Shown here: one piece after another, positions 1 to 64,000 of the stretch
Layout: every line of letters starts with the position of its first letter
Position numbering within the stretch: position 1 is the stretch's first letter
Position numbers and translations under genes: made by a program
Sequence record: OZ346219.1
Reading direction: 5' to 3' (one strand)
Length of the DNA: 64,000 bases
Source of the DNA: a phage
The notes under the pieces: generated by a model
What the model saw: the letters and a program-made list of their open reading frames with translations, nothing else
What the model was told of the DNA's origin: nothing
The model's database searches: none

Positions 1-2817
<2,817 letters not shown>

Positions 2818-2851
2818 ATACGATAATGCATAAAAAGATGAGGAAATTCTA

Positions 2852-4855
2852 ATGACTCTATTATCACCGGGTTTCGAAACGAAAGAAACTACTCTCTCCA
2901 CTACCATTGTGCAATCTGCGACTGGTCGCGCGGCACTGGTAGGTAAATTCCAATGGGGTCCAGCTTTCCAGATTATTCAAGTAACTAATGAAGTTGAATT
3001 AGTTAATAAATTTGGTCAGCCGGATAATAACACCGCAGACTATTTCATGAGCGGGGCTAACTTCCTCCAGTATGGCAATGACCTGCGTGTTGTTCGTGTA
3101 TTGAATAAAGAAAAAGCGAAAAACGCAACTGCCCTAGCTGGTAACATCGAGTTTGAAATCACAAACGAAGGTTCAAACTATGAAGTAGGCGATACCATCA
3201 AGATTAAACATAACCGTCAAGATATTGAAACGGCTGGTAAAGTAACTAAAGTTGATGGTGATGGTAAAGTTAAGGGCGTATTTATCCCAACTGGTAAAAT
3301 TATCGCTCACGCTAAAGCAATCGGTGTATATCCAGAACTTGATGGCGGTTGGACGGCAGAGTTCACTTCTTCGTCAGGTAACGGTAGTGCGGTGCTGTCA
3401 GTAACTAAAATTGTTACTGATTCCGGTCTTCTGTTAACGGATCTGGAAACTTCCCGCGCCAATATCACAAATCAGACTTTCTTGACTAAACTCCAGAAGT
3501 ATGATATGCCAGCGGTAAGCGCGATCTATGCTGGTGAGATTGGCAACTCGCTGGAAGTTGAAATTCTGGCACGTAGCGCGTTCAGTGGCGCGGTAGCACC
3601 TGAATTAACTATGTATCCGTTCGGCGGAACTCGTGCCGCAGCACGCAACCTGATTCCATATGCACCGCAGAATGATAATCAATATGCATTTATTGTTCGT
3701 CGCGATGGTGTTGTGGTAGAATCCTATGTACTGTCTACTCTGAAAGGGGATAAAGACGTATACGGCAATTCTATCTACATGGACGACTTCTTTGCTCGTG
3801 GTTCTAGCCAGTACATCTATGCAACCGCTCAAGGGTGGGTAGATGGTTTCAGTGGTATTATCTCTCTTGCTGGTGGTGTTTCTGCTAACGAAGCAACGAC
3901 TGGTGGAGTTGGTGCTGATCCGTTCATCGGTGCGATGATGCAAGGTTGGGATCTGTTTGCTGAACGAGAATCTATTCACGTAAACCTGTTGATTGCTGGT
4001 GCATGTGCTGGCGAAGGCGATGCGTTCTCTACCGTACAGAAACATGCTGTTTCCATCGGTGATGAGCGTCAGGATTGCTTAGTAATGGTTTCTCCGCCGC
4101 GTAGCACTGTTGTTAATATTCCGGTGACTACTGCAATTGATAACCTGATTGCATGGCGCGAAGGTTCAGGAAACTATAATGAAAACAACATGAACATTAA
4201 TACCACTTACGCGGTTATTGATGGTAACTACAAATATCAGTATGACAAATACAACGACGTAAACCGTTGGGTTCCGTTGGCTGCTGATATTGCTGGTTTG
4301 TGCGCTCGTACTGATGCTGTATCCCAGCCGTGGATGAGTCCGGCAGGTTATAACCGTGGTCAGATCATGAACGTGGTTAAACTGGCAATTGAGCCTCGTA
4401 AGGCGCACCGCGATCGTCTGTATCAGGCCGCAATTAACCCGGTAATCGGTGCTGGCGGTGAAGGGTTTATCCTAATGGGTGATAAAACCGCTACGACTGT
4501 TCCTAGCCCGTTTGACCGCATTAACGTTCGTCGTCTGTTTAACATGCTGAAAAAGAATATCGGCGATTCAAGCAAATACAAACTGTTTGAAAACAACGAT
4601 AACTTTACTCGCGCTTCCTTCCGTATGGAGGTTTCGCAATATCTCAGCACGATTCGCTCTCTGGGTGGCATTTATGACTTCCGAGTACAATGCGACACCA
4701 CGAATAACACGCCGGATGTAATTGATCGTAACGAATTTGTTGCTAGTATGTTCATCAAACCAGCAAAATCGATCAACTATATCATGCTCAATTTCACTGC
4801 TGTTGCAACTGGTTCTGATTTTGACGAAATTATCGGTCCAGCTAACCAGGCATAA
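2852..4855 (+). CDS. 18: tail sheath protein gp18
   Basis: 667 aa; N-terminus MTLLSPG..FQWGPAFQI.QVTNEV and C-terminal NDVNRWVPLAADIAGLCARTD match T4 gp18; RBS gagg upstream. Confidence 0.96.
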   Translation: MTLLSPGFETKETTLSTTIVQSATGRAALVGKFQWGPAFQIIQVTNEVELVNKFGQPDNNTADYFMSGANFLQYGNDLRVVRVLNKEKAKNATALAGNIEFEITNEGSNYEVGDTIKIKHNRQDIETAGKVTKVDGDGKVKGVFIPTGKIIAHAKAIGVYPELDGGWTAEFTSSSGNGSAVLSVTKIVTDSGLLLTDLETSRANITNQTFLTKLQKYDMPAVSAIYAGEIGNSLEVEILARSAFSGAVAPELTMYPFGGTRAAARNLIPYAPQNDNQYAFIVRRDGVVVESYVLSTLKGDKDVYGNSIYMDDFFARGSSQYIYATAQGWVDGFSGIISLAGGVSANEATTGGVGADPFIGAMMQGWDLFAERESIHVNLLIAGACAGEGDAFSTVQKHAVSIGDERQDCLVMVSPPRSTVVNIPVTTAIDNLIAWREGSGNYNENNMNINTTYAVIDGNYKYQYDKYNDVNRWVPLAADIAGLCARTDAVSQPWMSPAGYNRGQIMNVVKLAIEPRKAHRDRLYQAAINPVIGAGGEGFILMGDKTATTVPSPFDRINVRRLFNMLKKNIGDSSKYKLFENNDNFTRASFRMEVSQYLSTIRSLGGIYDFRVQCDTTNNTPDVIDRNEFVASMFIKPAKSINYIMLNFTAVATGSDFDEIIGPANQA

Positions 4856-4889
4856 TCAGTAAATTAGCATAGATTAAAAGTTAAATCAA

Positions 4890-4908
4890 GCGGGGAGAAA
4901 ATCCCCGC
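4890..4908 (+). other. intercistronic GC stem-loop between genes 18 and 19
   Basis: gcggggag aaaa tccccgc inverted repeat; no clear T-run. Confidence 0.5.
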
Positions 4909-4928
4909 TCTATTAAGGAATATCAATT

Positions 4929-5423
4929 ATGGCACTCGATTTGAATGATATTACACGCGGTTTCGAGTCTGGCGATTTTGCTCGTCCTAACCTGTTTGAA
5001 GTTGAGATCCCGTATCTGGGGCAAAACTTTAAGCTGATGTGTAAGGCTGCGACTGTCCCGGCTGCTACCGTAGAAAAAATTGCTGTAGGCTATCAAAACC
5101 GTAAAATTAACATCGCTGGCGACCGTGTATACGACGACTGGACCATCACTGTATTCAACGATGACGCACACAAGATCCGTGATGCTATCGTTGCATGGAG
5201 CGATCAGACACACGGCACTGGTTCGGCGATCACTGGTGCAACTCCTGCACAATATAAGAAACAAGCTATTGTTCGTCAACTTAACCGTAACACCGAATCA
5301 ACTAGCGAAAAAACATTGTACGGTATTTTCCCAACCAACGTTGGTGAAGTAACCCTCGATTGGGAACAAAACAACGAAGTTGAAACGTTTGAAGTTACTT
5401 TTGCTATCGATTGGGTAGAATAA
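4929..5423 (+). CDS. 19: tail tube protein gp19
   Basis: 164 aa; FESGDFARPNLF, NRKINIAGDR, WPTNVGE..LDW..NNE..TFEV match T4 gp19. Confidence 0.95.
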   Translation: MALDLNDITRGFESGDFARPNLFEVEIPYLGQNFKLMCKAATVPAATVEKIAVGYQNRKINIAGDRVYDDWTITVFNDDAHKIRDAIVAWSDQTHGTGSAITGATPAQYKKQAIVRQLNRNTESTSEKTLYGIFPTNVGEVTLDWEQNNEVETFEVTFAIDWVE

Positions 5424-5435
5424 ATATATTATCAT

Positions 5436-5454
5436 GCGGGGAGAAGTTCCCCGC
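5436..5454 (+). other. intercistronic GC stem-loop between genes 19 and 20 (near-copy of the 18/19 stem-loop)
   Basis: gcggggag aagt tccccgc inverted repeat. Confidence 0.5.
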
Positions 5455-5481
5455 CTAATTTCTCCCAATTCGAGGTGAATA

Positions 5482-7047
5482 ATGTTTAGTAGATTAAAAA
5501 TGCTTGCGCGTTGGGCTGATTTTGACAACGACAAATACGAAGAACAAATTAAAGATAAAGCAGAGTCTATCGCCGCACCTAAAAACAATGATGGTGCTAC
5601 GGAAGTAGAAATTAATGATAATTCACCTGCTAGCTCGTGGAACTCTCTTACCCAGCAATTTTACAGCACCGACCAGAAAATCAGCACAACTAAGCAATTA
5701 GTTAACACATATCGCGGTTTGATGAATAACCATGAAGTCGAAAACGCTGTACAAAATATCGTTAACGATGCGATTGTATTTGAAGAAGGTCATGAAGTTG
5801 TTTCATTAAATCTTGAGGCGACTGGCTTTAGTGAATCTGTAAAAGAGCGCATTCATGAAGAATTTAAAGATCTTTTAAACACTATCCAGTTTGATAGGCG
5901 CGGTCAGGATATGTTCCGTCGCTGGTATGTCGATTCTCGTATTTTCTTCCATAAAATCATCGGCAAAAATCCAAAAGATGGTATCATAGAATTACGCCAG
6001 CTTGACCCACGTAATCTTGAATACGTTCGAGAGATCATTACAGAAGACACACCGGAAGGTAAAATTTATAAAGCAACGAAAGAATATTTCATTTACACTG
6101 TAGGCAATAGCTCTTATTGCGCAGGTGGTCAAGTATTCTCTCCTAATAGTCGCGTTAAAATCCCGCGTAGTGCTATTACATACGCTCACAGCGGCTTGAT
6201 GGATTGCGATGATAAATATATCATTGGTTATTTGCATCGGGCTGTTAAGCCAGCAAACCAGCTTAAATTGTTGGAAGACGCAATGGTCGTTTATCGTATC
6301 ACGCGTGCACCGGAACGCCGAGTGTTCTTTATTGATACCGGAAACATGAACAACCGCAAGGCTGCACAGCACATGAACTCAGTGGCACAGTCTTTTAAAA
6401 ACCGCGTTGTTTATGATGCATCGACTGGTAAACTTAAAAACCAGCAAGCAAATCTATCAATGACAGAGGACTACTGGTTACAGCGTCGAGATGGTAAAGC
6501 AATCACCGACGTTACTACTTTACCAGGTGCATCCGGTATGAGTGATATCGATGATATTCGCTACTTTAACCGTAAATTGTATGAAGCGTTGCGTGTGCCA
6601 TTGTCACGTAGCAATCTCTCCGATGCAAATATGGTGATCGGTGGTGACGGTTCAGAAATTACTCGCGATGAGTTGGAATTTTCGAAATTCATTAGAACTC
6701 TGCAATCACAGTTTTCGGAAGTATTGCGCGATCCGCTTAAATATAATCTGATTCTCAAAAATGTAATTACGGAAGACGATTGGGATCGTGAAATAAATAA
6801 TATCAAGGTGGTTTTCCATCGGGACTCTTACTATACAGAAGTTAAAGACGCGGAAATTTTAGAGCGTCGAATCGGTCTAATCGAACGTATTACACCTTAC
6901 ATTGGTAAATATTTCTCTAACCAGACAGTGATGCGTGACATTCTGAAATATACCGATGACCAGATGGACACCGAGAAGAAACAGATCGAAGAAGAAGCGA
7001 ACGATCCGCGCTTTAAACAAACTCCCGATGAAATAGAGGATTTTTAA
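5482..7047 (+). CDS. 20: portal vertex protein gp20
   Basis: 521 aa; RRWYVDSRIFFHKII, IGYLHRAVKPANQLKLLEDA, MTEDYWLQRRDGKA match T4 gp20. Confidence 0.96.
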   Translation: MFSRLKMLARWADFDNDKYEEQIKDKAESIAAPKNNDGATEVEINDNSPASSWNSLTQQFYSTDQKISTTKQLVNTYRGLMNNHEVENAVQNIVNDAIVFEEGHEVVSLNLEATGFSESVKERIHEEFKDLLNTIQFDRRGQDMFRRWYVDSRIFFHKIIGKNPKDGIIELRQLDPRNLEYVREIITEDTPEGKIYKATKEYFIYTVGNSSYCAGGQVFSPNSRVKIPRSAITYAHSGLMDCDDKYIIGYLHRAVKPANQLKLLEDAMVVYRITRAPERRVFFIDTGNMNNRKAAQHMNSVAQSFKNRVVYDASTGKLKNQQANLSMTEDYWLQRRDGKAITDVTTLPGASGMSDIDDIRYFNRKLYEALRVPLSRSNLSDANMVIGGDGSEITRDELEFSKFIRTLQSQFSEVLRDPLKYNLILKNVITEDDWDREINNIKVVFHRDSYYTEVKDAEILERRIGLIERITPYIGKYFSNQTVMRDILKYTDDQMDTEKKQIEEEANDPRFKQTPDEIEDF

Positions 7048-7290
7048 ATGAAACAATTTATCGAAGCAATTAAAACTCGCGATCTAACGCTGATCGAAAA
7101 AGAATTTGATAAGATCATGGAGGCTAAAAAAGCCCAGATCATCGAATCCCAGCGTGTCGAAATCGCATCCAGTATCATGATCGAAGGTGAAGAAGAAAAA
7201 GACCGCGATGATGAAAAAGATATGGATGATGAGGACGACGAAGACGAAGATCGCAAAGACGATAAAAAAGACAAAGAAGACGACGAATAA
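7048..7290 (+). CDS. 67: prohead core protein gp67
   Basis: 80 aa, acidic C-terminal tail; position and composition as T4 gp67. Confidence 0.85.
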   Translation: MKQFIEAIKTRDLTLIEKEFDKIMEAKKAQIIESQRVEIASSIMIEGEEEKDRDDEKDMDDEDDEDEDRKDDKKDKEDDE

Positions 7291-7302
7291 TAGGAAGCCA
7301 AC

Positions 7303-7710
7303 ATGATTAAAGATTTTACTCCTAAAGCTGACTTAGAAACTTTTCTGCCGGAAGCACAGGAAAAATTGGACATGTTGGCTATGTTTGAGTCAGAAGAACT
7401 ATTGAAAATCGTTGAAGGTATCTCCGAGGATGAGCCGGAACTGGCGGTAGCAATGCTGTCTATCATCGACGGAATTACTGTAAATGAAGCAATGGTTAAA
7501 CATGTAAACGCACGCGGGGAAGTTGCACGTAAGAAAGATCGCAAAACCCGTGAGCGTAATGCTTACATGACTACTGGCCTAAGCAAAGCTAAACGCCGTC
7601 AAATTGCCCGTCGTGCTGCAAAAACCAAACGCGCAAATCCATCTATCGAACGTCATGCGGAACGTAAGCGCAAAAAAGCAATGCGTAAACGTAAGGCGTT
7701 AGGATTATAA
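7303..7710 (+). CDS. 68: prohead core protein gp68
   Basis: 135 aa, basic C-terminus; synteny between 67 and 21. Confidence 0.8.
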   Translation: MIKDFTPKADLETFLPEAQEKLDMLAMFESEELLKIVEGISEDEPELAVAMLSIIDGITVNEAMVKHVNARGEVARKKDRKTRERNAYMTTGLSKAKRRQIARRAAKTKRANPSIERHAERKRKKAMRKRKALGL

Positions 7711-7721
7711 CAGGAAACAAC

Positions 7722-8417
7722 ATGGAAAAGAACGAATTACTGATCGAACAATGGGGCGTTCCTTGTGCTCGCGGTAGTTCGTCATTGCTTGAATCATTTG
7801 ATGATAAGGCTACAGGAAATCTCTATATTCAAGGGATTTTCCTGCAAGCCGAAACGGTAAACCGCAATAAACGCTGGTATCCTCGCAGTGTTCTAGAAAA
7901 TGCGGTTACTAAATACATACATGAACAAGTTGAGACACATCAAGCTCTAGGCGAACTTAATCACCCAGCAAGAGCAATGCCAGATCCATCTAATGCTTGC
8001 ATCATAATTGAAAAATTATGGTGGGAAGGTAATAACGTGATGGGTAAAGCCCGTGTTATTGAAGGGGATAAAGGCGCAGGTGATAAACTTGCGGCACTGA
8101 TTCGCGCTGGCTGGATTCCTGGCGTTTCCTCCCGTGGGTTGGGTCGGTTGAAAGACTCTGGTCGCGGATACAATATTGTACAGGAAGGTTTTGTGTTGAC
8201 GGTTGGTGTTGATGTTGTATGGGGTCCGAGCGCACCAGATGCGTGGGTAACTCCGGTGGTTGAGTCAACGGATAGCGATTCTAGCGCGTCAGACGCACCA
8301 GAAATCGATAAAACCGAAAAAGTGACTAACCCTACAGCCTCACAACAAAACATCGTAGAATTGAATAATAGCGCGTTTATGGCGCTCGCAGAAGCGTTAT
8401 CTAAACGCTATAAATAA
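7722..8417 (+). CDS. 21: prohead core protease gp21
   Basis: 231 aa; IEQWG, GIFLQAE.VNRNKR.YP, QALGELNHP, AGWIPGVSSRGLG, WGPSAPDAWVTP match T4 gp21. Confidence 0.92.
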   Translation: MEKNELLIEQWGVPCARGSSSLLESFDDKATGNLYIQGIFLQAETVNRNKRWYPRSVLENAVTKYIHEQVETHQALGELNHPARAMPDPSNACIIIEKLWWEGNNVMGKARVIEGDKGAGDKLAALIRAGWIPGVSSRGLGRLKDSGRGYNIVQEGFVLTVGVDVVWGPSAPDAWVTPVVESTDSDSSASDAPEIDKTEKVTNPTASQQNIVELNNSAFMALAEALSKRYK

Positions 8418-8448
8418 TAACGTCGTTATCAACAAGAAGGTTATAACC

Positions 8449-9243
8449 ATGCTTAAAGAAATGCTGCTCGAAGAAGCAAAACAGATCACCGTAGACGTTG
8501 CTCTCGATGACCTGTTTGAATCCGTCGAACTGTCGCCGGAAGTAAAAGAAAATTTTGGTACTATCTACGCTCAGGCGGTAAAAGCTAATGCTGTTGCTCT
8601 GGCAGAAAGCCACATTGAAAAAATCGCCGCTAAAGCCGATGAACTGGTAGAATCAAAGGTCGAAGAAGCACGCACCGAGATTGAAACCAAACTGTACGAA
8701 GATGCAGATAAATTCCTGAATCACTTAGGCGCTAAATGGCTGGCAGAAAATAAAGAAGCCGTTACCCGTAATATTAAAGCGGATCTGTGCGAATCCCTGA
8801 TTGGTTCTCTGAAAGATGTTTTCGTTACTCACAATGTTGTAGTACCGGAAGAATCTGTAGACGTTGTTGCTGAACTTGACGAAGCACTCAAAGAAGAAAA
8901 AGAAAAAACCTCTGAACTCTTTGATGCCAAACTGCAACTTGAAAGCGAAATTCGTGGCATGAAGCGCGAACAAGCGATCAATGAAAGCACTCGTGATCTT
9001 TCCGATACTCAGAAAGAAAAAGTAACCGCGCTGATTGAAGGTCTGGAATATAGCGAAACTTTCGATAAGAAATTAACTGCAATTGTCGAAATGGTTGCTA
9101 AGAAAGAAGACAAACCAGCGAAGATTGAAGAATCACTAAATACTGATGCCGACAAGCTGAATGTTATTGCAGAAGCTGTCGAAGAATCAGAGAAAAAGGC
9201 AACTGTAGATTCCGGCGTATCCCGCTACCTGAATTTCATCTAA
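8449..9243 (+). CDS. 22: prohead scaffold protein gp22
   Basis: 264 aa, highly acidic, coiled-coil-like; synteny between 21 and 23. Confidence 0.85.
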   Translation: MLKEMLLEEAKQITVDVALDDLFESVELSPEVKENFGTIYAQAVKANAVALAESHIEKIAAKADELVESKVEEARTEIETKLYEDADKFLNHLGAKWLAENKEAVTRNIKADLCESLIGSLKDVFVTHNVVVPEESVDVVAELDEALKEEKEKTSELFDAKLQLESEIRGMKREQAINESTRDLSDTQKEKVTALIEGLEYSETFDKKLTAIVEMVAKKEDKPAKIEESLNTDADKLNVIAEAVEESEKKATVDSGVSRYLNFI

Positions 9244-9261
9244 TGTAATTCAAATCTACTT

Positions 9262-9269
9262 TATAAATA
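9262..9269 (+). promoter_or_regulatory. T4-type late promoter (TATAAATA) upstream of gene 23
   Basis: exact TATAAATA 34 nt upstream of gp23 ATG. Confidence 0.6.
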
Positions 9270-9302
9270 CTTTAGGTTAACAACAAACAAGGTTTAAAGA
9301 AC

Positions 9303-10889
9303 ATGAAAACTACCAAAGAACTGATGGAAAAATGGTCCCCGCTGCTGGAGAACGAAAAACTGCCGGAAATCGCAACTGCGTCTAAGCAGAAACTGGTTGC
9401 TAAAATTCTGGAATCTCAGGAAGCGGATTTTGCTGTAGACCCGATCTATAAGGATGAAAAAGTTGTTGAAGCATTCGGTGGCTTTATCGCAGAAGCCGAA
9501 GTTGCTGGCGACCACGGTTATGACGCATCTCAGATCGCGGCTGGTCAGACCACTGGTGCAATCACTAACGTAGGTCCGGCTGTTATCGGTATGGTTCGCC
9601 GTGCTATTCCTAACCTGATCGCATTTGATATTTGTGGCGTTCAGCCGATGAGCACTCCGACTAGCCAGATCTTTGCAATCCGTTCTGTATACGGTCCTAA
9701 CCCGCTGGCGGCTCAGGCTAAAGAAGCATTCCATCCGATGTATGCGCCTGATGCGTTCCATAGCTCTCTTGCTGCTAAAGGTGCAATTGTCGGTTCTCCG
9801 ACCGGGACTCCGTTTGCTAAACTGGCAATCGGTACTCAGATTGAAGCAGGTGATATTGTACACCACACCTTCGCAGAAACTGGAATTGCATATCTGCAAA
9901 ACGTTACCGCAGAACAAGTAACCCCGACCAAAGCTGGCAGCGAGTCCGAAGATGAAGTTGTCATGAAGCTGATGGAAGAAGGTAAACTGGCTGAAATCGC
10001 TTTCGGTATGGCGACTTCCATTGCCGAAATTCAGGAAGGCTTTAACGGTTCCAGCAATAACCCGTGGGCTGAAATGTCAATGCGTATTGACAAACAGGTT
10101 GTTGAAGCGAAATCTCGCCAACTGAAAGCCCGTTACTCTATCGAAGTTGCACAGGATCTGCGTGCTGTACACGGTATGGACGCTGACGCCGAACTGAATG
10201 CTATTCTGGCTAACGAAGTTCTGCTTGAAATCAACCGTGAAATCGTTGACGTCATCAACTTTACCGCTCAGGTTGGTAAGACTGGTATGACTCAGACCGT
10301 TGGTTCTAAAGCTGGTGTATTTGACCTGCAAGACCCGATCGATACTCGCGGTGCTCGTTGGGCTGGTGAATCCTTCAAATCTCTGATCTACCAGATCGAC
10401 AAAGAAGCTGCTGAAATCGCTCGTCAGACTGGTCGCGGTGCTGGTAACTTTGTTATCGCTTCCCGTAACGTTGTAAACATTCTGGCTTCTGCTGATCAGG
10501 GTATCAGTCTTGCTATGCAGGGTGCTGCAAAAGGTCTGAATACCGACACCACTAAAGCTGTTTTCGCTGGTGTTCTGGCTGGTAAGTACAAAGTGTTCAT
10601 CGACCAGTATGCTCGTCAAGACTACTTCACCGTAGGTTACAAAGGCGACAACGAAATGGATGCTGGTATCTACTATGCTCCGTATGTTGCTCTGACTCCG
10701 CTGCGTGCAACTGACCCGCAGTCTTTCCACCCGGTTCTGGGCTTCAAGACTCGCTATGGCATCGGCATTAACCCGTTTGCAGACAGCAAATCCCAGGCAC
10801 CGTCCGCTCGCATCACCTCCGGTATGTTGAGCAAAGACAGCGTAGGTAAAAACGCATACTTCCGTCGTGTATGGGTTAAAGGTTGCTAA
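9303..10889 (+). CDS. 23: major capsid protein gp23
   Basis: 528 aa; GDHGY, MVRRAIPNLIAFDICGVQPM, DKQV.EAKSRQLKA.YSIE.AQDLRAVHGMDADAEL, YFRRV.VKG match T4 gp23. Confidence 0.97.
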   Translation: MKTTKELMEKWSPLLENEKLPEIATASKQKLVAKILESQEADFAVDPIYKDEKVVEAFGGFIAEAEVAGDHGYDASQIAAGQTTGAITNVGPAVIGMVRRAIPNLIAFDICGVQPMSTPTSQIFAIRSVYGPNPLAAQAKEAFHPMYAPDAFHSSLAAKGAIVGSPTGTPFAKLAIGTQIEAGDIVHHTFAETGIAYLQNVTAEQVTPTKAGSESEDEVVMKLMEEGKLAEIAFGMATSIAEIQEGFNGSSNNPWAEMSMRIDKQVVEAKSRQLKARYSIEVAQDLRAVHGMDADAELNAILANEVLLEINREIVDVINFTAQVGKTGMTQTVGSKAGVFDLQDPIDTRGARWAGESFKSLIYQIDKEAAEIARQTGRGAGNFVIASRNVVNILASADQGISLAMQGAAKGLNTDTTKAVFAGVLAGKYKVFIDQYARQDYFTVGYKGDNEMDAGIYYAPYVALTPLRATDPQSFHPVLGFKTRYGIGINPFADSKSQAPSARITSGMLSKDSVGKNAYFRRVWVKGC

Positions 10890-10974
10890 TATAAGCCATT
10901 CCTGAAAAACTCCGGTCGGGTGCAATACCCGACTTATCATAAACCTTATGACAGTGTAAAGTGTTAATTCCAAA

Positions 10975-11003
10975 GGGAAGACTCGAAAGGGTCTTCCCTT
11001 TTT
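10975..11003 (+). terminator. rho-independent terminator after gene 23
   Basis: gggaagac tcgaaag ggtcttccc followed by TTTTT. Confidence 0.8.
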
Positions 11004-11019
11004 GCGTATTATAACCCGT

Positions 11020-11027
11020 TATAAATA
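11020..11027 (+). promoter_or_regulatory. possible late promoter (TATAAATA)
   Basis: exact TATAAATA in the 23-24 intergenic gap; no nearby long ORF. Confidence 0.3.
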
Positions 11028-11389
11028 AGGTTGCAAGCCTATATTCTATTGTGAGCGAAAATAGATACACACAACAAAGACAGGAAGATGCAGAACATCG
11101 GTGGGTTGCTAGCCTAAATCCGGTGGCTATGATATGTGATTTCTTTTGATGCTGGATTTATTAAAACACAACAAACAATTCCACCAATTTTCGTAGTAAC
11201 TGCATGGCAAAGGGACCAATGAATGAAATGAGCGTTCATGTTGATATTGGGTCGGATAGATTTGGTAGATATACAAGATCTGGTGTATGCCGACCTTGTT
11301 ATGACATTCCAGTGTGACGCTAGCGGTAATTTTTGGTTTTGGTACGCTGTTCCCCGAATTAACCCAAAATTCTCCATAAGGAGGAATGC

Positions 11390-11542
11390 ATGAGTAAGAA
11401 AGAAAACAGCTATGTTATGACTCGTAAGGAATACAACGAATTGATGTTAGCATTAGCTTATGCAATTATTCGTTCTGATCATGCAATTAATCTGGTAAAC
11501 AAAGTTAACCGTAGCGTTGATAATGTTTCTAGGAAGAAGTAA
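11390..11542 (+). CDS. small hypothetical protein (50 aa)
   Basis: ATG preceded by aaggagg RBS; MSKKENSYVMTRKEYNELMLALAYAIIRSDHAINLVNKVNRSVDNVSRKK. Confidence 0.35.
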   Translation: MSKKENSYVMTRKEYNELMLALAYAIIRSDHAINLVNKVNRSVDNVSRKK

Positions 11543-11582
11543 GTTTATTTTTTGGAATCCTTTGGATTCCTTTTTCTTTTTG

Positions 11583-11590
11583 TATAAATA
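11583..11590 (+). promoter_or_regulatory. T4-type late promoter (TATAAATA) upstream of gene 24
   Basis: TATAAATA 38 nt upstream of the gp24 ATG. Confidence 0.55.
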
Positions 11591-11627
11591 TGATATATCC
11601 ATTAAGGCAAATACAGGATTCATAAAC

Positions 11628-12869
11628 ATGACTCATATTTTTACTGAACTGTTGCGGGAATCTACTTCCTCAGTAGCTAACCAGACAGCGCGACCGCAAC
11701 TATTATCATTAACTCGCGCGGTAAACAACCTGATTTTCTCTGATCTGGTAGCAATCCAGCCAACGGATCAACCAGTATCTGCATTGTACGGCCTACGTTA
11801 TCTTAATCATGATGGTCAGATGACTTTCCGAACTGCTGCAACCTACGGTGGCGCGGTTGGTGATCGCACAGAGATTGAAGAGTTTTCAAAAGAAAAATCT
11901 TATGACGAAGGCGCACTATTCAAATCAGGCGATGTTGTATACGAAGTTGTGACAGCTGGTACAGTCGGTGAAGATGCCGCAACTCCAGAAGCTGCGATCT
12001 TTAAAGGCGTAATGACAAACAAAATTCGTTTCTATAGCGATTGTGCATCGGTAGAATACTTTGAAGATAAAAACACCGAAATTGCGTCTACCTCTATGCA
12101 GTTTGACAAGTGGCAAGTTAATGTAGGTTCTCGTAAACTGAAAACCTCATTCACGACCGAATTGATGCAGGATCTTGAGGCAAGCCAAATCAACTCTGAA
12201 AACTCTGTAATTGATCTTCTGGCTACTGTTGCTTCCGAAGAGATCAACAAAGATATTATTCAGAAGTTGATCACTGTATCATCTCGCTATAAAATTAAAG
12301 GGATCACCCCTGATGGCGTACTTTCTCTCGTTAGCGTTCAGGATGCACCAACACAAGCGCGTGAACTTTACCGCTACGCGTGCGAGATGAGCAATCAAAT
12401 GTTGCGGACTTCCTCCTTTGCTGGTACATACGTTTTGGCGTCTTCTCGCGTGGTTGGCCTCCTGCAATCATCCGGTTGGATGGAAGAAACCGACAATGCT
12501 CTAAGCGAAGGTCGTCTACGTTGCGGTCTGGAAGTGTACGCAGACACGACAACACCTTTCGATTATATGCTCGTTGGTTGTAAGCACATGATCGGTGATA
12601 TGGAGAGTGTAGGTTCTCTGTTCTACTCCCCATATACAGAAGCCGACGGCGCTGGCGCGTATAAGAGCGTAATTGACCCTAATAGCTTCCAGCATCATGT
12701 AGCTATTATGAATCGTTATTCACTATCTGTCAACCCATACACATCAAAAGTTGATCAGGAAGAACACCAGGTCATCAAGGGTGACGATTGGGGTAAAATG
12801 GCTGGACGTTCAGAAATGTCCTACATTTTAGGAATCGAACTGCCACCGCTTGAGATTGACAACGCTTAA
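11628..12869 (+). CDS. 24: capsid vertex protein gp24
   Basis: start set at MTHIFTELLRE (track ORF begins 11517); LTRA...DLVA.Q.T.QPV.A, KWQ..V.SRKLKT, MAGRSE match T4 gp24. Confidence 0.9.
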   Translation: MTHIFTELLRESTSSVANQTARPQLLSLTRAVNNLIFSDLVAIQPTDQPVSALYGLRYLNHDGQMTFRTAATYGGAVGDRTEIEEFSKEKSYDEGALFKSGDVVYEVVTAGTVGEDAATPEAAIFKGVMTNKIRFYSDCASVEYFEDKNTEIASTSMQFDKWQVNVGSRKLKTSFTTELMQDLEASQINSENSVIDLLATVASEEINKDIIQKLITVSSRYKIKGITPDGVLSLVSVQDAPTQARELYRYACEMSNQMLRTSSFAGTYVLASSRVVGLLQSSGWMEETDNALSEGRLRCGLEVYADTTTPFDYMLVGCKHMIGDMESVGSLFYSPYTEADGAGAYKSVIDPNSFQHHVAIMNRYSLSVNPYTSKVDQEEHQVIKGDDWGKMAGRSEMSYILGIELPPLEIDNA

Positions 12870-13457
12870 CTAAATATCTAACCAAGACAAGTCAGATCCG
12901 CCCAAGATTTTTTCGACGGCGGATCTATTTTCTTGATGATATAAGTTAAAACATGGTATCCCATGTCTACGGGCAACATAAACAGCAATTCTAGTTCCTC
13001 CAGAAACAATCCCATTAACTTCTTTCGCCCAAAATAACACACAATCTACAGGATCATCAAGTGTCTCACCTAAGACTTGAGCAACATTTCTAGAAAACAG
13101 ATTTTGCATGTATAACGGTATAGAACGAGGATTATCATAAACGTGTTCTAATTCATCCATCGCCAGATTTTTTTGTTCTAAGGTTTGCCATGCAATCACA
13201 TCATGACCGTTATGTTTGTGGTCATAAAACTTCCAATTTGGAATGAAAATTTTTCTATAATCTGGATCGTAATACTTCATGAAAGCATTGTCCATACCGT
13301 AAGCCCCTCCAGAATGCGCTACAACGCGATTTTCTGACAATACCCTCCCAATGGTACTAGCCATTATCAAAATGTCGCTAGGCGCTTTTCTAGAGCCGAT
13401 TAAAGCACATCTACGAAGTGGTTTTACTCCAAATAGATCTTGTAACTGGTCAAACAT
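12870..13457 (-). CDS. SLOG-superfamily (DprA/LOG-like) Rossmann-fold protein
   Basis: 195 aa; CALIGSR...VAHSGGAYGMD and IVSGGTRIAVYVA resemble the glycine-rich motifs of DprA/LOG proteins; RBS ggagg. Confidence 0.55.
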   Translation of the reverse strand: MFDQLQDLFGVKPLRRCALIGSRKAPSDILIMASTIGRVLSENRVVAHSGGAYGMDNAFMKYYDPDYRKIFIPNWKFYDHKHNGHDVIAWQTLEQKNLAMDELEHVYDNPRSIPLYMQNLFSRNVAQVLGETLDDPVDCVLFWAKEVNGIVSGGTRIAVYVARRHGIPCFNLYHQENRSAVEKILGGSDLSWLDI

Positions 13458-13610
13458 AATATTTCCTCCATAGAAAGCAATATCATACTACAAGTTAATA
13501 ACAAATACAAGTATCCGCGTAGCGGAAGCGAGCACAGCGAGCATTAAAAACACTTCCAGTAATTGATTAATAAATGTTCGAAACAAATTTTTATTATTCT
13601 ATAAGATAAG

Positions 13611-13785
13611 TCTTCGTTTTGATCATAATTTAATCATACATGTAAAAACTACACAAAAGGATATCGCTTCGCGAACTCCTACGGAGTATAACATTTGTGT
13701 TACAATATGTAGTGATTAATAATTAACCAAAGATACATTTTCTATGTTCTAAAGATCTTTCTTCGTTTTGATCATAATTTAATCA
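13611..13785. repeat. two 26-bp direct repeats in an AT-rich 410-bp intergenic region
   Basis: tcttcgttttgatcataatttaatca at 13611-13636 and 13760-13785. Confidence 0.7.
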
Positions 13786-13838
13786 AACAGTATTAATATT
13801 GTGCACATGTAAACTAAAATTATGTTAATAACATATAC

Positions 13839-13863
13839 AAAAAAGCCGCCCCGAAGGACGGCT
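13839..13863 (-). terminator. rho-independent terminator (leftward)
   Basis: A-run then agccg..ccccgaagg..cggct hairpin on + strand, i.e. hairpin plus T-run on - strand, just 3' of ORF 13872-14309. Confidence 0.6.
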
Positions 13864-13871
13864 AATGTTAA

Positions 13872-14309
13872 TTATTTGTTGATAACGATCTGATTTCGGC
13901 GAATGGTAACATTACTCTTAGAGATGATCAGATCATCCGGCACTACGTTAGTTTTGTATGGTTGGAAGCGAACAAGCATCTGATTGCGTTTAGACCCTTC
14001 CTTAATCTTGATTTCCATCTGAATATTGTTGCCTACGTGAGCAACCGCAATTTCACCTTTATTCTCATAGACCCACTTGCTGGTAACGTCTCCCGCAAAA
14101 GCCTTAATAACTTGCAATGCTTCGTCGTATGCGGTAGAGCTGTGAACTTTCAGAAGGCCAGCCGTAGCAAGACGGGAGCAAGTGATCGCCGGAGATTGCC
14201 AAACATCAACATTAATTTGCTCAATCAGCGTAACACCGCCCTGATCAACTGCTTTGAATGCTTCGAACATTGCCTTTTTCATTGCTACGTGGTTTTTACG
14301 GAATTTCAT
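13872..14309 (-). CDS. hypothetical protein (145 aa)
   Basis: ORF with terminator downstream; no recognised motif. Confidence 0.55.
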   Translation of the reverse strand: MKFRKNHVAMKKAMFEAFKAVDQGGVTLIEQINVDVWQSPAITCSRLATAGLLKVHSSTAYDEALQVIKAFAGDVTSKWVYENKGEIAVAHVGNNIQMEIKIKEGSKRNQMLVRFQPYKTNVVPDDLIISKSNVTIRRNQIVINK

Positions 14310-14355
14310 AATTAGTCACCTCTATTGATTAGTTATTCAGAATATTAATTACAAA

Positions 14356-14631
14356 TCAGGACATTGCCCGTTTGAATGCGTCCATTATAACAGTGTTATT
14401 TGGCATGTCAACACGTTTTTGAACTTTATTTTTAAATTTTTTGTTGATGTGGTGTTTACGATAAACAACCTTTTCACGGTTGGCGTAATCCTCTCGTGCA
14501 TCTTTTACCATCAACCATGCCTTAGCCGCATCTTGTCCGCTGATCCCGCCAATCTTTTTAGCAATATCAACAAAATTAAGACCGTGGTCTTCGCGTAGCA
14601 TGTAAACCATTAACGCTGTTTTCTTGTCCAT
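14356..14631 (-). CDS. hypothetical protein (91 aa; start at internal Met of track ORF)
   Basis: MDKKTALMVYML...; ATG overlaps the stop of the upstream ORF (ATGA). Confidence 0.45.
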   Translation of the reverse strand: MDKKTALMVYMLREDHGLNFVDIAKKIGGISGQDAAKAWLMVKDAREDYANREKVVYRKHHINKKFKNKVQKRVDMPNNTVIMDAFKRAMS

Positions 14632-14828
14632 CACTTCGCCCCATTGACGATTAACAGGATAGTGATCAGCACCGGAAACTGGATCATGATAGTGCCAATA
14701 AACCGGATAAATGCATTTTCTGACTTCCACACATGACATGCGACTAGCTGATAGACCATTGTTGAAACCAGAACTAGGATATAAACCGAAAGCGGTGTAA
14801 CTTCGATTAGTCGGGAAATCTCATTCAT
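14631..14828 (-). CDS. small hydrophobic (membrane) protein, 65 aa
   Basis: two hydrophobic stretches (LSVYILVLVSTMVYQLVA, IMIQFPVLITILLIV). Confidence 0.4.
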   Translation of the reverse strand: MNEISRLIEVTPLSVYILVLVSTMVYQLVACHVWKSENAFIRFIGTIMIQFPVLITILLIVNGAK

Positions 14829-14992
14829 ACTTCACCTCATACATTCATAAACACAACAACGAATAATACAGTAACAGTTATTAAAGCCATTTTCAACCCC
14901 ATATTCATAATATTTTCTTCGCCTCACTATGACAGTAGCATGTCGATGCGTGCCATTATAGGCATCTAAATCGCTCTGTCAAGCACAAAAAC

Positions 14993-15017
14993 AAAAAAGC
15001 CACCCCGAAGGATGGCT
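14993..15017 (-). terminator. rho-independent terminator (leftward)
   Basis: agcca..ccccgaagg..tggct hairpin preceded by A-run on + strand, 3' of hoc. Confidence 0.6.
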
Positions 15018-15028
15018 GATAGATTTCA

Positions 15029-15769
15029 TTAAGCAGGATGCGTTTCACGAATGCGTAGAACTCGCTCTAACGTCTCTCGGTCCAGCTTATGTAACTCTTT
15101 GGAATGATACATGAAACCATTGCGAGATTCCATGCAAGTGCAATCACTATATTTTTCTTCCGCTGCCGCGATTGTCTCCAGATCTTTGGCGTACTTGCTG
15201 GTAGAATAAACTTCTCGGTCACGCCACTCTAACCCAGCCTCATTGAATTTAACAATCTCGTCAAATACCCACCATCCAATGTAGATAAATGAAGTTTTGC
15301 GCCACGGGATCGGGTGTACGTAACGAAACATTTTAACAACTTCCATTGAACATTTTCTACTTGTACTTGTTGCAACTTCTACTGGTTCATCTTCAATCTG
15401 TTGATATAGTTTAGCAACACACCAGAATTTGGCTGTGTCATCGTAAGTAGCACTCTCTTTGAACAGATGACCGTCTGGCATGATAGAAAATCCTTCCAGT
15501 GCTTCGCCGACCTCACTACCGATTAGAGTCGGTGACGGTTGCCCTTCGCGCTGCAAATACCAGTTATATTTGATCGTCAAATTAGGCATACCGCTAGAAT
15601 CACCTACAATGTCCTCTGACACAACATAATTAAGTGATATCTCATTACCTAGTGCCACGGTCTTTGATTCCACCACATCCTGATCTACGTTCATTGTTGC
15701 CAGCATGATTTTAGTCGATGCGCTAGCGGCTGAATCTTCCGACTCACCCCACACTTTTACAGTATACAC
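15029..15769 (-). CDS. hoc: Hoc outer capsid protein, C-terminal part (after -1 frameshift)
   Basis: YVHPIPWRKTSFIYIGWWVFDEI...ESRNGFMYHSKELH matches T4 Hoc capsid-binding C-terminus; track start is GTG. Confidence 0.7.
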   Translation of the reverse strand: MYTVKVWGESEDSAASASTKIMLATMNVDQDVVESKTVALGNEISLNYVVSEDIVGDSSGMPNLTIKYNWYLQREGQPSPTLIGSEVGEALEGFSIMPDGHLFKESATYDDTAKFWCVAKLYQQIEDEPVEVATSTSRKCSMEVVKMFRYVHPIPWRKTSFIYIGWWVFDEIVKFNEAGLEWRDREVYSTSKYAKDLETIAAAEEKYSDCTCMESRNGFMYHSKELHKLDRETLERVLRIRETHPA

Positions 15770-16242
15770 GCCGTTTTTATCTGCTGTAAATTCTTGGATT
15801 GTAATATCTTTTTTGTGTCTATAACGTCTTCGCCCTTACTCCAACTATAATGTAGTTCATAGTTGTCTGCTGGAGTCTTCCCACCAGAAAAATTTACTGT
15901 TGCATGTAATTCTACGTCTTTTTGTAATGATACGTAGAAATGCTGCGGTTCGGTGATATTTACGATTAATTCAGCTTCTTCCATGAGGAAAACTTCAGAT
16001 TCTACTGATTCCGTCGTATCGGTATCTTGTACCGTTACTTTATAGCTACCTGCATTTTCACTTGTTGCGTCTGCTACAGTTAGCGTAGCTGTGTTATTTT
16101 CATGCGGTTGGTCGTCTTTTGTCCATGTATATGTCAAATTGCTGGGTAATGGTTCGTCACCCGCTACAGTCGCCGTTAAGGTGAAACCATCTCCAGCAAG
16201 AAAACATCTTTTGTTAGATTGTATTGATACTGTGAAAGCCAT
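15757..16242 (-). CDS. hoc: Hoc outer capsid protein, N-terminal Ig-like part (ends at frameshift)
   Basis: MAFTVSIQ...FTLTATVAG...LTYTWTKDD resembles T4 Hoc N-terminus; ORF stops just after an A6 run. Confidence 0.7.
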   Translation of the reverse strand: MAFTVSIQSNKRCFLAGDGFTLTATVAGDEPLPSNLTYTWTKDDQPHENNTATLTVADATSENAGSYKVTVQDTDTTESVESEVFLMEEAELIVNITEPQHFYVSLQKDVELHATVNFSGGKTPADNYELHYSWSKGEDVIDTKKILQSKNLQQIKTACIL

Positions 16243-16411
16243 ATAAAGCCACTCCCATAGAAAATCCGAATTTAATTAATTGAAATAGTTGATTGTCATC
16301 AACCAGATAACCATTGTGAGATTCCAATACATGAGTATTAGAATAGTGATGCAACGAGGCCGAAATAGTATCGGTCTCGTCTGGGTATTTGTTCTGTTTG
16401 ATGTAATACAT
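16214..16411 (-). CDS. small hypothetical protein (65 aa)
   Basis: ORF only; overlaps hoc start. Confidence 0.3.
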   Translation of the reverse strand: MYYIKQNKYPDETDTISASLHHYSNTHVLESHNGYLVDDNQLFQLIKFGFSMGVALYGFHSINTI

Positions 16412-16507
16412 TGATTTTGTTAGACATGTAGTATCCTCTTTTTAATTGCATAACGGAACTACAATTAAAATTATAACAAATATTTCACAACTTTTATCAC
16501 CCAAAAA

Positions 16508-17236
16508 TTACTTGAGTGTGTGGAATTGGCTATGTTTAGTCTCTCGCACCTTGACAGACCCATCGCGTTTGATATAATAGATCAGTGACTTGAGGGTGTC
16601 GTGTACATACGCGTGCGGGAAACGCTCTGGATACTTCTTCCAATCTGGAGTATTAACGATCCAGTCGAAAATCCACCACGGGCAGGAGTAGTAACCACGA
16701 CCGCCACCGATCAAGCAAATGGTCGGACGGAAGCCAGTAAGATCGCAAAATGAATCAGTGTCATGTGCTGGGGAACGATGATCTGCTTCGTCAGAGAAAA
16801 GGTTGGCTACCGGAGATTCCACTTTAACTTCCGGTACATCTACAACTTCAATTGTAACTGGTACTGTGTGTGGTTTGGCTTCTTCTACAACTTCAATTGT
16901 AATTGGTTCTTCTTTTTGTTCTGGTTCTTTCATTGCTTCAACCAGAGACGGATCAACTTCGTCGAATACCACTTTATCATCTGCGGTGTCTGCTGCCAGA
17001 ATAAGATCGTTAATACTGGTTCCTTCTGCCGGAGTTTCTTCTTCCATTTCGGAAGCCAGTTTAGTTAATTCGGTCTCTACGAACTCGATCATGTTCTCTA
17101 GCGAGAGCGTCTTTTTGACCTTAATATCAAATTGTTTCGCGTAGTCCGCTAATTCTGTTTTAGCGGTTTTCTGTGCTTCTTTGTCGTCGGACGCCGCAAT
17201 AGCGCGGAGTTCTTCGAAATATTCTTTATCAAACAT
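16508..17236 (-). CDS. hypothetical acidic protein with Cys/Trp-rich C-terminal domain (position of T4 inh)
   Basis: 242 aa; internal TIEVV repeats; position between hoc and uvsW. Confidence 0.55.
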   Translation of the reverse strand: MFDKEYFEELRAIAASDDKEAQKTAKTELADYAKQFDIKVKKTLSLENMIEFVETELTKLASEMEEETPAEGTSINDLILAADTADDKVVFDEVDPSLVEAMKEPEQKEEPITIEVVEEAKPHTVPVTIEVVDVPEVKVESPVANLFSDEADHRSPAHDTDSFCDLTGFRPTICLIGGGRGYYSCPWWIFDWIVNTPDWKKYPERFPHAYVHDTLKSLIYYIKRDGSVKVRETKHSQFHTLK

Positions 17237-17262
17237 GTTATTCTCCTGATTGGGGGTGTTTG

Positions 17263-17270
17263 TATAAATA
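17263..17270 (+). promoter_or_regulatory. T4-type late promoter (TATAAATA) upstream of uvsW
   Basis: TATAAATA 37 nt upstream of uvsW ATG. Confidence 0.45.
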
Positions 17271-17306
17271 TTTGTATACTGTATTTATTGAGTGAGGCTA
17301 TTCGCT

Positions 17307-18809
17307 ATGCAAGATATTAAAATTCACTTTCTGAACTACTCCCATGTTCAAATTGAATGTAGCGATTCAATTTTATTAGAAATGCGAGATTATTTTAGTT
17401 TTGAAGTTGAGGGAGCGCGGTTTCAAAAAAGATTTAAGTATGGTGGATGGGATGGGCGTATTCGTCTTTTAGATTACAACGGAAAGCTGCCAATCGGCCT
17501 AACTAAAACCGTGGGAATCTTCGCTAAAAATATGGGCTATAGCGTATGGGTAGATCCTCGCTTATTCGAAAAAGAACAAGTTACAGAAGAAGAAATTACA
17601 AAATGGTGTAATGACTTAGAATTATATTCCGGTGCTAACAGGATCACCCCGCATTGGTATCAATCAAAGGCTGTCTTTGAAGGTATTCATCATAAACGCC
17701 GTATGTTAGTTTTGCCTACGTCCGCTGGTAAATCTGCGATTGCTTGTATGTTGTCTCGTTGGTACTTAGAGAACTACGAAGGGAAAGTGTTGATCATCGT
17801 TCCTACCACGTCGCTAGTGCTGCAAATGCGTGATGACTTTGTTGATTATCGCCAGTTTCCTTATGAAGCAATTCATACTATCATGAGCGGTACTAGTAAA
17901 CACGTAGGTGATCGCCTGATCGTTGTTAGTACATGGCAATCTGCATGTAAACAACCTCGTGAGTGGTTCCAGCAATTTGGGATGGTAATTGTTGATGAAT
18001 GTCACAAGGCCACTGCTAAAAACCTGCTAAACATCGTTACTGATATGGATCATTGCCAATTTAAGATCGGCATGACTGGTTCCCCTCGTGACGGGAAAGC
18101 TAACATGATGCAGTATGTCGGGCTTTTCGGTGATATTTCTAAGATCGTGAGTATTGACCGCCTGATGGAAGAAGGTCAAGTGACAAAACTGAAAATTAAC
18201 TGCCTTTTCCTTCGTTATACCGATGAGGAATGTAGCGCGGTTAAGGGGCGAGAATATGCGGAAGAGATCAAGTATATTACATCTAACCCACGAAGAAATA
18301 AGTTTGCTTGCAATTTGGCGCTAAAACTCGCTAAGAAGGGCGAAAACGTATTCCTGATGTTCCGCAATACTAAGCACGGAAAACTTATGTATGATGCGTT
18401 ACAGAAGGTACACAACAAGGTTTATTATATTGACGGTGGAGTTAAGACAGAAGAACGTGATGAATTTAAGAAAATGGTGGAGGGTGACACCGGGATCATT
18501 TGTGTTGCGTCTTATGGTGTGTTCTCTACTGGTGTTTCAATTAAGAATTTGCACCATGTTATTTTCGGTCATCCAGTGAAGGAATCAACTATCGTTCGTC
18601 AGAGTATCGGTCGTGCATTGCGTAAACATGGTTCTAAGGATATTGCAACGGTCTGGGATCTTATAGATCATCTGGCGGTGAAGACAAAGAGCAAGAATGC
18701 TAAGAAACAGTTTAGTCACCTTAATTATGCTCTTAAACATGCCCTTGAAAGAATAAAAATTTACAACACCGACCGATTCGAATATGTCACGAAAACCATC
18801 GAGATTTAA
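17307..18809 (+). CDS. uvsW: UvsW DNA helicase
   Basis: start at MQDIKIHF (RBS gagg); HWYQ, LPTSAGKS, ILIIVPTT, DECH, GMTGS.RDGKAN, VASYGVFSTG, HLNY match T4 UvsW. Confidence 0.93.
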   Translation: MQDIKIHFLNYSHVQIECSDSILLEMRDYFSFEVEGARFQKRFKYGGWDGRIRLLDYNGKLPIGLTKTVGIFAKNMGYSVWVDPRLFEKEQVTEEEITKWCNDLELYSGANRITPHWYQSKAVFEGIHHKRRMLVLPTSAGKSAIACMLSRWYLENYEGKVLIIVPTTSLVLQMRDDFVDYRQFPYEAIHTIMSGTSKHVGDRLIVVSTWQSACKQPREWFQQFGMVIVDECHKATAKNLLNIVTDMDHCQFKIGMTGSPRDGKANMMQYVGLFGDISKIVSIDRLMEEGQVTKLKINCLFLRYTDEECSAVKGREYAEEIKYITSNPRRNKFACNLALKLAKKGENVFLMFRNTKHGKLMYDALQKVHNKVYYIDGGVKTEERDEFKKMVEGDTGIICVASYGVFSTGVSIKNLHHVIFGHPVKESTIVRQSIGRALRKHGSKDIATVWDLIDHLAVKTKSKNAKKQFSHLNYALKHALERIKIYNTDRFEYVTKTIEI

Positions 18810-18815
18810 TAAATA

Positions 18816-18838
18816 GGGGCTTTAATGCCCCCTTTATT
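18816..18838 (+). terminator. stem-loop/terminator after uvsW
   Basis: ggggc tttaat gcccc followed by TTTATT. Confidence 0.45.
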
Positions 18839-18853
18839 CTACGGAGATTAAAA

Positions 18854-19090
18854 ATGATTAGCTTTAAACGTTTTTTGGTTGAGGCCGCTATTGACGGTTT
18901 CATGCGTAAGATTTATTCTTGTAATACTATCGAGGGATTAAATGAACTTGAGGCATATTATGAGAAGCGCAAGAAAGAAACAGAATTGAAACCTGCTGAT
19001 GATATTTCGATCCGTGATGCCATCGCTGGACGCCGTAAGCAATTGGAAGCGGACAACGAGCCAGAAGATGAGCCGGAAGAGGATTTTTAA
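18854..19090 (+). CDS. uvsW.1: UvsW.1
   Basis: 78 aa; follows uvsW as in T4. Confidence 0.75.
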   Translation: MISFKRFLVEAAIDGFMRKIYSCNTIEGLNELEAYYEKRKKETELKPADDISIRDAIAGRRKQLEADNEPEDEPEEDF

Positions 19091-19101
19091 GATATAAAAA
19101 A

Positions 19102-19120
19102 GCCCCATCATTGATGGGGC
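19102..19120. terminator. bidirectional stem-loop terminator between convergent genes
   Basis: gccccatc attg atggggc flanked by A- and T-rich runs. Confidence 0.55.
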
Positions 19121-19153
19121 AAAATAAACCAATTAAAATCGGTTATCAACAAA

Positions 19154-19330
19154 TTACATTAACAGCATTGTTTGCTCTACGAGTTGTTCTTGTTCTTCGC
19201 CGTTCGCATCTTCACTAATCGAACGTTCTGTTACTAGCTGTAAGCAGTAGCCAGTGTGAACAACGCCGTTTTCTGTCTGGACGGATAACGCATCCTCGAC
19301 AGGTTGTTTACAACAAATACAGATTTTCAT
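19154..19330 (-). CDS. small Cys-rich protein (58 aa)
   Basis: MKICICCKQP...; strong RBS caggagg; position of T4 uvsY.-1/-2. Confidence 0.4.
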   Translation of the reverse strand: MKICICCKQPVEDALSVQTENGVVHTGYCLQLVTERSISEDANGEEQEQLVEQTMLLM

Positions 19331-19351
19331 AAAAATTCCTCCTGCATGTAT

Positions 19352-19759
19352 TTAGCGTCCAGATTCCAGCATACGCAATTCTATAGCATTCTTGATCGCA
19401 AATCCACGAGATTTAACGATATCAAGTGCGCGACCAGCAAAATCCATTACCATCTGGTAATATGCAATTTTCGTATCAAGCGGTAAGATCTCGTCGTCTG
19501 CTGCCATGACAACTTTCAATTCTGATTTCTCATATTCAGCGCGACACCAGTCATCACTGCGGTTAGTGTAAAAATCAAGACGATTTTTCATAGCCTTTTT
19601 CTTTTTAGCCTCAAGAGCAATCGTCTCTCTTTTCGCCTCGCTGTAAATCCTTAACCACTTTGAGTATACTACCGGATTATTCAGCGCCTCCCATTGCAAC
19701 TTAGTCGCATCGATCTTCATGTCAGCTTCTAATTGTTCTTTCAAATCGTTTAGGTCCAT
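19352..19759 (-). CDS. uvsY: UvsY recombination mediator
   Basis: 135 aa; KLQ.EA.NN...YSKWL, KSE.K, IKSRGFAIK match T4 UvsY. Confidence 0.9.
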   Translation of the reverse strand: MDLNDLKEQLEADMKIDATKLQWEALNNPVVYSKWLRIYSEAKRETIALEAKKKKAMKNRLDFYTNRSDDWCRAEYEKSELKVVMAADDEILPLDTKIAYYQMVMDFAGRALDIVKSRGFAIKNAIELRMLESGR

Positions 19760-19806
19760 AATATCCCCTTATTCACACTAAGACCTATATCATATCACAC
19801 ACAAAA

Positions 19807-20205
19807 TCACTTTGCAAGTCTTATGCGTAGTTGTTCAAGATCATCTGGGTTATCTATTACTGAAAAGTAGATTGATACTATGATTGAGTTATCGTCGTAC
19901 TGCGGAGTTACTTCTACTGTCAGGTTTCGGACCCGTGGTTCATAGTTTCGGATCGCCTCATTGATGTTTTTTGATAAGGTATCCACTGTCAGTGGGTTCA
20001 TGTTCTCAAACAGTGATTTATTGAGATCGCATCCAAACAGTGGATCAAATGGACGAGATCCCTTGCGAGTGGTCACGATCAGTAGAATAGAATCCTTAAC
20101 CGCTTTAATCCCTATGTTCTTTTTAACGTCGTTATTCCACGATCTGGATATATTGAGATCCAAATCAGTATACATCTGATTAATAGTTGCCATGTTATAC
20201 CTCAA
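19807..20205 (-). CDS. 25: baseplate wedge protein gp25
   Basis: 132 aa; TTRKGSRPFDP.FGCDL, NYEPR, SVIDNPDD.EQ match T4 gp25. Confidence 0.92.
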   Translation of the reverse strand: MRYNMATINQMYTDLDLNISRSWNNDVKKNIGIKAVKDSILLIVTTRKGSRPFDPLFGCDLNKSLFENMNPLTVDTLSKNINEAIRNYEPRVRNLTVEVTPQYDDNSIIVSIYFSVIDNPDDLEQLRIRLAK

Positions 20206-20831
20206 AGAATTTTAAGGAAACTGGATAGACCTGATAATGAATATACACCAGATTCCCCGCATTCGCACTTGATCGGTACTGCCAGCGTGATTTGATTTCT
20301 TGTTAGCTCGTCGATCACTTCTTCCACTTTATCCGTGGTAAGCATATCCAGCACGCGGTCAAAGTCCTGTGCGTTCAGGTCGTCTATATTGAATTGCTGA
20401 TCTCCGATCACGATATATTCGATACATGCAATTACCATCTGCATAATATCAACATCTTCTGTAAACTTAGGTTGACGAAACTTGATTTTTACTTGTCCTA
20501 AGTCCAGAATATACGGTTCAACTTCTGGTATCTGTGTGCGTGAAACATCAAGAGAATATACTTTCTCTTTATTGCATACACCACATACCCAAGTAGCATC
20601 AATTTTCATCTTATTGAGGCTGTGACACCATAAGAGAAGAAAAATATATTCTGCTTCGCATTTCTCTAGCTCTAATGCATTGATCCCCGTACATTCATGT
20701 ATGATCTCTATAACAACCTCTGACAGCTTGCCAGTCTCTTTTGCTGCTACCAGTTTTTGAAATTCGCCGAAGGTGAAAGCACGGGCGTGTATCAACTTTT
20801 CGCCTAATTGGATCTTGAAAAAGTATTGCAT
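20202..20831 (-). CDS. 26: baseplate hub protein gp26
   Basis: 209 aa; synteny, ATGA overlap with gene 25. Confidence 0.75.
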   Translation of the reverse strand: MQYFFKIQLGEKLIHARAFTFGEFQKLVAAKETGKLSEVVIEIIHECTGINALELEKCEAEYIFLLLWCHSLNKMKIDATWVCGVCNKEKVYSLDVSRTQIPEVEPYILDLGQVKIKFRQPKFTEDVDIMQMVIACIEYIVIGDQQFNIDDLNAQDFDRVLDMLTTDKVEEVIDELTRNQITLAVPIKCECGESGVYSLSGLSSFLKIL

Positions 20832-20873
20832 AATAAAACACCCTTTATAAACACATAGAATTATTTAGTATTT

Positions 20874-20881
20874 TATAAATA
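20874..20881 (+). promoter_or_regulatory. T4-type late promoter (TATAAATA) upstream of gene 51
   Basis: TATAAATA 21 nt upstream of ATG. Confidence 0.5.
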
Positions 20882-20901
20882 CCCGAAAGGGGGATTATAC
20901 C

Positions 20902-21672
20902 ATGAATATTATCCGAATAAAACTGCCGGAAGGTGTGCAGAGATTTAAACCATTCACGGTAAAAGATTATAGAGATTTCCTTCTGGTGTCAACTGAAATT
21001 AAGATGAATCCAGAAGAAGAACAAACGATTCTGGATGAGCTATTAGAAGAAATATATCCAGACGTAGATCCGGCATTTCGTGAATATATTTTCCTGAATG
21101 TCTTTATTAGTTCAATTGGTAAAACTAAGATACCGCTTTGTTTTACTTGCCCGACTTGCAACAAAGAAAGAAAAATGTTGCTTAACTTACAGGTTGAAGC
21201 ATTAAAACCAATCGTTCTAGAAGCCGCAGGGCTTAAAATAACTTTCCGGTATGTTAAACCATCAACCGACTATGCAAAAACGTTTCTGGATGCGATAGAG
21301 CGTGTATCCGATGGTATTAATGATTATCTATGGACTGAATTACCGGAAGACGTTAGAGAACAGGTTATCGATTCAATCTCATTTGCTGAATTTGAAGAAG
21401 TTGTTAAGCAGATGCACACAATCAAGATCGAACAAAAGATATCTTGTTGTGAAAGTCATGACCTGAAATACATAGGTCTTCTTCCATTGTTCAAATTGTT
21501 GTTGAATCCAGATGAGTTATTCATCTTTTATCGAATAAACCATCTATTGGCAAAATCAAATTATTCTATCAGTGATCTTATGGACATGTTACCCGTCGAG
21601 AGAAACATTGCACTGACACTGGTCGAGAAAGACGTAAAAGAGGCAAACAATGCAAAGAACGGGGTTTCCTAA
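20902..21672 (+). CDS. 51: baseplate hub assembly protein gp51
   Basis: 256 aa; synteny 26/51/27. Confidence 0.75.
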   Translation: MNIIRIKLPEGVQRFKPFTVKDYRDFLLVSTEIKMNPEEEQTILDELLEEIYPDVDPAFREYIFLNVFISSIGKTKIPLCFTCPTCNKERKMLLNLQVEALKPIVLEAAGLKITFRYVKPSTDYAKTFLDAIERVSDGINDYLWTELPEDVREQVIDSISFAEFEEVVKQMHTIKIEQKISCCESHDLKYIGLLPLFKLLLNPDELFIFYRINHLLAKSNYSISDLMDMLPVERNIALTLVEKDVKEANNAKNGVS

Positions 21673-22759
21673 TGTCTCAATAAAACTTTATCAGGATTAT
21701 GAGGCATTTCTAAATCATCGCTTTATAGAATTGGGTGCTACCTTTGTTACAATGACTCTGCGTGATTCGATTCGTGGAGTGAACGAAGGATTGTTGCAAT
21801 TCTATGATAATAAGGCGATGCATACAAAATTAAACGGGAGAGAGATCATTCAGATTTCGCTATCCACTGCTAATACAGATGAAGTGTTTAACCGAATCTA
21901 TGGGATCTCTCATAGTAATGTAACAATTGACCAAAAATCTGACAACATTTTAACATTCCAGTTAAAGAGCTATCACGAAACATTAAACCTTAAATTTTCT
22001 CGCTCATTGACAAATAACGCGGTTAATAACGTAACTAGCATGATTGATGCCATCTATAAGGAAGTTCCTTTATGGAAACCTACTATAAAGGGTGATAACG
22101 TTGTTATTCCTCGTTGTCCGTGGGTTAGTACCATAAATGACTATATGGATTTTGTGAGGGCATACGGGCAAAGCGTAGAAACCGAGTCTTTCGTGTATTG
22201 CTGGGAAGATTTTGATGGTATAACGATCGCTGGACACGATACAATATTAAAAAATGAGCCAATACCAGCTATAATCTGTGAGCCTAGACTCATGGGGCAG
22301 TTTATTGATATGTCGCCTAATCTGATGGTTTTTAATTTCGAGTGGCAGACTAAGAGCAATGCTAAAGTTAAAAATTCATTTAGCAATGTGACATACACAA
22401 CTATTGATTTTGTTACTAAGCAGTATAATAAAATTATTGTTGGTAATGGGGATAATATTGCACACTTTGCTCATGGTGGCGCTTATGGCGATTTAACTTA
22501 TAAGAATGCGTTTTTGGAAGGTTCTAAACTTGCCACAATAGAACAATATGATTCATATGCTACCGCCGTGTGTCACGGTAATTTTTCGTTGCGCCCCGGT
22601 ATGGTTATTCGATTCTTTGATGAGAAACAACAAGCACGCAATGATTTTATTGTTGACGAAGTGGTGCATGAAATTAGCCGAGAGCAATCATTAACTCACC
22701 TGTATATGATCGGTAACAGCGAAGAATTACAGGAAGTCAAATTTGAAGGTAAGATATAA
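21650..22759 (+). CDS. 27: baseplate hub protein gp27
   Basis: 369 aa; MQRTGFPNVSIKL, RFIELGAT, EGLLQFYD, EIIQIS match T4 gp27. Confidence 0.9.
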   Translation: MQRTGFPNVSIKLYQDYEAFLNHRFIELGATFVTMTLRDSIRGVNEGLLQFYDNKAMHTKLNGREIIQISLSTANTDEVFNRIYGISHSNVTIDQKSDNILTFQLKSYHETLNLKFSRSLTNNAVNNVTSMIDAIYKEVPLWKPTIKGDNVVIPRCPWVSTINDYMDFVRAYGQSVETESFVYCWEDFDGITIAGHDTILKNEPIPAIICEPRLMGQFIDMSPNLMVFNFEWQTKSNAKVKNSFSNVTYTTIDFVTKQYNKIIVGNGDNIAHFAHGGAYGDLTYKNAFLEGSKLATIEQYDSYATAVCHGNFSLRPGMVIRFFDEKQQARNDFIVDEVVHEISREQSLTHLYMIGNSEELQEVKFEGKI

Positions 22760-23277
22760 TGACAGAAACTAAACCTATGTTAAAATTTGTTGTTCCTGTA
22801 AAAAAAATAGAAATAAACGGGAAACATATCAAGATCCCAAAAATGGGGATTAAGCAACATCGATTATTAAAAGATGTTCGTAGCTGTGATGAAACATTAA
22901 AGATTCTTCTTGATTCAATCTGTCCTGGGTTAAACGCTGCCGAGTCTGAATTGGTTATGCTTAACCTTTGTGCGTTTAATGGTAAGTGTCTGGAAGAAAA
23001 AGATGGTCTTAAGCTGTCTGATGTGTATATTTGTACAGAGACTGAATTTACTTTAAATGGTAAAGTCTTTAAATTTAAAAATCCAATGTATACTTCTGAC
23101 CCCATTATCGATGACGCTGATTTCTTGAGTCATCATTATCACGATCCTAGCGTAGACTTCCATGATTTCCCGGCTTTTATTATGGATTGGGCTACAGGAT
23201 TAAGAAAAACTATTGCACTGGATACACCGGAAGGTACTATCTATGGTGGAATTAACATATTGGATCGCCTATCATGA
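22759..23277 (+). CDS. 28: baseplate hub distal subunit gp28
   Basis: 172 aa; synteny. Confidence 0.75.
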   Translation: MTETKPMLKFVVPVKKIEINGKHIKIPKMGIKQHRLLKDVRSCDETLKILLDSICPGLNAAESELVMLNLCAFNGKCLEEKDGLKLSDVYICTETEFTLNGKVFKFKNPMYTSDPIIDDADFLSHHYHDPSVDFHDFPAFIMDWATGLRKTIALDTPEGTIYGGINILDRLS

Positions 23278-25007
23278 ATGACGCATTAACATCATTTCGC
23301 GGGATGCGCAAGGAAGCGGAAGAAAACCCGATTGATAAAATTAACAAATTAGATAAACTTGATTCTATTGATAATTTGCAAGCCGCTACCGAATTGGTGG
23401 CGGAGACAGTAGAACAAAAATCTAATGAAGTTGTTGGTGCGGTAGAGGATAACACCGCAGCCAATGAATTGACGGCAGAAAATACACAATCTACCGCTGG
23501 CAATACCCAAAAAACTTATGAAGAATTGCAAAAACTCAATAATTTCTCTTCTCAGATGAATGAGAAATTACGTGGTTTTGGTGTTATGATGGAACGTAGA
23601 TTTGGTGTTGTCAGTAAAATGGCTAGCGGTATTGGTGCGATTGAAGAAGCACTGAAAAAACCGGAACAACCGCAAACAATGCCATCACCTCAGCCAGTTT
23701 TGCCTACTGTACCGGAACAGCCTAATAATGACAACTATCAAGGTCTTCCAAAGAAAAAACCAGATGTTGATGACCGAAAGAAAAAGAACGCCACAGATAA
23801 GCGTAATGCCGATTCTATGGAAAATCTTCTTAAAGTTGTTCGTGGAGGATTTAAAGAAACCATAGGTATCTCTAATAAGGTCTTAGGGATGTTATTTAAG
23901 ATCACTTTGACCGCTATGGCAGAAGCCGCAAAATGGGGTGCTATTTTGATGGGTATTGTTTTTGTCATTGATACCCTGATGGTTCATTTCAGATATTGGA
24001 GCGATTTATTCGAGACAAAATTCAGTGAATTTATGGATAAGGCCGGAGATTGGGCTGGTCCTATTAGCGATATTTTAACTACTGTTCGTCAGGTTAGAGA
24101 TTATTGGTCTAAAGGAGAATATAAAGAATTAATTAAATCGCTGGTTATGGGTATTGGTGATGCATTCTATAAAACCTTTATCCAACTTGATCGAATTATC
24201 ACTACTGGTATTGCTAAAATTCTTCGCATGATCCCTGGTATGGGTGATTATGCCGATAATTTAGAATACGGTGCTTTAAAGTCTGCTGTTGCTAAAGGCT
24301 ATAAGCCAAATGACAGAGAACTCGAATTAATGGATAAGATCGAGTCTGAACACGAAGAAGACAAATATGGAGAGCGCACAGGATGGACAGGAAAAGCCCG
24401 TGATATTGGCGAAGCTATTGGGGATTCTATTAAGGATAAAGTTAACGAGGGTCTTGTTAGTCTGGGCTGGAGAGATCAAAAGGATGTTGACGCAGAGAAA
24501 CGACAAGAAGAATTAAAACGCGGGGAATACAAGTCTGTTTCTGCTGAACAACGATCTGCTAGTCGTAAACTTAAAATTAGAAGCGAGGGAGCGATCAATA
24601 ATATTAATGAAGTTATGGAGAATTTGAGCGGTGACTATGACAAAGAAAGAATGGAAGAGTTGAAAAAGGATATTGATGTTTACCGTGAGCAAGTTCAAGA
24701 TCCTACATTAGTTGAAAGTGATCGTTCTCAGTTAGAGCGTCTTATTGAAAAATTTGATGAGATGTATGCTGATAAAACTAAGGGTGTGGTTCCAACTAAT
24801 CCTGTTCCTGCAACTGAAACGGAAACAGCAAAACAAGCGGAACGTACTGAACAAATGCAGAAACAAGCTGCAATCCAGCAACAAACGACAAATCAGACCT
24901 CAAACGTAAATAATACACAAATTGTAACAAACAATAGAACTATTAAACAGGGTGCACCAACAACTAGAATTGATGCCCCCGGTACAATTAATATGGGGAA
25001 CTTTTAA
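23274..25007 (+). CDS. 29: baseplate hub / tail length determination protein gp29
   Basis: 577 aa; synteny; coiled-coil and Q/N-rich C-terminus. Confidence 0.8.
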   Translation: MNDALTSFRGMRKEAEENPIDKINKLDKLDSIDNLQAATELVAETVEQKSNEVVGAVEDNTAANELTAENTQSTAGNTQKTYEELQKLNNFSSQMNEKLRGFGVMMERRFGVVSKMASGIGAIEEALKKPEQPQTMPSPQPVLPTVPEQPNNDNYQGLPKKKPDVDDRKKKNATDKRNADSMENLLKVVRGGFKETIGISNKVLGMLFKITLTAMAEAAKWGAILMGIVFVIDTLMVHFRYWSDLFETKFSEFMDKAGDWAGPISDILTTVRQVRDYWSKGEYKELIKSLVMGIGDAFYKTFIQLDRIITTGIAKILRMIPGMGDYADNLEYGALKSAVAKGYKPNDRELELMDKIESEHEEDKYGERTGWTGKARDIGEAIGDSIKDKVNEGLVSLGWRDQKDVDAEKRQEELKRGEYKSVSAEQRSASRKLKIRSEGAINNINEVMENLSGDYDKERMEELKKDIDVYREQVQDPTLVESDRSQLERLIEKFDEMYADKTKGVVPTNPVPATETETAKQAERTEQMQKQAAIQQQTTNQTSNVNNTQIVTNNRTIKQGAPTTRIDAPGTINMGNF

Positions 25008-26065
25008 TGAAAATTAGTGTTATCAATGATGCCGTTGATAGCTTTAAAGCGGGGGTTAAAACCTCCGCTGGTTTTACCTCAAAAAATAAAGGGAAAACAT
25101 TAACCGCTCAATTCCCCGCTGAACGTGCTAGCGGTAATGATGCTAGCGGTTATTATATCAACGACTTATATAATAATGGTCTGTTATTCACTGCATACGA
25201 TTACACATCTCGTACTACTGGATCGTTGCGTGATTTCAGGAAAAAGAAAAATGTTGCTAGTGGTTTTGGTGGTAGCGTTAATATCGCTGGTTTTGATTTA
25301 AATTTGGGTGGGAGAAATGCTGCATTTGACCGAGAGGCAATTGCTAATATTCTTCTTCCTCGTAGTCAATCTGACGTTGACGCTGCTAGCCATAAGTTTA
25401 ATGATGTTGGTGAATCTGTTATTTCTCGCGGTGGTGGTACTTTAGGCGGTGCTCTTTCTAATATGGCATCTACTGCCGTTTTTGGTGGTATCGAAAGTAT
25501 TACTGGTGGATACCTTGCCGATCACGGTGAACAGATTTATAATACTGCGCGAAGCATGTATGCTGGTGCTGACGCACGAACTAAAAACTACGTATGGCAT
25601 CTAACCCCACGTAGTATTGAAGACCTTCGCAATATTCTGATCATATACGAAACGTTTTTAGAATTGTCTTATGGTTCTAGTGGTATTTCCAGCACCGCAA
25701 AAGAATTAAAAGCGGAAGTTGATGCGTGGTATAAAAATACACTATTGAGAAAATCCACCCCAGAGGAAGCGAAGAGAAATGATACTCTGTTTGAAGGGAT
25801 CACCGATTTTCTATCAAACGCAATTACTGTATCTAACCCGACAATATGGATGATCTCTAACTTTGGTAAGCGTACATCGTTTGAAGGGCGTAGCGATGCA
25901 TTTGGTCCCGCTCAGATCTCAAGTGTACGTCTGGACAAGTCGCCTGATGGTAAGTTTAATGGCCTTGCTATTTCTCCTAACTTGCCTAGTACATTTGTTC
26001 TGGAAGTATCATTTAGAGAGATCTTGACACTTTCCCGTGGTACTATATTTGGGAGTGCGGTATAA
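25007..26065 (+). CDS. 48: baseplate tail-tube junction protein gp48
   Basis: 352 aa; synteny 29/48/54. Confidence 0.8.
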   Translation: MKISVINDAVDSFKAGVKTSAGFTSKNKGKTLTAQFPAERASGNDASGYYINDLYNNGLLFTAYDYTSRTTGSLRDFRKKKNVASGFGGSVNIAGFDLNLGGRNAAFDREAIANILLPRSQSDVDAASHKFNDVGESVISRGGGTLGGALSNMASTAVFGGIESITGGYLADHGEQIYNTARSMYAGADARTKNYVWHLTPRSIEDLRNILIIYETFLELSYGSSGISSTAKELKAEVDAWYKNTLLRKSTPEEAKRNDTLFEGITDFLSNAITVSNPTIWMISNFGKRTSFEGRSDAFGPAQISSVRLDKSPDGKFNGLAISPNLPSTFVLEVSFREILTLSRGTIFGSAV

Positions 26066-26997
26066 TGTTTGATTTAAATGACTTTAACGAACAAGCCGCT
26101 AACCTTGACTTTCAGCGATCGAACTTATTCAGCGTGGCATTTGCCACCACTCCAAGTAATAAGACACAAGCGATCCTAGAAAGTATGGGAGGTGCGGTAT
26201 ATGATATTATACCAAATGCATTAAACGACTATTTCGGGATTACTCGTGGTGATTATACTGACGCATTAACAAATCTTGCTGTACAGGGTGTTAGGCGTGC
26301 TGTTGATTCATCTGGTGTCAAAAAGTATCTTTTAGGTGCAATGTCATCCCGCGTAGTTCAATCTCTTCTGGGGCAATTTGATGTTGGTACGTATGCGCTT
26401 GACTGGTTCAATATGGCATATAAGACAAGCGGTCTTCTGGTGTATGCTGTTAAGGTTCCAGAAAATAGATTGAATTATGAAATTGACCGTAACCACAATG
26501 CACCAAACATTCGAATTACCGGACGTGATTTTGATCCGCTTGTATTGAGCTTTAGAATGGACTCTAGCGCATCAAACTATAGAGCAATGCAGGATTGGGT
26601 TAACTCAGTAGAAGACCCCGTTACAGGGCTTCGTGCTCTTCCTGTTGACGTTGAAGCAGATATTCAGGTTAACTTACATAACCGAATGGGAGTTCCTCAC
26701 ACGATCATGATGTTTAATGGTTGTGTTCCTGTTGGTGTGAGTGCACCGGAATTAACCTATGAAAACAACAACGAAATTACAACATTCGATGTTACTTTCG
26801 CATATCGTTCTATGCAAACTGGTGCTGTCGGAGAGCAAGCCGCGCGAGAATGGATTGAGGATAAGGCAATAAACGCAATAACAAACACTTTCGGCAATAA
26901 TTTACTTGATAGTGGGTTATCTGCTGCTGGTAATGCTTTATCGCGTCTAAATGGCGTTGGTGGGCGTGTGGTGAATACTGTCACTAACTGGTTCTGA
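26065..26997 (+). CDS. 54: baseplate tail-tube initiator gp54
   Basis: 310 aa; synteny; tube-protein-like C-terminus. Confidence 0.8.
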   Translation: MFDLNDFNEQAANLDFQRSNLFSVAFATTPSNKTQAILESMGGAVYDIIPNALNDYFGITRGDYTDALTNLAVQGVRRAVDSSGVKKYLLGAMSSRVVQSLLGQFDVGTYALDWFNMAYKTSGLLVYAVKVPENRLNYEIDRNHNAPNIRITGRDFDPLVLSFRMDSSASNYRAMQDWVNSVEDPVTGLRALPVDVEADIQVNLHNRMGVPHTIMMFNGCVPVGVSAPELTYENNNEITTFDVTFAYRSMQTGAVGEQAAREWIEDKAINAITNTFGNNLLDSGLSAAGNALSRLNGVGGRVVNTVTNWF

Positions 26998-27006
26998 TAA
27001 GCGAAA

Positions 27007-27035
27007 GGCGGGGATTATCCCCCGCCTTTTTATTT
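27007..27035. terminator. bidirectional rho-independent terminator between convergent gene 54 and leftward operon
   Basis: ggcgggg attatc ccccgcc followed by TTTTTATTTT. Confidence 0.8.
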
Positions 27036-27515
27036 TGCTAAATCATTGCAATATTTTAGTGCCTTAGTTTGAAACTCTGCGCTGTTAAGTTCTTCATAAC
27101 GGTCATAATCACCGTTTAATGCTGCCTTTCTTGCTTCTTGCTCTATCTGCATGTCAGACATGATAATACAGCGATCCCGTGCTTTCATCTTCTCAAGTTG
27201 TATAGACTCTTCTTTCTGCTTGCGCAATTCTTCTTGACGCTTCTTTTCTTCTTGTGCTTTCTCTTCCCGCGCTTCTTTGATTGCATCCTTGAACATCTGC
27301 GTTTGTGGTGCTAAACCAACTTTAACCCGATCTACGTCTCGACGTTCCATTTTAGAAATAAAGCATGATTCGATCTGTTTATCACTTGCATATGATGCTT
27401 TACATTCACGAAGCAAGAAAACCGGATCTGATTTAGCATTCATCATAGCTTCCATGTTGGTACAACCAGTAAGCATGAATGCAGCCGCAAGACCAATCAG
27501 TTTAATCATTTTCAT
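27030..27515 (-). CDS. putative lipoprotein
   Basis: 161 aa; signal peptide with lipobox LTGC; charged coiled-coil region. Confidence 0.6.
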   Translation of the reverse strand: MKMIKLIGLAAAFMLTGCTNMEAMMNAKSDPVFLLRECKASYASDKQIESCFISKMERRDVDRVKVGLAPQTQMFKDAIKEAREEKAQEEKKRQEELRKQKEESIQLEKMKARDRCIIMSDMQIEQEARKAALNGDYDRYEELNSAEFQTKALKYCNDLAK

Positions 27516-28336
27516 TTAGTCACCTCACCGAAAATTGTAAATTGTCTACGATTCTCATCGCCGAAAGATTCTACTACGTCGTTTACCTTTACGCAAGTCC
27601 CGCGCGGTAAAATTACTTCACATTCGCAAGGATTCCATGCAATTGACCCAACAACAAAACCTTTATGATCTTTTACTTCAATTACCCATGATACATTACA
27701 AGAATGTTGCATCTTTCCGGTCATTGATTCATATCGATTCTCACAATAAAGGCTAGTGCTGTTTGATAGCCATCCTCCAAAGATGATTGGTGTCATGCTG
27801 GTTGACACAAAGTTTTTAAAGGTAAATTCCTTATCTTCAATAATACGCTCTATTGTCTGAATGTCAAGATGTTGACCGCGATAAAGAGTACAGTTTAACT
27901 TTTCGGTTTTATCCATGACACAATCCATCAAATCAACAATCTCTGATATCTCATTGGTCATGTCTTCTTCCCCTAAGAGAGCACCATTTACCCATTCGTA
28001 TTGTTCAGACACATAATCACAGATTGCATTATATTCTGCTGGGGTTATGTTGTTATGTTTGTAATGTTTGAATACATTATCTCCAAAGTCTTCGGAGTGT
28101 ACTTCATACATCACATTAATGATTTTCTTGACAAATCCATAATCTTGTGTCTCTCGCTCAAGGAAGCGGATAACCTTCACATAATCATCAAAGTTAATCT
28201 GATCGCTGATCATCTCAGTGATCATGTAGCCATTAATCCCCTCAATGTCATATGTTTCGATGTAATTATCCATACGTTCCATCATTGATTCGCGTGATTC
28301 TTCTGAAAGACGAAAATCCTGTAATTGTTTGAACAT
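27512..28336 (-). CDS. ADP-ribosyltransferase, short Alt/Mod-like paralog
   Basis: 274 aa; R-S-ExE motifs (LYRGQ, VSTSMTP, ECEVILPRG) shared with adjacent alt. Confidence 0.75.
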   Translation of the reverse strand: MFKQLQDFRLSEESRESMMERMDNYIETYDIEGINGYMITEMISDQINFDDYVKVIRFLERETQDYGFVKKIINVMYEVHSEDFGDNVFKHYKHNNITPAEYNAICDYVSEQYEWVNGALLGEEDMTNEISEIVDLMDCVMDKTEKLNCTLYRGQHLDIQTIERIIEDKEFTFKNFVSTSMTPIIFGGWLSNSTSLYCENRYESMTGKMQHSCNVSWVIEVKDHKGFVVGSIAWNPCECEVILPRGTCVKVNDVVESFGDENRRQFTIFGEVTK

Positions 28337-28414
28337 TTTAAACCTCCCATATAACAGAAAACGGGGCTAGTATAAAACTAGTCCCCGTTTGAGTCAACCA
28401 TTATTTCTTAAAAA

Positions 28415-30466
28415 TTACATTTTAAATTTATCCGGCATTGCGTCTACAGATACCAGATCAGCGATAAGCTGACGTAGAGTTGCCTTATCTGCTTTCTTAC
28501 GTTCGGTTTTAGCTTCGCTAATGAAGCTGGAGAAAGACAGGTCAGAAGCAGGTTTAACAACACCTTCACGGATGAATGCATCACCGTCCGCGATCATCTC
28601 GCCAGATTCTTGTAATGCTGCCAGTTCATTTTTGTTCATAATATGTGCCTCAATGTAATAAGTTTCTTGTGAATCCGTCGATGCAGTAGCACGAGTTACC
28701 GTATCAAAGGATAACACAACACCGCGAGGAAGTAAAATCTCGCATTCTTTGTAAGCAAATGCTTTGTTACCTACTGGCAAGACAGGGATGTTTTCCGCGC
28801 CAGCAATGGAGAAAGCAACATTAGCGCCACCTTCACCGCGAGAGCCAGCCATAGAATCAACACCAGCAACGGCACTAGCCACGTTTGCATTCCAGCCGCC
28901 AAAAATGTTAGGTGCAAGGGAAGTGCTCACATAGTTTTTAAAGTAAAACGCTTTTTGCTTACGTGCAGTTTCCCACATTTGCGACCGGAAGTCCATACCA
29001 CGATACAGAATAGTACCAGGATCAAGTTTAACGCCATAGTTAGAGAAGGCATTATCCAGTGCATCGCACATCTTGACCAGTTCTTCTGGATCTGCGATTC
29101 CTTCAAACTCTTCCAGCTTACGGTCGGTTAGGAAGTTGTTCATGTTGATGTATGCTGCATCGGCATATTCGCTCAACACAAAACCTTCCGCGCCCGGCAG
29201 ATCAAGATCAATATCTGCCATCATTTCACCCATGTTGCTAGCAATTGCTTCAAACATACCGGAAGCAACATTACGTAGGGCATCGGTTTTAATCTGGGTG
29301 ATATGACTACGCAGCATTTCAGCTTTTACATCTGCTGGCATAGACTGGTCTACTCGATCCATTGCCAGAGCGGTGATCTTGTTTTCGAATACTTCCTCGC
29401 TCATGATTTCTTTTAAGCGTTTGATTGATGCTGCGATAACTTCCGCAGACAACGGATCATATTGATCCTGAACTTTTACCAGTTCGCTTACTGCGTATTT
29501 TGCATCGGCTTCGCTTTCAAAAATAGTACGCATGAAACCATAGCGAGTGATAATATCACTTGTCCAGTCATTCAGAGAACGAGCGGTTGAACGTTCTAAT
29601 GCTTGACGATCAATCAGAGTATTAAACTGTTTCTTAGGTTCGGCTTCGGTGATATCTTCTTCTGGTTTAAGATTAATTTTTTCTGGATGATTCACGTAGT
29701 CGCTGTTATATGTCGCTTGAGTTTTCAGCATTTCTTCTTTAGTCAAACGAGATTTAGCCGCTACGCGTTGTTCTGCTTCCGCGTTTCGTTCTTCTTCTGA
29801 CACAAGACTAGCCGCATATGCCTCATCTTTAGTCAGAGATTCACCCGTAGCCTTAGATACCCAGCGATCACCTAAATCACTTTCTACTTTAGTGAACAAG
29901 GATTCATCAAGTTTAATACCTTTAATCTTATCAATCGCCATCCCGCGACGCTTGACAACAACTAAAGCGATCTTTTTGCTGGTCATTACTTCCTGCTGGA
30001 ATACTTCAAACTTCGGTGTACGACGCACCAAACGCTCTATAACGCGCTTAACCAGTTCGGTCTTACCTTTCATGCGGGATACGTTAAAACGGAACATAAC
30101 AGCGTCTAATTGCGCTTTACGGGCTGTTTCCATAACCACATCAAAAGCACTTGCCATAACTGCAATCGGGTTATCGCCTAGACCATTTTTAAGCTGTACA
30201 ATACGACCGCTTTTGTTCATTTCGCACAGTACAACATGTGCGGTCTTGTCACCCATACGAATGATTTTAGGTGTTTTGTTGGTGAAGTTACAAAGACGGA
30301 CAATCACATCTTTATCGCGTGTCTGTACTGCAAAAAGCTGTTTAGGATTCTGCTTAGGCTTTAAGCACTGTACCGGAGCAATACTACCAAAGTTTTCTTC
30401 CTCTTCCGTCAACAGCCATTTCTCGAAAGATTCAATCATTAGATCGTCGATTTCTAAGTTAAACAT
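28415..30466 (-). CDS. alt: Alt ADP-ribosyltransferase (head-packaged)
   Basis: 683 aa; LFTKVES.LGD, ILYRGMD, FYFKNYVSTSLAPNIFGGW, ECEILLPRG as in T4 Alt. Confidence 0.88.
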   Translation of the reverse strand: MFNLEIDDLMIESFEKWLLTEEEENFGSIAPVQCLKPKQNPKQLFAVQTRDKDVIVRLCNFTNKTPKIIRMGDKTAHVVLCEMNKSGRIVQLKNGLGDNPIAVMASAFDVVMETARKAQLDAVMFRFNVSRMKGKTELVKRVIERLVRRTPKFEVFQQEVMTSKKIALVVVKRRGMAIDKIKGIKLDESLFTKVESDLGDRWVSKATGESLTKDEAYAASLVSEEERNAEAEQRVAAKSRLTKEEMLKTQATYNSDYVNHPEKINLKPEEDITEAEPKKQFNTLIDRQALERSTARSLNDWTSDIITRYGFMRTIFESEADAKYAVSELVKVQDQYDPLSAEVIAASIKRLKEIMSEEVFENKITALAMDRVDQSMPADVKAEMLRSHITQIKTDALRNVASGMFEAIASNMGEMMADIDLDLPGAEGFVLSEYADAAYINMNNFLTDRKLEEFEGIADPEELVKMCDALDNAFSNYGVKLDPGTILYRGMDFRSQMWETARKQKAFYFKNYVSTSLAPNIFGGWNANVASAVAGVDSMAGSRGEGGANVAFSIAGAENIPVLPVGNKAFAYKECEILLPRGVVLSFDTVTRATASTDSQETYYIEAHIMNKNELAALQESGEMIADGDAFIREGVVKPASDLSFSSFISEAKTERKKADKATLRQLIADLVSVDAMPDKFKM

Positions 30467-30505
30467 TTTATATCCTCTAGTTGATAACCTATAAACCTAT
30501 ATTTA

Positions 30506-30528
30506 TGAAAAAGGGGCTTAACGCCCCC
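30506..30528 (-). terminator. rho-independent terminator (leftward)
   Basis: A-run + ggggc ttaac gcccc on + strand. Confidence 0.55.
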
Positions 30529-30533
30529 ATTTA

Positions 30534-30746
30534 TTATAATGCACCATCGAGCAATTGCTCTAAGGTGTATCCTGAATAGTCTTTTTCAATCAGGATATAT
30601 TTTCCTACTCGTTTAATACAACCGCGCATTTCAACGTATTCTGCGTAGTTGATGGTACGAGTTGTTCCATCTTCCAGTAATGCAGTACCGATTTCGTTAA
30701 TGCGGTCATAAGTTACGTCGGTAATGATGATTTCGATGTTAGCCAT
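30534..30746 (-). CDS. hypothetical protein (70 aa)
   Basis: ORF with promoter cassette upstream. Confidence 0.5.
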   Translation of the reverse strand: MANIEIIITDVTYDRINEIGTALLEDGTTRTINYAEYVEMRGCIKRVGKYILIEKDYSGYTLEQLLDGAL

Positions 30747-30782
30747 TTGATACTCCTTAGTAGTTCGTTTCGGTATGGGTGT

Positions 30783-30811
30783 ATTATGATATACACCATC
30801 TGTTATGTCAA
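30783..30811 (-). promoter_or_regulatory. sigma70-like early promoter cassette with stem-loop (PeSL-like)
   Basis: on - strand TTGACA-N17-CATAAT; 37 nt upstream of ORF start. Confidence 0.6.
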
Positions 30812-30817
30812 CAACTT

Positions 30818-30997
30818 TTAGAACATTTTTGAAATTAATTCTGCTTTGATTTCGCAGAGAACATCTAAAGATTTCTCGTCACCCGCTTTTGCTGCTTCTG
30901 CTTGCATTTTTGAAATGGCTTCAATGTCAGTGCAATTATAAGCCGCTTGAACTTTAGCGATTGCGATGATTGCCGATTCGATGGTTAAGTGTTTCAT
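30818..30997 (-). CDS. small hypothetical protein (59 aa)
   Basis: RBS ggaga in conserved leader; below track size cut-off. Confidence 0.4.
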   Translation of the reverse strand: MKHLTIESAIIAIAKVQAAYNCTDIEAISKMQAEAAKAGDEKSLDVLCEIKAELISKMF

Positions 30998-31029
30998 GTT
31001 TGATTCTCCTTTCGTTTCGGTATGTGTGC

Positions 31030-31059
31030 ATTATGGGGGATCACCGATCCCCCTGTCAA
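31030..31059 (-). promoter_or_regulatory. sigma70-like early promoter cassette with stem-loop (PeSL-like)
   Basis: TTGACA-N18-CATAAT on - strand; stem-loop gggggatcaccgatccccc. Confidence 0.6.
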
Positions 31060-31066
31060 CAATTTT

Positions 31067-31585
31067 TTAGTTATTTTTTAATTGCTCATCTTGCAATAGG
31101 GCAATCACATGCTGGCGATGTTCTTCCGATTGAGGCACACCGAAAAAGTTTGTTTTGTAGAAATACTCTAATCGGTCTTCTCGTGTGCTCTCTTCCATCA
31201 TGATCGCGGGTAGTCCGAGATTTCGGAAACGTCGCTTTTCTGCTGGCGTAAAATCACTGTAATACAACATAGAATCATCATTACCAGCAATGCTAAACTC
31301 ATCCTTCATAAAGGAGAATATTGCGTTTAAACGCTGTTTACCGTCCACGATTTCGATCTCATAGCGAGAGCCATCATCAATCTTAGCCATTGCGATAGCA
31401 CCAACCGGAAAATCATTAATAAGGTTTTCGATAAACATACGTTTGTTTTCGGTGTCCCATACTAAAGGACGCTGATAATCTGGGTTCATGCTGATATAGC
31501 CATCTTCTAACCATGCATCATAAACAGAGATGACAAAGTTTTTAGTATTGGTATAGTAACGGCGTTTAGGCGTTAAACGGTTCAT
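31067..31585 (-). CDS. DUF262 / ParB-like domain protein (stand-alone)
   Basis: start at MNRLTPKRR (RBS aggaga); motifs DYQRPLVW and IVDGKQRLNAI typical of DUF262/ParB N-terminal domain. Confidence 0.6.
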   Translation of the reverse strand: MNRLTPKRRYYTNTKNFVISVYDAWLEDGYISMNPDYQRPLVWDTENKRMFIENLINDFPVGAIAMAKIDDGSRYEIEIVDGKQRLNAIFSFMKDEFSIAGNDDSMLYYSDFTPAEKRRFRNLGLPAIMMEESTREDRLEYFYKTNFFGVPQSEEHRQHVIALLQDEQLKNN

Positions 31586-31586
31586 G

Positions 31587-31919
31587 TTATAGTCTCCTGA
31601 ATGGATCATCACGTAAATCAATATCTTTTAAGAACTCATCCCATGAATGCCGGATATTGTTCTTAATTCTCCAGATAAGCGCAGGGATTGAACGCTCTCC
31701 CATCTGGAAGTAGGGATCATATGATCCGTATGCCCAATATGCTACTACAATTCCACAATCAGCGCAATAGTATTCTATTTCACTGGCTGGCGACCAAAGT
31801 CCATCAATATGATCGGTGATCTTGCTTTCGATGTTATGGCTATGACAATCAGGGCAACGGATGCAATGACCTTGTTTATCGTAATTTGACGTTAGCGAAT
31901 ACTTAAACAATCTCATCAT
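31587..31919 (-). CDS. zinc-finger protein (CxxC...CxxC)
   Basis: 110 aa; CIRCPDCHSH ... CADCG. Confidence 0.5.
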   Translation of the reverse strand: MMRLFKYSLTSNYDKQGHCIRCPDCHSHNIESKITDHIDGLWSPASEIEYYCADCGIVVAYWAYGSYDPYFQMGERSIPALIWRIKNNIRHSWDEFLKDIDLRDDPFRRL

Positions 31920-32632
31920 AGATCCTTATTTGCTTCAAATACTGCCTTTGCGAATCCTCGCGGGGTAAGTGACCTGATAGTCTTTGTTTTCGTTCCTTTC
32001 CCGCCTAGCTTAGAATGCTGTTTACTGTACCCTTTATTAATCTGCAACGGTTTCTTTTCTGGCATTATAAAGCCTTGTCCGGTCCATAAGCAAGTCTTTT
32101 TCGGGTACATATCACGGGCGGCGATATACTCAGGAAAAGTAGGATGTTTATCATCTTCCGGCAAATAACCGCCATATTCCCACGGGTGGAACATGTAATC
32201 AGGCTTACGCCACATGCTAGAGATAACGCTTACAGGATTCTCTATCATGTAGGGAACTCCTAGCCATTCACCCAAATAAGCGGTTATTTTAGCTGCCCTT
32301 ACATCATGAACTTGAATCAATGGTCCTTGTTCTCGTTTCTTTCGTTCAAAGTGTGCAGCGCCACTAACAGCTAAATTGGTGCACGGTGGGAATGCAAAGA
32401 TAATATCCGGTTTCCCCCATTCAAGGTCCATTGCTCTTTCCAGCCAGTTCAAATCAATCCAGGTGTTTACATAGGTAATGTTTGGATGTTCAAATCTGGT
32501 ATTATACTTTTTGTATGTGCCGTGGTCGCCATCATCAGCATTAAAGCAGATCACCTTATGACCTGCTTTAGCCCATTCTAGCCCCATTATCCCCGATCCG
32601 TCAAAGTTACAGAATATTAATTTTTGTTTCAT
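31916..32632 (-). CDS. C5-methyltransferase-like protein (putative)
   Basis: 238 aa; FCNFDGSG (motif I-like), FAFPPCTNLAVSGA (PC motif IV-like), YMIENPV (ENV motif VI-like). Confidence 0.5.
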   Translation of the reverse strand: MKQKLIFCNFDGSGIMGLEWAKAGHKVICFNADDGDHGTYKKYNTRFEHPNITYVNTWIDLNWLERAMDLEWGKPDIIFAFPPCTNLAVSGAAHFERKKREQGPLIQVHDVRAAKITAYLGEWLGVPYMIENPVSVISSMWRKPDYMFHPWEYGGYLPEDDKHPTFPEYIAARDMYPKKTCLWTGQGFIMPEKKPLQINKGYSKQHSKLGGKGTKTKTIRSLTPRGFAKAVFEANKDL

Positions 32633-32874
32633 ATACGCCCCTTTAATCCAACACAGATTTTAGAAGGTTCTTTGCCGTGCCACATTAAGTAAAGTCCGTT
32701 AATGCGGCCTTGTTTTGTATATGATTCTTTTCTGATCTTCTTATAGTGTCGTGTTTCCTCAACTGATTGTTTAGAATACCAATCATAAAGGAAGAGGCAC
32801 AAAGGCCAACCATTAGCGGCCTTTGTGCAGTTATTAAGAAATTCCTTATTGCGTTTAATTAATTTTCTTTTCAC
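32629..32874 (-). CDS. hypothetical protein (81 aa)
   Basis: ATGA overlaps with neighbours. Confidence 0.5.
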   Translation of the reverse strand: MKRKLIKRNKEFLNNCTKAANGWPLCLFLYDWYSKQSVEETRHYKKIRKESYTKQGRINGLYLMWHGKEPSKICVGLKGRI

Positions 32875-33122
32875 GCTGCCCCCATTGGTTTGATAGTAAC
32901 AGAATCTAAAAGACCTTTGTTAGCCAGTTCGCGGCAAGTTTTCAGATCCGCAACTTCCCAGCCAGCCGCAATCAGGTTATCAATGAGGCTGTTAGCAACT
33001 TCTTCGCTCATGAAAGAGCACTGTTTGCCGATGGTGTAGCGTACACGCTGTAATTTCAGTTTACGGAAGCCTTTAACGTTCAGGTCTTTAGCGATTTTCT
33101 TTGCGGTTTCGATGTTAGCCAT
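32871..33122 (-). CDS. hypothetical protein (83 aa)
   Basis: conserved leader with RBS ggaga. Confidence 0.55.
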   Translation of the reverse strand: MANIETAKKIAKDLNVKGFRKLKLQRVRYTIGKQCSFMSEEVANSLIDNLIAAGWEVADLKTCRELANKGLLDSVTIKPMGAA

Positions 33123-33152
33123 TGTTTGATTCTCCTAAGTGGTATCTCGTCT

Positions 33153-33181
33153 TGATGGTTGTATTGTAGGGGAGTTATCCT
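33153..33181 (-). promoter_or_regulatory. sigma70-like early promoter cassette with stem-loop (PeSL-like)
   Basis: TTGACA-N17-TACAAT; stem-loop ggggagttatcctcccc. Confidence 0.6.
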
Positions 33182-33205
33182 CCCCTGTCAACACTTTTTA
33201 TAAAA

Positions 33206-33373
33206 TTATTTGTTAATTTCCGGTGCGTTGCTCGGATAGTAACCTTCTTTAACACCCAGATATTTTGCAACCATCCCTACAATCTTCTGTGCTACTACAA
33301 TGTCAAATTTCAGATAATCTTCGCCGTGGGTTTCAATGATATATGCTTCACATGCTGCTTTAGTCTCGAACAT
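33206..33373 (-). CDS. small protein (55 aa), copy A of duplicated gene
   Basis: MFETKAACEAYIIETHGEDYLKFDIVVAQKIVGMVAKYLGVKEGYYPSNAPEINK; paralog at 36492-36659. Confidence 0.5.
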   Translation of the reverse strand: MFETKAACEAYIIETHGEDYLKFDIVVAQKIVGMVAKYLGVKEGYYPSNAPEINK

Positions 33374-33407
33374 TTTGATTCTCCTATTTCGTTTCGTTAT
33401 GTGTGTA

Positions 33408-33436
33408 TTATAGGGGATCTCCCGATCCCCGTCAAC
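33408..33436 (-). promoter_or_regulatory. sigma70-like early promoter cassette with stem-loop (PeSL-like)
   Basis: TTGACG-N17-TATAAT; stem-loop ggggatctcccgatcccc. Confidence 0.6.
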
Positions 33437-33449
33437 AACTTTTTTAAAA

Positions 33450-33731
33450 TTATTCGTGATTAGTTTCGATGTTGTGCATTTTGCACCAGTTCAGCCAATC
33501 GCCCAGATCTTGATAGTTGATGCTTTTATCTGCTGCCATCGTTTTTGTCTTGATACCCATATGTGCGTTATGAGTAAGCATTTTTACAGTGAACTCGATT
33601 TTATCGCCTTTAGCTTTAACATCAACCAGTTTTGTCCACTGGCTACCAGCACCGCGAATGTTCATACCAACGATGTTTCCGATGTATGCTTCTTTGTTTT
33701 TCAGGATTTCGGTTGCTTTGATGAATTTCAT
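33450..33731 (-). CDS. hypothetical protein (93 aa)
   Basis: ORF with leader/RBS. Confidence 0.55.
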   Translation of the reverse strand: MKFIKATEILKNKEAYIGNIVGMNIRGAGSQWTKLVDVKAKGDKIEFTVKMLTHNAHMGIKTKTMAADKSINYQDLGDWLNWCKMHNIETNHE

Positions 33732-33763
33732 TTTTGATTCTCCAGTTCGTTTCGGTATGGGTG

Positions 33764-33792
33764 TATTATGCTATGTTCTTACTTTGGTGTCA
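33764..33792 (-). promoter_or_regulatory. sigma70-like early promoter cassette (PeSL-like)
   Basis: TTGACA-N17-CATAAT. Confidence 0.6.
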
Positions 33793-33802
33793 ACAACTTT
33801 TT

Positions 33803-34072
33803 TTAGATATTTTCAGAAATAAATTTTAAAACTTGACGTAAATGTTTCTCATCTTTGATAGTCGCCGGAAGTTCTTCTTTTACTTCCTGTGCAAGATAGA
33901 TATTTCCGTTCCAAGTGAAAGATCCGTCTTCGTTTACGCGATAGCTGAACATCCACTCGCAATCATTTTCGATTTCATATACACACAGAAGGGTGTAATC
34001 GTTAAAGCTATTGATTTCAAGGTCGAAGCCGTGACGTTTTGCAAAGTTGGTAGTGGTTTTAGTCAGCGCCAT
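33803..34072 (-). CDS. hypothetical protein (89 aa)
   Basis: ORF with RBS ggag. Confidence 0.55.
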   Translation of the reverse strand: MALTKTTTNFAKRHGFDLEINSFNDYTLLCVYEIENDCEWMFSYRVNEDGSFTWNGNIYLAQEVKEELPATIKDEKHLRQVLKFISENI

Positions 34073-34111
34073 TGTTTGATTCTCCTAAGTGGTATCTCGT
34101 TTCGATGGGTG

Positions 34112-34140
34112 TATTATGCTATAGGCGTGATCTGGTGTCA
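34112..34140 (-). promoter_or_regulatory. sigma70-like early promoter cassette (PeSL-like)
   Basis: TTGACA-N17-CATAAT. Confidence 0.6.
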
Positions 34141-34164
34141 ACAACTTTTTTAATTTTTTGGAAA

Positions 34165-34190
34165 TAAAAAAGCCGACACTAAGGTCGGCT
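34165..34190 (-). terminator. rho-independent terminator (leftward)
   Basis: A-run + agccgac actaag gtcggct. Confidence 0.55.
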
Positions 34191-34201
34191 AATAAAATCA
34201 T

Positions 34202-34507
34202 TTAGACAAAATAATCATTCAGTGCAATCCGGTCGGCGTATGCTGGTGTTACGTCAATCGCAATCACTTTAACGCGTGCTTTCTTGCGACCTGGGTTTTC
34301 TCGTAACCAGTGCTCATGACCGTGAACATTTTTATACTTTGATGCTTCTTCAAATGTACGGATCGGACCTGGATAATCTGCGTAAAGGATCTCTAGGTCT
34401 TCGGTGATGTAAAAATATACATCATAATTACTGTTCTCTAGTTTAAGCAGAGACTTTCGGAACATTGGGAGATTTTCGCGGGTAAATTCAAAGATATTAT
34501 CTTTCAT
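34202..34507 (-). CDS. small protein, HxHW paralog family member
   Basis: 101 aa; HGHEHWL...RVKVIAIDV. Confidence 0.55.
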   Translation of the reverse strand: MKDNIFEFTRENLPMFRKSLLKLENSNYDVYFYITEDLEILYADYPGPIRTFEEASKYKNVHGHEHWLRENPGRKKARVKVIAIDVTPAYADRIALNDYFV

Positions 34508-34531
34508 AGTATTATCCTCAATAGTTTGATG

Positions 34532-34555
34532 AAAAGGGGTGGGGCTTAACGCCCC
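34532..34555 (-). terminator. rho-independent terminator (leftward)
   Basis: A-run + ggggcttaacgcccc (same hairpin as at 30513). Confidence 0.5.
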
Positions 34556-34560
34556 GTATA

Positions 34561-34848
34561 TTAAAACAGTCCTTCCTGTACACCGTAGTAGAGTTCATCG
34601 CTGATAATTTCATTAATGCGACGGTGTGCATATTCCTGATTTGCGAAGTTATCAGCAAGTTCTACTTTAGTTTCTCCGTCATGAGTCCATTTAGTGATAA
34701 CTTTACCATCTGCAAATTTGAAGTTGAACTCTTTAGCTACTGCATCGCGTACCAGACGTGCGAACTTGTTATTACGGATTGCATTATCGGTTTCGTGTGC
34801 AGCGTGAGCGAATTTGTTAACTTTCAGAGTGATAGTAATGTATGCCAT
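34561..34848 (-). CDS. hypothetical protein (95 aa), AKEFN family
   Basis: RLVRDAVAKEFNFK; paralogous to 37855-38166. Confidence 0.55.
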   Translation of the reverse strand: MAYITITLKVNKFAHAAHETDNAIRNNKFARLVRDAVAKEFNFKFADGKVITKWTHDGETKVELADNFANQEYAHRRINEIISDELYYGVQEGLF

Positions 34849-34894
34849 AATTTGATTCTCCTAGTTAGAAAGTGTATCTCGTTTCGATGGGTGT

Positions 34895-34923
34895 ATTATG
34901 CTATACACCCGATCTTATGTCAA
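34895..34923 (-). promoter_or_regulatory. sigma70-like early promoter cassette (PeSL-like)
   Basis: TTGACA-N17-CATAAT. Confidence 0.6.
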
Positions 34924-34929
34924 CACTTT

Positions 34930-35208
34930 TTATAAAATAATTTTTTGATATTTTTCTATGATGTTTGTGTAGGTCACGTCAACCGCTAGCACCGTTGCTT
35001 CGAATCCACCGTTTAGCCAATGGCTATGATCATGATCGTGAAAGAAACCAAGACCAGTACGAAGACCTTCTTTATATTCGGCGCGTACATTTAGATCATC
35101 ATCGATAAACAGATAAAACCATGAATTTTTACTAGGATTGATGATACAACCTTTCAGATTAGGGAGAATATCACGACTAAGAATAAACTTATCACCTACT
35201 TTGAACAT
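34930..35208 (-). CDS. small protein, HxHW paralog family member
   Basis: HDHSHWL...ATVLAVDV; start set at MFKVGDKF with RBS (track ORF starts 35223). Confidence 0.5.
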   Translation of the reverse strand: MFKVGDKFILSRDILPNLKGCIINPSKNSWFYLFIDDDLNVRAEYKEGLRTGLGFFHDHDHSHWLNGGFEATVLAVDVTYTNIIEKYQKIIL

Positions 35209-35212
35209 AATA

Positions 35213-35533
35213 TTAGTCCTCATTTATAAGGTCAAACCAATTGTTTTTCGCATAATGCTTAATGCGTGCTTGATCTGCTTCCGCTGGTGATAGATTCCAT
35301 GCAACCACTACAACTTCTGACGCATCGTCATCCGTTTCTGATACCCAATGATTGTGATTCATACAGTTATTTGCGATCGAGTGAGCAAATGATTTCATCA
35401 CTGGAGACGTATAATCATAGTAACGGATTTTCAGATTTTCATCAACGTACAAATAGATCGTATAAGGTTTATATTCAGTAACCAGTAACAGACAGTTACG
35501 CAATTCTGGGAAAATCTTTTTAGTTAATTTCAT
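35213..35533 (-). CDS. small protein, HxHW paralog family member
   Basis: MNHNHWV...EVVVVAW; start set at MKLTKKIF with RBS gagg (track ORF starts 35614). Confidence 0.5.
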   Translation of the reverse strand: MKLTKKIFPELRNCLLLVTEYKPYTIYLYVDENLKIRYYDYTSPVMKSFAHSIANNCMNHNHWVSETDDDASEVVVVAWNLSPAEADQARIKHYAKNNWFDLINED

Positions 35534-35534
35534 T

Positions 35535-35753
35535 TTATAATCCTCGGTCGCGGCTATAGTACACGGTACGCCATACAATTTCATGTTTCGTGTCGCTCCA
35601 GCACACGATCTCATTTACTCTTAAATCTTTGTTATCAACAAAAGATGAACATTGTGACGCTTCTTTCATCATTTTATCTGCTGTTTTCTCATCAAATACA
35701 GCACAGATTTCTTTATACACTCGATAATCTTTGAATTGACTCTGAATACCCAT
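35535..35753 (-). CDS. small protein, tandem paralog B
   Basis: FKDYRVYKEICAVFDEKTADKMMKEASQCSSF aligns with upstream paralog. Confidence 0.45.
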   Translation of the reverse strand: MGIQSQFKDYRVYKEICAVFDEKTADKMMKEASQCSSFVDNKDLRVNEIVCWSDTKHEIVWRTVYYSRDRGL

Positions 35754-35976
35754 AATTAACACCATTCCAACCAATTGTTTTTGAGAAAACGTTTATCCAC
35801 TGTTGAGTGTAACATGTTTCTTTCCATGATACAATACGAGTAGAATAATGGTTTTTGTTTCCAGAAAAGGACGGGCATTTTGATGCATCTTCCATCATCT
35901 TTTCGGCGAACTCTGGTGCGTATACTCGCAGGATCTGTTGATATGCTTTGTATTCTTTAAATTTGCTCATAATCAT
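35713..35976 (-). CDS. small protein, tandem paralog A
   Basis: FKEYKAYQQILRVYAPEFAEKMMEDASKCPSF. Confidence 0.45.
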   Translation of the reverse strand: MIMSKFKEYKAYQQILRVYAPEFAEKMMEDASKCPSFSGNKNHYSTRIVSWKETCYTQQWINVFSKTIGWNGVNYGYSESIQRLSSV

Positions 35977-36235
35977 TCACTACCTTATCAGCTTCTTTTG
36001 TTGTTTTTACATCAACTGCGATAACTCGTAAAGGTTCGTCATGGTTCCACCAGTGGTCATGAATATCAGCTTGTGATTTATCACCAAAGGAATCACGAAT
36101 ATCATTTTTACATTTATAGCTAATGTGACCTTCATAGTCAACATAAAGGTAATTATCGAAAATCGGCGTTTTTAAGATCATACCGAAAAATCTTTCTTTG
36201 TGTGTCTTATCCAGCGTTGCAGTAATTCGCATCAT
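35957..36235 (-). CDS. small protein, HxHW paralog family member
   Basis: IHDHWWN...LRVIAVDV; RBS agagga. Confidence 0.55.
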   Translation of the reverse strand: MMRITATLDKTHKERFFGMILKTPIFDNYLYVDYEGHISYKCKNDIRDSFGDKSQADIHDHWWNHDEPLRVIAVDVKTTKEADKVVNDYEQI

Positions 36236-36247
36236 AATATATTCCTC

Positions 36248-36427
36248 TTAGAAAGGGATGGTCATTTCTTGAGCTTGTACGTTCTCGTTAGGATTAAACT
36301 TCATCCAGCCGATATTGTCTACCAGCATATGCACATTTTTATCATATCCTACGTGGGTAGTCAATACTGTATGTGCTTTACCTTCAATGATGAGTTCCAT
36401 GTACTTCTGAACTTCGATAGCTTTCAT
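36248..36427 (-). CDS. small hypothetical protein (59 aa)
   Basis: conserved leader/RBS; below track size cut-off. Confidence 0.4.
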   Translation of the reverse strand: MKAIEVQKYMELIIEGKAHTVLTTHVGYDKNVHMLVDNIGWMKFNPNENVQAQEMTIPF

Positions 36428-36459
36428 TTTGATTCTCCGTTTGTTGTCTTGATGGGAGT

Positions 36460-36488
36460 ATCTTACTACTCCCTTTAATCATTGTCAA
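36460..36488 (-). promoter_or_regulatory. sigma70-like early promoter cassette with stem-loop (PeSL-like)
   Basis: TTGACA-N17-TAAGAT; stem-loop gggagtatcttactactccc. Confidence 0.55.
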
Positions 36489-36491
36489 CTA

Positions 36492-36659
36492 TTATTTGTT
36501 AATTTCCGGTGCGTTGCTCGGATAGTAACCTTCTTTAACACCCAGATATTTTGCAACCATTCCGGTGATCTTCTGTGCTACTACGATATCGAATTTCAGG
36601 TAGTCTTCACCGTGGTTTGCTACAATGTATGCTTCGCATTCTGCTTTAGTCTGGAACAT
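36492..36659 (-). CDS. small protein (55 aa), copy B of duplicated gene
   Basis: MFQTKAECEAYIVANHGEDYLKFDIVVAQKITGMVAKYLGVKEGYYPSNAPEINK. Confidence 0.5.
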   Translation of the reverse strand: MFQTKAECEAYIVANHGEDYLKFDIVVAQKITGMVAKYLGVKEGYYPSNAPEINK

Positions 36660-36691
36660 TTTTGATTCTCCTATCTCGTTGGTATGTGTGC

Positions 36692-36720
36692 ATTATAGGG
36701 GATCACCGATCCCCTGTCAA
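36692..36720 (-). promoter_or_regulatory. sigma70-like early promoter cassette with stem-loop (PeSL-like)
   Basis: TTGACA-N17-TATAAT; stem-loop ggggatcaccgatcccc. Confidence 0.6.
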
Positions 36721-36725
36721 CAACT

Positions 36726-37019
36726 TTATAATGCTTTATATGCGTATTTCATAAATTTGTCTGCCACTTCATTGGCATGTTCAGATTCTACGCCTGATTC
36801 TAGAACAATAGCTAGGTCGGTTTCGTCATTCCCGCCGTACCAATGATTTGATGTTCGATTTTTTTCAATTGGAAATTGGTCACTTTTATCTGTGCGACAA
36901 AATACATCTAAATGCTCGTCGATGTAAAAGATCCAATCTTCATAAAGAATAACGGTATTAGCCAGATTTTTATTGCCTTCAACGAAAGGTTCGGCTACAA
37001 ACAAATTAGTATGTTCCAT
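36726..37019 (-). CDS. small protein, HxHW paralog family member
   Basis: SNHWYGG...LAIVLESGV; start set at MEHTNLF with RBS gagga (track ORF starts 37076). Confidence 0.45.
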   Translation of the reverse strand: MEHTNLFVAEPFVEGNKNLANTVILYEDWIFYIDEHLDVFCRTDKSDQFPIEKNRTSNHWYGGNDETDLAIVLESGVESEHANEVADKFMKYAYKAL

Positions 37020-37035
37020 AGTATTTTCCTCAAAA

Positions 37036-37227
37036 TTATACAGCTTCGTAAACTTCCCAATGTCCAACACCAGCACGCTTAACGAAAAGGTTTTCTTTTA
37101 TGTTATTCATAAACGTCTGGATGGATTTAATGCGGTTTGAAGGTTTCCATTCTTCGTTGGCATTGCGTCGATACATCATAACATTACCAGTTCGCTTATA
37201 TTCAGCAACCATTTTAAGACCACACAT
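37036..37227 (-). CDS. hypothetical protein (63 aa)
   Basis: ORF only. Confidence 0.35.
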   Translation of the reverse strand: MCGLKMVAEYKRTGNVMMYRRNANEEWKPSNRIKSIQTFMNNIKENLFVKRAGVGHWEVYEAV

Positions 37228-37283
37228 AATATTATCCTCAATTTGTGGGAGAGTATTACCCTCCCGATTATTGTTATACTACA

Positions 37284-37586
37284 TTACGCAAAATGGCGTG
37301 TCAATGCTTCTTTTGCTGTTCCGCTAAGATTCTCGATCTCTCCTGGCATAACCTCAACCGCAAGAACTTCTACAACATCCTCTGATCCTAACCAGTGAGT
37401 ATGACCTTTGTAGAACTTGATATCCCATTTATCGCTATCGCTAGCCCACCACACATCACCGTCGATAAAGTTGATGTAAAGCACACTACGACACATTGAA
37501 TTAATTACTTTCAATACTGCGCCTTTCATCTCTTCCACGGTATGGTCTTCCATTTTGAAGACCTCGCCTACCTTAACTTTTGCCAT
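37284..37586 (-). CDS. small protein, HxHW paralog family member
   Basis: GHTHWLGSEDVVEVLAVEV. Confidence 0.55.
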   Translation of the reverse strand: MAKVKVGEVFKMEDHTVEEMKGAVLKVINSMCRSVLYINFIDGDVWWASDSDKWDIKFYKGHTHWLGSEDVVEVLAVEVMPGEIENLSGTAKEALTRHFA

Positions 37587-37603
37587 TTAGTCACCTCTCT
37601 TTA

Positions 37604-37786
37604 TTACATAACAATCACGCCAGCCGTTGAAAGTTGATGTTTCAACTGAGCATTTTCTGCTACCGTCAAATCAATGATTTCTTGTGACGCTGCAATCATA
37701 TAGCCATTGGTGATATTGTTTTGCATCAGTTCAATGGTTTCTTCGTTGTAGCGGATTTTAGCGATGATTTCGTTGAAGTTCATAAT
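37604..37786 (-). CDS. small hypothetical protein (60 aa)
   Basis: start set at MNFNEIIAK after leader RBS ggaga (track ORF starts 37849). Confidence 0.4.
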   Translation of the reverse strand: MMNFNEIIAKIRYNEETIELMQNNITNGYMIAASQEIIDLTVAENAQLKHQLSTAGVIVM

Positions 37787-37817
37787 TGATTCTCCTAGTT
37801 CGTTTCGGTATGTGTGT

Positions 37818-37846
37818 AGTATAGGGGATCGGTGATCCCCTGTCAA
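37818..37846 (-). promoter_or_regulatory. sigma70-like early promoter cassette with stem-loop (PeSL-like)
   Basis: TTGACA-N17-TATACT; stem-loop ggggatcggtgatcccc. Confidence 0.6.
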
Positions 37847-37854
37847 CAACTTTT

Positions 37855-38166
37855 TTAAAGTTTTTCCATGATAACGGTCATAATTACATCTTCTGCGCGA
37901 GCGGTCAGATTATCAGCGTCAGCATGTGGGCGGTTGGTTGTTACAGAGATAACACCGTTGCGCACTGGTTTGATGTTGATATCAAGATGATCCGCGAAAC
38001 GTTCGCCAGTTACAGAATGAATTTTGGTGTTAAATTCTTTTGCCAGTGCCTTGCGAACTTCACGAATCAGGGTAGCGTTTTTCAGTTGGTTCTCCGCGCT
38101 CATGGTCTTCTTGGTGTTCATGGTTCCGTCGAAGTCAATCATTGGCAGCGTTACGATGTATTTCAT
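37855..38166 (-). CDS. hypothetical protein (103 aa), AKEFN family
   Basis: REVRKALAKEFNTK; start set at MKYIVTLP after leader RBS. Confidence 0.5.
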   Translation of the reverse strand: MKYIVTLPMIDFDGTMNTKKTMSAENQLKNATLIREVRKALAKEFNTKIHSVTGERFADHLDINIKPVRNGVISVTTNRPHADADNLTARAEDVIMTVIMEKL

Positions 38167-38211
38167 TTTTGATTCTCCGTTTAAGAAAGTGTGTTTCGTT
38201 TTGATGTGTGT

Positions 38212-38240
38212 AGTATAGGGGATCACCGATCCCCTGTCAA
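38212..38240 (-). promoter_or_regulatory. sigma70-like early promoter cassette with stem-loop (PeSL-like)
   Basis: TTGACA-N17-TATACT; stem-loop ggggatcaccgatcccc. Confidence 0.6.
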
Positions 38241-38252
38241 CAACTTTTTGAA

Positions 38253-38729
38253 TTATTTTTCTTGATGCTCGCGATCGTACTTTTCGAAATAAAATTCTAC
38301 TGGCTGGTCATGAATTGACAGTAAGCCAAAGCGTTTAGCCGCTCGCAATCCCATATTGCGCTGAATGTACTTCTGGAAGTTCTCGCGTATACACTTACGC
38401 CAGTATTCTAAGCCCATACAGCTTTTATAAAGATTGCATTGCACACACGCCGGATTCATGTTATCAAGTATATCATGTTCCGGTTTATGCATTCCTACAA
38501 CCTTATACTTCCACGATCCATCATCATTACGGGCAATTCGTCCATTTTCATCATAGACTACCTTTGAGCGTCGCAATACTGGTTTGATGTGGTCTGCGTG
38601 CCAGCGATCCCCTAGTTCCTCGCCACAATAGGCACAACGTCCACCATATTTCATTTTCAGGATCTGGCGTTGCTCTTTCTTTGACATTTTTTTAGGTTTA
38701 GGGGCTTTCGCCCCTTCATTATCACACAT
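38253..38729 (-). CDS. HNH endonuclease
   Basis: 158 aa; CAYCG...HADHIKP...CVQCN HNH motif. Confidence 0.65.
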   Translation of the reverse strand: MCDNEGAKAPKPKKMSKKEQRQILKMKYGGRCAYCGEELGDRWHADHIKPVLRRSKVVYDENGRIARNDDGSWKYKVVGMHKPEHDILDNMNPACVQCNLYKSCMGLEYWRKCIRENFQKYIQRNMGLRAAKRFGLLSIHDQPVEFYFEKYDREHQEK

Positions 38730-40224
38730 CGAATACCTCTTTTACTGTATTTGCAGTGGTCTTGTCGTATCGAATACGTTTGATGATCGGGAGAAATAAA
38801 GAGAACTCCGGTTCATCTTCTTTACGTGATTTGCTGCGGATATACCCGTTGCATGTCATCTCAATGACTTTTCCAATCAGGTTATGACGGTCAGCCCATA
38901 ACATTTCTCGGTCGAGTTCATTTCGACGATCGAACGGAATTACACGTTCAGTACCATCATCACCTTTTTCGGTTGTAGTGTCGGTTAATCCCGATCCGGT
39001 GTTAGTCATCATTCGTCCGCACGCACTACGGACAGTAAAACCGCCTACCTTATTGGGGTCTTTACTATGCGGATATACATCAACAATTTCCGCGTCGAAG
39101 TCAATCACTTCTTTAAATTTAACCTGATCTTTACTACGGCGATCTTCAAATACACCATGTAAATTTTTAAGGATAATACCTTCTAAGCCCATGTTGACAT
39201 AACGATGATATACTTCGCGAGCTTCATCGATATTGTTAACTACAGTGTTTTCGATGATCTGAACACGAGGATCGTTAAGTTCTTCAACAATCTGTTTTAG
39301 TTCTTCGAATCGATCTTTATATTGCTTCGTTGCTTTCTCGTTTCCGTAATACACATCACGGTCGATAACATCCCAGACAGTGTAAACAATACATTGGGCT
39401 TCTTCTTTTGGAATAGTTCCTTTCAGTGATTTGTTGAGGATACCATTTCCGGTCTGACGATCTGCAACAACGGATTCTTTTACTGCTTCCGCTACTGGCG
39501 TTAATGGCATTTCCTCTTCTTCAAATATCCATGACAGAGTACCATCATAAACGCTTTCAACGAAGTTCTGCGCTGGTGTTTGCGAAAGGGTAGGCATATA
39601 TACCAATTCCCCATCTAGAACAATTCCACGGCCTCGTAGACGCTCTAAAACCGCAAACAAATCATCAAGCCCTTGATAGGTATTACCTGAGCGGGTATAG
39701 ATTGCTAATGTTTCCCCGTCAATATCAGCCATACCACGAGCGCCATCGCTTTTAAGTTGTGCATACGCCGGATACTTGATATTAGCAATAGTCTTATCAG
39801 AACATGACGATGCAAGGTGGCACGGTTGCTGAGGGATCAGTTTCTTCCATACCTTGTTTGCGGTGGTAGCGGAACAACCGCATTCCAGATCACGATTCAG
39901 GACCATCATTGCAACTTTAGCATCATCCTCTGACAAGCAAGTCAGAGTATCGGTAACTAGCTGTAATGCTGCATTACCAGTTACTTGACGCGTGGCAAGT
40001 TTATTTTTAAAGACCTGTAATGCACCGGATAAAGACAATACAGACGAATAGCGAGATGGTTTATCGTATTTCTTTACGCCAAACGTAACCTGTTTGCAAT
40101 ATGCCAGATAAAAGCATTCTTTCAGCGTTTCATTGCTTGCTGATTCTTTCAGAATCTTTTCTTTCAGCGATGTTTTGTCTGTTGCTGCAAGCTGATTAAT
40201 GATATTAAGAATTGACATTTTCAC
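38722..40224 (-). CDS. 30: ATP-dependent DNA ligase gp30
   Basis: 500 aa; adenylation motif AQLKSDGAR; LDGELVY, GLEGIILK, KFKEVID as in T4 ligase. Confidence 0.92.
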   Translation of the reverse strand: MKMSILNIINQLAATDKTSLKEKILKESASNETLKECFYLAYCKQVTFGVKKYDKPSRYSSVLSLSGALQVFKNKLATRQVTGNAALQLVTDTLTCLSEDDAKVAMMVLNRDLECGCSATTANKVWKKLIPQQPCHLASSCSDKTIANIKYPAYAQLKSDGARGMADIDGETLAIYTRSGNTYQGLDDLFAVLERLRGRGIVLDGELVYMPTLSQTPAQNFVESVYDGTLSWIFEEEEMPLTPVAEAVKESVVADRQTGNGILNKSLKGTIPKEEAQCIVYTVWDVIDRDVYYGNEKATKQYKDRFEELKQIVEELNDPRVQIIENTVVNNIDEAREVYHRYVNMGLEGIILKNLHGVFEDRRSKDQVKFKEVIDFDAEIVDVYPHSKDPNKVGGFTVRSACGRMMTNTGSGLTDTTTEKGDDGTERVIPFDRRNELDREMLWADRHNLIGKVIEMTCNGYIRSKSRKEDEPEFSLFLPIIKRIRYDKTTANTVKEVFDV

Positions 40225-40684
40225 CTCGTTTTGTTAAACGTTCACGAATATCATTGAGGATACTACAAAATTCCGATTCAGTCAATATAGTCTTTAACGG
40301 ATCAGTTCCACCTATACTATGACGTAATTTCTTATTTCCGGTAGCGAGTAATGCTTTACAAAATTCTGGGTTATTCCGTGCCATCGTAACAAATGCCAGA
40401 TGCACCAGTCTGTAATAATGCTCACTCATTCGATGAATCGGGCGACCCTGAAAATATAACAGGTGATTCTCAATCTTTTCAGTTCTTCCGGTTCTTTTTG
40501 CTTTGCCACCGTGCATCAAAAAGATTTCTCTTTGTCTCTGAGGGTTCTTAAATCTTAGCCCCTGTAAAAATCCTTCTGTGCTGTTAATATCGCAACCAAA
40601 TAAACGGAATGGTCTTTTATTGAAATTACTCAATTCACCCGATGGATAAGGTCCACCCGCATAGATATCAATTTCAGAAGTCAT
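40205..40684 (-). CDS. NADAR (YbiA-like) domain protein
   Basis: 159 aa; LSNF..RPF.LFG, STEGFLQG, LLATGNKKL resemble NADAR/DUF1768 pattern. Confidence 0.5.
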   Translation of the reverse strand: MTSEIDIYAGGPYPSGELSNFNKRPFRLFGCDINSTEGFLQGLRFKNPQRQREIFLMHGGKAKRTGRTEKIENHLLYFQGRPIHRMSEHYYRLVHLAFVTMARNNPEFCKALLATGNKKLRHSIGGTDPLKTILTESEFCSILNDIRERLTKRGENVNS

Positions 40685-40859
40685 TGAAACTAATCTCGCT
40701 AATCAGAGAGAACGGATCATAATCGTCATTAGGAATATCGATAGTAATCGAATGAGGATTTACCCATACACCAAACTGGTCTTCTTCGGTGAATACTTCG
40801 GTATGGATTTCGTGGATGTTTACATTCATAGTTTTCATAATAAATTCCTTAATAATCAA
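40674..40859 (-). CDS. hypothetical protein (61 aa)
   Basis: ORF only. Confidence 0.35.
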   Translation of the reverse strand: MIIKEFIMKTMNVNIHEIHTEVFTEEDQFGVWVNPHSITIDIPNDDYDPFSLISEISFNDF

Positions 40860-40881
40860 TAACTTACAAAATCATATAGCC

Positions 40882-40908
40882 AAAATATAGGCGGGATTAT
40901 TTCCCGCC
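40882..40908 (-). terminator. rho-independent terminator (leftward) after gene 31
   Basis: A-rich run + ggcggga ttatt tcccgcc. Confidence 0.55.
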
Positions 40909-40919
40909 GTTTAAAATCA

Positions 40920-41243
40920 TTAACCGTAAACTACCACAATATTCTGTTTGTGCGTTACAGTCCATTTCAGGTCGATCTCTTCTTCCTTCTTAACGCCGTT
41001 AATAACGTCTGGATGAGGAACTTTATTCATCTTGCCATGTGGCAGTAGAACAGTTTTACCCAGCAATTCTTTATCTACCGTCTCGCCAATATCAATAATC
41101 TTACCTACCAGCGGAATCTCGCCCATAGTGCGCTTTTGCTCAATAATGATCCCAATAGAGCTTTTTACTTCTGTCCCTGCGCTTTCTGCTTTAGCTTCAA
41201 TGATCACATAGTCACCAAGTGCTTTAGGAGTTTTAACGGTCAT
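40920..41243 (-). CDS. 31: co-chaperonin gp31 (GroES-like)
   Basis: 107 aa; GDYVII...G.II...V..G.....G..V.L; position as T4 gene 31. Confidence 0.75.
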   Translation of the reverse strand: MTVKTPKALGDYVIIEAKAESAGTEVKSSIGIIIEQKRTMGEIPLVGKIIDIGETVDKELLGKTVLLPHGKMNKVPHPDVINGVKKEEEIDLKWTVTHKQNIVVVYG

Positions 41244-41284
41244 AATTTTATTACCTCTTCAAATCAATACAGTTTAATGATGAA

Positions 41285-41605
41285 TTATTTATAAATTTCG
41301 ACGATCTGCGCTGGAGTCAGCCCGTCTACATTAATCAGAGTATCAAGCCCAAAACTACGGAAACCTTCAACTGCAATTTCATATACTGGCAAAGATGTTT
41401 CTGATTCTTTACGCGGTTTTTCAACATTAGGAACTAACCACTTTTCGTATGTTTCAAACGGCATCAGTGCCGGATCTCGCGTGGCGATCATCTCACGGAC
41501 AGTACCATCTTTCTTAGTAAACTGCAAAGAGTGAGTACCGACCGAAAACATTTTCTTTAGTGCTTCACGAAGTGCGATATTATCAACTTGTTCAGTCATT
41601 ATCAA
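41285..41605 (-). CDS. hypothetical protein (position of T4 31.1)
   Basis: 106 aa ORF. Confidence 0.55.
   Translation of the reverse strand: MIMTEQVDNIALREALKKMFSVGTHSLQFTKKDGTVREMIATRDPALMPFETYEKWLVPNVEKPRKESETSLPVYEIAVEGFRSFGLDTLINVDGLTPAQIVEIYK
41286..41293 (-). promoter_or_regulatory. possible T4-type late promoter for gene 31
   Basis: TATAAATA on - strand 43 nt upstream of gp31 ATG. Confidence 0.3.
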
Positions 41606-42098
41606 TACCCTTCAAATCAGTCAATAATGCTTTTGGAATACGCGTGATCGTAATATCTGCATTATTCAGAATATCAGCCCAATCACGCCCACCATTTCGG
41701 TCATATGTGTCGCAATAGTATAGATGTTTGATTCCACTGTTTGCAATTGCTTTAGCGCAATCTGGACAAGGTGAAGCAGTGCACCACATACTAGCGCCTT
41801 CAATCGATACACCGCTACGGGCAGCAAACAAAATAGCATTTAATTCAGCGTGGATCTCGTTTTTATGTGACCATGCACTATGCTCTGGCCGTTTTTCTGG
41901 GATCATTTTGCCGTCATCATCCAGCCAACCGCTTTTATGTGCATGACAGCTACAATTTACTTGCCCTGCTGGAGTGCCGTTAAATCCAGTAGAAATGATT
42001 CGCCCGTCTTTTTCAATTAGTGCGCCTACCTTCCACGAAACACATTTAGAGTTCTTTGCGATTAGATAGGCGATCTGCATGTAAGTTTGTGACAACAT
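41592..42098 (-). CDS. cd: dCMP deaminase
   Basis: 168 aa; zinc-binding HAELNAI and PCPDCAKAI motifs. Confidence 0.88.
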   Translation of the reverse strand: MLSQTYMQIAYLIAKNSKCVSWKVGALIEKDGRIISTGFNGTPAGQVNCSCHAHKSGWLDDDGKMIPEKRPEHSAWSHKNEIHAELNAILFAARSGVSIEGASMWCTASPCPDCAKAIANSGIKHLYYCDTYDRNGGRDWADILNNADITITRIPKALLTDLKGIDND

Positions 42099-42119
42099 AA
42101 TATAATCCTCACATATTAA

Positions 42120-42323
42120 TTAACCGTATACGCGAAAGTATTCTACTGATCCGTCGCTATACTGTTTTACATTGAATGTATTCACGCCATGATCATTGCT
42201 CATAATGACATACACACTGCGACGCTCATCACTAAACGGGTTAACTGGTGCTGGTTCAATTTCAACATTAAAACCACGTTTAGCAAGTGCTTCGCCTAAT
42301 TTCTTGAGTTTATCGGTAAACAT
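42120..42323 (-). CDS. hypothetical protein (67 aa)
   Basis: ORF only. Confidence 0.45.
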   Translation of the reverse strand: MFTDKLKKLGEALAKRGFNVEIEPAPVNPFSDERRSVYVIMSNDHGVNTFNVKQYSDGSVEYFRVYG

Positions 42324-43222
42324 TAAAAGTCTCCGTAGTTAACCTGAAAACATTCTACACCAATTGAGCGATACATGTCAACCACTTGATCACGGTCATC
42401 TACCGCCAAAACAACATGATAACGCGGTGCAATTTCAGAGAAGAAGATCTCTTTCTTCACTTCATGATCAGGACGACGATCATTAGTTTCACGTTGAAAG
42501 TGATCACTCGGTTCAATACCCTGTTCACGCAACCATTGCAGAGTATCTTCTTCGCAAACATCCTCACGCCCTGAGCATGTAATGATACGATAACCATTAT
42601 CACGATACAGTTTAAGCATTTCGACCACTTGCGGACGAGGTTTATCTTCTTTGACCTTTGTCCAGTCAAACGGATGACGACCGCCCTTATCCGCTAATGT
42701 CCCATCAATATCAAAGATCACTGCCTTTGGCAGCATGGTATTCGGTTTGTATACTTCTTGACCCATATATTCCTGCATCAGATAAAATTGGTTGCGCAAA
42801 TGAGAAAGTGGAATTGCTTTCTCACCGCGATAGAAATTACGTTTCTTTAGTGTCTCAAATGATTCATTGAACACTTGTTCAGTATACACCGCGTTAAATT
42901 CTTTTGCAAGTTCTTTGTAGAATACACGATGTTTTTCTTTCAGGTTGGTATCAGAGATAATGATACTTAATCCGCGTGATAGAGTCTCACGAGCAATCAT
43001 TCTCTGAATAGACTCTACCAGCTTTTCTTTTTCCTTAGTATACTTGTATTTCAAATGTGAGTCAACACCAAACAACATAAGACGAAGATCATCACGATTC
43101 ACATTACGATAATTACTAAACCGTTTACATGTTTCCATCGCCCATGTAGTTTTACCGGACCCAGAACAACCAACGGTTAAAATCACTTCACATTTCGGCA
43201 TTATTTCTCCTTCGGTTTGCAC
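42323..43222 (-). CDS. pseT: polynucleotide kinase / 3'-phosphatase PseT
   Basis: 299 aa; P-loop GCSGSGKTTWA; HAD motif AVIFDIDGTLA; RIGVECFQV as in T4 PseT. Confidence 0.92.
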   Translation of the reverse strand: MQTEGEIMPKCEVILTVGCSGSGKTTWAMETCKRFSNYRNVNRDDLRLMLFGVDSHLKYKYTKEKEKLVESIQRMIARETLSRGLSIIISDTNLKEKHRVFYKELAKEFNAVYTEQVFNESFETLKKRNFYRGEKAIPLSHLRNQFYLMQEYMGQEVYKPNTMLPKAVIFDIDGTLADKGGRHPFDWTKVKEDKPRPQVVEMLKLYRDNGYRIITCSGREDVCEEDTLQWLREQGIEPSDHFQRETNDRRPDHEVKKEIFFSEIAPRYHVVLAVDDRDQVVDMYRSIGVECFQVNYGDF

Positions 43223-43533
43223 CGTTCCTCATTAAGTTCTTTTCGATAATAACACATGATCAACTTACTTTCAAGTGTATATCTCTTAATATCCGCAAGC
43301 CAGACTCTGAATTTTTGGGAGTCCTCCCACGACATAGAAACTCTAGGTTTACCGTCTATTGTATCCACTTTCAGGTCAATGTCAACTTTTTCTATTGGTG
43401 CTGGTAGTGGAGGATGTAATTTCGGTTCCTGTGAATAATGGTCCATTGTACACGAAGAAAGCGCAAATACAATAGGCAAAGCGAAGACATGGATTATGGA
43501 GGTCTGAAAATTCTTATGTGCTTTCTTAAACAT
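43201..43533 (-). CDS. putative o-spanin (outer-membrane lipoprotein)
   Basis: start set at internal MFKKAHKNF; lipobox LSSC; Pro-rich PKLHPPLPAP; track ORF extends to 43653. Confidence 0.5.
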   Translation of the reverse strand: MFKKAHKNFQTSIIHVFALPIVFALSSCTMDHYSQEPKLHPPLPAPIEKVDIDLKVDTIDGKPRVSMSWEDSQKFRVWLADIKRYTLESKLIMCYYRKELNEERCKPKEK

Positions 43534-43649
43534 CCAGTGTATCACGAAAATTGAAAACACCATCAGGATAATAATGCTTGCACCTATCCACAGATAATCA
43601 ACCAGATTAAAATTGCTTATCTGCTCTTGTGTAGGCAATATTTCTATGC

Positions 43650-43973
43650 TCATTTAGTAGCCTCCTTTAATTCTTCGGTAAACTCCTTAAATGAATCATT
43701 AAGCTGTTTCTCTACCAACTTTGGTTTTTGTGCTACTACATAGCCTCGTGTAGCGTCTTTCATTGCTTTGTTTTGTTCTTCCGCAAACTTAGTTCTTATT
43801 CCATACATCTCCTTTTGTAGTGAGTCTACGACCTTCATCTTTTCATCGGTCTTTTTCTTATACTCTGTAAATTCCTGATTCAGTCGATCTACCTCCTTTT
43901 TATTTTCCCACCACATATTACCACCTACCCCTAGCAACACAGAGATGATAACAATGTATATCAGCTTTGACAT
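43650..43973 (-). CDS. putative i-spanin
   Basis: start set at MSKLIYIVIISVLLGVGG (N-terminal TMD) then coiled-coil; position of T4 pseT.3. Confidence 0.5.
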   Translation of the reverse strand: MSKLIYIVIISVLLGVGGNMWWENKKEVDRLNQEFTEYKKKTDEKMKVVDSLQKEMYGIRTKFAEEQNKAMKDATRGYVVAQKPKLVEKQLNDSFKEFTEELKEATK

Positions 43974-43988
43974 ATTACCCCCAACGAC

Positions 43989-44011
43989 AAAAGGCGGGGA
44001 ACTAGCCCCGC
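43989..44011 (-). terminator. rho-independent terminator (leftward) after rnlA
   Basis: A-run + ggcgggg aactag ccccgc. Confidence 0.55.
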
Positions 44012-44017
44012 TTATTA

Positions 44018-45187
44018 TTACCAATCAATCTTATCAGCCGGAATAAGTTTCTTATAATTCCGTAGATAGTAAGTTTTCATTGAATCCAGAATACGGTCAT
44101 AATCAAGACCATCAAATGCAATCATCAGACACATGAAAATATATGCTTGTGCATCACCATGTTTACGTGATTCGATAGTCGCATTTGATGCATATGTCTT
44201 TCTGTCTTCTCCCGCGTGTGCGTTATAAAATTCTGTTGCTGTCGTGAAGGCATTGCGAAGAATAGACCTGAATGCTTCCTCGAATAGCTCGATTCGTTCC
44301 AGTGCTTCCGGTTCGCCTTCATATGCAGCACGCAAATCATCGGTTTCGCTTTCTACGACATAGTAGATCAGGTTATTAGGAAACATCGATGTGTTTTTAA
44401 TGTTATGCACACCAATATACCATTCACTCTTCACTTTGAACATTTGACCGTCTTTAGTGCGTGCAACAATTCCTTCGATACCTTCTGCGGTCCGAACTTC
44501 ATCAAGAATATTGCTAAAACGCGCTGAATCAACCTGTAACGCATTTACCAGATGAGGACGTAGGATTGCGTCAGAAAATAGCATTTGATGCGGTACGTAC
44601 TCTCCTGTGACGTTATGGCGTACATTCAGAAGTGTTAGCGACGGTTCAGAATATTCTACAACAATTCGGTTGCTGGGCGCTGTATATTCAAAGTTGAAAG
44701 TATAATCAGACCCAATATCAGCAATCTTAGCGCGTAGATCCGCATACTTCTCTGAATACAGAAGACCGTTTGCTCTCTCTGCCTGGCTTGAGTACAAGGC
44801 CGCTTTAGACTTCAACTGAACATAGCCGTTATCAATGTAGGTGCTTACTAGACTACCGTCCATTTTGTCCATGACCATTTCCACATCTTCCGGCTTAAAG
44901 CGAGCGCGATCATTCTCACCCAAATTAAAAAACTTCTCCATAGGACGAGATGCAATGCGGACAGGTCGGTCTTTATCATCGATTTCAAACATGATCCCGC
45001 GACACTCTAACGCATCTGGTTTATTCCACATTTCCGGTTTGCTCAAGTACAGATAACTAAAAATGCGCATACGGGTTTGCATCGCCGTAATTTCATCTTT
45101 GTAATAGAACGTATCAGATCCGTCACATAGTGCCATCAGATTTTTGAACAATGCTAAAACTTTTTTGTTGTTTTCTTTTGTTGACAT
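44018..45187 (-). CDS. rnlA: RNA ligase 1 (RnlA, gp63)
   Basis: 389 aa; ALECRGIMFE, PVRIASRPMEKFFNL, nucleotidyltransferase KMDGSLV, NFE..AP.NRIV as in T4 RnlA. Confidence 0.92.
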   Translation of the reverse strand: MSTKENNKKVLALFKNLMALCDGSDTFYYKDEITAMQTRMRIFSYLYLSKPEMWNKPDALECRGIMFEIDDKDRPVRIASRPMEKFFNLGENDRARFKPEDVEMVMDKMDGSLVSTYIDNGYVQLKSKAALYSSQAERANGLLYSEKYADLRAKIADIGSDYTFNFEYTAPSNRIVVEYSEPSLTLLNVRHNVTGEYVPHQMLFSDAILRPHLVNALQVDSARFSNILDEVRTAEGIEGIVARTKDGQMFKVKSEWYIGVHNIKNTSMFPNNLIYYVVESETDDLRAAYEGEPEALERIELFEEAFRSILRNAFTTATEFYNAHAGEDRKTYASNATIESRKHGDAQAYIFMCLMIAFDGLDYDRILDSMKTYYLRNYKKLIPADKIDW

Positions 45188-45584
45188 AATTTGTGTTCCA
45201 TTCTGGTTTAAATTTGGTGATCAAAACAGGTTCTTCGATATCGGCAGTGCTTATAATATCCTTACCCGTTGGATTCTCAATATATAACTCAAAGCACTGG
45301 CGGTAATAGAATGTTACTGTCTTACCTTCCTCTAGCGCCTTATGAATATTCTTACTCTTGCGAGTATCCGCTGTTGGTGTTTGTCTGTTAATGCTAGTCC
45401 GGTAATAATTGATCCGCTTTCTGAGATTGACAGTCTGACCAATATATACCAGTTCATCATCAACAACAATAGCGTAAAGAACATTTAAACGGTTCTTCTG
45501 AGGCGGCAGAATCACATCACCATCTTTACACTCTAAACATGAATATTTAACGAATCCATAGTTTTCTATTAGCTCATTAATCAT
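45123..45584 (-). CDS. denA: endonuclease II (DenA), GIY-YIG family
   Basis: 153 aa; NVLYAIVVDDELVYIGQTVNLRKRINYYRT...EEP as in T4 DenA. Confidence 0.85.
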   Translation of the reverse strand: MINELIENYGFVKYSCLECKDGDVILPPQKNRLNVLYAIVVDDELVYIGQTVNLRKRINYYRTSINRQTPTADTRKSKNIHKALEEGKTVTFYYRQCFELYIENPTGKDIISTADIEEPVLITKFKPEWNTNYVNKRKQQKSFSIVQKSDGTM

Positions 45585-45604
45585 TATCCTTTCCTCACGT
45601 CACA

Positions 45605-45627
45605 ACAAAGGCGGGATTTCTCCCGCC
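45605..45627 (-). terminator. stem-loop / terminator (leftward)
   Basis: ggcggga tttc tcccgcc. Confidence 0.45.
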
Positions 45628-45634
45628 CGCCTTA

Positions 45635-46033
45635 TTAACTTTCCAGAATATCGCGAGCTTCGTTACGCTCCTTGATGATTTTCAGGACAAATTCCAGTTT
45701 TTCTTTGTTCAGCGTTCCATTTTCCATTGCTTCTTTGACGGTAAACACTCCGCCACCTTGCCCGTATACAGTGACAGTGATTTCACCTAACATCGTGGTA
45801 TGAAAACCGCCAATTTTCGGTGATTCGAAAGAAACAATTACCTCGCGAACAGTATTACCGTCGTTGATTTCTGAGAGGGTAATGTCGTTTTTGTAGGCGG
45901 TTGCTTTAACCATACGGATCAGCATAGTCTGATCTGGGGAGATGGTCATTTTGTCCATTGCATGTTGCAATGCAGCGTAACCGAAAACTTTAACGAAGTC
46001 CAGAACATCTTTGCGAGTTTGAAATTTAATCAT
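45635..46033 (-). CDS. hypothetical protein (132 aa)
   Basis: ORF with promoter cassette upstream. Confidence 0.55.
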   Translation of the reverse strand: MIKFQTRKDVLDFVKVFGYAALQHAMDKMTISPDQTMLIRMVKATAYKNDITLSEINDGNTVREVIVSFESPKIGGFHTTMLGEITVTVYGQGGGVFTVKEAMENGTLNKEKLEFVLKIIKERNEARDILES

Positions 46034-46066
46034 CTTGATACTCCTTAGTTGTTTTGGTATGGGAGT

Positions 46067-46095
46067 ATCTTACTACTCCCGTGATATGCTGTCAA
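46067..46095 (-). promoter_or_regulatory. sigma70-like early promoter cassette with stem-loop (PeSL-like)
   Basis: TTGACA-N17-TAAGAT; gggagtatcttactactccc. Confidence 0.55.
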
Positions 46096-46104
46096 CTGCT
46101 TTTT

Positions 46105-46254
46105 TTATGCAACCGCAAACATCAACATTTGAACATTCTTGGCTGTCTGGCTTTCAAAGTTCTGACATTCTTTGATAATGTCCTCTACTTTCTCGCCGGA
46201 GATCTCCGCGTAAGTTTCGATTGCCATTTTCAGTACCGCGTCAAAGTTGTTCAT
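46105..46254 (-). CDS. small hypothetical protein (49 aa)
   Basis: leader RBS ggaga; below track cut-off. Confidence 0.35.
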   Translation of the reverse strand: MNNFDAVLKMAIETYAEISGEKVEDIIKECQNFESQTAKNVQMLMFAVA

Positions 46255-46292
46255 TTGATTCTCCTTAAAGTGTATTTCGTTTCGATGGGGGT

Positions 46293-46321
46293 ATATTACT
46301 ACCCCCGTTTCATGCTGTCAA
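46293..46321 (-). promoter_or_regulatory. sigma70-like early promoter cassette with stem-loop (PeSL-like)
   Basis: TTGACA-N17-TAATAT; gggggtatattactaccccc. Confidence 0.55.
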
Positions 46322-46540
46322 CTACTTTTTAATGACAAGTTCGAATTTTGCTACCTTGCGTCCTCGTTTATTGAAAGCAACCCACGGACGGTTTTCAATG
46401 TAGAACAATTCTTCGCCAATAATGAATACTGGCTGATTGTAAAGGCGACCCATCAGGTCACGCTGGCGAATGGTAGTAGATTCGTATACTTCGCCTACTA
46501 CAAAGTGTTTGCTGATAGAGTCGGTGCAAGTAAATTTCAT
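46322..46540 (-). CDS. hypothetical protein (72 aa)
   Basis: ORF with leader. Confidence 0.45.
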   Translation of the reverse strand: MKFTCTDSISKHFVVGEVYESTTIRQRDLMGRLYNQPVFIIGEELFYIENRPWVAFNKRGRKVAKFELVIKK

Positions 46541-46572
46541 TTTGATTCTCCTTTGTTTCGTTTCGATGGGAG

Positions 46573-46601
46573 TATCTTACTACCCCCGTTATTCAGTGTC
46601 A
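46573..46601 (-). promoter_or_regulatory. sigma70-like early promoter cassette with stem-loop (PeSL-like)
   Basis: TTGACA-N17-TAAGAT. Confidence 0.55.
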
Positions 46602-46609
46602 ACTACTTT

Positions 46610-46828
46610 TTACTTGTTGTATTCATTCCACCACTGGGTGAGCTTATCAATTATTTTTGTGTTTCTATCCAACTTCTCCCACCGTTTTCTAGGGTTTATC
46701 AACCGGAATAGGTAAGGTGTACTTGTTAAGTGAACTCGGTCAATGTAGTGATTGATATACTGCTTTTCAATTCTAAGTTTCATCTTTTTACGATGAAAAT
46801 ATGCAATGACTTGTTCTTCTGTTTCCAT
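46610..46828 (-). CDS. hypothetical protein (72 aa)
   Basis: ORF with leader. Confidence 0.45.
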   Translation of the reverse strand: METEEQVIAYFHRKKMKLRIEKQYINHYIDRVHLTSTPYLFRLINPRKRWEKLDRNTKIIDKLTQWWNEYNK

Positions 46829-46852
46829 ATGTTCCTCCGTTTCGATGTGCGT

Positions 46853-46881
46853 ATTATGCTATGGCAAGATCAGATTGTCAA
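46853..46881 (-). promoter_or_regulatory. sigma70-like early promoter cassette (PeSL-like)
   Basis: TTGACA-N17-CATAAT. Confidence 0.55.
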
Positions 46882-46891
46882 CACCCAATAA

Positions 46892-46917
46892 CAAAAAAGT
46901 CGCCACTATGGGCGACT
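46892..46917 (-). terminator. rho-independent terminator (leftward)
   Basis: A-run + agtcgcc actatg ggcgact. Confidence 0.55.
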
Positions 46918-46928
46918 TTGAACAAACA

Positions 46929-47405
46929 TTAATCATGACCGTGATTTGCAATATCCGCTCGCGTCTTATCTTTGTGATTTCCTACGTCAAAGACACGATA
47001 ACCATTTTCACGCAAAACTTTAATCACTTCTGGGTTATCCTCAAAGACTCCGACAACTTCATCTTTATCAAAGGATTTAATTACCTCTAATTTGATGTGA
47101 TAATCTTTACGGGAATCGGTACGGCCTCTCATAAAGATTTTATCAAAACACACCCCGTTAGAAATTAACCAATCAATTGTTTCCATGTAAGCATGTGAAC
47201 TTCGTCCGGTGAGGATGTAAATCAAATGCCCGTTGTCGGAAAGAGCATTGATAACACGGATTACATCGTAAATGGGGGAATCTCCCCCACATGCCTTGTT
47301 ATATTCGATCCATGACTCGACTTTATCAAGATTTTCGGTTGGCATCTTTGCTAGTCGATGCGTTGGATCTGTGATCGTAAAATCTAAATCGACAAAATAT
47401 ATCAT
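46929..47405 (-). CDS. HAD-superfamily phosphatase (PseT phosphatase-domain-like)
   Basis: 158 aa; N-terminal FVDLDFTITD, later ILTGR and GVFEDNPEVI resemble HAD motifs I-III. Confidence 0.55.
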   Translation of the reverse strand: MIYFVDLDFTITDPTHRLAKMPTENLDKVESWIEYNKACGGDSPIYDVIRVINALSDNGHLIYILTGRSSHAYMETIDWLISNGVCFDKIFMRGRTDSRKDYHIKLEVIKSFDKDEVVGVFEDNPEVIKVLRENGYRVFDVGNHKDKTRADIANHGHD

Positions 47406-48562
47406 AGATATTTCCCGAATCGGTTGTAGTCATCGTCTGTTAAATCGGTATTAACCTGAGATACCAGATACATAATCTCTACTTCCTGCGCCGCGTTTTG
47501 AACTTCGTCAGAGTTCAACCATTTACGCATCCACGGTAACGGATGACGACGAACACTAAACGGGCTTTTCAGTCCGGCAGCACGCATACGGGAATCTGCC
47601 AGGTATTCTACATAGGTTTTCAGAATTTCCGGTGACAGGTTAGGAATTGCCCCCATTGCGAATAGGTGGTCTACCCATTCTTTTTCTTGCTCGACAACAT
47701 CCAGAAAGATTTTCGTTGCTTCGTCTTCAAGTTCTTCCGCAATCTGTTTCCACTCATCACCATCAGCCCCCGTTTGCCATTGACGAATAATGTATTGTGT
47801 GCCTTTTAAGTGAAGTTGTTCATCACGCGCAATAAATTTCATGATCTTCGCGTTGCCTTCCAGTAAACCACGTTCGGCAAAGCTGAAAGTACATGCAAAG
47901 GACACATAAAAACGAATTGCTTCCAGTGCATTGACGCAGTGTGCACACAGATAAATCGAAGCCATCAGATCTCGTTTTGTATCTTCAAAAAATCTTCTTG
48001 CATCATCTAATGCTGTCTGGTCGTCTCGTTCTTCCCAATAGCGGAGATCTTCTTTTGCATTCTCATACTTACGAATCCAATAAAGAACATCATCATAATA
48101 TTTCCCGATAGATTCCGCTCGCTTCATGATAGCAGGGTTATCGATGATCTGGTCGAACTCACTAGCCGGATCAATGAAACAGTTACGCATAATGTGTGTA
48201 TAGCTTCGGCTATGAATCGTTTCGCTGAATGTCCATGTTTGCAACCATGTATCGAGAGTTGGATCAGATACAATTGGACCAAATGCTGCGGACGGTGCGC
48301 GACCTTGAATAGAATCAAGTAATGTCTGATACTTCAAGTTTTCAGTAAAGAAACGCTTTTCAACGTCACCCATATTAAGATATTGAATGCGGTCGGTTGC
48401 AAGTGAAATTTCTTCGGGGCGCCAGAAAAATGACAATTGCTTTTCGATCAGTTCTTCAAATACTTGATGACGCTGAATATCATAGCGAGCGATACCCAAC
48501 CCACTACCCAGAAACATTGGTTCGTTCATAATATCAACATGTTCGCGGTTAAATACGCTCAT
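47402..48562 (-). CDS. nrdB: ribonucleotide reductase small subunit NrdB
   Basis: 386 aa; FFWRPEE, ferritin-like di-iron fold sequence; synteny with nrdA. Confidence 0.9.
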   Translation of the reverse strand: MSVFNREHVDIMNEPMFLGSGLGIARYDIQRHQVFEELIEKQLSFFWRPEEISLATDRIQYLNMGDVEKRFFTENLKYQTLLDSIQGRAPSAAFGPIVSDPTLDTWLQTWTFSETIHSRSYTHIMRNCFIDPASEFDQIIDNPAIMKRAESIGKYYDDVLYWIRKYENAKEDLRYWEERDDQTALDDARRFFEDTKRDLMASIYLCAHCVNALEAIRFYVSFACTFSFAERGLLEGNAKIMKFIARDEQLHLKGTQYIIRQWQTGADGDEWKQIAEELEDEATKIFLDVVEQEKEWVDHLFAMGAIPNLSPEILKTYVEYLADSRMRAAGLKSPFSVRRHPLPWMRKWLNSDEVQNAAQEVEIMYLVSQVNTDLTDDDYNRFGKYL

Positions 48563-48577
48563 TAATTCACCTCACTA

Positions 48578-48745
48578 TCACTTTTTAACACAAAAGAACT
48601 TAGTATTTCTGTTAACTTCGATATCCTGCTGCAATTCCTGCACAGCTTCAAAACAATTTTGATGTGATGAAAACTCTACGCTGGTAACAGTTCCTTTATT
48701 ATATGATCCTACGCTAACGGAAAGCAATAACCATAATGTAGCCAT
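48578..48745 (-). CDS. small protein (55 aa), tandem paralog
   Basis: MATLWLLLSVSVGSYNKG...; TAATG overlap with upstream ORF. Confidence 0.35.
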   Translation of the reverse strand: MATLWLLLSVSVGSYNKGTVTSVEFSSHQNCFEAVQELQQDIEVNRNTKFFCVKK

Positions 48746-48918
48746 TAGTTCACCTTTTGTTTTTCAACGCAATATAGATTCATAAAGCGTTTATTGTCTT
48801 CACGGATAATCTCGCGAGCTTTAACGCAATCCTGCTTTGTTGCAAACTCAATGCTTGACATATTTCCGTAATTATACATTGAATTGCTGATTGCAATCAA
48901 TAACCATACAGTAGCCAT
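48745..48918 (-). CDS. small protein (57 aa), tandem paralog
   Basis: MATVWLLIAISNSMYNYG... Confidence 0.35.
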   Translation of the reverse strand: MATVWLLIAISNSMYNYGNMSSIEFATKQDCVKAREIIREDNKRFMNLYCVEKQKVN

Positions 48919-49085
48919 TATTCGACAACCTCAAAGCATTTATCATCAGGAAGAATAGCCCATTCTATGCCGTATTCATCCTCAACGTAGTAGCAAGTCC
49001 CGTCATGTCGAGCATCATATACATCACCAACAACAAAGCTATCAGCTAGCTCAAAATCTACAGCAACACATTTTAATTTGGTCAT
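48918..49085 (-). CDS. small hypothetical protein (55 aa)
   Basis: promoter cassette and RBS upstream. Confidence 0.4.
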   Translation of the reverse strand: MTKLKCVAVDFELADSFVVGDVYDARHDGTCYYVEDEYGIEWAILPDDKCFEVVE

Positions 49086-49117
49086 AATAAAATCCTCACT
49101 TGTTTTTTGATGGTTGT

Positions 49118-49146
49118 ATTATAGCGGGGATTTCTCCCCGCGTCAA
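49118..49146 (-). promoter_or_regulatory. sigma70-like early promoter cassette with stem-loop (PeSL-like)
   Basis: TTGACG-N17-TATAAT; gcggggatttctccccgc. Confidence 0.55.
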
Positions 49147-49154
49147 CACTTATT

Positions 49155-51398
49155 TTACAGCTTGCAAGATGAGCACTCGCTAGCGTCTTCCGTACCATCT
49201 GCACCATCACGCACGTTAGCGTAATACAGTGTCTTGAGGCCGTAATATTGAGCAAACAACATATCATCTAAAACATCAGCAATATCGACTTTACCAGTCT
49301 TATAAGTGCTTGGATCGTAGGATGTGTTGGAACTAATCGCCTGATCTACAAACTTCTGCATGATCGCTGCCAGTGTCAGATAAGGCTTGTTACCTTTCTT
49401 GATCAGTGTCCAAAGCAGGTCAATAACATCAGCATTATTCTCTACGTTCGGAATGACCTGATTAAATTGCCCTTCTTTCGATCCTTTAACCGATACAATC
49501 CCGCGAGGCGGTTCAATACCGTTTGTGCTGTTAGATACCTGAGAAGACGACTCACACGGCATCAGCGCCGAAAGTGTACTGTTACGAATGCCATATTTTT
49601 TCAGGTCTTCGCGCAGTTCTTCCCAATCCATCTCATACACCGGATCAACCAGTTCATCTACTGTCTTTTTGTACCAGTCGATAGGCAGTTCACCGCGACC
49701 ATAGCGTGTTTCGTGCATCAGTTCGCAAGCACCCTTCTCTTTAGCCAGTCGCACACTAGCCTTAATCAGAGCATATTGCAAGCGTTCAAACGTTTTATGC
49801 GTAAACTCGTTAGCGTCTTCATATGTGAAGAAATTATCTGCTAGATATGATGCAAAGTTAGTAACACCAACACCCAGAGAGCGACGTTTTTTGGCTGTCA
49901 GAGCTTGTTCTACAGGATAATCCTGATAATCTAACAGGTTGTCAAGTGCACGCACCATAACCATAGCAATGCGTTCTACTTCTTCCATATTTTCGATATC
50001 GAAATTACCTAAAACATATGCTGCCAAAGTACATAGGCTAATTTCTGAATCATCACGACCCATCGGTTTAGTAGGCAGTGCAATTTCACAACACAGGTTA
50101 GATTGTTTAATCGGTGCTACATTACGAATAAACGCCCCGTGATTGTTCATGTTGTCTGTGAACGTTGGGTAGATTCGACCAGTGTTAAAACGTTCAATTG
50201 CCACCGCTAAAAACAGGTCTTCGGCTTTAACACGAGTTTTACGAACACTCGGATCTTTTTCCAGTTTTTCGTAAAGTTGGCGGAAACCTTCCTCATCTCG
50301 GAAGTATAGATCCCACAACAAGCCACCCGCAACATCTGGACTAAACAGAGTAATGTAATCCCGTTTAAGGAATCGCTCTACCATCAGGTTATTAATCTGT
50401 ACGCCGTAGTCAAGATGGCGAATGCGGTTATCTTCCACGCCCTTATTGTTCTTTAACACAATCAGACTTTCAAACTCTAAATGCCACATTGGGTAATAGA
50501 GTGTCGCTGCCCCGCCACGAATACCGCCTTGTGAGCATGACTTAACGGCAGTCTGAAAATGTTTCCAGAATGGGATAACGCCAGTATGACGAACTTCACC
50601 ATGCCCGATCTTAGATCCTTCCGCGCGAATCATGCCAGCGTTGATACCGATACCAGCACGCTTGCTAATATACTTAATGATTGCATTTGCGGTTTCATTA
50701 ATACCCTGCAATGAGTCATCACTTTCGATCACCACACACGAACTAAATTGGCGTGTTGGGGTACGCACACCTGCCATAATCGGAGTAGGCAGAGAGATTT
50801 GCTTATTCGCAACCGCATTATAAAAATCAATCACATGTTCAAGTCGATTTTCGGTCTCTTCTTGATGCAAGCACATACCGATCAGCATATACGCAAATTG
50901 CGGTGTTTCGATGATTTTCTTAGTGCTGCGATCCTGAACAAGATATTTCTCTTTTAACTGCATCGCACCAGCATAGGTCATTTTAAAATCAAGTTTATGG
51001 TCGATGAATTTCTCCAGATATTCCACTTCTTCACGGGAATACTTTTGCAGAATTTCGCGATCATATTTTCCGGTTGCAATATTACGCTCAATATGGCTGT
51101 AAAAATCAATCGGTTGGAATTGACCGTATACTGATTTGCGAAGCGCGAACATTGCAAGGTTACTTGCTACATATTGATAATCGGGTGTTTCTACAGTAAT
51201 GTTATCTGCTGCGACCTTAATCAATACTTTCTGGATATCGTTGGTAGACATACCTTCTGTCAGAAGTGGTTCAACCATATCAAACAATTCATATGGATCA
51301 ACGTTATGACCTTCGGCTGCCGCTTCCAGAATTTTCATTACTTTTTCTTTTTCAAAAGGAACAGTCAGACCGGAAGACTTAACAACATTTTTAATCAT
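49155..51398 (-). CDS. nrdA: ribonucleotide reductase large subunit NrdA
   Basis: 747 aa; N-terminal ATP-cone, class I RNR core, C-terminal CSSC. Confidence 0.92.
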   Translation of the reverse strand: MIKNVVKSSGLTVPFEKEKVMKILEAAAEGHNVDPYELFDMVEPLLTEGMSTNDIQKVLIKVAADNITVETPDYQYVASNLAMFALRKSVYGQFQPIDFYSHIERNIATGKYDREILQKYSREEVEYLEKFIDHKLDFKMTYAGAMQLKEKYLVQDRSTKKIIETPQFAYMLIGMCLHQEETENRLEHVIDFYNAVANKQISLPTPIMAGVRTPTRQFSSCVVIESDDSLQGINETANAIIKYISKRAGIGINAGMIRAEGSKIGHGEVRHTGVIPFWKHFQTAVKSCSQGGIRGGAATLYYPMWHLEFESLIVLKNNKGVEDNRIRHLDYGVQINNLMVERFLKRDYITLFSPDVAGGLLWDLYFRDEEGFRQLYEKLEKDPSVRKTRVKAEDLFLAVAIERFNTGRIYPTFTDNMNNHGAFIRNVAPIKQSNLCCEIALPTKPMGRDDSEISLCTLAAYVLGNFDIENMEEVERIAMVMVRALDNLLDYQDYPVEQALTAKKRRSLGVGVTNFASYLADNFFTYEDANEFTHKTFERLQYALIKASVRLAKEKGACELMHETRYGRGELPIDWYKKTVDELVDPVYEMDWEELREDLKKYGIRNSTLSALMPCESSSQVSNSTNGIEPPRGIVSVKGSKEGQFNQVIPNVENNADVIDLLWTLIKKGNKPYLTLAAIMQKFVDQAISSNTSYDPSTYKTGKVDIADVLDDMLFAQYYGLKTLYYANVRDGADGTEDASECSSCKL

Positions 51399-51466
51399 AT
51401 TACCTCACTTCATATTTTAGCAGGAACAAGTTTATCCTCCATATTGGGGGCTTTCGCCCCCTTTGT

Positions 51467-52699
51467 TTATACTGCCATTTGAGCGGTGATTGCTGGATGG
51501 CTTTGATAGTTGTGAATTTTAAAGTCTTTCGGAGTCTTTGTCAATACCTCATCTAAAGATTTAAATTCCGGCAACTCAATCGTTGGTTTATCAAACGGAA
51601 CACGGCTTAACTGTTCCATAACTTGATCAAAATGGTTTTTGTAAATGTGAGTATCTCCACCAGAGAAAATCAGTTCTCCTACCTCAAGATCACACATTTT
51701 CGCTATGATGTGAGTTAACAGCGCATAGCTGGCGACGTTAAAGGGCAAGCCTAAAAAGCTGTCTACGCTTCTCTGAAACCACATACAAGACAGTTTACCT
51801 TCATTGACGTAGAATTGCACGAAAGGATGACATACACCCAATACAGCATTATGTGTTCCTTGTACGTTCCATGAGTCAATAATGATCCGGCGATCCGTTG
51901 GATTGTTTTTAATTTGTTCAATCACGTTTTGTAACTGGTCTTCCCAAATCTTCGGGCGATAGACATATTCTTCATCGTCTTTAGTGCTCGATGTGTCTAC
52001 GTCCATACTAGCAAAGATCGTGGTATCTGGTGCTAAAATATCCCCACCCAGATAATCACTATCAAGCAGATAACCGAAATAACCATCATCTACCCATTCC
52101 TGGAATCCCCACAAGCAATATGCATCATTAACAAAATTAGATTGAGTCTTCCAGTGGTCTGCTACTAAGAATAGATTATACTCAGAATCAAACTCTTCAT
52201 AACGCATACCACGCCAGATAGCACATAAACGGTCTTCTGTTTCATTGGTTGGCGTAAAGTCTTCTACCCACGGGTGCTTAAATGTATGTGCATATTTGCT
52301 CTTAACGCGCTTAATTTTGATTTCACCGTGTGGATGAATCGGTTTGCGTCGCCATGCCATACCATACATATTGCCGACATTATAACCATTGAATCGCAAA
52401 GGATTCTTTTCTTTCATATCAAGACAGTTGCCGCGCCAAATGTCGAAGGCTTCTTCGTCAAACTTACCGCGTGTAATTTCCTGTAAGCGACGGCGGTCAA
52501 GTGATCCCTCCATAAACCATAGCAATTCGCCAATTACAGAGGCTGTAGCCATCTTTTTAGTGGTTAGTAAGGGGAAACCCTTGCTTAAATCAATTCGCAT
52601 CTCTGCGCCGAATTTAGAGAGCGTACCTACCCCCGTGCGGTCTTCACGAGGCCAGCCATTATCAAGAACATCACGCAATAGTTTCAAATATTCTTTCAT
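51467..52699 (-). CDS. td: thymidylate synthase with ~120-aa internal insertion
   Basis: 410 aa; DRTGVGT, RRIIIDSWN, catalytic CH, FQRSVDSFLGLPFNVASYALL, GGDTHIY match ThyA; extra segment between WRR and DQLQNVI. Confidence 0.85.
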   Translation of the reverse strand: MKEYLKLLRDVLDNGWPREDRTGVGTLSKFGAEMRIDLSKGFPLLTTKKMATASVIGELLWFMEGSLDRRRLQEITRGKFDEEAFDIWRGNCLDMKEKNPLRFNGYNVGNMYGMAWRRKPIHPHGEIKIKRVKSKYAHTFKHPWVEDFTPTNETEDRLCAIWRGMRYEEFDSEYNLFLVADHWKTQSNFVNDAYCLWGFQEWVDDGYFGYLLDSDYLGGDILAPDTTIFASMDVDTSSTKDDEEYVYRPKIWEDQLQNVIEQIKNNPTDRRIIIDSWNVQGTHNAVLGVCHPFVQFYVNEGKLSCMWFQRSVDSFLGLPFNVASYALLTHIIAKMCDLEVGELIFSGGDTHIYKNHFDQVMEQLSRVPFDKPTIELPEFKSLDEVLTKTPKDFKIHNYQSHPAITAQMAV

Positions 52700-52940
52700 C
52701 CCACTTCACCTTTTTCTTATTGATTGCTTTCTTACGCAGTTTTGCTACTGTCTCGTCAATGTCTATAAAGATAACACCACGGTCGAATACAGTAGCAGGT
52801 CTTGAGATATCGCTATTTTCTTGCACAGGAAGCCATGATGCGCTCGCTTCATCATAGAGATATTGTAAACCGTAATAATCTACGGCTACTGCGTAGTTTT
52901 CACTGGTAGCTGACCATAATTGAATAATACCGACTTTCAT
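52671..52940 (-). CDS. hypothetical protein (89 aa from MKVGIIQ)
   Basis: ORF; overlaps td start. Confidence 0.4.
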   Translation of the reverse strand: MKVGIIQLWSATSENYAVAVDYYGLQYLYDEASASWLPVQENSDISRPATVFDRGVIFIDIDETVAKLRKKAINKKKVKWDERIFETIA

Positions 52941-53032
52941 TATTGCTCCCGTCCACAATGTAAACACCGACTACCAGCAAACATCAAAGATTCACCACAA
53001 TGTTTGCACTCATAATCTGTCAGAATTTTCAT
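52940..53032 (-). CDS. tiny zinc-ribbon protein (30 aa)
   Basis: MKILTDYECKHCGESLMFAGSRCLHCGREQ; two CxxC pairs. Confidence 0.3.
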   Translation of the reverse strand: MKILTDYECKHCGESLMFAGSRCLHCGREQ

Positions 53033-53033
53033 G

Positions 53034-53603
53034 TTACGCCTTCTTACGTTCTAAAATTTGTTCGCTGATCAGGTAATTATCAAGGAAGTGATTATGTTCT
53101 TCTTTGGTTACAAAGTCAAAATATAATTCCTGAATCATTTCCTTAGAGATACCAACATCATATTCAAATGGATCGTTGACCCCTGAACGTTGAACATACG
53201 TTAACACAATACGGTCCGCAAAGTCAACCGCTTTTTCAATCAGGGAAGGTCCGCCGATAACACTTACCAAACCTTGCGTTTTCTCCAGGACTTTTAACAG
53301 ATCCTTTAATTCAATTCCAGTATACACATTAGGCTGGTCGCCGTTTTTGGCTTTCGGTGTCGGCTTGCTGGCATCGGTACTAATAACCACATTAAGACGA
53401 CCTTCCAGTGCTTTAGGCAGACTTTCAAAGGTATTACGTCCCATTACAACAGCCGCAAGTTCAACATCTCCCATAGTGCGCATTTTAAAGTTTTCCATGT
53501 CCTTTTTGATTGGACGCCCCCACGGTAAACCGCCTTTAAAACCAAAAGCCCAATTTTCATCTGACATTTTAGTGTCACCAATCGCAAATACACATTGAAT
53601 CAT
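53034..53603 (-). CDS. frd: dihydrofolate reductase
   Basis: 189 aa; AFG..GGLPWGR, VIGGPSL as in T4 Frd/DHFR. Confidence 0.88.
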   Translation of the reverse strand: MIQCVFAIGDTKMSDENWAFGFKGGLPWGRPIKKDMENFKMRTMGDVELAAVVMGRNTFESLPKALEGRLNVVISTDASKPTPKAKNGDQPNVYTGIELKDLLKVLEKTQGLVSVIGGPSLIEKAVDFADRIVLTYVQRSGVNDPFEYDVGISKEMIQELYFDFVTKEEHNHFLDNYLISEQILERKKA

Positions 53604-53618
53604 AATATAAATCTCCCA

Positions 53619-53948
53619 TCAAATCAGTTTGAAATAGTTTTCGTTTACATTTTCTTCTGTGATTGCTGTCTTAAATTCTTGACCGTTATCCGGTGTGATG
53701 AAATAACGGTCAGAATAATCACGAAAACGTTTTAAGTGAGATACCCCAACATTAACACCATTTTCCCAGAAACGAAAGGTAATCATTTTTGGTTCATATC
53801 GATAATCGCTGGTTAACACAGTACCATCCCCGCGACGGGCTTCATAAACCGTAATACATTCACGATTAGCGGCTTTAAGGCATTCTTCAATAGTGCCGCA
53901 CGAGATAATACTTACTTTTTCATCTACGATTTGTTCTACAGTCCACAT
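53619..53948 (-). CDS. hypothetical protein (109 aa)
   Basis: start set at MWTVEQ after promoter cassette (track ORF starts 53981). Confidence 0.5.
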   Translation of the reverse strand: MWTVEQIVDEKVSIISCGTIEECLKAANRECITVYEARRGDGTVLTSDYRYEPKMITFRFWENGVNVGVSHLKRFRDYSDRYFITPDNGQEFKTAITEENVNENYFKLI

Positions 53949-53979
53949 AATATAATACTCTCTTTGTTTCGATATGTGC

Positions 53980-54007
53980 ATTATACACTATTGCGTTACG
54001 CTGTCAA
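53980..54007 (-). promoter_or_regulatory. sigma70-like early promoter cassette (PeSL-like)
   Basis: TTGACA-N16-TATAAT. Confidence 0.5.
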
Positions 54008-55180
54008 CTCTTTTTCAAAAGATTTTACAATATACATGATAGTGCTCAATTCAGACGGCGCTACTGTCTCTGTGTAGCCGTCCGGCATATCTTCTTTTGA
54101 GATATAGGAAGTTTTACCTTTCATAGCTTCCTTGATCTTGTTCTCTAATTCTAAGATCTTTTGACCATCTTGTAAAGTCAATTCATAAAAGATCTCGTGG
54201 TCGAACTGAGATTTACTGCTTTGTTGTTTTAGTCTTTTGGTGGTATTAGAATTTGTGACCCCAAATTTTACCCCGATTAATAAATGCTCTTTTATTAATT
54301 TTTGAATATACAGAGTTCCTTTTTTTAATGGATTGTACCCATATTTTGCACATTTAGGACATCGAGTTCCGTTCTGAAAATCAGTTATTCTAGGACTAAA
54401 TCCATGTCCATGATCACATAACAACTTTAATCTTGTATTCACACCTTTCCATTCATCTACAAAACCATTACATGTTATATTTTCTTCAACGAAAATTGGT
54501 TTAAGTCTTTCAAGATATTCTTCTTTTGAACGAGCATAGTTTTTTGCACACTTAAAACAACGTCTTCCCGCTTGAAAACTAGATATAATTGGATTAAATT
54601 CATGACCATACTCACACAATAAATTCATTTTTGTTTTGTTGCCGTTCCATTCACCAATAAATCCGTTAAAAATTATGTTCTCTTTTATGAAAATTGGTTT
54701 AAATCTTTCAAGATATTCTTCTTTTGATAAAGCATAATTATGTGCGCATTTAGGACATCGAGTCCCTCTCCGAAAATTTGTTATTGTCGGTGCAAATTCG
54801 TGTCCTTCACAACACACTAAATCTAACTTTGTGAATACACCTTTCCATTCATCTACAAAACCATTACATGTTATATTTTCTTCAACGAAAATTGGTTTAA
54901 GTCTTTCAAGATATTCTTCTTTTGATAAGGAATAATTATGTGCGCATCTAGGGCAACGTTTACCTTTTTGAAAATCTGATATTCTTGGTGTAAATTCATG
55001 TCCTTCACAACACACCAAACCCAATTTTGTTACGTTGCCTTTCCACTCACCAACAAATCCATTAAATACGATATTTTCTTTTTCGAAAATTGGTTTAAGT
55101 CTTTCGTAATATTCCGTAGGACTAATCGAGTTGTATTTTTTCTTAACCCATTCAATCTCATGAGCTTGACGTACTAACAT
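53996..55180 (-). CDS. four-repeat zinc-finger protein with T5orf172/GIY-YIG-like C-terminal domain
   Basis: 394 aa; 4 x ~66-aa repeats (SKEEYLERLKPIF.EENI.CNGFVDEWKG..TKL.L.C..GHEF.P.I..F..G.RCPKCA.NY); C-terminal GTLYIQKL...IGVKFGVTN...TKRLKQ. Confidence 0.6.
   Translation of the reverse strand: MLVRQAHEIEWVKKKYNSISPTEYYERLKPIFEKENIVFNGFVGEWKGNVTKLGLVCCEGHEFTPRISDFQKGKRCPRCAHNYSLSKEEYLERLKPIFVEENITCNGFVDEWKGVFTKLDLVCCEGHEFAPTITNFRRGTRCPKCAHNYALSKEEYLERFKPIFIKENIIFNGFIGEWNGNKTKMNLLCEYGHEFNPIISSFQAGRRCFKCAKNYARSKEEYLERLKPIFVEENITCNGFVDEWKGVNTRLKLLCDHGHGFSPRITDFQNGTRCPKCAKYGYNPLKKGTLYIQKLIKEHLLIGVKFGVTNSNTTKRLKQQSSKSQFDHEIFYELTLQDGQKILELENKIKEAMKGKTSYISKEDMPDGYTETVAPSELSTIMYIVKSFEKELTA
54325..55126 (-). 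repeat. four tandem ~200-bp coding repeats
   Basis: recurring gaaaattggtttaagtctttcaagatattcttcttttga near 54490, 54700, 54890, 55085. Confidence 0.7.
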
Positions 55181-55209
55181 ATTTTATCCTCCGTTGTTTC
55201 GATGTGTGC

Positions 55210-55237
55210 ATTATACATTACAGCATCAGCATGTCAA
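55210..55237 (-). promoter_or_regulatory. sigma70-like early promoter cassette (PeSL-like)
   Basis: TTGACA-N16-TATAAT. Confidence 0.5.
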
Positions 55238-55262
55238 TACATTTTCATAAAATTTTAGGCAA

Positions 55263-55289
55263 TAAAAAAAGCCTCCCCGAAGGAAGGCT
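55263..55289 (-). terminator. rho-independent terminator (leftward) after gene 32
   Basis: A-run + agcctccccgaaggaaggct. Confidence 0.55.
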
Positions 55290-55299
55290 TTAAAATTCA

Positions 55300-56274
55300 T
55301 TACATCCCTAACAGAGCGTCAAGATCATCCAGATCAGAAGCGGAGGAAGTACCGCCACCCAGGTCCAGAGATGCCATCAGATCATCAGCGGAAGAATCTA
55401 ACGCCGTGCTAGCTGCGTTAATACCAACTACAGTGCTAGCTGCGGTAGTACCAGCGTCGAATGCATTCATCTGTGCGTCAAAATCATCAAGCTGGCTGTT
55501 AATCGCTGCCGCAGCACTGGAAGCCGCCGCACCAGCTACCATAGAAACGCCCATAGTTTTCTTAAATTTGGTTTCCAGTTCATCGAACGGTTTAAACTGG
55601 CTAGGCGCTACAATCTCACTCAGATCAACCATGTTTTCCATCAGATATTTCTGATATGCTTCGTCTTCAATTTTCGGAAGCTGTGATTGCTGCATGAAAC
55701 GAGAATCGTCATAGTTCTGGTGTTTATCAACCTTCTTAGCTTTCAGGAGGAAGTTAGCACCGGAGAACACACAAGTTACATCTACCGGAACTTCGCCCAT
55801 GTCGGTATTCACGTTCACCATTGCAACGATCTTATCATAAATTTTCTGACCGAAGCGGAATTTGAATACCTTACCTTCATTTTCTGGTGCTTGAGGATCT
55901 TTCAGTACCAGAATATTTGCGTAGTAAGAGGCTTTACGCTTAATCAGTTGCCATTCTGTTTTATCGGTATTGTACAGGTCTTTTTCGTTAATATATTTGC
56001 ACACAGGGCAAGAATCAAAATCACCGTGGGTGCTTGAGCAGTTTTCCCAATACCATTTACCATTAACTTTGAAGGAATGGTTTACCAGTTTCACAATCGG
56101 CAGACCGTCTTCTGTCTTAGACGGCAGGAAGCGAATCAGGGCTTCACCGTTACCTGCTGCATCAGTCTTAATCTTCCACTCTTTCGGATCTTCTTTGGAG
56201 AAACCGTTGCCACCTTTCAGTGCGGCCAGTTGAGCTTGCAGTTTGGAAGAATCTTGACGACGAAACATGTTCAT
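55300..56274 (-). CDS. 32: single-stranded DNA-binding protein gp32
   Basis: 324 aa; [49 protein letters not shown], acidic C-terminus as in T4 gp32. Confidence 0.93.
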
Positions 56275-56334
56275 AATTATACCTCTTTATACATTAACTA
56301 TTGATTAATTTACGTTTTATACTATATCAGATAC

Positions 56335-56931
56335 TTAATTGCTTGTCAATACTTTATCAATTATATCTAACAGTTTTGGCTTTCTATTTTCAAATTCTAA
56401 CATCTCTTCGGGAGAAATGTCAACTACTTCTGTTTTGTTGAAAAAGTTTGGGTCTATAGCATCAGCAACAAAGTTTCTCGCAAGTGCTGCCGCTTTCTCA
56501 TGGACATATATTCCCAAATATATCAACTTCTTTCTTTCGACCTGAATATTGGCAACATATTTACCATCTCGTTTATAAAGACTAACACCGATATATTCAG
56601 ACGATCGACCTTTCTGTTTACCCATATTTCTTGAGTTTTGTTGCTCGTTCGCATCTCTCAAGTTTTCAATCCGATTATCTGTTATAATTCGGTTAACATG
56701 GTCAACGTATTTTGGCATGTATCCATGATGCATAAAGAAAATTATTCTATGCTCTTTATGATGTTTACCATCGATACACACCAATCTGTATCCATGACTA
56801 GGATTAACTCCACCCGCTCTAGATCCGACTTTATGCTTTCGGTTTGTCGATATCTTGCGAATCAGCTTACCGTTATCATATTTAAAGAGTTCATGACAAC
56901 GAGCATACAATTCAGGATCATATGTTTTCAC
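56335..56931 (-). CDS. HNH homing-endonuclease-like protein with AP2 DNA-binding domain
   Basis: 198 aa; HHKEHRIIFFMHHGYMPKYVDHVNR...DNRIENL (HNH) and EYIGVSLYKRDGKYVANIQ (AP2-like). Confidence 0.65.
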   Translation of the reverse strand: MKTYDPELYARCHELFKYDNGKLIRKISTNRKHKVGSRAGGVNPSHGYRLVCIDGKHHKEHRIIFFMHHGYMPKYVDHVNRIITDNRIENLRDANEQQNSRNMGKQKGRSSEYIGVSLYKRDGKYVANIQVERKKLIYLGIYVHEKAAALARNFVADAIDPNFFNKTEVVDISPEEMLEFENRKPKLLDIIDKVLTSN

Positions 56932-57595
56932 CTTTTAACCTCGATATTTCTTTACACTCTTTAACTACTTTAACAAATAATGCTCTTGCTTTTGCGGCGT
57001 CAATAACAAGTAGTTTCTTGTACGCCTTCATTTTAACACTATAAGTTTGCCAAATCAAGTCTTTGGCTACCTTGTCGTGTTCGTCGATTATATTTAGAAA
57101 GCTATCTAACAACATAAACGACTCAAACGATATAATCCGATTTTGCAGTAGTTTAAAGATACCGCTAGTTTCGGTTGCGGGATTGTATGTAATTAGCTCT
57201 TTAAGAGTAACCCCGCGTTTCTCGGAGAAGTATACCAGACTTTTAATGTCATCGTCAAATCGTGTTGCTGCATCGGTTATCTTTCCTATGTATTCCATAT
57301 AAAAGCCGTATGCGTCAACATCAGTGATTTCACCTACCCATGCATCGGTATTAGCTACCAGATTGCTTAGGAATAGGAAGTATAATTCTCTTAGATTGTA
57401 CTTTTCCGCTAATTTCGCGAAATAATACTTATCTCTGCGTTTATTGAATGCGGCATCAGATAACCGCATCCTCCAATTGTATTTTACGCAATCATAACGC
57501 CCGTTCATATGAGCTTTCATCATGCAATATAACATATACACAGATTTAGCATTAATTCGCATATCTGGATCTGGAGGAAGACGGTTTCTGATCAT
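56918..57595 (-). CDS. 59: helicase loader gp59
   Basis: 225 aa; KSVY.LY.M.K.HMNG.YD..KYNW.MR.SDAA..KRRDKY.F.KL, FISNLVAN.DAW as in T4 gp59. Confidence 0.9.
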   Translation of the reverse strand: MIRNRLPPDPDMRINAKSVYMLYCMMKAHMNGRYDCVKYNWRMRLSDAAFNKRRDKYYFAKLAEKYNLRELYFLFLSNLVANTDAWVGEITDVDAYGFYMEYIGKITDAATRFDDDIKSLVYFSEKRGVTLKELITYNPATETSGIFKLLQNRIISFESFMLLDSFLNIIDEHDKVAKDLIWQTYSVKMKAYKKLLVIDAAKARALFVKVVKECKEISRLKGENI

Positions 57596-57604
57596 ACATA
57601 CCCC

Positions 57605-57874
57605 TTAAATATCGAGAGTGTTGGTCGGTTCGTCGATCACTCCCTTCCTGAGCGTTCTATTTACTATACATTCTTGTGTGATCTTGTCAATAATGGACAC
57701 CGGAATATATTTCTGATAGTGACAATATTCTATAGAGTTTTCCTCTACAAACTGAGTTGTCGCTTCAAGATAAGTCAATCCCTCTTCAACAACCAGTTTT
57801 TCGATTGCAAGACCGTTTGCTGTTTTATTCGCGGCTTTTACCGCATGTTCATTAAGCATTGAACACCCGATCAT
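57605..57874 (-). CDS. 33: late transcription co-activator gp33
   Basis: 89 aa; IEKLV.E.G..YLEATT.F.EENSI, C-terminal NTLD as in T4 gp33. Confidence 0.75.
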   Translation of the reverse strand: MIGCSMLNEHAVKAANKTANGLAIEKLVVEEGLTYLEATTQFVEENSIEYCHYQKYIPVSIIDKITQECIVNRTLRKGVIDEPTNTLDI

Positions 57875-58127
57875 AGAGTTCTACCGCTTCGTCGCGTTCT
57901 GCTTCGAAGGTTTCGCGCTGTTGCTGGTGATACAGTTTAAACAGAATGCCCCACATTTTACCATCTACGCCTAATTCTTCTTTAGCACGCTGTTTGATCT
58001 CTTTGATCTTATCGCCATATGCTTCTTGAATGGTTTTCTGATCGCTGGCTTCTTTAATCAGTTGCGCCAGGGTATTTCCGTGTACATTTTCATCGAATAC
58101 TACTTTTTCTTTTTTCTGTTCAGTCAT
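57852..58127 (-). CDS. dsbA: putative DsbA dsDNA-binding protein
   Basis: 91 aa; position between rnh and 33 as in T4. Confidence 0.55.
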   Translation of the reverse strand: MTEQKKEKVVFDENVHGNTLAQLIKEASDQKTIQEAYGDKIKEIKQRAKEELGVDGKMWGILFKLYHQQQRETFEAERDEAVELYDRVFNA

Positions 58128-58132
58128 AATAT

Positions 58133-58729
58133 TTAACCCTCTTTCGTCATTAATTGAAAACCACGTTCAGCTTTTGAAATTTCGCTAGGACTTAAATCGT
58201 CACCAACATATTCTAGCATCATTTCTCGGATAATGTCAAGTGCTTTTTCATCACCTGATTTTAACTCGAACTCAAGTTCATAGTGAGCCTCTCCCATTCT
58301 TTCGCCGACTTTGCAATAATAGAAAGTGTCTTTGCACATTTCCACTATAGCACCCTCAAGGTCAAGTGTCAATGACTTGCGGTATGTCATTACTTGCAAT
58401 AAAGGAACGATAAGGTCGGAGTTTACGCCTAGACTATCAACATAATGATAGAAATCATCCATTGTTGAAAAAGTAATTTCTTCTCGGTTGAAGAGTCCAG
58501 ATTCACTATCACCTATTTTGACCATGATCAATGATCTATTAACGTCAAGTCGAGCATAAATTCCTTTTCGACGCAGTGCATGATCTTCGGTATCATAATA
58601 AAATTCGTGTTTTAGAGTGTTAGCACGATCTACTAGATTGTACCCGTCATACATTGCTACCCACAAATCACAGATTGTTTCGACGCCAATTTGTGAGTGT
58701 GCATAGTATTTTAATTCAAGTTCTTTCAT
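58133..58729 (-). CDS. CYTH-domain (triphosphate tunnel metalloenzyme) protein
   Basis: 198 aa; N-terminal ELELK (ExExK), YYDTEDHALRRKGIYARLD, C-terminal HYELEFELK. Confidence 0.55.
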   Translation of the reverse strand: MKELELKYYAHSQIGVETICDLWVAMYDGYNLVDRANTLKHEFYYDTEDHALRRKGIYARLDVNRSLIMVKIGDSESGLFNREEITFSTMDDFYHYVDSLGVNSDLIVPLLQVMTYRKSLTLDLEGAIVEMCKDTFYYCKVGERMGEAHYELEFELKSGDEKALDIIREMMLEYVGDDLSPSEISKAERGFQLMTKEG

Positions 58730-58739
58730 ATATCAACCC

Positions 58740-59687
58740 TTAGAACTCACCAATTTTCTGCAACATTTTAACTAACGCATTTGTTACAAAATAGTTATAA
58801 ATTTTACCGCGTGGTGCTGGTTTAGATTTCTCCCATGCTAACAAAATTTCATATTCGATGTTATCAGGAATAAATTCAAAATCAATAAGTTCGCGGTTTT
58901 CGTCAAAGCGTCGTGCTTCTTCCTCTGTCATCAAAGACTTTGGATCTTCGGCATCGAAAATTTGCTCTAACCATTTGGTTGCAATTGGTTTAGCTCGTTC
59001 TCCTTCCAGTCGTGAGATAATGAAATCACTACGGCACTTGATCGAAGCTACACCGTCTTTTGCGTCACCCTTAACACATTTTACCATAAGGTCTTTGTAA
59101 GGGCTACCATATTTGCATTTCTTCCATGCTTTCTGTACTGGTGCCCACTGTTTCACATTTTTGTATTTGTGCAACTGTGTGTAGTCACCATCGCCGGAGT
59201 TGATTAGCACCTGGCGACCTTCTACAGAAAACTTTTTAGTTAACACAGCGATTATATCATCCGCTTCAACTTTGTCAACCTTAATAACGTGATAAGGCAT
59301 GTTCTCTTTAAACTCTTCGGTGATCTTATTGATCGCAGAAAAGATCATCTCCCAATCACGCGGATCTGCGTCTCGTTTTTCCTTACGGTTGCGTTTATAG
59401 TAAGGTGCGATATCACGTCGCCAGTAACCTTTGCTTGAATCAAAGGCAAGTACCGTAATTGGGTATTGCTCTTTGAATTTTGTCATATTATAACGCATGG
59501 TGTCAAGGATAAGATGACGGATCATGCCTTCATTAATAGGATCTTCCGGTTTAAAGGTATGTGAGATAGTAGCAATCATAAGCTGCGACATATCAATCAA
59601 ATGCACACCTTCCGGCAGTTTATCTTCTGGATCATCAAAGAAATCATTAAGTGTAGCGGTAGTTTTTGTAAACGGGTTATACGTCAT
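58740..59687 (-). CDS. rnh: RNase H / 5'-3' flap exonuclease
   Basis: 315 aa; size and position as T4 rnh. Confidence 0.8.
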   Translation of the reverse strand: MTYNPFTKTTATLNDFFDDPEDKLPEGVHLIDMSQLMIATISHTFKPEDPINEGMIRHLILDTMRYNMTKFKEQYPITVLAFDSSKGYWRRDIAPYYKRNRKEKRDADPRDWEMIFSAINKITEEFKENMPYHVIKVDKVEADDIIAVLTKKFSVEGRQVLINSGDGDYTQLHKYKNVKQWAPVQKAWKKCKYGSPYKDLMVKCVKGDAKDGVASIKCRSDFIISRLEGERAKPIATKWLEQIFDAEDPKSLMTEEEARRFDENRELIDFEFIPDNIEYEILLAWEKSKPAPRGKIYNYFVTNALVKMLQKIGEF

Positions 59688-59689
59688 AA

Positions 59690-59875
59690 TTAAGTTCTCT
59701 CCACTCTCACAACAACATATTCGCCAAACGAGTTAGATACTTCACGATCATACCCGTACTTCTCCATAACTCGCAGAATTGCATTGTTTAATTCAGCACG
59801 GAAATAATTATAATCCTTATCAGGGATTCTGTCAACTACCCATTTTGCACCTTCTGACAAATCAACTTTAACCAT
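59690..59875 (-). CDS. hypothetical protein (61 aa)
   Basis: ORF only. Confidence 0.4.
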   Translation of the reverse strand: MVKVDLSEGAKWVVDRIPDKDYNYFRAELNNAILRVMEKYGYDREVSNSFGEYVVVRVERT

Positions 59876-59913
59876 AATTTATCATCCTCTTTTGTTTCTA
59901 TCAAGCCTCATTT

Positions 59914-59921
59914 TATAAATA
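59914..59921 (+). promoter_or_regulatory. T4-type late promoter (TATAAATA) upstream of gene 34
   Basis: TATAAATA 29 nt upstream of ATG. Confidence 0.55.
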
Positions 59922-59949
59922 TGAACATACTATAAAAGGAGACCCAATA

Positions 59950-62900
59950 ATGGCAGATTTTTCTCAACATTTCAAGGCCACATTTGGCTTTGACGCTGGT
60001 AATGAAAAGGTCGTCAATGTAGCATTGGCTGATAAGAATGTCAACACCGATGCGGTCAACGTTGAATTTTTCAATTACCATAATGGTATTACTCAGTATG
60101 ACACAACTCGCGGTTATGATCAATACGGAACTACAATCTATCAAAACCGTCCGTATTATGCAAAAGAAGATATCACAAAGCCAGCAGGAGATTTTGACCC
60201 GACTAAATGGCAAGCACTGCGCACGGACCCACGTTGGGATTATATTGCAGCAACTTCCGGTGATACTCCTTTACAGTCTGGCGATTATATCGCAGCAGAT
60301 GGTCAATTTGCAAACTTGACTTTCTCTATGCCAACTAAACCAGCAGAGGGAGACACTATAACAGTAAAAGATATCGGTGGCAAGTGTGGTGTTAACGAAT
60401 TATCGTTCTTGAGTACAGGACATGAGTTTTACCATAATGGTAATGTGTATAACAGAAAATGGTATTGCACTACCCCGTATGCAATGAACTATTTCATCTT
60501 TGTTCGGAATCGTTGGCATGTTTATCAGACAGGAACAGAGCCACGCGGTGTGTACGCACAGCCAGCGATTGATGCTATTCAAATGCAGAATGGTGATCAG
60601 GTATTTCGTCGTAGTTCGTTGGGTAATATTACCTTAGTGCTTCCTAAGTTTGCCAACAATGGCGACATGATCCAGACTACAGACCTTGACGGATTAACCG
60701 CAACCAACCACGTTACGGTTAAAGTTCATGAGCACGCAGAAGAACAATCAATTGGCACGTCCGGTCTAAAAGAGATTATCGGTAAGCGTAGCGGTCATGG
60801 TGTATTCATCTTTGACAAGACGGAAAACTTATGGCGTTTGTGGGATGGTGATCAGTCTGTTCGTCTTAAACCGATCATCAATGACACTCGCTTGCAACCT
60901 AATAGCTATGTTGCTGTATTTGGTGGTCGTGATGTTACTCTGACGCTGCCGACCAATGTCGAGCCGGGTGATCGTATTCAAGTTTCTATGCAGTATATGC
61001 ACGGAAACCAGACTTGCCGAATCATTACCTCAGAAGAGGATACAAAAATCCTTATGCAGAAAAACATGGTTCAGTTTCCTAAGCGTAGCGAGTACCCATT
61101 CAATGGGACCGATACATGGACTGGAGTGTCTGAATTGTCTTTCAACGCTGCAAATGATTATGTACCTTATCTGGAGTTCTCTTATTCAGAAGGTGATGAT
61201 GGTAAGAAATACTGGTTGGTGGCACATGCTCACCCGATTGTAGAACGAGTAGATCCGACTCGTAAAGATCGTGTTGGTGTAATTGCACTGGCTACCCAGA
61301 CTGAAACGAATAAAAACCATGAAGAGAATCCTAGCGACGAAGTTGCTGTAACACCAAAAATGCTGGCTAATAAAACAGCCAACGAAACTCGACGCGGTAT
61401 TGCTCGCATTGCGACTCAAGCGGAAACGCATCAAGATACTGGTTCCAACTTCCTGGATGATGTTATCGTTACACCCAAAAAGTTAAATGACTGTGTTGCT
61501 ACCGAAGCCCGTCGTGGTGTGATGGAAATTGCAACCCAGCACGAAACCAATGAAGGTTTAGACGATACCCGCGCTATTACTCCTAAGAAATTAGAAGAAC
61601 GTCGCGCTTCCGAAGATCTAGCTGGTATTGCTGAAATTGTTCAGGCTGGCGGTAGTGCTGCCGCTCGACGTGGCGAAGCTGGTACAGGGATCTATAACAT
61701 CAACGACCATGCTAAAATTGTTACGCCACAAAACATCAACGAAGTCAAGGCGACCGAAACTTCCCGTGGTGTTGGCTATCTGGCAACTGACGCGGAAGTG
61801 CAAGGGGCTACAGAATCAACCCCGCAAGATGCTTTACTAATCACGACTCGCACGCTAACGAAACGTACTGCTACCGAATCGCGCACTGGTATCGCTGAAA
61901 TTGCAACTCAGGAAGAAACAAACTTAGGTCAAAGTGATAACCATATCATCACGCCTAAAAAGCTGCATACTCGCCGCGCAACTGAAACTTTACATGGTTT
62001 AGCAGAAATTGCAACTCAACCGGAGTTTGACGCAGGTCGTGACGATTCTCGCATTTCTACCCCATTGAAGATTAAAACCTTCTTTGAGAATGCACAGCGT
62101 TTGAAAGTAGATCCGACTCAGGGGCTTAACCTTACTGGTGATTTGTGGCAAGGTATCATGATCAGCGGTCTGGATGCAACCGAAGACACAAAAGGTGTCG
62201 CTAAAGTTGCGACTACTCAGCTTACTGACGCTGGTCAAGATGATACTACAATCATCACGCCTAAAAAGCTGCAAGGCAAAAAGGCCACCGAAGGTAAAGA
62301 AGGTATTATCCGAGTTGGTACTCAAGCCGAAACCGTGGCTGGTATTATGGACAATGTAGCAATTTCTCCGAAGAACTTCAAATATGTTGTTCAGACAGAG
62401 GATACATGGAAAGCAACCGAAGCGCGTCGTGGATTCTTGAAAGTTGCTACTCAGGAAAACTGTTTTGTTGGTGATAATCTGCAAGGTTCTACTCAAGAAC
62501 TAGGAAACTACCAGCATGACGGAATTGCTGTTACCCCTAAAGGATTAAACTACGCACTTGCTAATTTCTTACCTAAGATGGCAACCGCTCAGAATAGTTT
62601 GAAATTGGGTAACGTAGAGGCCTCTAAATGGGCGCGTAGAGACATTGACCAGACCATTGAGAGCAATTACACGTTTAATAAAAACGTTAACGTGAAGGGC
62701 GATTTAGAGTGCTTAAAATCTGGTTCCTTTGAAACTCTGTCTGTGACTAAGAACTCGACCGATGTTCCGAGTAATGGTCATCTGGTGTTGGGTGAGCGTG
62801 GAGTTGACGGTCACACCGGAATTACTCTGCATGGCACAACCGCATCGGAAGGCATGAAAAACTCTTGGTCTATTATCGTTGGTGGTACTGGAACAGCGCA

Positions 62901-63690
62901 AGTTGTTGATAGTGATGCTATCGCTTTCGGTAAAATCAATGATGGTGGAGTCGTTGAGCATTACGCCTTTGCTATGAAACACAATGGCGACGCGACAGCA
63001 TATAGAGACTTTATTGCAGGTCGTAACCTGTATGCGAAACAAGGCGGTTTATACATTGTTGACCAGTCTAATCCGGCAATGACTCGTTCCCCAGATGGTA
63101 TGCTGAATATCGGTCACGGTGGAAGTGTTAACATCAAGGCAGGGCATCAAACGTTAACTACAGAGATCGCCGGACAGAAGTATCAGATCGTACACGCAGG
63201 AAACGCTGACGAAGTTCTTAACCGTCAGTTTGTTAAGAATGCTGGCGATACAATGGTCGGTAAGCTGACTATGGATAATGCGCCTATTGTTTCTGTTAAG
63301 CATGAAGCTAGCGCGGCAACCGCTCCGGCAATCGGTAACATCGGTTTCTGGAATATGCGAGTTACTACCCAGAACATCAAAGAAACTTATCCAGAGAAGA
63401 AAAACGGTACTCTGATGCAATGGGGTACTGACGCGGACGGGCTTACCCAGCTTTGGTCCCCTGATGGTACTCATAAACATTATATCCGTTCCGGTACTGG
63501 TGGTCAATGGACCGCATGGGGTGAAATTTACACCAAACAGAACAAGCCTACCGCTCAGGAAATCGGGGCAGTAGTTGCAGAAGGTGGTTTAATGAACTCT
63601 ATGACGGTTCGTGATTGGATCAAAGTTGGTAATGTTAAAATCATCGCCAATAATCTGACTCGTACCGTAGACTTTATCTGGGAAGACTAA
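59950..63690 (+). CDS. 34: long tail fibre proximal subunit gp34
   Basis: 1246 aa; NVALAD, FPKRSEYP, RRGIARIAT, ITPKKL repeats, C-terminal DFIWED as in T4 gp34. Confidence 0.93.
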   Translation: MADFSQHFKATFGFDAGNEKVVNVALADKNVNTDAVNVEFFNYHNGITQYDTTRGYDQYGTTIYQNRPYYAKEDITKPAGDFDPTKWQALRTDPRWDYIAATSGDTPLQSGDYIAADGQFANLTFSMPTKPAEGDTITVKDIGGKCGVNELSFLSTGHEFYHNGNVYNRKWYCTTPYAMNYFIFVRNRWHVYQTGTEPRGVYAQPAIDAIQMQNGDQVFRRSSLGNITLVLPKFANNGDMIQTTDLDGLTATNHVTVKVHEHAEEQSIGTSGLKEIIGKRSGHGVFIFDKTENLWRLWDGDQSVRLKPIINDTRLQPNSYVAVFGGRDVTLTLPTNVEPGDRIQVSMQYMHGNQTCRIITSEEDTKILMQKNMVQFPKRSEYPFNGTDTWTGVSELSFNAANDYVPYLEFSYSEGDDGKKYWLVAHAHPIVERVDPTRKDRVGVIALATQTETNKNHEENPSDEVAVTPKMLANKTANETRRGIARIATQAETHQDTGSNFLDDVIVTPKKLNDCVATEARRGVMEIATQHETNEGLDDTRAITPKKLEERRASEDLAGIAEIVQAGGSAAARRGEAGTGIYNINDHAKIVTPQNINEVKATETSRGVGYLATDAEVQGATESTPQDALLITTRTLTKRTATESRTGIAEIATQEETNLGQSDNHIITPKKLHTRRATETLHGLAEIATQPEFDAGRDDSRISTPLKIKTFFENAQRLKVDPTQGLNLTGDLWQGIMISGLDATEDTKGVAKVATTQLTDAGQDDTTIITPKKLQGKKATEGKEGIIRVGTQAETVAGIMDNVAISPKNFKYVVQTEDTWKATEARRGFLKVATQENCFVGDNLQGSTQELGNYQHDGIAVTPKGLNYALANFLPKMATAQNSLKLGNVEASKWARRDIDQTIESNYTFNKNVNVKGDLECLKSGSFETLSVTKNSTDVPSNGHLVLGERGVDGHTGITLHGTTASEGMKNSWSIIVGGTGTAQVVDSDAIAFGKINDGGVVEHYAFAMKHNGDATAYRDFIAGRNLYAKQGGLYIVDQSNPAMTRSPDGMLNIGHGGSVNIKAGHQTLTTEIAGQKYQIVHAGNADEVLNRQFVKNAGDTMVGKLTMDNAPIVSVKHEASAATAPAIGNIGFWNMRVTTQNIKETYPEKKNGTLMQWGTDADGLTQLWSPDGTHKHYIRSGTGGQWTAWGEIYTKQNKPTAQEIGAVVAEGGLMNSMTVRDWIKVGNVKIIANNLTRTVDFIWED

Positions 63691-63695
63691 TTAAA

Positions 63696-63711
63696 GGGGG
63701 CGAAAGCCCCC
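63696..63711 (+). other. stem-loop after gene 34
   Basis: gggggc gaaa gccccc; weak T-run. Confidence 0.4.
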
Positions 63712-63723
63712 TATGGGGTTATT

Positions 63724-64000
63724 ATGACACAAGATATAGAATTACGCAACACTGGAATTAGGTTTGCGCATTTCGACGAAGACTCTGCGACATTTACCAG
63801 CATTTCAGAAAATAACTCTGTGATGTATAAGCTGGAAGTGCGCGGATCTAATGCGGATTCTACCAAACCAGCAAGGATTAGATTTAATGGAGTGGAGATC
63901 GTTGGCACTGGCTATGAAAATGGCCTAAATTTTAAAGTTCTTACTCCAACTGGACAACTACACGAAGAAAAGGTATTCTATGGTCGCGGTGCTGTTTTGG
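63724..64000 (+). CDS. 35: long tail fibre hinge protein gp35 (5' part, truncated by window end)
   Basis: MTQDIELRNTG...NSVMYKLEVRGS resembles T4 gp35 N-terminus. Confidence 0.75.
   Translation, partial: MTQDIELRNTGIRFAHFDEDSATFTSISENNSVMYKLEVRGSNADSTKPARIRFNGVEIVGTGYENGLNFKVLTPTGQLHEEKVFYGRGAVL

Follow-up and report, generated by a model that had tools for sequence, protein, structure and literature searches.

Promoter and stem-loop cassettes in the alt-to-gene-32 region of a Krischvirus as sites of small-gene exchange

Eighteen repeated promoter cassettes on the minus strand of the window (the whole 64-kb stretch of phage DNA analysed here) are, with a probability that we put at roughly 0.9, PeSLs (promoter-early stem-loops), the composite regulatory cassettes of T4-like coliphages of the RB49/Phi1 group (Krischvirus). 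The window is 96 to 98% identical to phages kvi, Phi1 and JSE, which places it in Krischvirus, and its cassette region is the alt-to-gene-32 hyperplastic region, equal to Phi1 ORF185 to ORF240. PeSLs were first described in this region of the RB49/Phi1 group; phi1 has 52 copies and RB49 has 51 (Arbiol et al. 2010, PMC2839356). The published elements combine a strong early promoter with a hairpin, located between the hexamers or over the -10, in front of small genes without known function, and they are sites of gain and loss of such genes among related phages; lacZ tests were done, with promoter or terminator activity measured for only three of them, on reporter plasmids (PMC2839356). The window cassettes resemble them in their consensus σ70 promoter with an AT-rich stretch upstream of the -35, in a hairpin at a published position, in their intergenic location within the hyperplastic region, and in an SD followed by the ATG of a gene without known function. 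An earlier note on this DNA had read the repeats as PeSL cassettes that drive modular gene shuffling in T4-type phages. That interpretation is correct, already published and not new: every sequence-level defining feature was found, and related phages break in the cassettes.

Each cassette (Table 1) occupies almost the whole of the 65- to 130-nt gap between two leftward early genes. Read 5' to 3' on the minus strand, it begins with the upstream stop codon within an A/T-rich stretch (...AAAAAGTTG), followed by a near-consensus σ70 -35 and -10, a C/A-rich leader (A[TAC]CGAAACGA), the SD GGAGAATCAAA and the ATG. A/T content is 79% in the 20 nt before the -35, versus 59% for the window. All 18 promoters of the earlier note were present, with its -35 hexamers (TTGACA in 16 sites, TTGACG in 2), its -10 hexamers (CATAAT, TATAAT, TACAAT, TATACT, TAAGAT and TAATAT) and its spacer range of 16 to 18 nt (17 nt in 15 sites, 18 nt in one and 16 nt in two), and the leader and SD had been quoted correctly. 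Its -35 coordinates were exact for 13 of the 18; those at 33431, 33787, 34135 and 46596 were off by 1 to 2 nt, and that at 33176 by 10 nt, the hexamer complement lying at 33186-33191. The distance from -10 to ATG, given as 25 to 47 nt, measured 24 to 46 nt. To call the cassettes near-identical was an overstatement, as over 75 nt they have a mean pairwise identity of 0.64 (0.51 to 0.87), compared with 0.49 for random 75-mers.

At a threshold of at least 11 of 12 matches to TTGACA-N16-18-TATAAT, the minus strand has 30 σ70 sites and the plus strand one, while 100 dinucleotide-preserving shuffles gave a mean of 1.3 to 1.4 per strand and a maximum of 5. The 18 sites were used to build a profile HMM, which detected no further strong copy within the 64-kb window, the next-best match being 14429-14366 (-) at E = 0.006; over 8 genomes it detected 131 copies, 14 to 18 per genome, all on the gene strand. 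The 18 listed sites are thus real but the list was incomplete, since an additional promoter with a hairpin is present at 37304. In its layout this promoter fits the published PeSL subclass whose stem-loop follows the -10, but it falls outside the high-homology cassette family.

The earlier expectation of a small ORF behind each cassette held for 17 of the 18 (49 to 132 aa) and failed for the ORF at 53996-55180, which is 394 aa long. Seventeen of the driven ORFs fall in PHROGs without known function, and two pairs are paralogues. The members of one such pair share 31% amino-acid identity, yet their cassettes are 75% identical, pointing to homogenisation, or else to strong constraint that reaches past the two hexamers. 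Between non-orthologous cassettes identity reaches 87%, with conservation extending to spacer and leader positions.

Table 1. Cassettes, additional promoter and variable modules in the window. Cassettes are named in the text by the 5' end of the -35 (plus-strand coordinate).
Feature	Position (strand)	-35 (5' end), spacer, -10	Hairpin	SD	ORF	Remarks
PeSL cassette	30747-30836 (-)	TTGACA (30811), 17 nt, CATAAT	GGTGTAT/ATACACC, straddling -10	GGAGTATCAAA	30534-30746, 70 aa	
PeSL cassette	30998-31084 (-)	TTGACA (31059), 18 nt, CATAAT	GGGGGATCGGTGATCCCCC, spacer	GGAGAATCAAA	30818-30997, 59 aa	
PeSL cassette	33123-33216 (-)	TTGACA (33191), 17 nt, TACAAT	GGGGAGGATAACTCCCC, spacer		32871-33122, 83 aa	
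PeSL cassette	33374-33460 (-)	TTGACG (33435), 17 nt, TATAAT	GGGGATCGGGAGATCCCC, spacer		33206-33373, 55 aa, phrog_8009	
PeSL-family cassette	33732-33818 (-)	TTGACA (33793), 17 nt, CATAAT	none		33450-33731, 93 aa	hairpin 3' arm ATACACCC retained, 5' arm lost
PeSL cassette	34073-34190 (-)	TTGACA (34141), 17 nt, CATAAT	none in promoter		33803-34072, 89 aa	terminator-type hairpin AGCCGACCTTAGTGTCGGC then T run, upstream at 34190-34171
PeSL cassette	34849-34948 (-)	TTGACA (34923), 17 nt, CATAAT	GGGTGTAT/ATACACCC, straddling -10		34561-34848, 95 aa, phrog_7474	
PeSL cassette	36428-36513 (-)	TTGACA (36488), 17 nt, TAAGAT	GGGAGTA/TACTCCC, straddling -10		36248-36427, 59 aa	
PeSL cassette	36660-36745 (-)	TTGACA (36720), 17 nt, TATAAT (12/12)	GGGGATCGGTGATCCCC, spacer		36492-36659, 55 aa, phrog_8009	published PeSL206/205 by position; ORF = Phi1 ORF205
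PeSL cassette	37784-37871 (-)	TTGACA (37846), 17 nt, TATACT	GGGGATCACCGATCCCC, spacer		37604-37783, 59 aa	
PeSL cassette	38167-38265 (-)	TTGACA (38240), 17 nt, TATACT	GGGGATCGGTGATCCCC, spacer		37855-38166, 103 aa, phrog_7474	published PeSL211/210 by position; ORF = Phi1 ORF210
PeSL cassette	46034-46120 (-)	TTGACA (46095), 17 nt, TAAGAT	GGGAGTA/TACTCCC, straddling -10		45635-46033, 132 aa	
PeSL cassette	46255-46346 (-)	TTGACA (46321), 17 nt, TAATAT	GGGGGTA/TACCCCC, straddling -10		46105-46254, 49 aa	
PeSL cassette	46541-46627 (-)	TTGACA (46602), 17 nt, TAAGAT	GGGGGTA/TACTCCC (one G-U pair), straddling -10		46322-46540, 72 aa	
PeSL cassette	46829-46919 (-)	TTGACA (46881), 17 nt, CATAAT	none in promoter		46610-46828, 72 aa	terminator-type hairpin AAAGTCGCCCATAGTGGCGACTTT then T run, upstream at 46919-46896
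PeSL cassette, more diverged	49086-49171 (-)	TTGACG (49146), 17 nt, TATAAT	GCGGGGAGAAATCCCCGC, spacer	GAGGA	48918-49085, 55 aa	
PeSL-family cassette, diverged	53949-54032 (-)	TTGACA (54007), 16 nt, TATAAT (12/12)	no stable hairpin		53619-53948, 109 aa	contains stop codon of upstream endonuclease gene
PeSL cassette, diverged	55181-55291 (-)	TTGACA (55237), 16 nt, TATAAT (12/12)	none in promoter	GGAGGATAAAA	53996-55180, 394 aa, CapR/HNH endonuclease	terminator-type hairpin AAAGCCTTCCTTCGGGGAGGCTTT then T run, upstream at 55291-55268
Additional promoter	37228-37304 (-)	TTGACA, 17 nt, TAGTAT (10/12)	GGGAGGGTAATACTCTCCC, downstream of -10		37036-37227, 63 aa	not in the earlier list
Module	30818-30997 (-)				59 aa, function not known	absent from OZ035808, G37-3 and phiS, each with a single hybrid 31059x30811 cassette
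Module	46105-46254 (-)				49 aa, function not known	absent from JSE, phiS and SFHK24
Module	37855-38166 (-)				103 aa	absent from SFHK24, with a hybrid 38240x37846 cassette
Module	53996-55180 (-)				394 aa, CapR/HNH endonuclease	absent from JSE, with a hybrid 55237x54007 cassette

Using a cutoff of -7 kcal/mol, a stable hairpin was found within the promoter of 13 of the 18 cassettes, so that many do carry the GC stem-loop described before, and five do not; the three stem-loop sequences quoted were correct as plus-strand readings. The 13 hairpins (-8 to -15 kcal/mol, z = -1.9 to -4.9) lie between the hexamers in seven cassettes and straddle the -10 in six, ending at about -1. In cassettes 34141, 46881 and 55237 a hairpin of terminator type, with its T run, sits just upstream of the promoter, and 33793 and 54007 have no hairpin at the cutoff either in the promoter or upstream. 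The hairpin loops of cassettes 37846 and 36720 are reverse complements of each other. Over 8 genomes, 66 of 89 distinct promoter cores fold at -7 kcal/mol or better, and in the four tabulated helix registers (7 to 20 distinct cores each) the stems pair in 90 to 100% of sequences. Compensatory changes were seen at pairs 17-32 and 18-31 (TA<->GC, GC<->AT) and in the spacer class (GC<->CG, AT<->GC, GC<->TA, AT<->CG). Judged from these alignments, the hairpins are evidently selected as structure, with stems maintained by compensatory changes.

The 13 in-promoter hairpins are followed by no T run (0 to 3 T in the next 8 nt) and are therefore not canonical intrinsic terminators; a terminator scan flagged only the three upstream hairpins and none of the 13. 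One possibility, which we hold to be somewhat unlikely, is that the hairpins are not terminators, and serve instead as stabilisers or processing sites of RNA 3' ends, at the DNA level (adjusting melting of the promoter or escape from it, or offering a protein or cruciform target), or as Dam-dependent modulators of the promoter through GATC. Besides the missing U tract, this would accommodate the straddling class, which is C-rich and spans the -10 to about -1, and the covariation, which indicates selection on structure and not sequence, fits RNA or single-stranded DNA, and leaves termination unspecified. The 18 promoter intervals, each -35 through -10 and 504 nt in all, contain 13 GATC sites versus 2.9 expected, although this enrichment stems from a few repeat copies related by descent and hence non-independent; the site has a fixed position and is kept even in some hairpin-less cassettes, and Phi1 encodes Dam. 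Window-wide, however, GATC is ordinary (363 observed versus 345 expected), and the stem-loop of PeSL211/210, of the spacer class and corresponding to position 38240, lowered lacZ about as strongly as rrnB T1 (PMC2839356).

The comparative test proposed in the earlier note was run on seven relatives, and differences in gene content were found to break inside cassettes far above expectation. Of the 16 distinct indels or replacements, nine have at least one end within a cassette, although cassettes make up 6.5% of the region (binomial P = 4e-5), and seven of the 16 run from cassette to cassette, giving either a hybrid cassette or an extra module with cassettes on both flanks. Among the events that remove window DNA, six of nine have both ends in cassettes; if only gene junctions are allowed as ends (about 57 by our count, 18 of them with a cassette), P = 6e-5. 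In relatives that have lost a module, one hybrid cassette remains, matching the upstream window cassette in its 5' part and the downstream one in its 3' part. Three-way alignments place the switch from upstream to downstream parent at the -35, the hairpin/-10, the leader or the SD, and BLAST alignments at these joints overlap by 40 to 91 bp. ORF 46105-46254 was lost at least twice independently, since JSE switches parents within the leader/SD and phiS does so at the -35. Phage phiS lacks the 1.4-kb stretch 36720-38240, which includes ORF 37855-38166. The 53996-55180 module has 314 bp in its place in OZ035808 and SFHK24 and is partly replaced in Phi1, G37-3, MIZ4 and phiS, while OZ035808 and MIZ4 have an extra module at 34141 with two flanking cassettes. 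Two further insertions merely abut the 5' edge of one cassette, and seven of the 16 events bear no relation to cassettes, at least two being insertions of homing-endonuclease genes. Overall, the genome comparison shows that cassette-to-cassette exchange deletes and inserts modules.

The cassettes could also be ordinary early promoters and ribosome-binding sites, alike through selection on expression, with recombination incidental, or, at the opposite extreme, targets of a dedicated hairpin-binding recombinase; we consider both doubtful. A plausible expression role can be named for every conserved block (UP-like A tract, -35, -10, leader and SD). Crossovers are spread over the whole cassette with no single site, a pattern that agrees with general homologous recombination and speaks against a site-specific enzyme; the PeSL authors detected neither an integrase nor a recombinase (Arbiol et al. 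2010, PMC2839356), and the recombinase version gains no support in this analysis. The ordinary-promoter version differs from the PeSL explanation in emphasis only, since cassette-to-cassette exchange is seen either way, and the conservation into spacer and leader, as well as the similarity of cassettes before strongly diverged paralogues, count against it. Quite improbable is an origin of the content differences in homing endonucleases or illegitimate recombination, with cassettes merely at gene boundaries: insertions away from cassettes, namely 618-638 bp near 41.29 kb (in G37-3 a NUMOD4 protein) and 552-728 bp near 48.56 kb (for JSE, phiS and SFHK24 the annotation is homing endonuclease), a deletion 32631/32858 with a 16-bp overlap outside any cassette, and the HNH/CapR nature of the variable gene between 54007 and 55237, where homing may contribute, speak for it, but the two-cassette events, the homology shared at hybrid joints and the repeated loss of ORF 46105-46254 at differing crossover points speak against it.

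An addition of this analysis, absent from the PeSL paper, is the match of the cassette SD to the target of the RegB/S1 RNase. The SD GGAGAATCAAA, found only in cassettes, agrees with the target consensus (GGAGRAYARAA for T4 RegB) at 10 of 11 positions; position 8 is C in the cassettes, whereas T4 sites strongly prefer A. All 13 matches to GGAGRAYMRAW in the window are in cassettes (1.16 expected), and in Phi1 GGAGRAYNRA accompanies 13 of the 18 genes behind cassettes but none of the other 35 (Fisher P = 1e-8), counts that rest on non-independent sites since the cassettes are related by descent. Phi1 encodes regB, and the SD of regB itself, GGATAATAAAA, fits the RegB consensus; its RB49 counterpart is reported to be cut in vivo. 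The cassette SDs are thus candidate RegB targets.

Taken as PeSLs, the cassettes would act in several steps. Unmodified host RNA polymerase would start directly after infection, about 7 nt past the -10; a lacZ fusion of PeSL206/205, corresponding to position 36720, gave about 13,000 Miller units (PMC2839356). Because transcription from the cassette itself would begin downstream of the hairpin, the hairpin can act only on read-through RNA from preceding genes or on single-stranded DNA. Its attenuation or termination of read-through is the published reading, with reporter evidence for one spacer-type stem-loop (PMC2839356), and would make each small gene an insulated unit; the -10-straddling class, without a U tract, might conceivably do the same. 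About 100 bp of homology every 0.2 to 1.5 kb, in one orientation, provides a substrate for the phage's own homologous recombination, in which, as the genome comparison shows, exchange between two cassettes deletes the intervening ORF or ORFs and leaves one functional hybrid, and the reverse inserts a module; a circular intermediate of such exchange has been published (PMC2839356). Finally, with the SD as a target of the RegB/S1 endoribonuclease, we infer that cassette transcripts would be rapidly inactivated soon after the early burst.

The cassettes are an already known element from the same phage group and locus, the promoter-early stem-loops (PeSLs) of coliphages RB49 and phi1 described by Arbiol, Comeau, Kutateladze, Adamia and Krisch in 2010 (Genome Biol Evol 2:140; PMC2839356). 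The published elements number approximately 100 (52 in phi1 and 51 in RB49) and comprise a consensus σ70 promoter, an AT-rich upstream region and a stem-loop, often polyG...polyC, followed by a Shine-Dalgarno sequence (SD) and a start codon. The stem-loop can take five positions, most commonly between the hexamers or over the -10, and PeSLs lie mostly in hyperplastic regions ahead of ORFans (PMC2839356). Promoter activity in vivo was reported for PeSL193/192 and PeSL206/205 only, with high lacZ expression from the latter, and the stem-loop of PeSL211/210, the sole one tested as a terminator, gave a reduction comparable to rrnB T1 (PMC2839356). By position and ORF number, cassette 36720 (ORF205 equivalent) corresponds to PeSL206/205 and cassette 38240 (ORF210 equivalent) to PeSL211/210, an assignment based on how the ORFs are numbered in the Phi1 annotation rather than on the authors' own table (each cassette is named here by the plus-strand coordinate of the 5' end of its -35 element). 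The same study proposed that approximately 100 bp of conservation makes PeSLs preferred recombination sites, showed PeSL mini-circles and noted that T4-type recombination can use homology patches of <50 bp (PMC2839356). The idea was later extended to other T4-likes (Comeau et al. 2014, PMC4122927).

Megablast of 30000-50000 against GenBank phages returned full-length Krischvirus matches at 96-98% identity (kvi, JEP8, Phi1, GEC-3S, JSE and RB49-type assemblies). The cassette region runs from alt to gene 32, ORF185 to ORF240 in the Phi1 annotation, where all genes are on the minus strand and most encode small hypothetical proteins, with DNA ligase, pseT, rnlA, nrdAB, td and frd scattered between them; this stretch is one hyperplastic region of the RB49/Phi1 genome type. 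All 18 promoter sites claimed in the earlier note were extracted and are real, and a consensus scan ranks them among the best minus-strand matches. Thirteen of its plus-strand coordinates were exact, four were off by 1-2 nt and 33176 was wrong, the correct position being 33186-33191. Its description of the cassettes as near-identical was too strong: pairwise identity over 75 nt averages 0.64 (0.51-0.87), compared with 0.49 for random segments, and the most diverged members are 46881, 49146, 54007 and 55237.

Every site combines a -35 and a -10 element across a 16-18-nt spacer and agrees with the σ70 consensus in 10 to 12 of the 12 positions; for 14 sites the agreement is at least 11. Scanning the window for matches of at least 11/12 gave 30 on the minus strand and one on the plus strand. 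With 100 dinucleotide-preserving shuffles as the null (mean 1.3-1.4 matches per strand, maximum 5), this is an excess of approximately 20-fold, confined to the minus strand, and on that comparison a chance origin of the promoter matches was rejected. Conservation extends beyond the hexamers in the alignment, which shows an A-rich stretch up to (A)AAAGTTG, ACAC(A/C)CAT, (AC)CGAAACGA and GGAGAATCAAA followed by ATG. The 20 nt 5' of the -35 average 79% A/T (59% for the window), the upstream flank shows TAA or TAG stop codons, and the distance from -10 to ATG is 24-46 nt. An HMM built from the 18 cassettes found no additional strong copy in the 64-kb window, the next match being 14429-14366 (E=0.006). 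The Rfam scan of the whole window gave no family at gathering score; the leader and hairpin do not belong to a described RNA family.

Several other near-consensus promoters on the same strand fall within coding sequences. Between 56300 and 60400 on the minus strand, coding sequences of replication and recombination genes located upstream of gene 32 contain a dozen σ70 matches of at least 10/12. These all share the orientation of the genes, many with a TG extended -10, and none has cassette homology or a hairpin; they may serve as internal promoters for early or delayed-early transcription. Two perfect 12/12 promoters, at 14411 and 14982 (minus strand), lie in a small cluster of leftward genes set within the rightward structural genes. 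A terminator hairpin with a T run precedes promoter 14982, and 14411 is a weak cassette-HMM match (E=0.006); both are probably PeSLs of other subclasses, beyond the interval of the 18 cassettes.

Hairpins were assigned to classes from the folding of a 47-nt segment starting just 5' of the -35 (see the table). Examples of spacer stems are GGGGATC-NNN-GATCCCC, GGGGAGG...CTCCCC and GCGGGGA...TCCCCGC, and of stems straddling the -10, GGGTGTAT/ATACACCC, GGGAGTA/TACTCCC and GGGGGTA/TACCCCC. A stable promoter hairpin is absent in 5 of the 18 cassettes; two, 33793 and 54007, have no hairpin of any class and are degenerate PeSL members. Transcription is predicted to start at an A approximately 7 nt past the -10 (AUCGAAACGA... 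or AUACCGAAACGA...). Since the hairpin always lies 5' of this predicted start, it would be excluded from the cassette's own transcript, leaving read-through RNA or DNA as its only possible sites of action.

The stems are maintained in the relatives. An HMM harvest of the window and seven related genomes yielded 131 cassettes with 89 distinct promoter cores, 66 of which fold at -7 kcal/mol or better, and in four tabulated helix registers, each represented by 7-20 distinct cores, 90-100% of sequences have a paired stem. Compensatory double changes in the straddling class combine TA<->GC with GC<->AT at adjacent pairs, and those in the spacer class include GC<->CG, AT<->GC, GC<->TA and AT<->CG. 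Because the stems are kept by compensatory changes, selection acts on structure and not on a fixed sequence. The 13 hairpins within promoters are not followed by a T run (0-3 T within the next 8 nt), and a terminator scan passes the upstream hairpins only (34190, 46919 and 55291). Having no U tract, these 13 fail the canonical definition of an intrinsic (Rho-independent) terminator, which qualifies the published model on one point, most of the hairpins being unlike canonical terminators.

Two further observations concern individual hairpins. The 3-nt loop of the GGGGATC/GATCCCC hairpin, compared between 36720 and 37846 and among orthologues in loci L001-L016, reads either GGT or its reverse complement ACC, a pair suggestive of loop inversion, a palindrome flip or template switching; ATC, GCC and ACA also occur as loops on the same constant stem. 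Cassettes 33793 and 34141 (33450-34072) retain the straddling 3' arm ATACACCC and have unrelated sequence at the position of the 5' arm, the arrangement that a past crossover within the hairpin would be predicted to leave. Among their orthologues, JSE and MIZ4 have a partly restored stem (TGTGTAT/ATACAC).

For comparison with relatives, window 28400-56270 was aligned to Phi1, OZ035808 (labelled Krischvirus RB49), JSE, G37-3, MIZ4, phiS and SFHK24, and BLAST matches were chained; FL15 (L008) was left out. Slightly different query bounds gave an alternative chain for OZ035808, and the events tabulated are those of the final chaining. Cassettes that were absent or different at orthologous positions despite identical gene content would have spoken against the PeSL-like modular shuffling proposed in the earlier note. 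All eight genomes carry cassettes at the corresponding positions, 14-18 per genome and all on the gene strand, with the joints in cassettes where gene content differs.

Features of the cassette region and comparison events (A x B, the pair of window cassettes involved)
Feature	Coordinates	Strand	Remarks
Spacer hairpins (n=7)	31059, 33191, 33435, 36720, 37846, 38240, 49146	minus	7-8-bp G/C stem between hexamers
Straddling hairpins (n=6)	30811, 34923, 36488, 46095, 46321, 46602	minus	-10 within loop and 3' arm; end ~6 nt past -10
Upstream hairpins (n=3)	34141, 46881, 55237	minus	classical terminator hairpin and T run just 5', in AT-rich region
Extra intergenic promoter, absent from the earlier list	37304	minus	hairpin 3' of its -10
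Intragenic promoters (examples)	56423, 57690, 58239, 58372, 59278, 59835	minus	
GATC (Dam) sites (examples)	31039/31046, 33416/33424, 36701/36708, 37827/37834, 38221/38228, 34129, 34911, 46868		in promoter spacers
SD matches (examples)	30999-31009, 33374-33384, 36661-36671, 46541-46551, 55182-55192	minus	
Cassette event	30811 x 31059		ORF 30818-30997 missing in OZ035808, G37-3, phiS
Cassette event	30811 x 33435		2.5 kb missing in MIZ4
Cassette event	36720 x 38240		1.4 kb missing in phiS
Cassette event	37846 x 38240		one ORF missing in SFHK24
Cassette event	46095 x 46321		ORF 46105-46254 missing in JSE, phiS, SFHK24
Cassette event	54007 x 55237		endonuclease gene missing in JSE; 314 bp instead in OZ035808 and SFHK24
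Non-cassette event	~41.29 kb (about 41290; L010 13214-13853 listed)		NUMOD4 protein in G37-3; lacking in window
Non-cassette event	~48.56 kb (about 48560; L009 20586-21315 listed)		annotated homing endonuclease after nrdB in JSE, phiS, SFHK24; lacking in window
Other non-cassette events (five)	32631/32858, 34966/35751, 37586, 48747/48817, ~51.43 kb		

Sixteen distinct indel or replacement events separate the window from the seven relatives; seven run from cassette to cassette, and another seven occur without cassette involvement. In six events, the relative is missing window DNA that lies between two cassettes. The alignments on either side of such a joint overlap by 40-91 bp in the relative; the relative therefore has a single cassette, and three-way alignments reveal this cassette as a hybrid, its 5' part like the upstream window cassette and its 3' part like the downstream one. 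The switch point varies by event and falls at the -35, the hairpin/-10, the leader or the SD, a scatter that fits general homologous recombination and not a site-specific enzyme. Where ORF 46105-46254 is missing, the crossover maps to the leader/SD in JSE and to the -35 in phiS, so the ORF has been lost independently at least twice. The MIZ4 joint is more complex, with a spacer resembling a third cassette type. In OZ035808 and MIZ4, the DNA inserted at 34141 forms a module with a cassette on both sides, and two insertions adjoin the 5' edge of one cassette, at 33435 (JSE) and 38240 (JSE, G37-3). The insertions in relatives at ~41.29 and ~48.56 kb measure 550-730 bp, both at gene junctions.

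An event end lies inside a cassette in 9 of the 16 events, with cassettes making up 6.5% of the region (binomial P = 4e-5). Both ends lie in cassettes in six of the nine two-ended events, which gives P = 6e-5 under a stricter null that allows breakpoints at gene junctions only (~57 junctions, 18 with a cassette, by our count). On that null, approximately 10% of joints would be expected to run from cassette to cassette. Exact-pattern scans of IMG/VR for the two main hairpin/promoter variants matched two contigs of Krischvirus size and a 4.4-kb fragment with 89% identity to the gene 49/nrdC/dam region of Krischvirus; neither variant was found in IMG/VR outside Krischvirus-like contigs. One matching contig (L025) was rejected, as it has no phage match and an unrelated hairpin without TTGACA, the degenerate pattern having matched by chance.

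The PeSL interpretation is thus supported by sequence features and cassette-to-cassette joints as published. The window cassettes have the σ70 promoter, the AT-rich flank, the stem-loop position and the intergenic site before an ORFan SD/ATG, and the association of indels with hybrid cassettes holds at P = 4e-5 to 6e-5. They share with the PeSLs of RB49 and phi1 the genus, locus, architecture, ~100-bp conservation and ORFan gain and loss, with no essential difference. As regards the mini-circle model, the window comparison shows deletion products only. Additions to the earlier PeSL work are the mapping of breakpoints in seven genomes (mainly post-2010 sequences), the independent loss of one ORF on two occasions, compensatory stem changes, in-promoter hairpins that fail the canonical terminator rule and an SD resembling RegB/S1 sites.

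Other systems are similar in part. T4 early promoters and the PeSL-like elements of T-even internal-protein loci (Repoila et al. 1994, as cited in PMC2839356) are likewise strong host-polymerase promoters with extended conservation and A-rich upstream sequence, stand ahead of small non-essential early genes and were proposed as recombination linkers. Arbiol et al. consider the T-even elements analogues, not homologues, of PeSLs (PMC2839356); they differ in having a T4-type early promoter instead of the plain σ70 consensus and weaker, AT-rich stem-loops. Botstein/Campbell linkers, integron attC sites with their gene cassettes and lambdoid morons also place short conserved sequences around single-gene modules, supply expression signals and permit gain or loss of a module without disturbing its neighbours. 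In contrast to these systems, the cassettes have no known integrase and no site-specific crossover point in the alignments, and their modules are all co-oriented with the surrounding genes. Unlike in morons, the regulatory sequence itself is the recombination substrate.

Seventeen of the 18 driven ORFs encode proteins of 49-132 aa in PHROGs of unknown function. The remaining one, at 53996-55180 (minus strand) between two cassettes, encodes a 394-aa CapR/HNH endonuclease. This is the most variable locus of the region, partly replaced in Phi1, G37-3, MIZ4 and phiS, and homing and cassette recombination may both act there. Two pairs of modules are paralogous. ORFs 33206-33373 and 36492-36659 share 89% aa identity and their cassettes 79% identity; for 34561-34848 and 37855-38166 the values are 31% and 75%, the cassette being far more conserved than the ORF. 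Both pairs would fit duplication or re-insertion of cassette-plus-ORF modules. At 31067-31585 (minus strand), a 172-aa protein with a GmrSD_N (DUF262) domain was found (Pfam E=6e-20). Its gene lies two genes downstream of one, at 31916-32632 (minus strand), whose Phi1 equivalent is annotated as a DNA methyltransferase (no Pfam match here), and it and the methyltransferase-equivalent gene are both within the 2.5-kb block 30811-33435 missing from MIZ4.

The SD of the cassettes is suggestive of post-transcriptional control. In T4, early mRNAs are inactivated by the RegB/S1 endoribonuclease, which cuts between GG and AG in GGAGRAYARAA, mostly in SD regions (PMC1702504; PMC3014915). Its target is an unpaired 11-nt GGA(G/U) with an A-rich tail, the consensus coming from T4 (Durand et al. 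2006, PMC1702504; Uzan and Miller 2010, PMC3014915). The cassette SD GGAGAATCAAA agrees with GGAGRAYARAA at 10 of 11 positions. Like RegB/S1 sites, GGAGAAUCAAA (10/11) is in the unstructured intergenic leader of an early gene; it differs from T4 sites in having C at position 8, where A is favoured in T4 (GGAGAAUCAAA vs GGAGAAUAAAA). Twelve cassettes with GGAGAATCAA(A/T) match 9-10 of the 11 consensus positions, with C at position 8, and the SD of 55237 (GGAGGAUAAAA / GGAGGATAAAA) matches all 11. On both strands of the 64-kb window, all 13 matches to GGAGRAYMRAW are in cassettes (1.16 in shuffles), and among annotated Phi1 genes of the region GGAGRAYNRA occurs in 13 of the 18 driven by cassettes and in none of the other 35, which mostly have GAGG-type SDs; since the sites are related by descent, these statistics overstate independence.

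Phi1 encodes regB (phi1p094), the SD of which is GGAUAAUAAAA / GGATAATAAAA; regB itself is absent from the 64-kb window. RegB of RB49 was reported to cut its own SD in vivo (PMC3014915), and RB49-type RegB is diverged. The SD matches suggest that cassette-driven genes would undergo an expression burst followed by shut-off by RegB. This putative link draws on sequence matches and published RegB specificity and is absent from the PeSL paper, which makes no mention of RegB, Dam or GATC (PMC2839356).

GATC sites were also frequent in the cassettes. Across the 18 promoter intervals (-35 through -10, 504 nt), 13 were observed against 2.9 expected, an enrichment that rests on few repeat copies related by descent, with GATC frequency ordinary genome-wide. 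The sites lie at a fixed distance, ~9-13 nt from the -35 start; each GGGGATCnnnGATCCCC hairpin has two and some hairpinless cassettes have one. The Phi1 genome includes, at another locus, a gene for a Dam methyltransferase, and through their paired GATC the spacer hairpins might also respond to Dam methylation. The small number of related copies and the ordinary genome-wide frequency led us to demote this idea to a side note.

Architecture, strand specificity, structural selection on the stems and recombinant cassette-to-cassette joints are properties of the window and its relatives. Host-type transcription would start ~7 nt after the -10, and the hairpin may insulate each ORF, although such a role is doubtful for the straddling hairpins, given their lack of a U tract. 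One tentative reading, to which we give a probability of approximately 0.4, is that the cassette would be more than a promoter plus terminator, namely a three-part expression switch made up of a burst promoter, a hairpin selected for structure and outside its own transcript, and an SD doubling as a RegB/S1 site. If so, any gene acquiring a cassette would automatically be switched on at the outset and later silenced by the phage RNase. The mobile unit would be a complete temporal programme, which would explain why the 3' end is as conserved as the promoter.

PeSLs are among the few concrete mechanisms proposed for modular evolution in large lytic phages, in which short regulatory repeats allow single genes of unknown function to be lost, gained and moved with adjacent transcription units left intact. 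The window contributes no new element type but an independent replication with post-2010 genomes, in the form of cassette-to-cassette joints and two losses of one ORF. Together with the RegB-like SD, this replication extends what is known of PeSLs modestly. The RegB-like SD, if true, would tie PeSL shuffling to the post-transcriptional shut-off of early genes. For the annotation and engineering of Krischvirus therapy phages, deletions and duplications are to be expected at the cassettes.

Follow-up and report, generated by a model that had tools for sequence, protein, structure and literature searches.

The DUF262 domain is among the most widely reused sensor/NTPase modules of bacterial immunity and is found in GmrSD/BrxU, SspE, DndI, Menshen, Dazbog and PD-T4-2. 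It forms a branch of the ParB/Srx fold, a fold that also includes single-domain enzymes and switches such as sulfiredoxin, SerK/SbnI, PadC and Osa. Three motifs define DUF262, namely QRxxxW, DGxQR and FxxxN, and in NsnA, DndB, GmrSD and SspE the domain is followed by a DNA-binding domain known as ParBDB (PMC12065111). The second motif is conserved as DGQQR in nearly 100% of GmrSD proteins (PMC4619093), and in BrxU the residues Q101 and R102 of this motif are required for nucleotide hydrolysis, not for binding (PMC8565348). Very short single-domain ParB-fold proteins, which are probably independent units, have been described in phages by a survey that was based on PF02195 and that has DUF262 outside its scope (PMC12704722). 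Here we describe a phage gene that encodes DUF262 without the parts that accompany it in immune systems, compare it with its relatives in other phages and prophages, and weigh several explanations of what such a protein may do. Our literature search found no paper on RB49 ORF187, on the function of ST64B Sb33, on "DGKQR" or on phage DUF262-only proteins, and no biochemical or genetic datum for any member of the DUF262-only family.

The window, that is, the whole stretch of DNA that was analysed, comprises 64,000 nucleotides of sequence record OZ346219.1. The 2.7 kb around the DUF262 gene are 97.8–98.9% identical to the Krischvirus phages RB49, kvi, TB34 and SAP and to 60 other records, and on this identity the window is assigned to an RB49-like, T4-type coliphage (Krischvirus). 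The gene starts with the ATG at 31585-31583 and ends with the TAA at 31069-31067 on the minus strand (Table 1); the program-made list of open reading frames runs the frame out to a TTG at 31621, and the ATG agrees with the RB49 annotation and with the N-termini of the homologues. The same gene in RB49 is RB49p187, which is labelled "hypothetical protein" and has the alt ADP-ribosyltransferase gene on one side and a series of small ORFans on the other. With a pI of 5.0 the protein of the window is acidic; it contains no cysteine and is 98% identical to RB49 NP_891758. Its counterparts in TB34 and SAP are identical to each other and differ from the window protein only by S32N. Between the window and RB49 the gene has five synonymous codon changes at 102 sites and four non-synonymous ones at 414 sites.

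Table 1. Coordinates of the DUF262 gene, its motifs, its operon and the flanking promoter cassettes in the window.
Feature	Coordinates	Strand	Basis
DUF262 coding sequence, 172 aa, RB49p187 homologue	31067..31585	minus	ORF, Pfam, PHROG, AF2 model
Shine-Dalgarno AGGAG, 8 nt 5' of the DUF262 ATG, within the end of the upstream gene	31594..31598	minus	sequence
Motif I, DYQRPLVW, residues 36-43 (DUF262 QRxxxW)	31457..31480	minus	alignment of 46 relatives, hhalign
Motif II, IVDGKQRLNAI, residues 79-89 (DUF262 DGxQR; predicted phosphate-binding/hydrolysis loop)	31319..31351	minus	alignment, hhalign
Motif III and family signature, FYKTNFFGVPQSEEH, residues 142-156 (DUF262 FxxxN, then GVPQSxEH)	31118..31162	minus	alignment, by-eye comparison
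Operon gene 1, 83-aa ORFan, phrog_14908	32871..33122	minus	ORF list, PHROG, RB49 annotation, PADLOC
Operon gene 2, 81-aa ORFan, GTG start, phrog_7065	32629..32874	minus	ORF list, PHROG, RB49 annotation
Operon gene 3, 238-aa C5-cytosine-methyltransferase-like, phrog_757	31916..32632	minus	Pfam, PHROG, RB49 annotation
Operon gene 4, 110-aa zinc-ribbon-like, phrog_2993, directly upstream of the DUF262 gene	31587..31919	minus	ORF list, profile matches
PeSL cassette 5' of the operon, TTGACA-N17-TACAAT, G/C stem-loop in spacer, sigma70-like	33163..33191	minus	sequence pattern
PeSL cassette 8 nt past the DUF262 stop, TTGACA-GGGGGATCGGTGATCCCCC-ATAAT, G/C stem-loop in spacer	31030..31059	minus	sequence pattern

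An earlier note on this DNA had assigned the protein to DUF262 from two motifs, DYQRPLVW and IVDGKQRLNAI. Both are found in the translation, and a profile search confirms the assignment, well outside the range of chance, with a match to Pfam PF03235 (GmrSD_N, formerly DUF262) at E 6.4e-20, 72.5 bits against a gathering cut-off of 33.2. The protein also matches PHROG 1583 ("unknown function"; E 6.7e-53, residues 5-172), and its best PADLOC matches are Menshen NsnA (E 4.6e-20) and PD-T4-2_A (E 7e-12); a search of the NCBIfam profiles gave no match. All three defining motifs are present, as Q38-R39-PLV-W43, D81-G-K-Q-R85 and F142-YKT-N146. Alignment to BrxU with hhalign (96% probability) places DYQRPLVW on AIQREFVW and VDGKQRL on LDGQQRI, and D81-R85 are thereby the counterpart of BrxU D98-R102: the equivalents of BrxU Q101 and R102 are kept as Q84 and R85, and BrxU Q100 is replaced by K. 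Motif III, FYKTNFFGVPQSEEH, was lined up by eye with BrxU FIRMNSGGTTLSYSD. Across 46 relatives (27–55% identity to the query, mean column identity 30%) 14 residues are invariant, all of them within the three motif blocks, which hold Y37, Q38, R39 and W43 in the first, D81-R85 in the second, and F142, N146, G149, Q152 and H156 in the third, where conservation is 90% or more at V150, P151 and S153. The AlphaFold2 model made with the 46-sequence alignment is very confident (pLDDT 93.9, pTM 0.87) and is structurally similar, by Foldseek, to solved members of the ParB/Srx fold. A profile search of the PDB gave DndI, BrxU and SspE, matched over motifs I and II only, and a single-sequence PDB search gave chance matches to sliding clamps only. 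These comparisons suggest a protein made up of a nucleotide-triphosphate pocket, that of the DUF262 branch within the ParB/Srx fold, and one C-terminal helix.

The absence of the DUF1524/HNH half, which had likewise been proposed, holds up, as the protein stops 16 residues past motif III and a scan of seven proteins (the five of the operon and two encoded downstream) gave no match to the DUF1524 or HNH profiles. A tblastn search with the C-terminal half of BrxU, which is a weak test, gave no match to a GmrD-like nuclease elsewhere in the window. The core itself is reduced: the Pfam alignment covers only positions 8-105 of the 199 in the GmrSD_N profile, most of the helical insert being absent, and the spacing between motifs II and III is 55 residues versus about 125 in BrxU. 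After motif III the model has only one helix (residues 154-171), and there is no ParBDB. Since both ParBDB and DUF1524/HNH are absent, the protein is not a restriction enzyme, and it probably does not sense DNA unaided. It is a minimal DUF262 variant that has neither a nuclease nor a DNA-binding domain.

The gene had further been described as the last of a tightly overlapped five-gene operon (31067-33122), and the arrangement agrees with this, with three overlaps of 4 nt each (32871-32874, 32629-32632 and 31916-31919) and one gap of 1 nt (31586); the RB49 annotation has the same five genes. The stop of the zinc-ribbon-like gene lies 1 nt ahead of the DUF262 start, and translational coupling is therefore possible. 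The zinc-ribbon-like protein has two CxxC pairs and a match to Pfam Zn_Ribbon_TF that is below the cut-off (E 5.6e-4). Its gene is not kept next to the DUF262 gene outside Krischvirus, and the protein has no homology to the genes upstream of DUF262 in RB43 or in prophages. Promoter-early stem-loop (PeSL) cassettes, which in RB49 and phi1 are both strong early promoters and terminators and which shuffle ORFan modules within hyperplastic regions (PMC2839356), stand on either side of the operon. Since these flanking cassettes have the sigma70 consensus, the DUF262 gene is predicted to be an early accessory gene that is transcribed by host RNA polymerase. The cassette at 31059-31030 ends the operon and drives the next gene, and downstream of the DUF262 gene lie ORFans of 59 and 70 aa, followed by alt.

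Several further observations concern the surroundings of the operon. Repeated PeSL cassettes are found on the minus strand at 31030-31059, 33163-33191, 33407-33435, 36692-36720, 37818-37846, 38212-38240 and 49118-49146; they are consensus sigma70 promoters with a GGGG...CCCC stem-loop in the spacer and match the mobile promoter/terminator cassettes of RB49 and phi1. The pattern TTGACA-N18-ATAAT has 19 matches in the window versus 3.3 expected, every one on the minus strand. Within the operon, a terminator-like hairpin with a 12-bp stem (seven G-C pairs) lies within the coding region for the 81-aa ORFan (32797-32828, minus strand), and a promoter-like TTGACG-N18-TAGAAT lies within the start of the methyltransferase-like gene (32604-32575); they may be internal regulatory signals or chance matches. 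The 83-aa product of the first gene matches the PADLOC model RT_UG35, a defence-associated reverse transcriptase, at model positions 722-785 of 938 (E 2.6e-5), and could be a small phage protein that resembles a piece of a host defence protein. The methyltransferase-like protein is unusually short (238 aa); it matches PHROG 757 at 2e-90 and Pfam DNA_methylase below threshold (E 0.027), and FDGSG, PPC and ENP motifs can be seen in it by eye. Just downstream of the accessory block, as in RB49, is the gene for a 683-aa Alt-like RNA-polymerase ADP-ribosyltransferase (28415-30466, minus strand).

SAP and TB34 offer a comparison of their own. The two phages are reported to be 99.96% identical; SAP DNA is reported to contain 5hmC and glucosyl-5hmC and to be BrxU-sensitive, TB34 DNA to have no detectable modification, and the published SNP analysis gave no lead. 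Directly past its DUF262 stop, SAP has a 79-bp tandem duplication of the PeSL (positions 995-1146 of our SAP locus, L020, from OZ034687, versus 30998-31066 of the window), which is absent from TB34 and from the window.

The protein belongs to a large family, mostly of phages and prophages (PHROG 1583). A profile search of 1.84 billion cluster representatives gave 17,194 matches at E<=1e-3, a figure in which ordinary DUF262 proteins are included, 5,151 at E<=1e-10 and 73 at E<=1e-30. Among 256 retrieved relatives, DGKQR occurs in 244 and N..G..Q[ST]..H in 213, and those that match the latter pattern stop a median of 11 residues past it, so none of them has a C-terminal domain. DGKQR was rejected as a family marker as it is also present in many long bacterial DUF262 proteins; the tail GVPQSxEH, by contrast, is specific to the family, which a C-terminal signature, NFxGVPQSxEH (here NFFGVPQSEEH), defines. 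The relatives fall into two length classes, one of 150–200 aa, to which the present protein belongs, and one of 240–300 aa with a beta-rich N-terminal extension. No support was found for a correspondence between the extension of the 260–295-aa relatives and the small genes that lie upstream in RB43, ST64B or the prophages (best HMM score 5.4 bits). Public records call the relatives "DUF262 domain-containing protein" or [quoted passage not shown], and the domain assignment is therefore not itself new.

The family is present in 300 phage records from at least 10 host genera, 57 of which are Krischvirus-type records with an intact ORF and at least 95% protein identity. By the first word of their names, the other records include phages of Klebsiella, Enterobacter, Cronobacter and Citrobacter, ST64B, and phages of Moraxella, Sinorhizobium, Brevundimonas, Ralstonia and Bacteroides. 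RB43 is among the carriers listed with genomes of 140–180 kb, together with many phages of Klebsiella, Enterobacter, Cronobacter, Citrobacter, Raoultella and Erwinia. T-even genomes that contain hydroxymethylcytosine appear to be without the gene, because the 55 Escherichia-named matches are accounted for by Krischvirus and RB43-like phages. IMG/VR adds 313 further loci, many on contigs of 100–390 kb, and the copy in ST64B/Rac-type prophages of Salmonella is very common, one variant being found on at least 1000 contigs.

The neighbours of the gene were compared at 65 loci from 31 lineages (clusters at >=55% identity), with three ORFs taken per side and an all-against-all BLASTP. No neighbour family is common to more than two of the 31 lineages, and we therefore see no dedicated co-inherited phage partner; the protein would then work alone or with a host factor. 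The contexts examined in phage genomes, prophages and viral contigs are arrays of small genes, and in none of them does a nuclease adjoin the DUF262 gene. In ST64B and the Rac-like prophages of Salmonella the gene follows recE/recT and precedes xis/int, with the repressor gene on one side and int on the other. By analogy with lambdoid phages, the prophage copies look to sit in the leftward early operon, to be expressed in lytic growth and not in the lysogen, which agrees with the predicted early expression in the T4-type phage. Among the Bacillota relatives, three Lachnospiraceae MAGs (L028, L029 and L035, at about 3608-4426 of these loci) have chromosomal 272-aa proteins with an N-terminal extension, encoded directly downstream of amtB/glnK (ammonium transporter and P-II); the Paenibacillus relatives have different neighbours. 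The amtB/glnK neighbourhood was accordingly set aside as limited to one Lachnospiraceae lineage and absent in Paenibacillus.

We tentatively favour, with a confidence somewhat short of even, the reading that the protein would be a free-standing enzyme or switch that binds and hydrolyses NTPs (or transfers phosphate from them) early in infection. Transcribed from the host-sigma70 PeSL promoter, it would be made during the first minutes after infection and would need no dedicated partner encoded by the phage. The canonical pocket (QRxxxW, DG-x-QR, FxxxN) would be joined by the family-specific conserved polar residues K83, Q152, S153 and H156, which may complete a catalytic or substrate site. Its target would be one that very different hosts share, for example a conserved host protein, a small molecule or a nucleotide pool. 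Since the invariant residues belong to the putative nucleotide pocket, an enzyme or switch fits better than a passive decoy. A nucleotide-processing role of its own, one of the possibilities raised in the earlier note, is also what best fits a single-domain, acidic protein with polar residues conserved in addition to the pocket, with no conserved partners and with carriers that infect a wide range of hosts. We infer that the protein binds and hydrolyses NTPs, that it is an enzyme and not a decoy, and that it takes part in host takeover or conflict. Phage ParB proteins associated with 5mYOX enzymes call for caution here, as mutations in their pocket did not eliminate function (PMC13229309), and a conserved pocket is therefore no proof of catalysis. 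A bolder form of the enzymatic reading, which we regard as unlikely, is that these proteins would be a virus-specific enzymatic branch of the ParB/Srx fold, a free-standing NTP-dependent hydrolase or phosphotransferase in which K83, Q152, S153 and H156 would be a new active site and with which phages would, early in infection, destroy, modify or sequester a molecule of host immunity or metabolism.

An anti-defence role is the next reading to consider, and we judge it unlikely. The protein would act as a decoy or dominant-negative partner, pairing or competing with host DUF262 proteins (GmrSD/BrxU, SspE, Menshen NsnA, Dazbog, PD-T4-2) and so blocking their NTP-driven cycle. Its homology to the sensor/NTPase module of DUF262 immune systems, seen in the NsnA and PD-T4-2_A matches given above, speaks for this, as do its small size, acidic charge, predicted early expression and position in a hyperplastic accessory region; BrxU, moreover, operates by a dimer-to-monomer switch of its DUF262 domain (PMC8565348). 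However, conservation centres on the nucleotide pocket and not on a variable interface, and the family is spread over phages of very different hosts. RB49-type phages are, besides, generally regarded as having only canonical cytosines. TB34 DNA has been reported with canonical cytosines only (PMC13390438), and modification-dependent enzymes would therefore be no obvious threat to TB34 and other RB49-type phages. The same 2026 study found that BrxU, a member of the GmrSD family, restricts SAP and not TB34, whose DNA is unmodified (PMC13390438). SAP is thus BrxU-susceptible despite a copy identical to that of TB34, which means that in this case BrxU is not neutralised by the DUF262 protein.

Two further readings, each quite unlikely in our estimate, give the pocket another task. 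In the first, the protein would be an NTP-gated activator or regulatory subunit of another enzyme, for example of the co-operonic C5-methyltransferase-like protein. Phage ParB-like proteins without a DNA-binding domain are indeed required activators of T-dioxygenases (5-methylpyrimidine dioxygenases) (PMC13229309), and the gene shares its operon with the methyltransferase-like gene and lies 1 nt from the zinc-ribbon gene. Yet the methyltransferase-like family (phrog_757) occurs in 1522 phage records as against 300 for the DUF262 family, its carriers being mostly T1-like, rV5-like and Klebsiella siphoviruses without a DUF262 gene, and about 94 kb separate the two genes in VLCpiM5b, a Klebsiella phage; on these grounds a partnership with the adjacent gene was rejected, and the adjacency in Krischvirus looks like a PeSL-mediated juxtaposition. 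The genes upstream of DUF262 in RB43, ST64B and the prophages are mutually unrelated, and the lack of a neighbour conserved across lineages argues against an activator in the same way.

In the second, which we hold to be just as improbable, the protein would resemble Osa as an NTP-regulated DNase or nickase, its ParB/Srx pocket cutting the DNA of host or competitors or aiding phage replication. Reports of DNase and ATPase activities exist for ParB/Srx domains that stand alone or are fused to others (Osa, ParB-methylase), and phage early effectors have been proposed to act as DNases (PMC5512222). Metal binding by the invariant His, Glu and Gln is conceivable, and Osa is among the Foldseek matches. 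Against this stand the weakness of that match, the acidic charge of the protein and its lack of a DNA-binding domain of the kind that follows DUF262 elsewhere (PMC12065111), and the finding that cleavage by BrxU maps to DUF1524 and not to DUF262 (PMC8565348). That the gene is a decaying, functionless remnant of a captured GmrSD-type gene can hardly be credited and was rejected on conservation, for although its architecture is truncated relative to canonical DUF262 proteins, the ORF is intact in the 57 Krischvirus-type records, dN/dS between the window and RB49 is about 0.2 (a figure that few changes underlie), distant relatives keep the length and the 14 invariant residues, and the structural model is very confident.

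Nothing in these results is categorically new; the DUF262 assignment is correct and already public for relatives. Their interest lies in how widely the bare nucleotide-binding core of an immune module has been retained: it is present in hundreds of sequenced phages, in thousands of viral sequences from metagenomes and in prophages that are very common in Salmonella. The pocket is invariant, and the phage DUF262-only proteins have an extra conserved motif containing His. Once worked out, the activity would tell what an isolated DUF262 module can do, and whether viruses turn it on the host or employ it as an enzyme to some unrelated end. If the reading as a virus-specific enzyme were true, it would define a new class of anti-defence or takeover enzyme common to T4-like, jumbo and temperate phages. 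Being small and looking both soluble and non-essential, the gene lends itself to testing.

Compared with known systems, the protein differs from the GmrSD-family enzymes (BrxU, PDB 7p9k; SspE, 6jiv) in having no DUF1524/HNH, no ParBDB and a much shorter helical insert. It has DGKQR in place of their near-universal DGQQR and, after motif III, Q and H where canonical DUF262 has L and D; the GmrSD-family enzymes are found in defence islands, whereas the present protein is encoded by a phage and predicted to be expressed early. Menshen NsnA, Dazbog DzbA, PD-T4-2 A and GmrS1 of ECOR17 are similar to it in carrying DUF262 without a fused nuclease, but they are 350–400 aa or longer, contain ParBDB and always adjoin partner genes (NsnB/NsnC and others); genes for the Menshen ABC-ATPase NsnB and effector NsnC were not found downstream of the DUF262 gene. 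PadC, the short phage ParB-fold proteins (Kaljevic et al. 2025) and sulfiredoxin are of the PF02195/Srx branches, and the phage protein has no GERRxR box. Sulfiredoxin chemistry, which uses a catalytic cysteine in the GCHR loop, is excluded because the protein contains no cysteine, and a canonical ParB CTPase clamp was also rejected, as there is no PF02195 match, hhalign to pEFER ParB gave a probability of 0.8% and the likeness is at the level of the fold only. The 5mYOX-associated phage activators are likewise ParB-fold phage proteins without a DNA-binding domain that are encoded in DNA-modification operons (PMC13229309), but they are of the PF02195 branch, carry a dimerisation domain at the C-terminus and have an enzyme gene as an obligate, conserved neighbour; the DUF262 gene has no such neighbour. 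Osa of plasmid pSa (PDB 4ovb/4o7k) shows no sequence similarity to the phage protein and a structural similarity that is weak (Foldseek E 0.26, TM 0.29), and its DNase activity has no evident counterpart there; it nevertheless shares with the phage protein the state of a small, stand-alone ParB/Srx-fold protein of a mobile element, and Osa is an NTPase that is used in conflict between such elements.

Follow-up and report, generated by a model that had tools for sequence, protein, structure and literature searches.

A compact Dcm-like protein of a Krischvirus as a probable orphan DNA cytosine-C5 methyltransferase

The window analysed here, a 64,000-nucleotide stretch of phage DNA (sequence record OZ346219.1), comes from a Krischvirus (RB49-like) and carries a gene whose product belongs to the short "Dcm-like" family of phage proteins and is very probably an active SAM-dependent DNA cytosine-C5 methyltransferase of the stand-alone ("orphan") kind, encoded as the third gene of a tight five-gene unit behind an early host-type promoter and acting at sparse specific sites. 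The gene and its family are already known biology: public Krischvirus records name the gene Dcm or DNA methyltransferase (the window protein and the product of the phage kvi gene annotated "Dcm" share 100% identity) and the family has a characterised member, so that the finding is not new.

The 238-aa reading frame proposed in the first-pass annotation is present, starts with ATG, and contains all three of the motif-bearing stretches singled out there, namely FCNFDGSG at residues 7-14, FAFPPCTNLAVSGA at residues 79-92 and YMIENPV at residues 128-134 (Table 1). This is a real gene rather than a chance ORF, because it is kept in 64 Krischvirus records, has changed mostly at synonymous positions and has homologues in more than 7,300 clusters. 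Relative to the copy of phage TB34, 12 codon differences are synonymous and 3 non-synonymous, which reflects purifying selection.

Table 1. Features of the methyltransferase gene and its surroundings (positions in the 64,000-nucleotide window).
Feature	Position	Strand	Basis
Short "Dcm-like" C5-cytosine DNA methyltransferase gene	31916..32632	-	ATG start, 238 aa
Motif I, F10-D-G-S-G14, predicted SAM-binding loop	32591..32605	-	F10, G12, S13 and G14 invariant in 46 close homologues
Motif IV, P82-P-C84-T85 (PPCT), Cys84 the predicted catalytic nucleophile	32378..32389	-	sequence
Motif VI, E131-N-P133 (ENV-type), Glu predicted to contact the target cytosine	32234..32242	-	sequence
K178-K179-T180, start of the last core strand, place of canonical motif VIII RxR	32093..32101	-	putative equivalence
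C-terminal block L209-G-G-K ... T-K-x-I-R-S-L-T-P-R-G226, Lys/Arg-rich	31955..32008	-	(nearly) invariant in close-homologue alignment
Residues 186-206, sole clearly variable segment, candidate minimal specificity loop	32015..32077	-	close-homologue alignment; specificity role putative
83-aa gene that opens the transcription unit	32871..33122	-	phrog_14908, E 5e-59
Upstream 81-aa ORF, GTG start	32629..32874	-	ATGA-coupled to methyltransferase; phrog_7065, E 1e-37
Downstream 110-aa CxxC...CxxC zinc-ribbon protein	31587..31919	-	ATGA-coupled; phrog_2993, E 5e-34
172-aa DUF262 / GmrSD N-terminal-domain-only protein, last gene of the unit	31067..31585	-	PF03235, E 7.8e-20
Early promoter of sigma-70-like type, TTGACA-17-TACAAT, preceding the five-gene unit	33163..33191	-	consensus scan, 11/12 matches (total count in region equals that of shuffled sequence; no proof of function alone)
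Following sigma-70-like promoter, TTGACA-18-CATAAT, immediately after the DUF262 gene, marking the end of the unit	31030..31059	-	consensus scan

The residues expected to carry out the chemistry are strongly conserved. In an alignment of 116 sequences (the window protein and 115 representatives that are 29-54% identical to it), the column of C84 holds Cys in 108 and that of E131 holds Glu in 113, while both PPC and ENP are invariant in the 46 close homologues. The FxGxG pattern of motif I is more variable across the wider family than within these 46. The canonical RxR of motif VIII and the acidic residue of motif II are represented in the clade of the window protein by K-K-T and N31, respectively; of the 116 sequences, 107 keep K178 and 105 keep T180, and R142 is another conserved candidate for the role of the motif VIII arginine. 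The assignments of motifs VIII, IX and X are nevertheless tentative, since the alignment with E. coli Dcm covered motif IV only.

The AF2 model of the window protein (pLDDT 91.3, pTM 0.89) displays a class I Rossmann-like SAM-methyltransferase fold with the topology of C5-methyltransferases. When the model was compared with the PDB using Foldseek, the top 15 matches were all catalytic domains of DNMT3A or DNMT3B (E about 1e-7). Fold comparison thus succeeded where searches of the PDB with the single protein and with a 46-sequence profile returned no match even at E <= 10. Among family profiles, the protein matches phrog_757 "DNA methyltransferase" over residues 1-237 (E 2e-90); its score against Pfam PF00145 (14.4 bits, residues 10-100 only) is below the 22-bit cutoff, 21 of the 46 relatives match PF00145 at E <= 0.1 (best 1.3e-6), and NCBIfam gave no match for the window protein. 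This profile and structure search, which had been suggested as a check on the first-pass annotation, bears out its call of a cytosine-C5 methyltransferase for DNA, as do the catalytic motifs and the homology to a studied enzyme. The sub-cutoff PF00145 score, the empty PDB searches with sequence and profile, and the replacement of canonical motif II and VIII residues weigh against it.

Comparison with known C5-methyltransferases underlines how compact the window protein is. It resembles a compact DNMT3 catalytic domain without a separate target-recognition domain, but shares only 13-17% identity with DNMT3A and DNMT3B, falls about 50 residues short of the length of that catalytic domain, lacks the regulatory domains and appears to have K-K-T where DNMT3 has RxR. 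Relative to the Type II enzymes M.HhaI, M.HaeIII and M.MpeI (PF00145) it is about 90-150 residues shorter, with neither a separate small domain or target-recognition domain nor a cognate restriction enzyme; the difference between M.HhaI (327 aa) or M.HaeIII (328 aa) and the phage enzymes of ~230 aa is about 90 residues. E. coli Dcm (472 aa) is about twice the size of the window protein, and hhalign of the 46-homologue alignment against the K-12 protein yielded only 24 columns around motif IV, with a probability of 0.2%. The name "Dcm" is one of analogy, not of orthology: the label and the C5 chemistry are held in common with E. coli Dcm and M.EcoRII, and the CCWGG target possibly so, whereas homology does not extend through the target-recognition domain.

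Proteins of this kind are widespread. Homologues of the window protein form 7,310 clusters at 90% identity, and about 1,500 of the 50,697 phage records, spread over many taxa, contain a member of this family of ~230-aa phage proteins, with an orphan, single-gene distribution. The full-length representatives are nearly all 210-260 aa long and, like them, the window protein is single-domain. A fusion to a D12-class Dam DNA methyltransferase occurs in one member of the family; when nine further long members were scanned with Pfam, no other informative fusion partner emerged. In BASEL, the family is labelled "Dcm-like C5 cytosine methyltransferase" and no link of these genes to restriction resistance was found, a point against the preferred explanation. 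Our search of the literature for direct methylome data on the short Dcm-like family found none.

The characterised member is the Dcm of phages K42 and KarlJaspers. The KarlJaspers (Bas06) protein bas06_0055 is 55% identical to the window protein over its full length (E 1e-91; 236 versus 238 aa), and residues C84, E131, K178 and K179 of the window protein align with C82, E128, K175 and K176 of K42 Dcm. These are the four residues changed in the inactive K42 Dcm-mut, of which K175 and K176 were assigned to substrate binding when the protein was superposed on DNMT3A (bioRxiv 10.1101/2023.08.16.553469). K42 Dcm raises the 5mC content of retron Ec86 msDNA, as measured by LC-MS, and the quadruple mutant does not (bioRxiv 10.1101/2023.08.16.553469; Wang et al., Cell Rep 2024), so that formation of 5mC on DNA and its dependence on Cys, Glu and Lys-Lys have been shown for this homologue. 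The enzyme is active when expressed alone, and phages with a disrupted dcm escape retron Ec86 (bioRxiv 10.1101/2023.08.16.553469), the Dcm of K42 and KarlJaspers being the trigger of Ec86/Eco1 defence (Wang et al., Cell Rep 2024). The two proteins have in common their family, architecture, catalytic Cys/Glu/Lys-Lys and DNMT3A-like predicted fold, and both are encoded by an orphan early or accessory gene of a lytic coliphage. By analogy, the window protein is likely to be active as well. The phages themselves differ, KarlJaspers being a Drexlerviridae siphovirus and the window phage a T4-like myovirus, and KarlJaspers lacks the zinc-ribbon and DUF262 genes that are co-transcribed with the methyltransferase in the window.

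By homology to C5-methyltransferases, motif I (F10-x-G-S-G14) would bind SAM together with N31 and D60, and the target cytosine would be flipped out of the duplex. The thiolate of Cys84 in PPC would then attack C6 while Glu131 in ENP engages N3/N4, the methyl group would pass to C5, and beta-elimination would free the enzyme. In place of a separate target-recognition domain the protein would rely on short conserved insertions at residues 149-179 and 186-224, the latter rich in Lys and Arg. After replication, the enzyme would methylate a few specific sites in the DNA of the phage and probably of the host. The likeliest purpose would be the blunting of a Type II restriction enzyme, the price being that retron Ec86/Eco1 can detect methylation of this kind.

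How so small an enzyme might select its sites can be considered from its C-terminal part. The first-pass annotation rightly remarked that the protein lacks the length for a full target-recognition domain: no more than about 35 residues (186-219) connect the motif-VIII-like strand with the C-terminal block, and both alignment and model lack the separate domain between motifs VIII and IX. Such a domain is typical of members of the C5-methyltransferase superfamily and is no requirement for the chemistry. The C-terminal block (residues 209-226), of which R220, T223, P224 and G226 are kept in the 116-sequence alignment of the wider family, probably provides DNA contacts together with a closing helix resembling motifs IX and X; the model has helices at residues 214-220 and 225-235, and its pLDDT drops to 75-82 near residues 201-220. 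Within the variable segment, the loop at about residues 195-207 is of a GYSxQ type in the window protein and of an NPGW type in K42 and KarlJaspers, suggesting that their specificities may differ. At the position where the window enzyme reads GYSKQHS, the KarlJaspers enzyme has DNPGWA. Among 120 close homologues, 67 loops were classified as GYSxQ and 18 as NPGW, and 28 were left unclassified by pattern. The displayed examples of these 28 loops are GYSxQ(Y/F)-like.

Data on bulk phage DNA constrain how densely the enzyme can act. RB49 DNA obtained from dcm- E. coli B is open to digestion by HpaII and NheI, both of which are sensitive to methylation, and DNA of TB34, whose copy of the methyltransferase differs at 3 residues, contains no modified nucleoside detectable by HPLC-MS. 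Taken together, these results rule out dense methylation, and any methylation must be sparse and site-specific. They likewise dispose of the idea that the missing target-recognition domain leads to non-specific methylation.

A narrower version of the preferred explanation, which we consider possible but doubtful, is that the enzyme is specific for CCWGG, in the manner of E. coli Dcm or EcoRII, and protects the remaining CCWGG sites from EcoRII-like restriction. K42 Dcm needs CCTGG in the msDNA stem-loop of Ec86 to trigger defence (bioRxiv 10.1101/2023.08.16.553469), and the family is widely labelled "Dcm". The window contains 21 CCWGG sites in 64 kb, among them those at 32459 and 34290, and full methylation of the 21 would amount to 0.16% of C, a level that fits both the TB34 HPLC result and the cutting of RB49 DNA by HpaII and NheI. 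Against this, 70 sites would be expected (ratio 0.30, a three-fold depletion), and such strong avoidance, as for an unprotected site, is a poor fit with reliable protection. Strain MG1655 is dcm+, and its own Dcm should already methylate CCWGG; yet in the K42 test, which was done in MG1655, control msDNA was low in 5mC and the retron was not auto-activated despite the host Dcm. A resemblance to E. coli Dcm that is confined to motif IV, and the GYSxQ loop of the window protein, where K42 and KarlJaspers have NPGW, also speak against this specificity, and for the K42 homologue CCWGG was assumed by analogy rather than mapped (bioRxiv 10.1101/2023.08.16.553469). As the recognition sequence of the window enzyme, CCWGG is only a guess. 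Site avoidance was also considered as a pointer to the target and rejected: the window phage broadly avoids palindromes, CCWGG among them.

The methyltransferase gene is embedded in a compact transcription unit (Table 1). The first-pass annotation had described it as coupled through ATGA overlaps to its neighbours. This holds for the junctions of the 81-aa ORF with the methyltransferase (32629..32632) and of the methyltransferase with the zinc-ribbon gene (31916..31919), but not for that between the zinc-ribbon and DUF262 genes, which reads TAA-C-ATG, with a 1-nt spacer and an AGGAG Shine-Dalgarno sequence inside the end of the zinc-ribbon gene. The real start of the DUF262 gene is the ATG at 31585 and not the TTG at 31621 of the program-made ORF list; its product lacks the DUF1524 nuclease half. 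The zinc-ribbon protein matches Zn_Ribbon_TF at E 5.6e-4, below the Pfam cutoff.

Such an arrangement, in which start/stop overlap or 1-nt spacing joins three genes in one transcription unit, could mean that in Krischvirus the methyltransferase forms a complex with the co-transcribed zinc-ribbon and DUF262 (ParB/GmrSD-N-like) proteins, which would supply the missing DNA targeting. The enzyme does lack a normal target-recognition domain, and phage DNA methyltransferases often have a ParB-type domain fused to them or encoded beside them. We nevertheless regard this as very unlikely. In six other, unrelated methyltransferase loci (SSE121, KarlJaspers and four metagenomic phage contigs) neither partner accompanies the methyltransferase, contrary to the functional link implied by the first-pass annotation; the DUF262 homologues of RB43 and KP27 have neither a methyltransferase nor a zinc-ribbon gene beside them, and other DUF262 homologues too occur without the methyltransferase; the K42 enzyme needs no partner for activity; and in this early region, dense with genes, starts and stops overlap as a rule. 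The 81-aa ORF was not found beside the methyltransferase in the same six loci either. The zinc-ribbon and DUF262 neighbours are Krischvirus-specific rather than obligate partners, and a functional module uniting them and the 81-aa ORF with the methyltransferase found no support in the six methyltransferase loci or the two DUF262 loci.

GmrSD/BrxU-type Type IV enzymes cleave 5mC DNA. A "modify and shield" pair is conceivable in Krischvirus, in which sparse 5mC from the methyltransferase would be combined with the DUF262-only protein acting as a decoy or dominant-negative inhibitor of such host enzymes; we consider this very improbable. In a weaker variant, the unusual feature would be the ultra-short enzyme itself, whose way of recognising DNA would depend on the 6-8-residue GYSxQ/NPGW loop.

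Transfer of a group other than methyl was also weighed, for example carboxymethyl from Cx-SAM, or a first step of cytosine hypermodification, possibly that of Krischvirus SAP. The cytosines of SAP are fully modified (5hmC / glucosyl-5hmC) by an unexplained pathway (AEM 2026 paper). A precedent exists in CmoX, a phage DNA cytosine C5-carboxymethyltransferase (PDB 8yf3; PMC12783734), whose SPPC motif is similar to the PPC of the family (FPPC in the window protein), and E. coli is described as making Cx-SAM for tRNA modification. This reading is, however, extremely unlikely. The product of the K42 homologue identified by LC-MS is 5mC, in contrast to that of CmoX, and HpaII and NheI cut RB49 DNA. 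CmoX is a 333-aa protein with a signature Arg350 for the carboxylate of Cx-SAM and co-occurs with a phage CmoA and a ligase (PMC12783734), whereas Arg is not common at the conserved C-terminal Asn235 column of our alignment, the candidate equivalent of HhaI N304 and CmoX R350, where the four commonest residues among the 116 sequences are Asn (78), Tyr (10), Leu (5) and Met (5). Four loci have neighbours that carry Pfam annotation, although many neighbours there match no Pfam family, and in none of the four does a Pfam-recognisable TET/JBP, glycosyltransferase, CmoA or amide ligase gene adjoin the methyltransferase; a scan of the operon partners in the window (zinc-ribbon, DUF262 and two small proteins) likewise revealed neither CmoA nor ligase. 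Finally, the methyltransferase protein is identical in SAP (modified) and TB34 (unmodified), which rules it out as the cause of the SAP hypermodification and allows the gene to be removed from the candidates. At this locus SAP and TB34 differ only by a tandem duplication of an intergenic promoter/stem-loop element of ~80 bp, which in the window includes the promoter downstream of the DUF262 gene, and by four small indels, one of which makes the annotated zinc-ribbon gene 3 nt longer in SAP. That the protein is instead a DNMT2-like tRNA or rRNA m5C methyltransferase is hardly credible, given that the score of DNMT2 did not rise above that of the generic Rossmann background and fell well short of DNMT3B (13.7), that the K42 homologue methylates a DNA stem-loop of msDNA, and that the family includes a fusion to a Dam DNA methyltransferase.

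As an orphan DNA cytosine-C5 methyltransferase, the window protein adds little weight as it stands, its gene being publicly annotated and a member of its family characterised. One point of interest is how the compact ~230-aa enzymes recognise their sites when they have no target-recognition domain. Another concerns the usual view of Krischviruses as "unmodified-cytosine" relatives of T4, which a sparse phage-encoded 5mC mark would qualify. If present, such a mark should render the phages sensitive to retron Eco1 and to Type IV enzymes that depend on 5mC.

The methyltransferase gene belongs to a five-gene unit (83-aa, 81-aa, methyltransferase, Zn-ribbon and DUF262 proteins) which, according to a consensus scan, is flanked by two sigma-70-like promoters. 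The three motifs quoted in the first-pass annotation are all present in the translation, FCNFDGSG at residues 7-14, FAFPPCTNLAVSGA at 79-92 and YMIENPV at 128-134, and the codons of FDGSG, PPCT and ENP were confirmed in the raw sequence. The ATGA coupling described there applies to the methyltransferase/Zn-ribbon overlap, and a second such overlap joins the upstream 81-aa ORF to the methyltransferase start. The Zn-ribbon/DUF262 junction, in contrast, is tightly packed but not overlapping (TAA-C-ATG, with AGGAG within the Zn-ribbon gene end); apart from this detail, the original observation is confirmed.

Features of the methyltransferase region and other features of the window
Feature	Coordinates	Strand	Remarks
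Methyltransferase ORF	31916..32632	-	238 aa, read from sequence
81-aa ORF/methyltransferase overlap	32629..32632		4-nt ATGA
Methyltransferase/Zn-ribbon overlap	31916..31919		4-nt ATGA
DUF262 (GmrSD N-terminal-domain-only) protein	31067-31585	-	172 aa, gene start 31585; PF03235, E 7.8e-20, without DUF1524 nuclease half
Sigma-70-like promoter	33191..33163	-	consensus match
Sigma-70-like promoter	31059..31030	-	consensus match
~80-bp intergenic element	about 30985-31066
Similar elements	near 33160-33200, 33400-33440, 30780-30815
Similar element in the phage SAP record (L003)	1500-1660
Small ORFs, apparent paralogues by eye	34202-34507, 34930-35223, 35213-35614, 35957-36235, 36726-37076	-	92-133 aa
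Near-identical duplicate ORFs	33206-33373, 36492-36659	-	55 aa
ORF adjacent to the 683-aa ORF	27512-28336	-	274 aa
ORF annotated ADP-ribosyltransferase in TB34 and RB49	28415-30466	-	683 aa

The Pfam C5-methyltransferase model PF00145 reaches 14.4 bits against a 22-bit cutoff and covers residues 10-100 only, and no match was found in NCBIfam or, by sequence and by profile, in the PDB. It is placed firmly in phrog_757 ('DNA methyltransferase', E 2e-90) among the PHROGs. The family comprises 7,310 clusters at 90% identity; at 50% identity, 1,995 representatives have E <= 0.001 and 190 have E <= 1e-30, nearly all full-length ones measuring 210-260 aa. Using tblastn, we detected it in 1,495 of 50,697 phage records, including Drexlerviridae, Dhillonvirus, Vequintavirinae, Phapecoctavirus and Klebsiella Webervirus, and in the BASEL collection it is labelled 'Dcm-like C5 cytosine methyltransferase'. 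A rare fusion joins the short domain to a D12-class Dam DNA methyltransferase (the 563-aa metagenomic protein P0258). Similar domains also occur with helicase/UvrB-type regions in two uncultured-phage proteins of BFVD, A0A6J5SE15 (1397 aa) and A0A6J5NPY6 (1126 aa).

The matched RB49-like Krischvirus phages are 97.6-99.6% identical to the window region, phage kvi being the closest (99.6%), and the kvi gene labelled 'Dcm' encodes a protein 100% identical to ours. The same gene is a 'DNA methyltransferase' in the RB49 RefSeq record and GEC-3S, a 'Hypothetical C-5 cytosine DNA methylase' in TB34 and a 'hypothetical protein' in other records. Its novelty is low: the family to which it belongs is already known and annotated, and has been characterised in part. 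Codon differences from TB34 (12 synonymous, 3 non-synonymous) indicate purifying selection.

From an alignment of 46 sequences, AlphaFold2 gave a confident model (pLDDT 91.3, pTM 0.89). Rather than a fold devoid of a Rossmann SAM-binding site, it is DNMT3A/3B-like: in a Foldseek search of the PDB, places 1 to 15 are all taken by DNMT3A/3B catalytic domains (E about 1e-7), and in a viral structure library the top matches are the family itself, followed by other viral cytosine methyltransferases. Residues F10, G12, S13 and G14 of motif I, P82, P83, C84 and T85 of motif IV, and E131, N132 and P133 of motif VI are invariant in 46 close homologues. When the window protein was aligned with 115 representatives 29-54% identical to it, C84 was kept in 108 of the 116 sequences and E131 in 113, N132 and P133 were also conserved, and a family-specific set emerged (K99, R142, P150, D174, Y176, K178, T180, W183, P191, R220, T223, P224 and G226). 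C5-methyltransferases usually carry a ribose-binding acidic residue at the end of strand 2; the corresponding position 31 is Asp in the wider family and Asn in the clade to which both our protein and the active K42 enzyme belong.

That enzyme, the Dcm of the KarlJaspers/Bas06-like Drexlerviridae phage K42, provides the experimental anchor (bioRxiv 10.1101/2023.08.16.553469; later Wang et al., Cell Rep 2024). Its 711-bp gene is disrupted in escapers of retron Ec86, and the expressed protein is toxic only when the retron is present; a quadruple mutant at C82, E128, K175 and K176, chosen from an AlphaFold2 model superposed on DNMT3A, is inactive, and 5mC in msDNA, measured by LC-MS, is high with Dcm and low with the mutant or empty vector (10.1101/2023.08.16.553469). 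The KarlJaspers (MZ501090) gene bas06_0055 (711 bp, 236 aa) encodes a protein 55% identical to ours over its full length (E 1e-91), and C84, E131, K178 and K179 align with the four mutated residues. On these grounds the window protein belongs, over its full length, to a family in which DNA C5-methyltransferase activity has been demonstrated. The first-pass annotation had hesitated between a cytosine-C5 DNA or RNA methyltransferase and a related pyrimidine-C5-modifying enzyme; phrog_757, the DNMT3-like fold, the motifs and the 5mC-producing K42 homologue support the DNA methyltransferase reading.

The segment past the last core strand is short, and clear variability is confined to a loop at about residues 195-207. 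Pattern matching in 120 close homologues gave 67 GYSxQ loops (including that of the window protein), 18 NPGW and 28 unclassified, printed examples of the latter being GYSxQ(Y/F)-like; K42/KarlJaspers Dcm, in contrast to our protein, has the NPGW form. The 'Dcm' label is an analogy, since only 24 columns around motif IV of the family profile align with E. coli K-12 Dcm (probability 0.2%). MG1655 is dcm+, and with a phage enzyme merely copying host Dcm the retron should already fire in this strain. The K42 experiments were run in MG1655, CCWGG having been taken from E. coli Dcm by analogy, with the abolition of defence upon altering CCTGG in msDNA as its sole support (10.1101/2023.08.16.553469).

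A functional link between the methyltransferase, Zn-finger and DUF262 genes, as suggested by their coupling, is not supported. The Zn-ribbon, DUF262 and 81-aa proteins are not found beside the methyltransferase in Salmonella phage SSE121, KarlJaspers or four metagenomic phage contigs, and DUF262-only homologues (35-38% identity) are present in RB43, KP27, Matisse, Miller and other T4-like phages; in RB43, KP27 and their relatives, neither the methyltransferase nor the Zn-ribbon gene adjoins them. As the genes occur apart elsewhere, their coupling is a trait of the dense Krischvirus early region and not evidence of shared function. These T4-like DUF262 carriers are without hmC. The DUF262 protein might interfere, as a decoy or an inhibitor, with host Type IV restriction enzymes of the GmrSD/BrxU type, or it might bind DNA in the manner of ParB; that it counteracts GmrSD-type enzymes is possible, at low probability.

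Other features of the region deserve mention. The recurrent ~80-bp elements contain TTGACA, a GC-rich stem-loop (GGGGGATC...GATCCCCC), a CATAAT-type -10 box and a Shine-Dalgarno sequence. They are similar to the promoter-early stem-loop (PeSL) cassettes reported from RB49. The 55-aa duplicates (MFETKAACEAYIIETHGEDYLKFDIVVAQKIVGMVAKYLGVKEGYYPSNAPEINK, MFQTKAECEAYIVANHGEDYLKFDIVVAQKITGMVAKYLGVKEGYYPSNAPEINK) are separated by about 3.3 kb, and each adjoins such a promoter/stem-loop element. By eye, the 92-133-aa ORFs, a tandem array within the early hyperplastic region, appear to share a C-terminal 'H-x-H-W ... V-(I/L)-A-(V/I)-D-V'-type pattern. The 274-aa and 683-aa ORFs are probably paralogous Alt-like ARTs, given their common C-terminal region ('F(K)N(F/Y)VSTS...IFGGW...ECE(V/I)LLPRG') and the annotation of the larger one.

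In phage SAP, a 99.96% match to TB34, cytosines are reported to be fully modified (2026 AEM paper, PMC13390438). The methyltransferase was rejected as the cause, the protein being identical in SAP and TB34; within 3.7 kb around the gene the two differ by an ~80-bp tandem duplication, namely of the promoter/stem-loop element directly downstream of the DUF262 gene, and four small indels (one of which lengthens the annotated Zn-ribbon gene from 330 nt, as in TB34, to 333 nt in SAP), with zero substitutions.

Dense or non-specific methylation by the enzyme is ruled out by bulk data: both HpaII and NheI digest DNA of RB49 grown on E. coli B (PMC4041780, Fig. S1), and HPLC-MS detected no modified nucleoside in DH5alpha-grown TB34, a phage whose methyltransferase differs from the window protein at 3 residues (PMC13390438). 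Methylation of all CCWGG sites in the window (21 versus about 70 expected) would affect 0.16% of cytosines, easily missed by HPLC-UV. In BASEL, the presence of these methyltransferase genes was not related in any simple way to resistance to restriction. The 64-kb window has zero GAATTC, AAGCTT, GGATCC, TCCGGA, CCGCGG, ACCGGT and AGCGCT sites (10-24 of each expected) and, over positions 1-64000, one CAGCTG; CCWGG, CCSGG and GGCC stand at about 0.3 of expectation, and GATC is not depleted. Such extreme palindrome avoidance fits a phage whose DNA is essentially unmodified and which evades Type II restriction through site loss, and is the pattern of a phage relying mainly on site avoidance.
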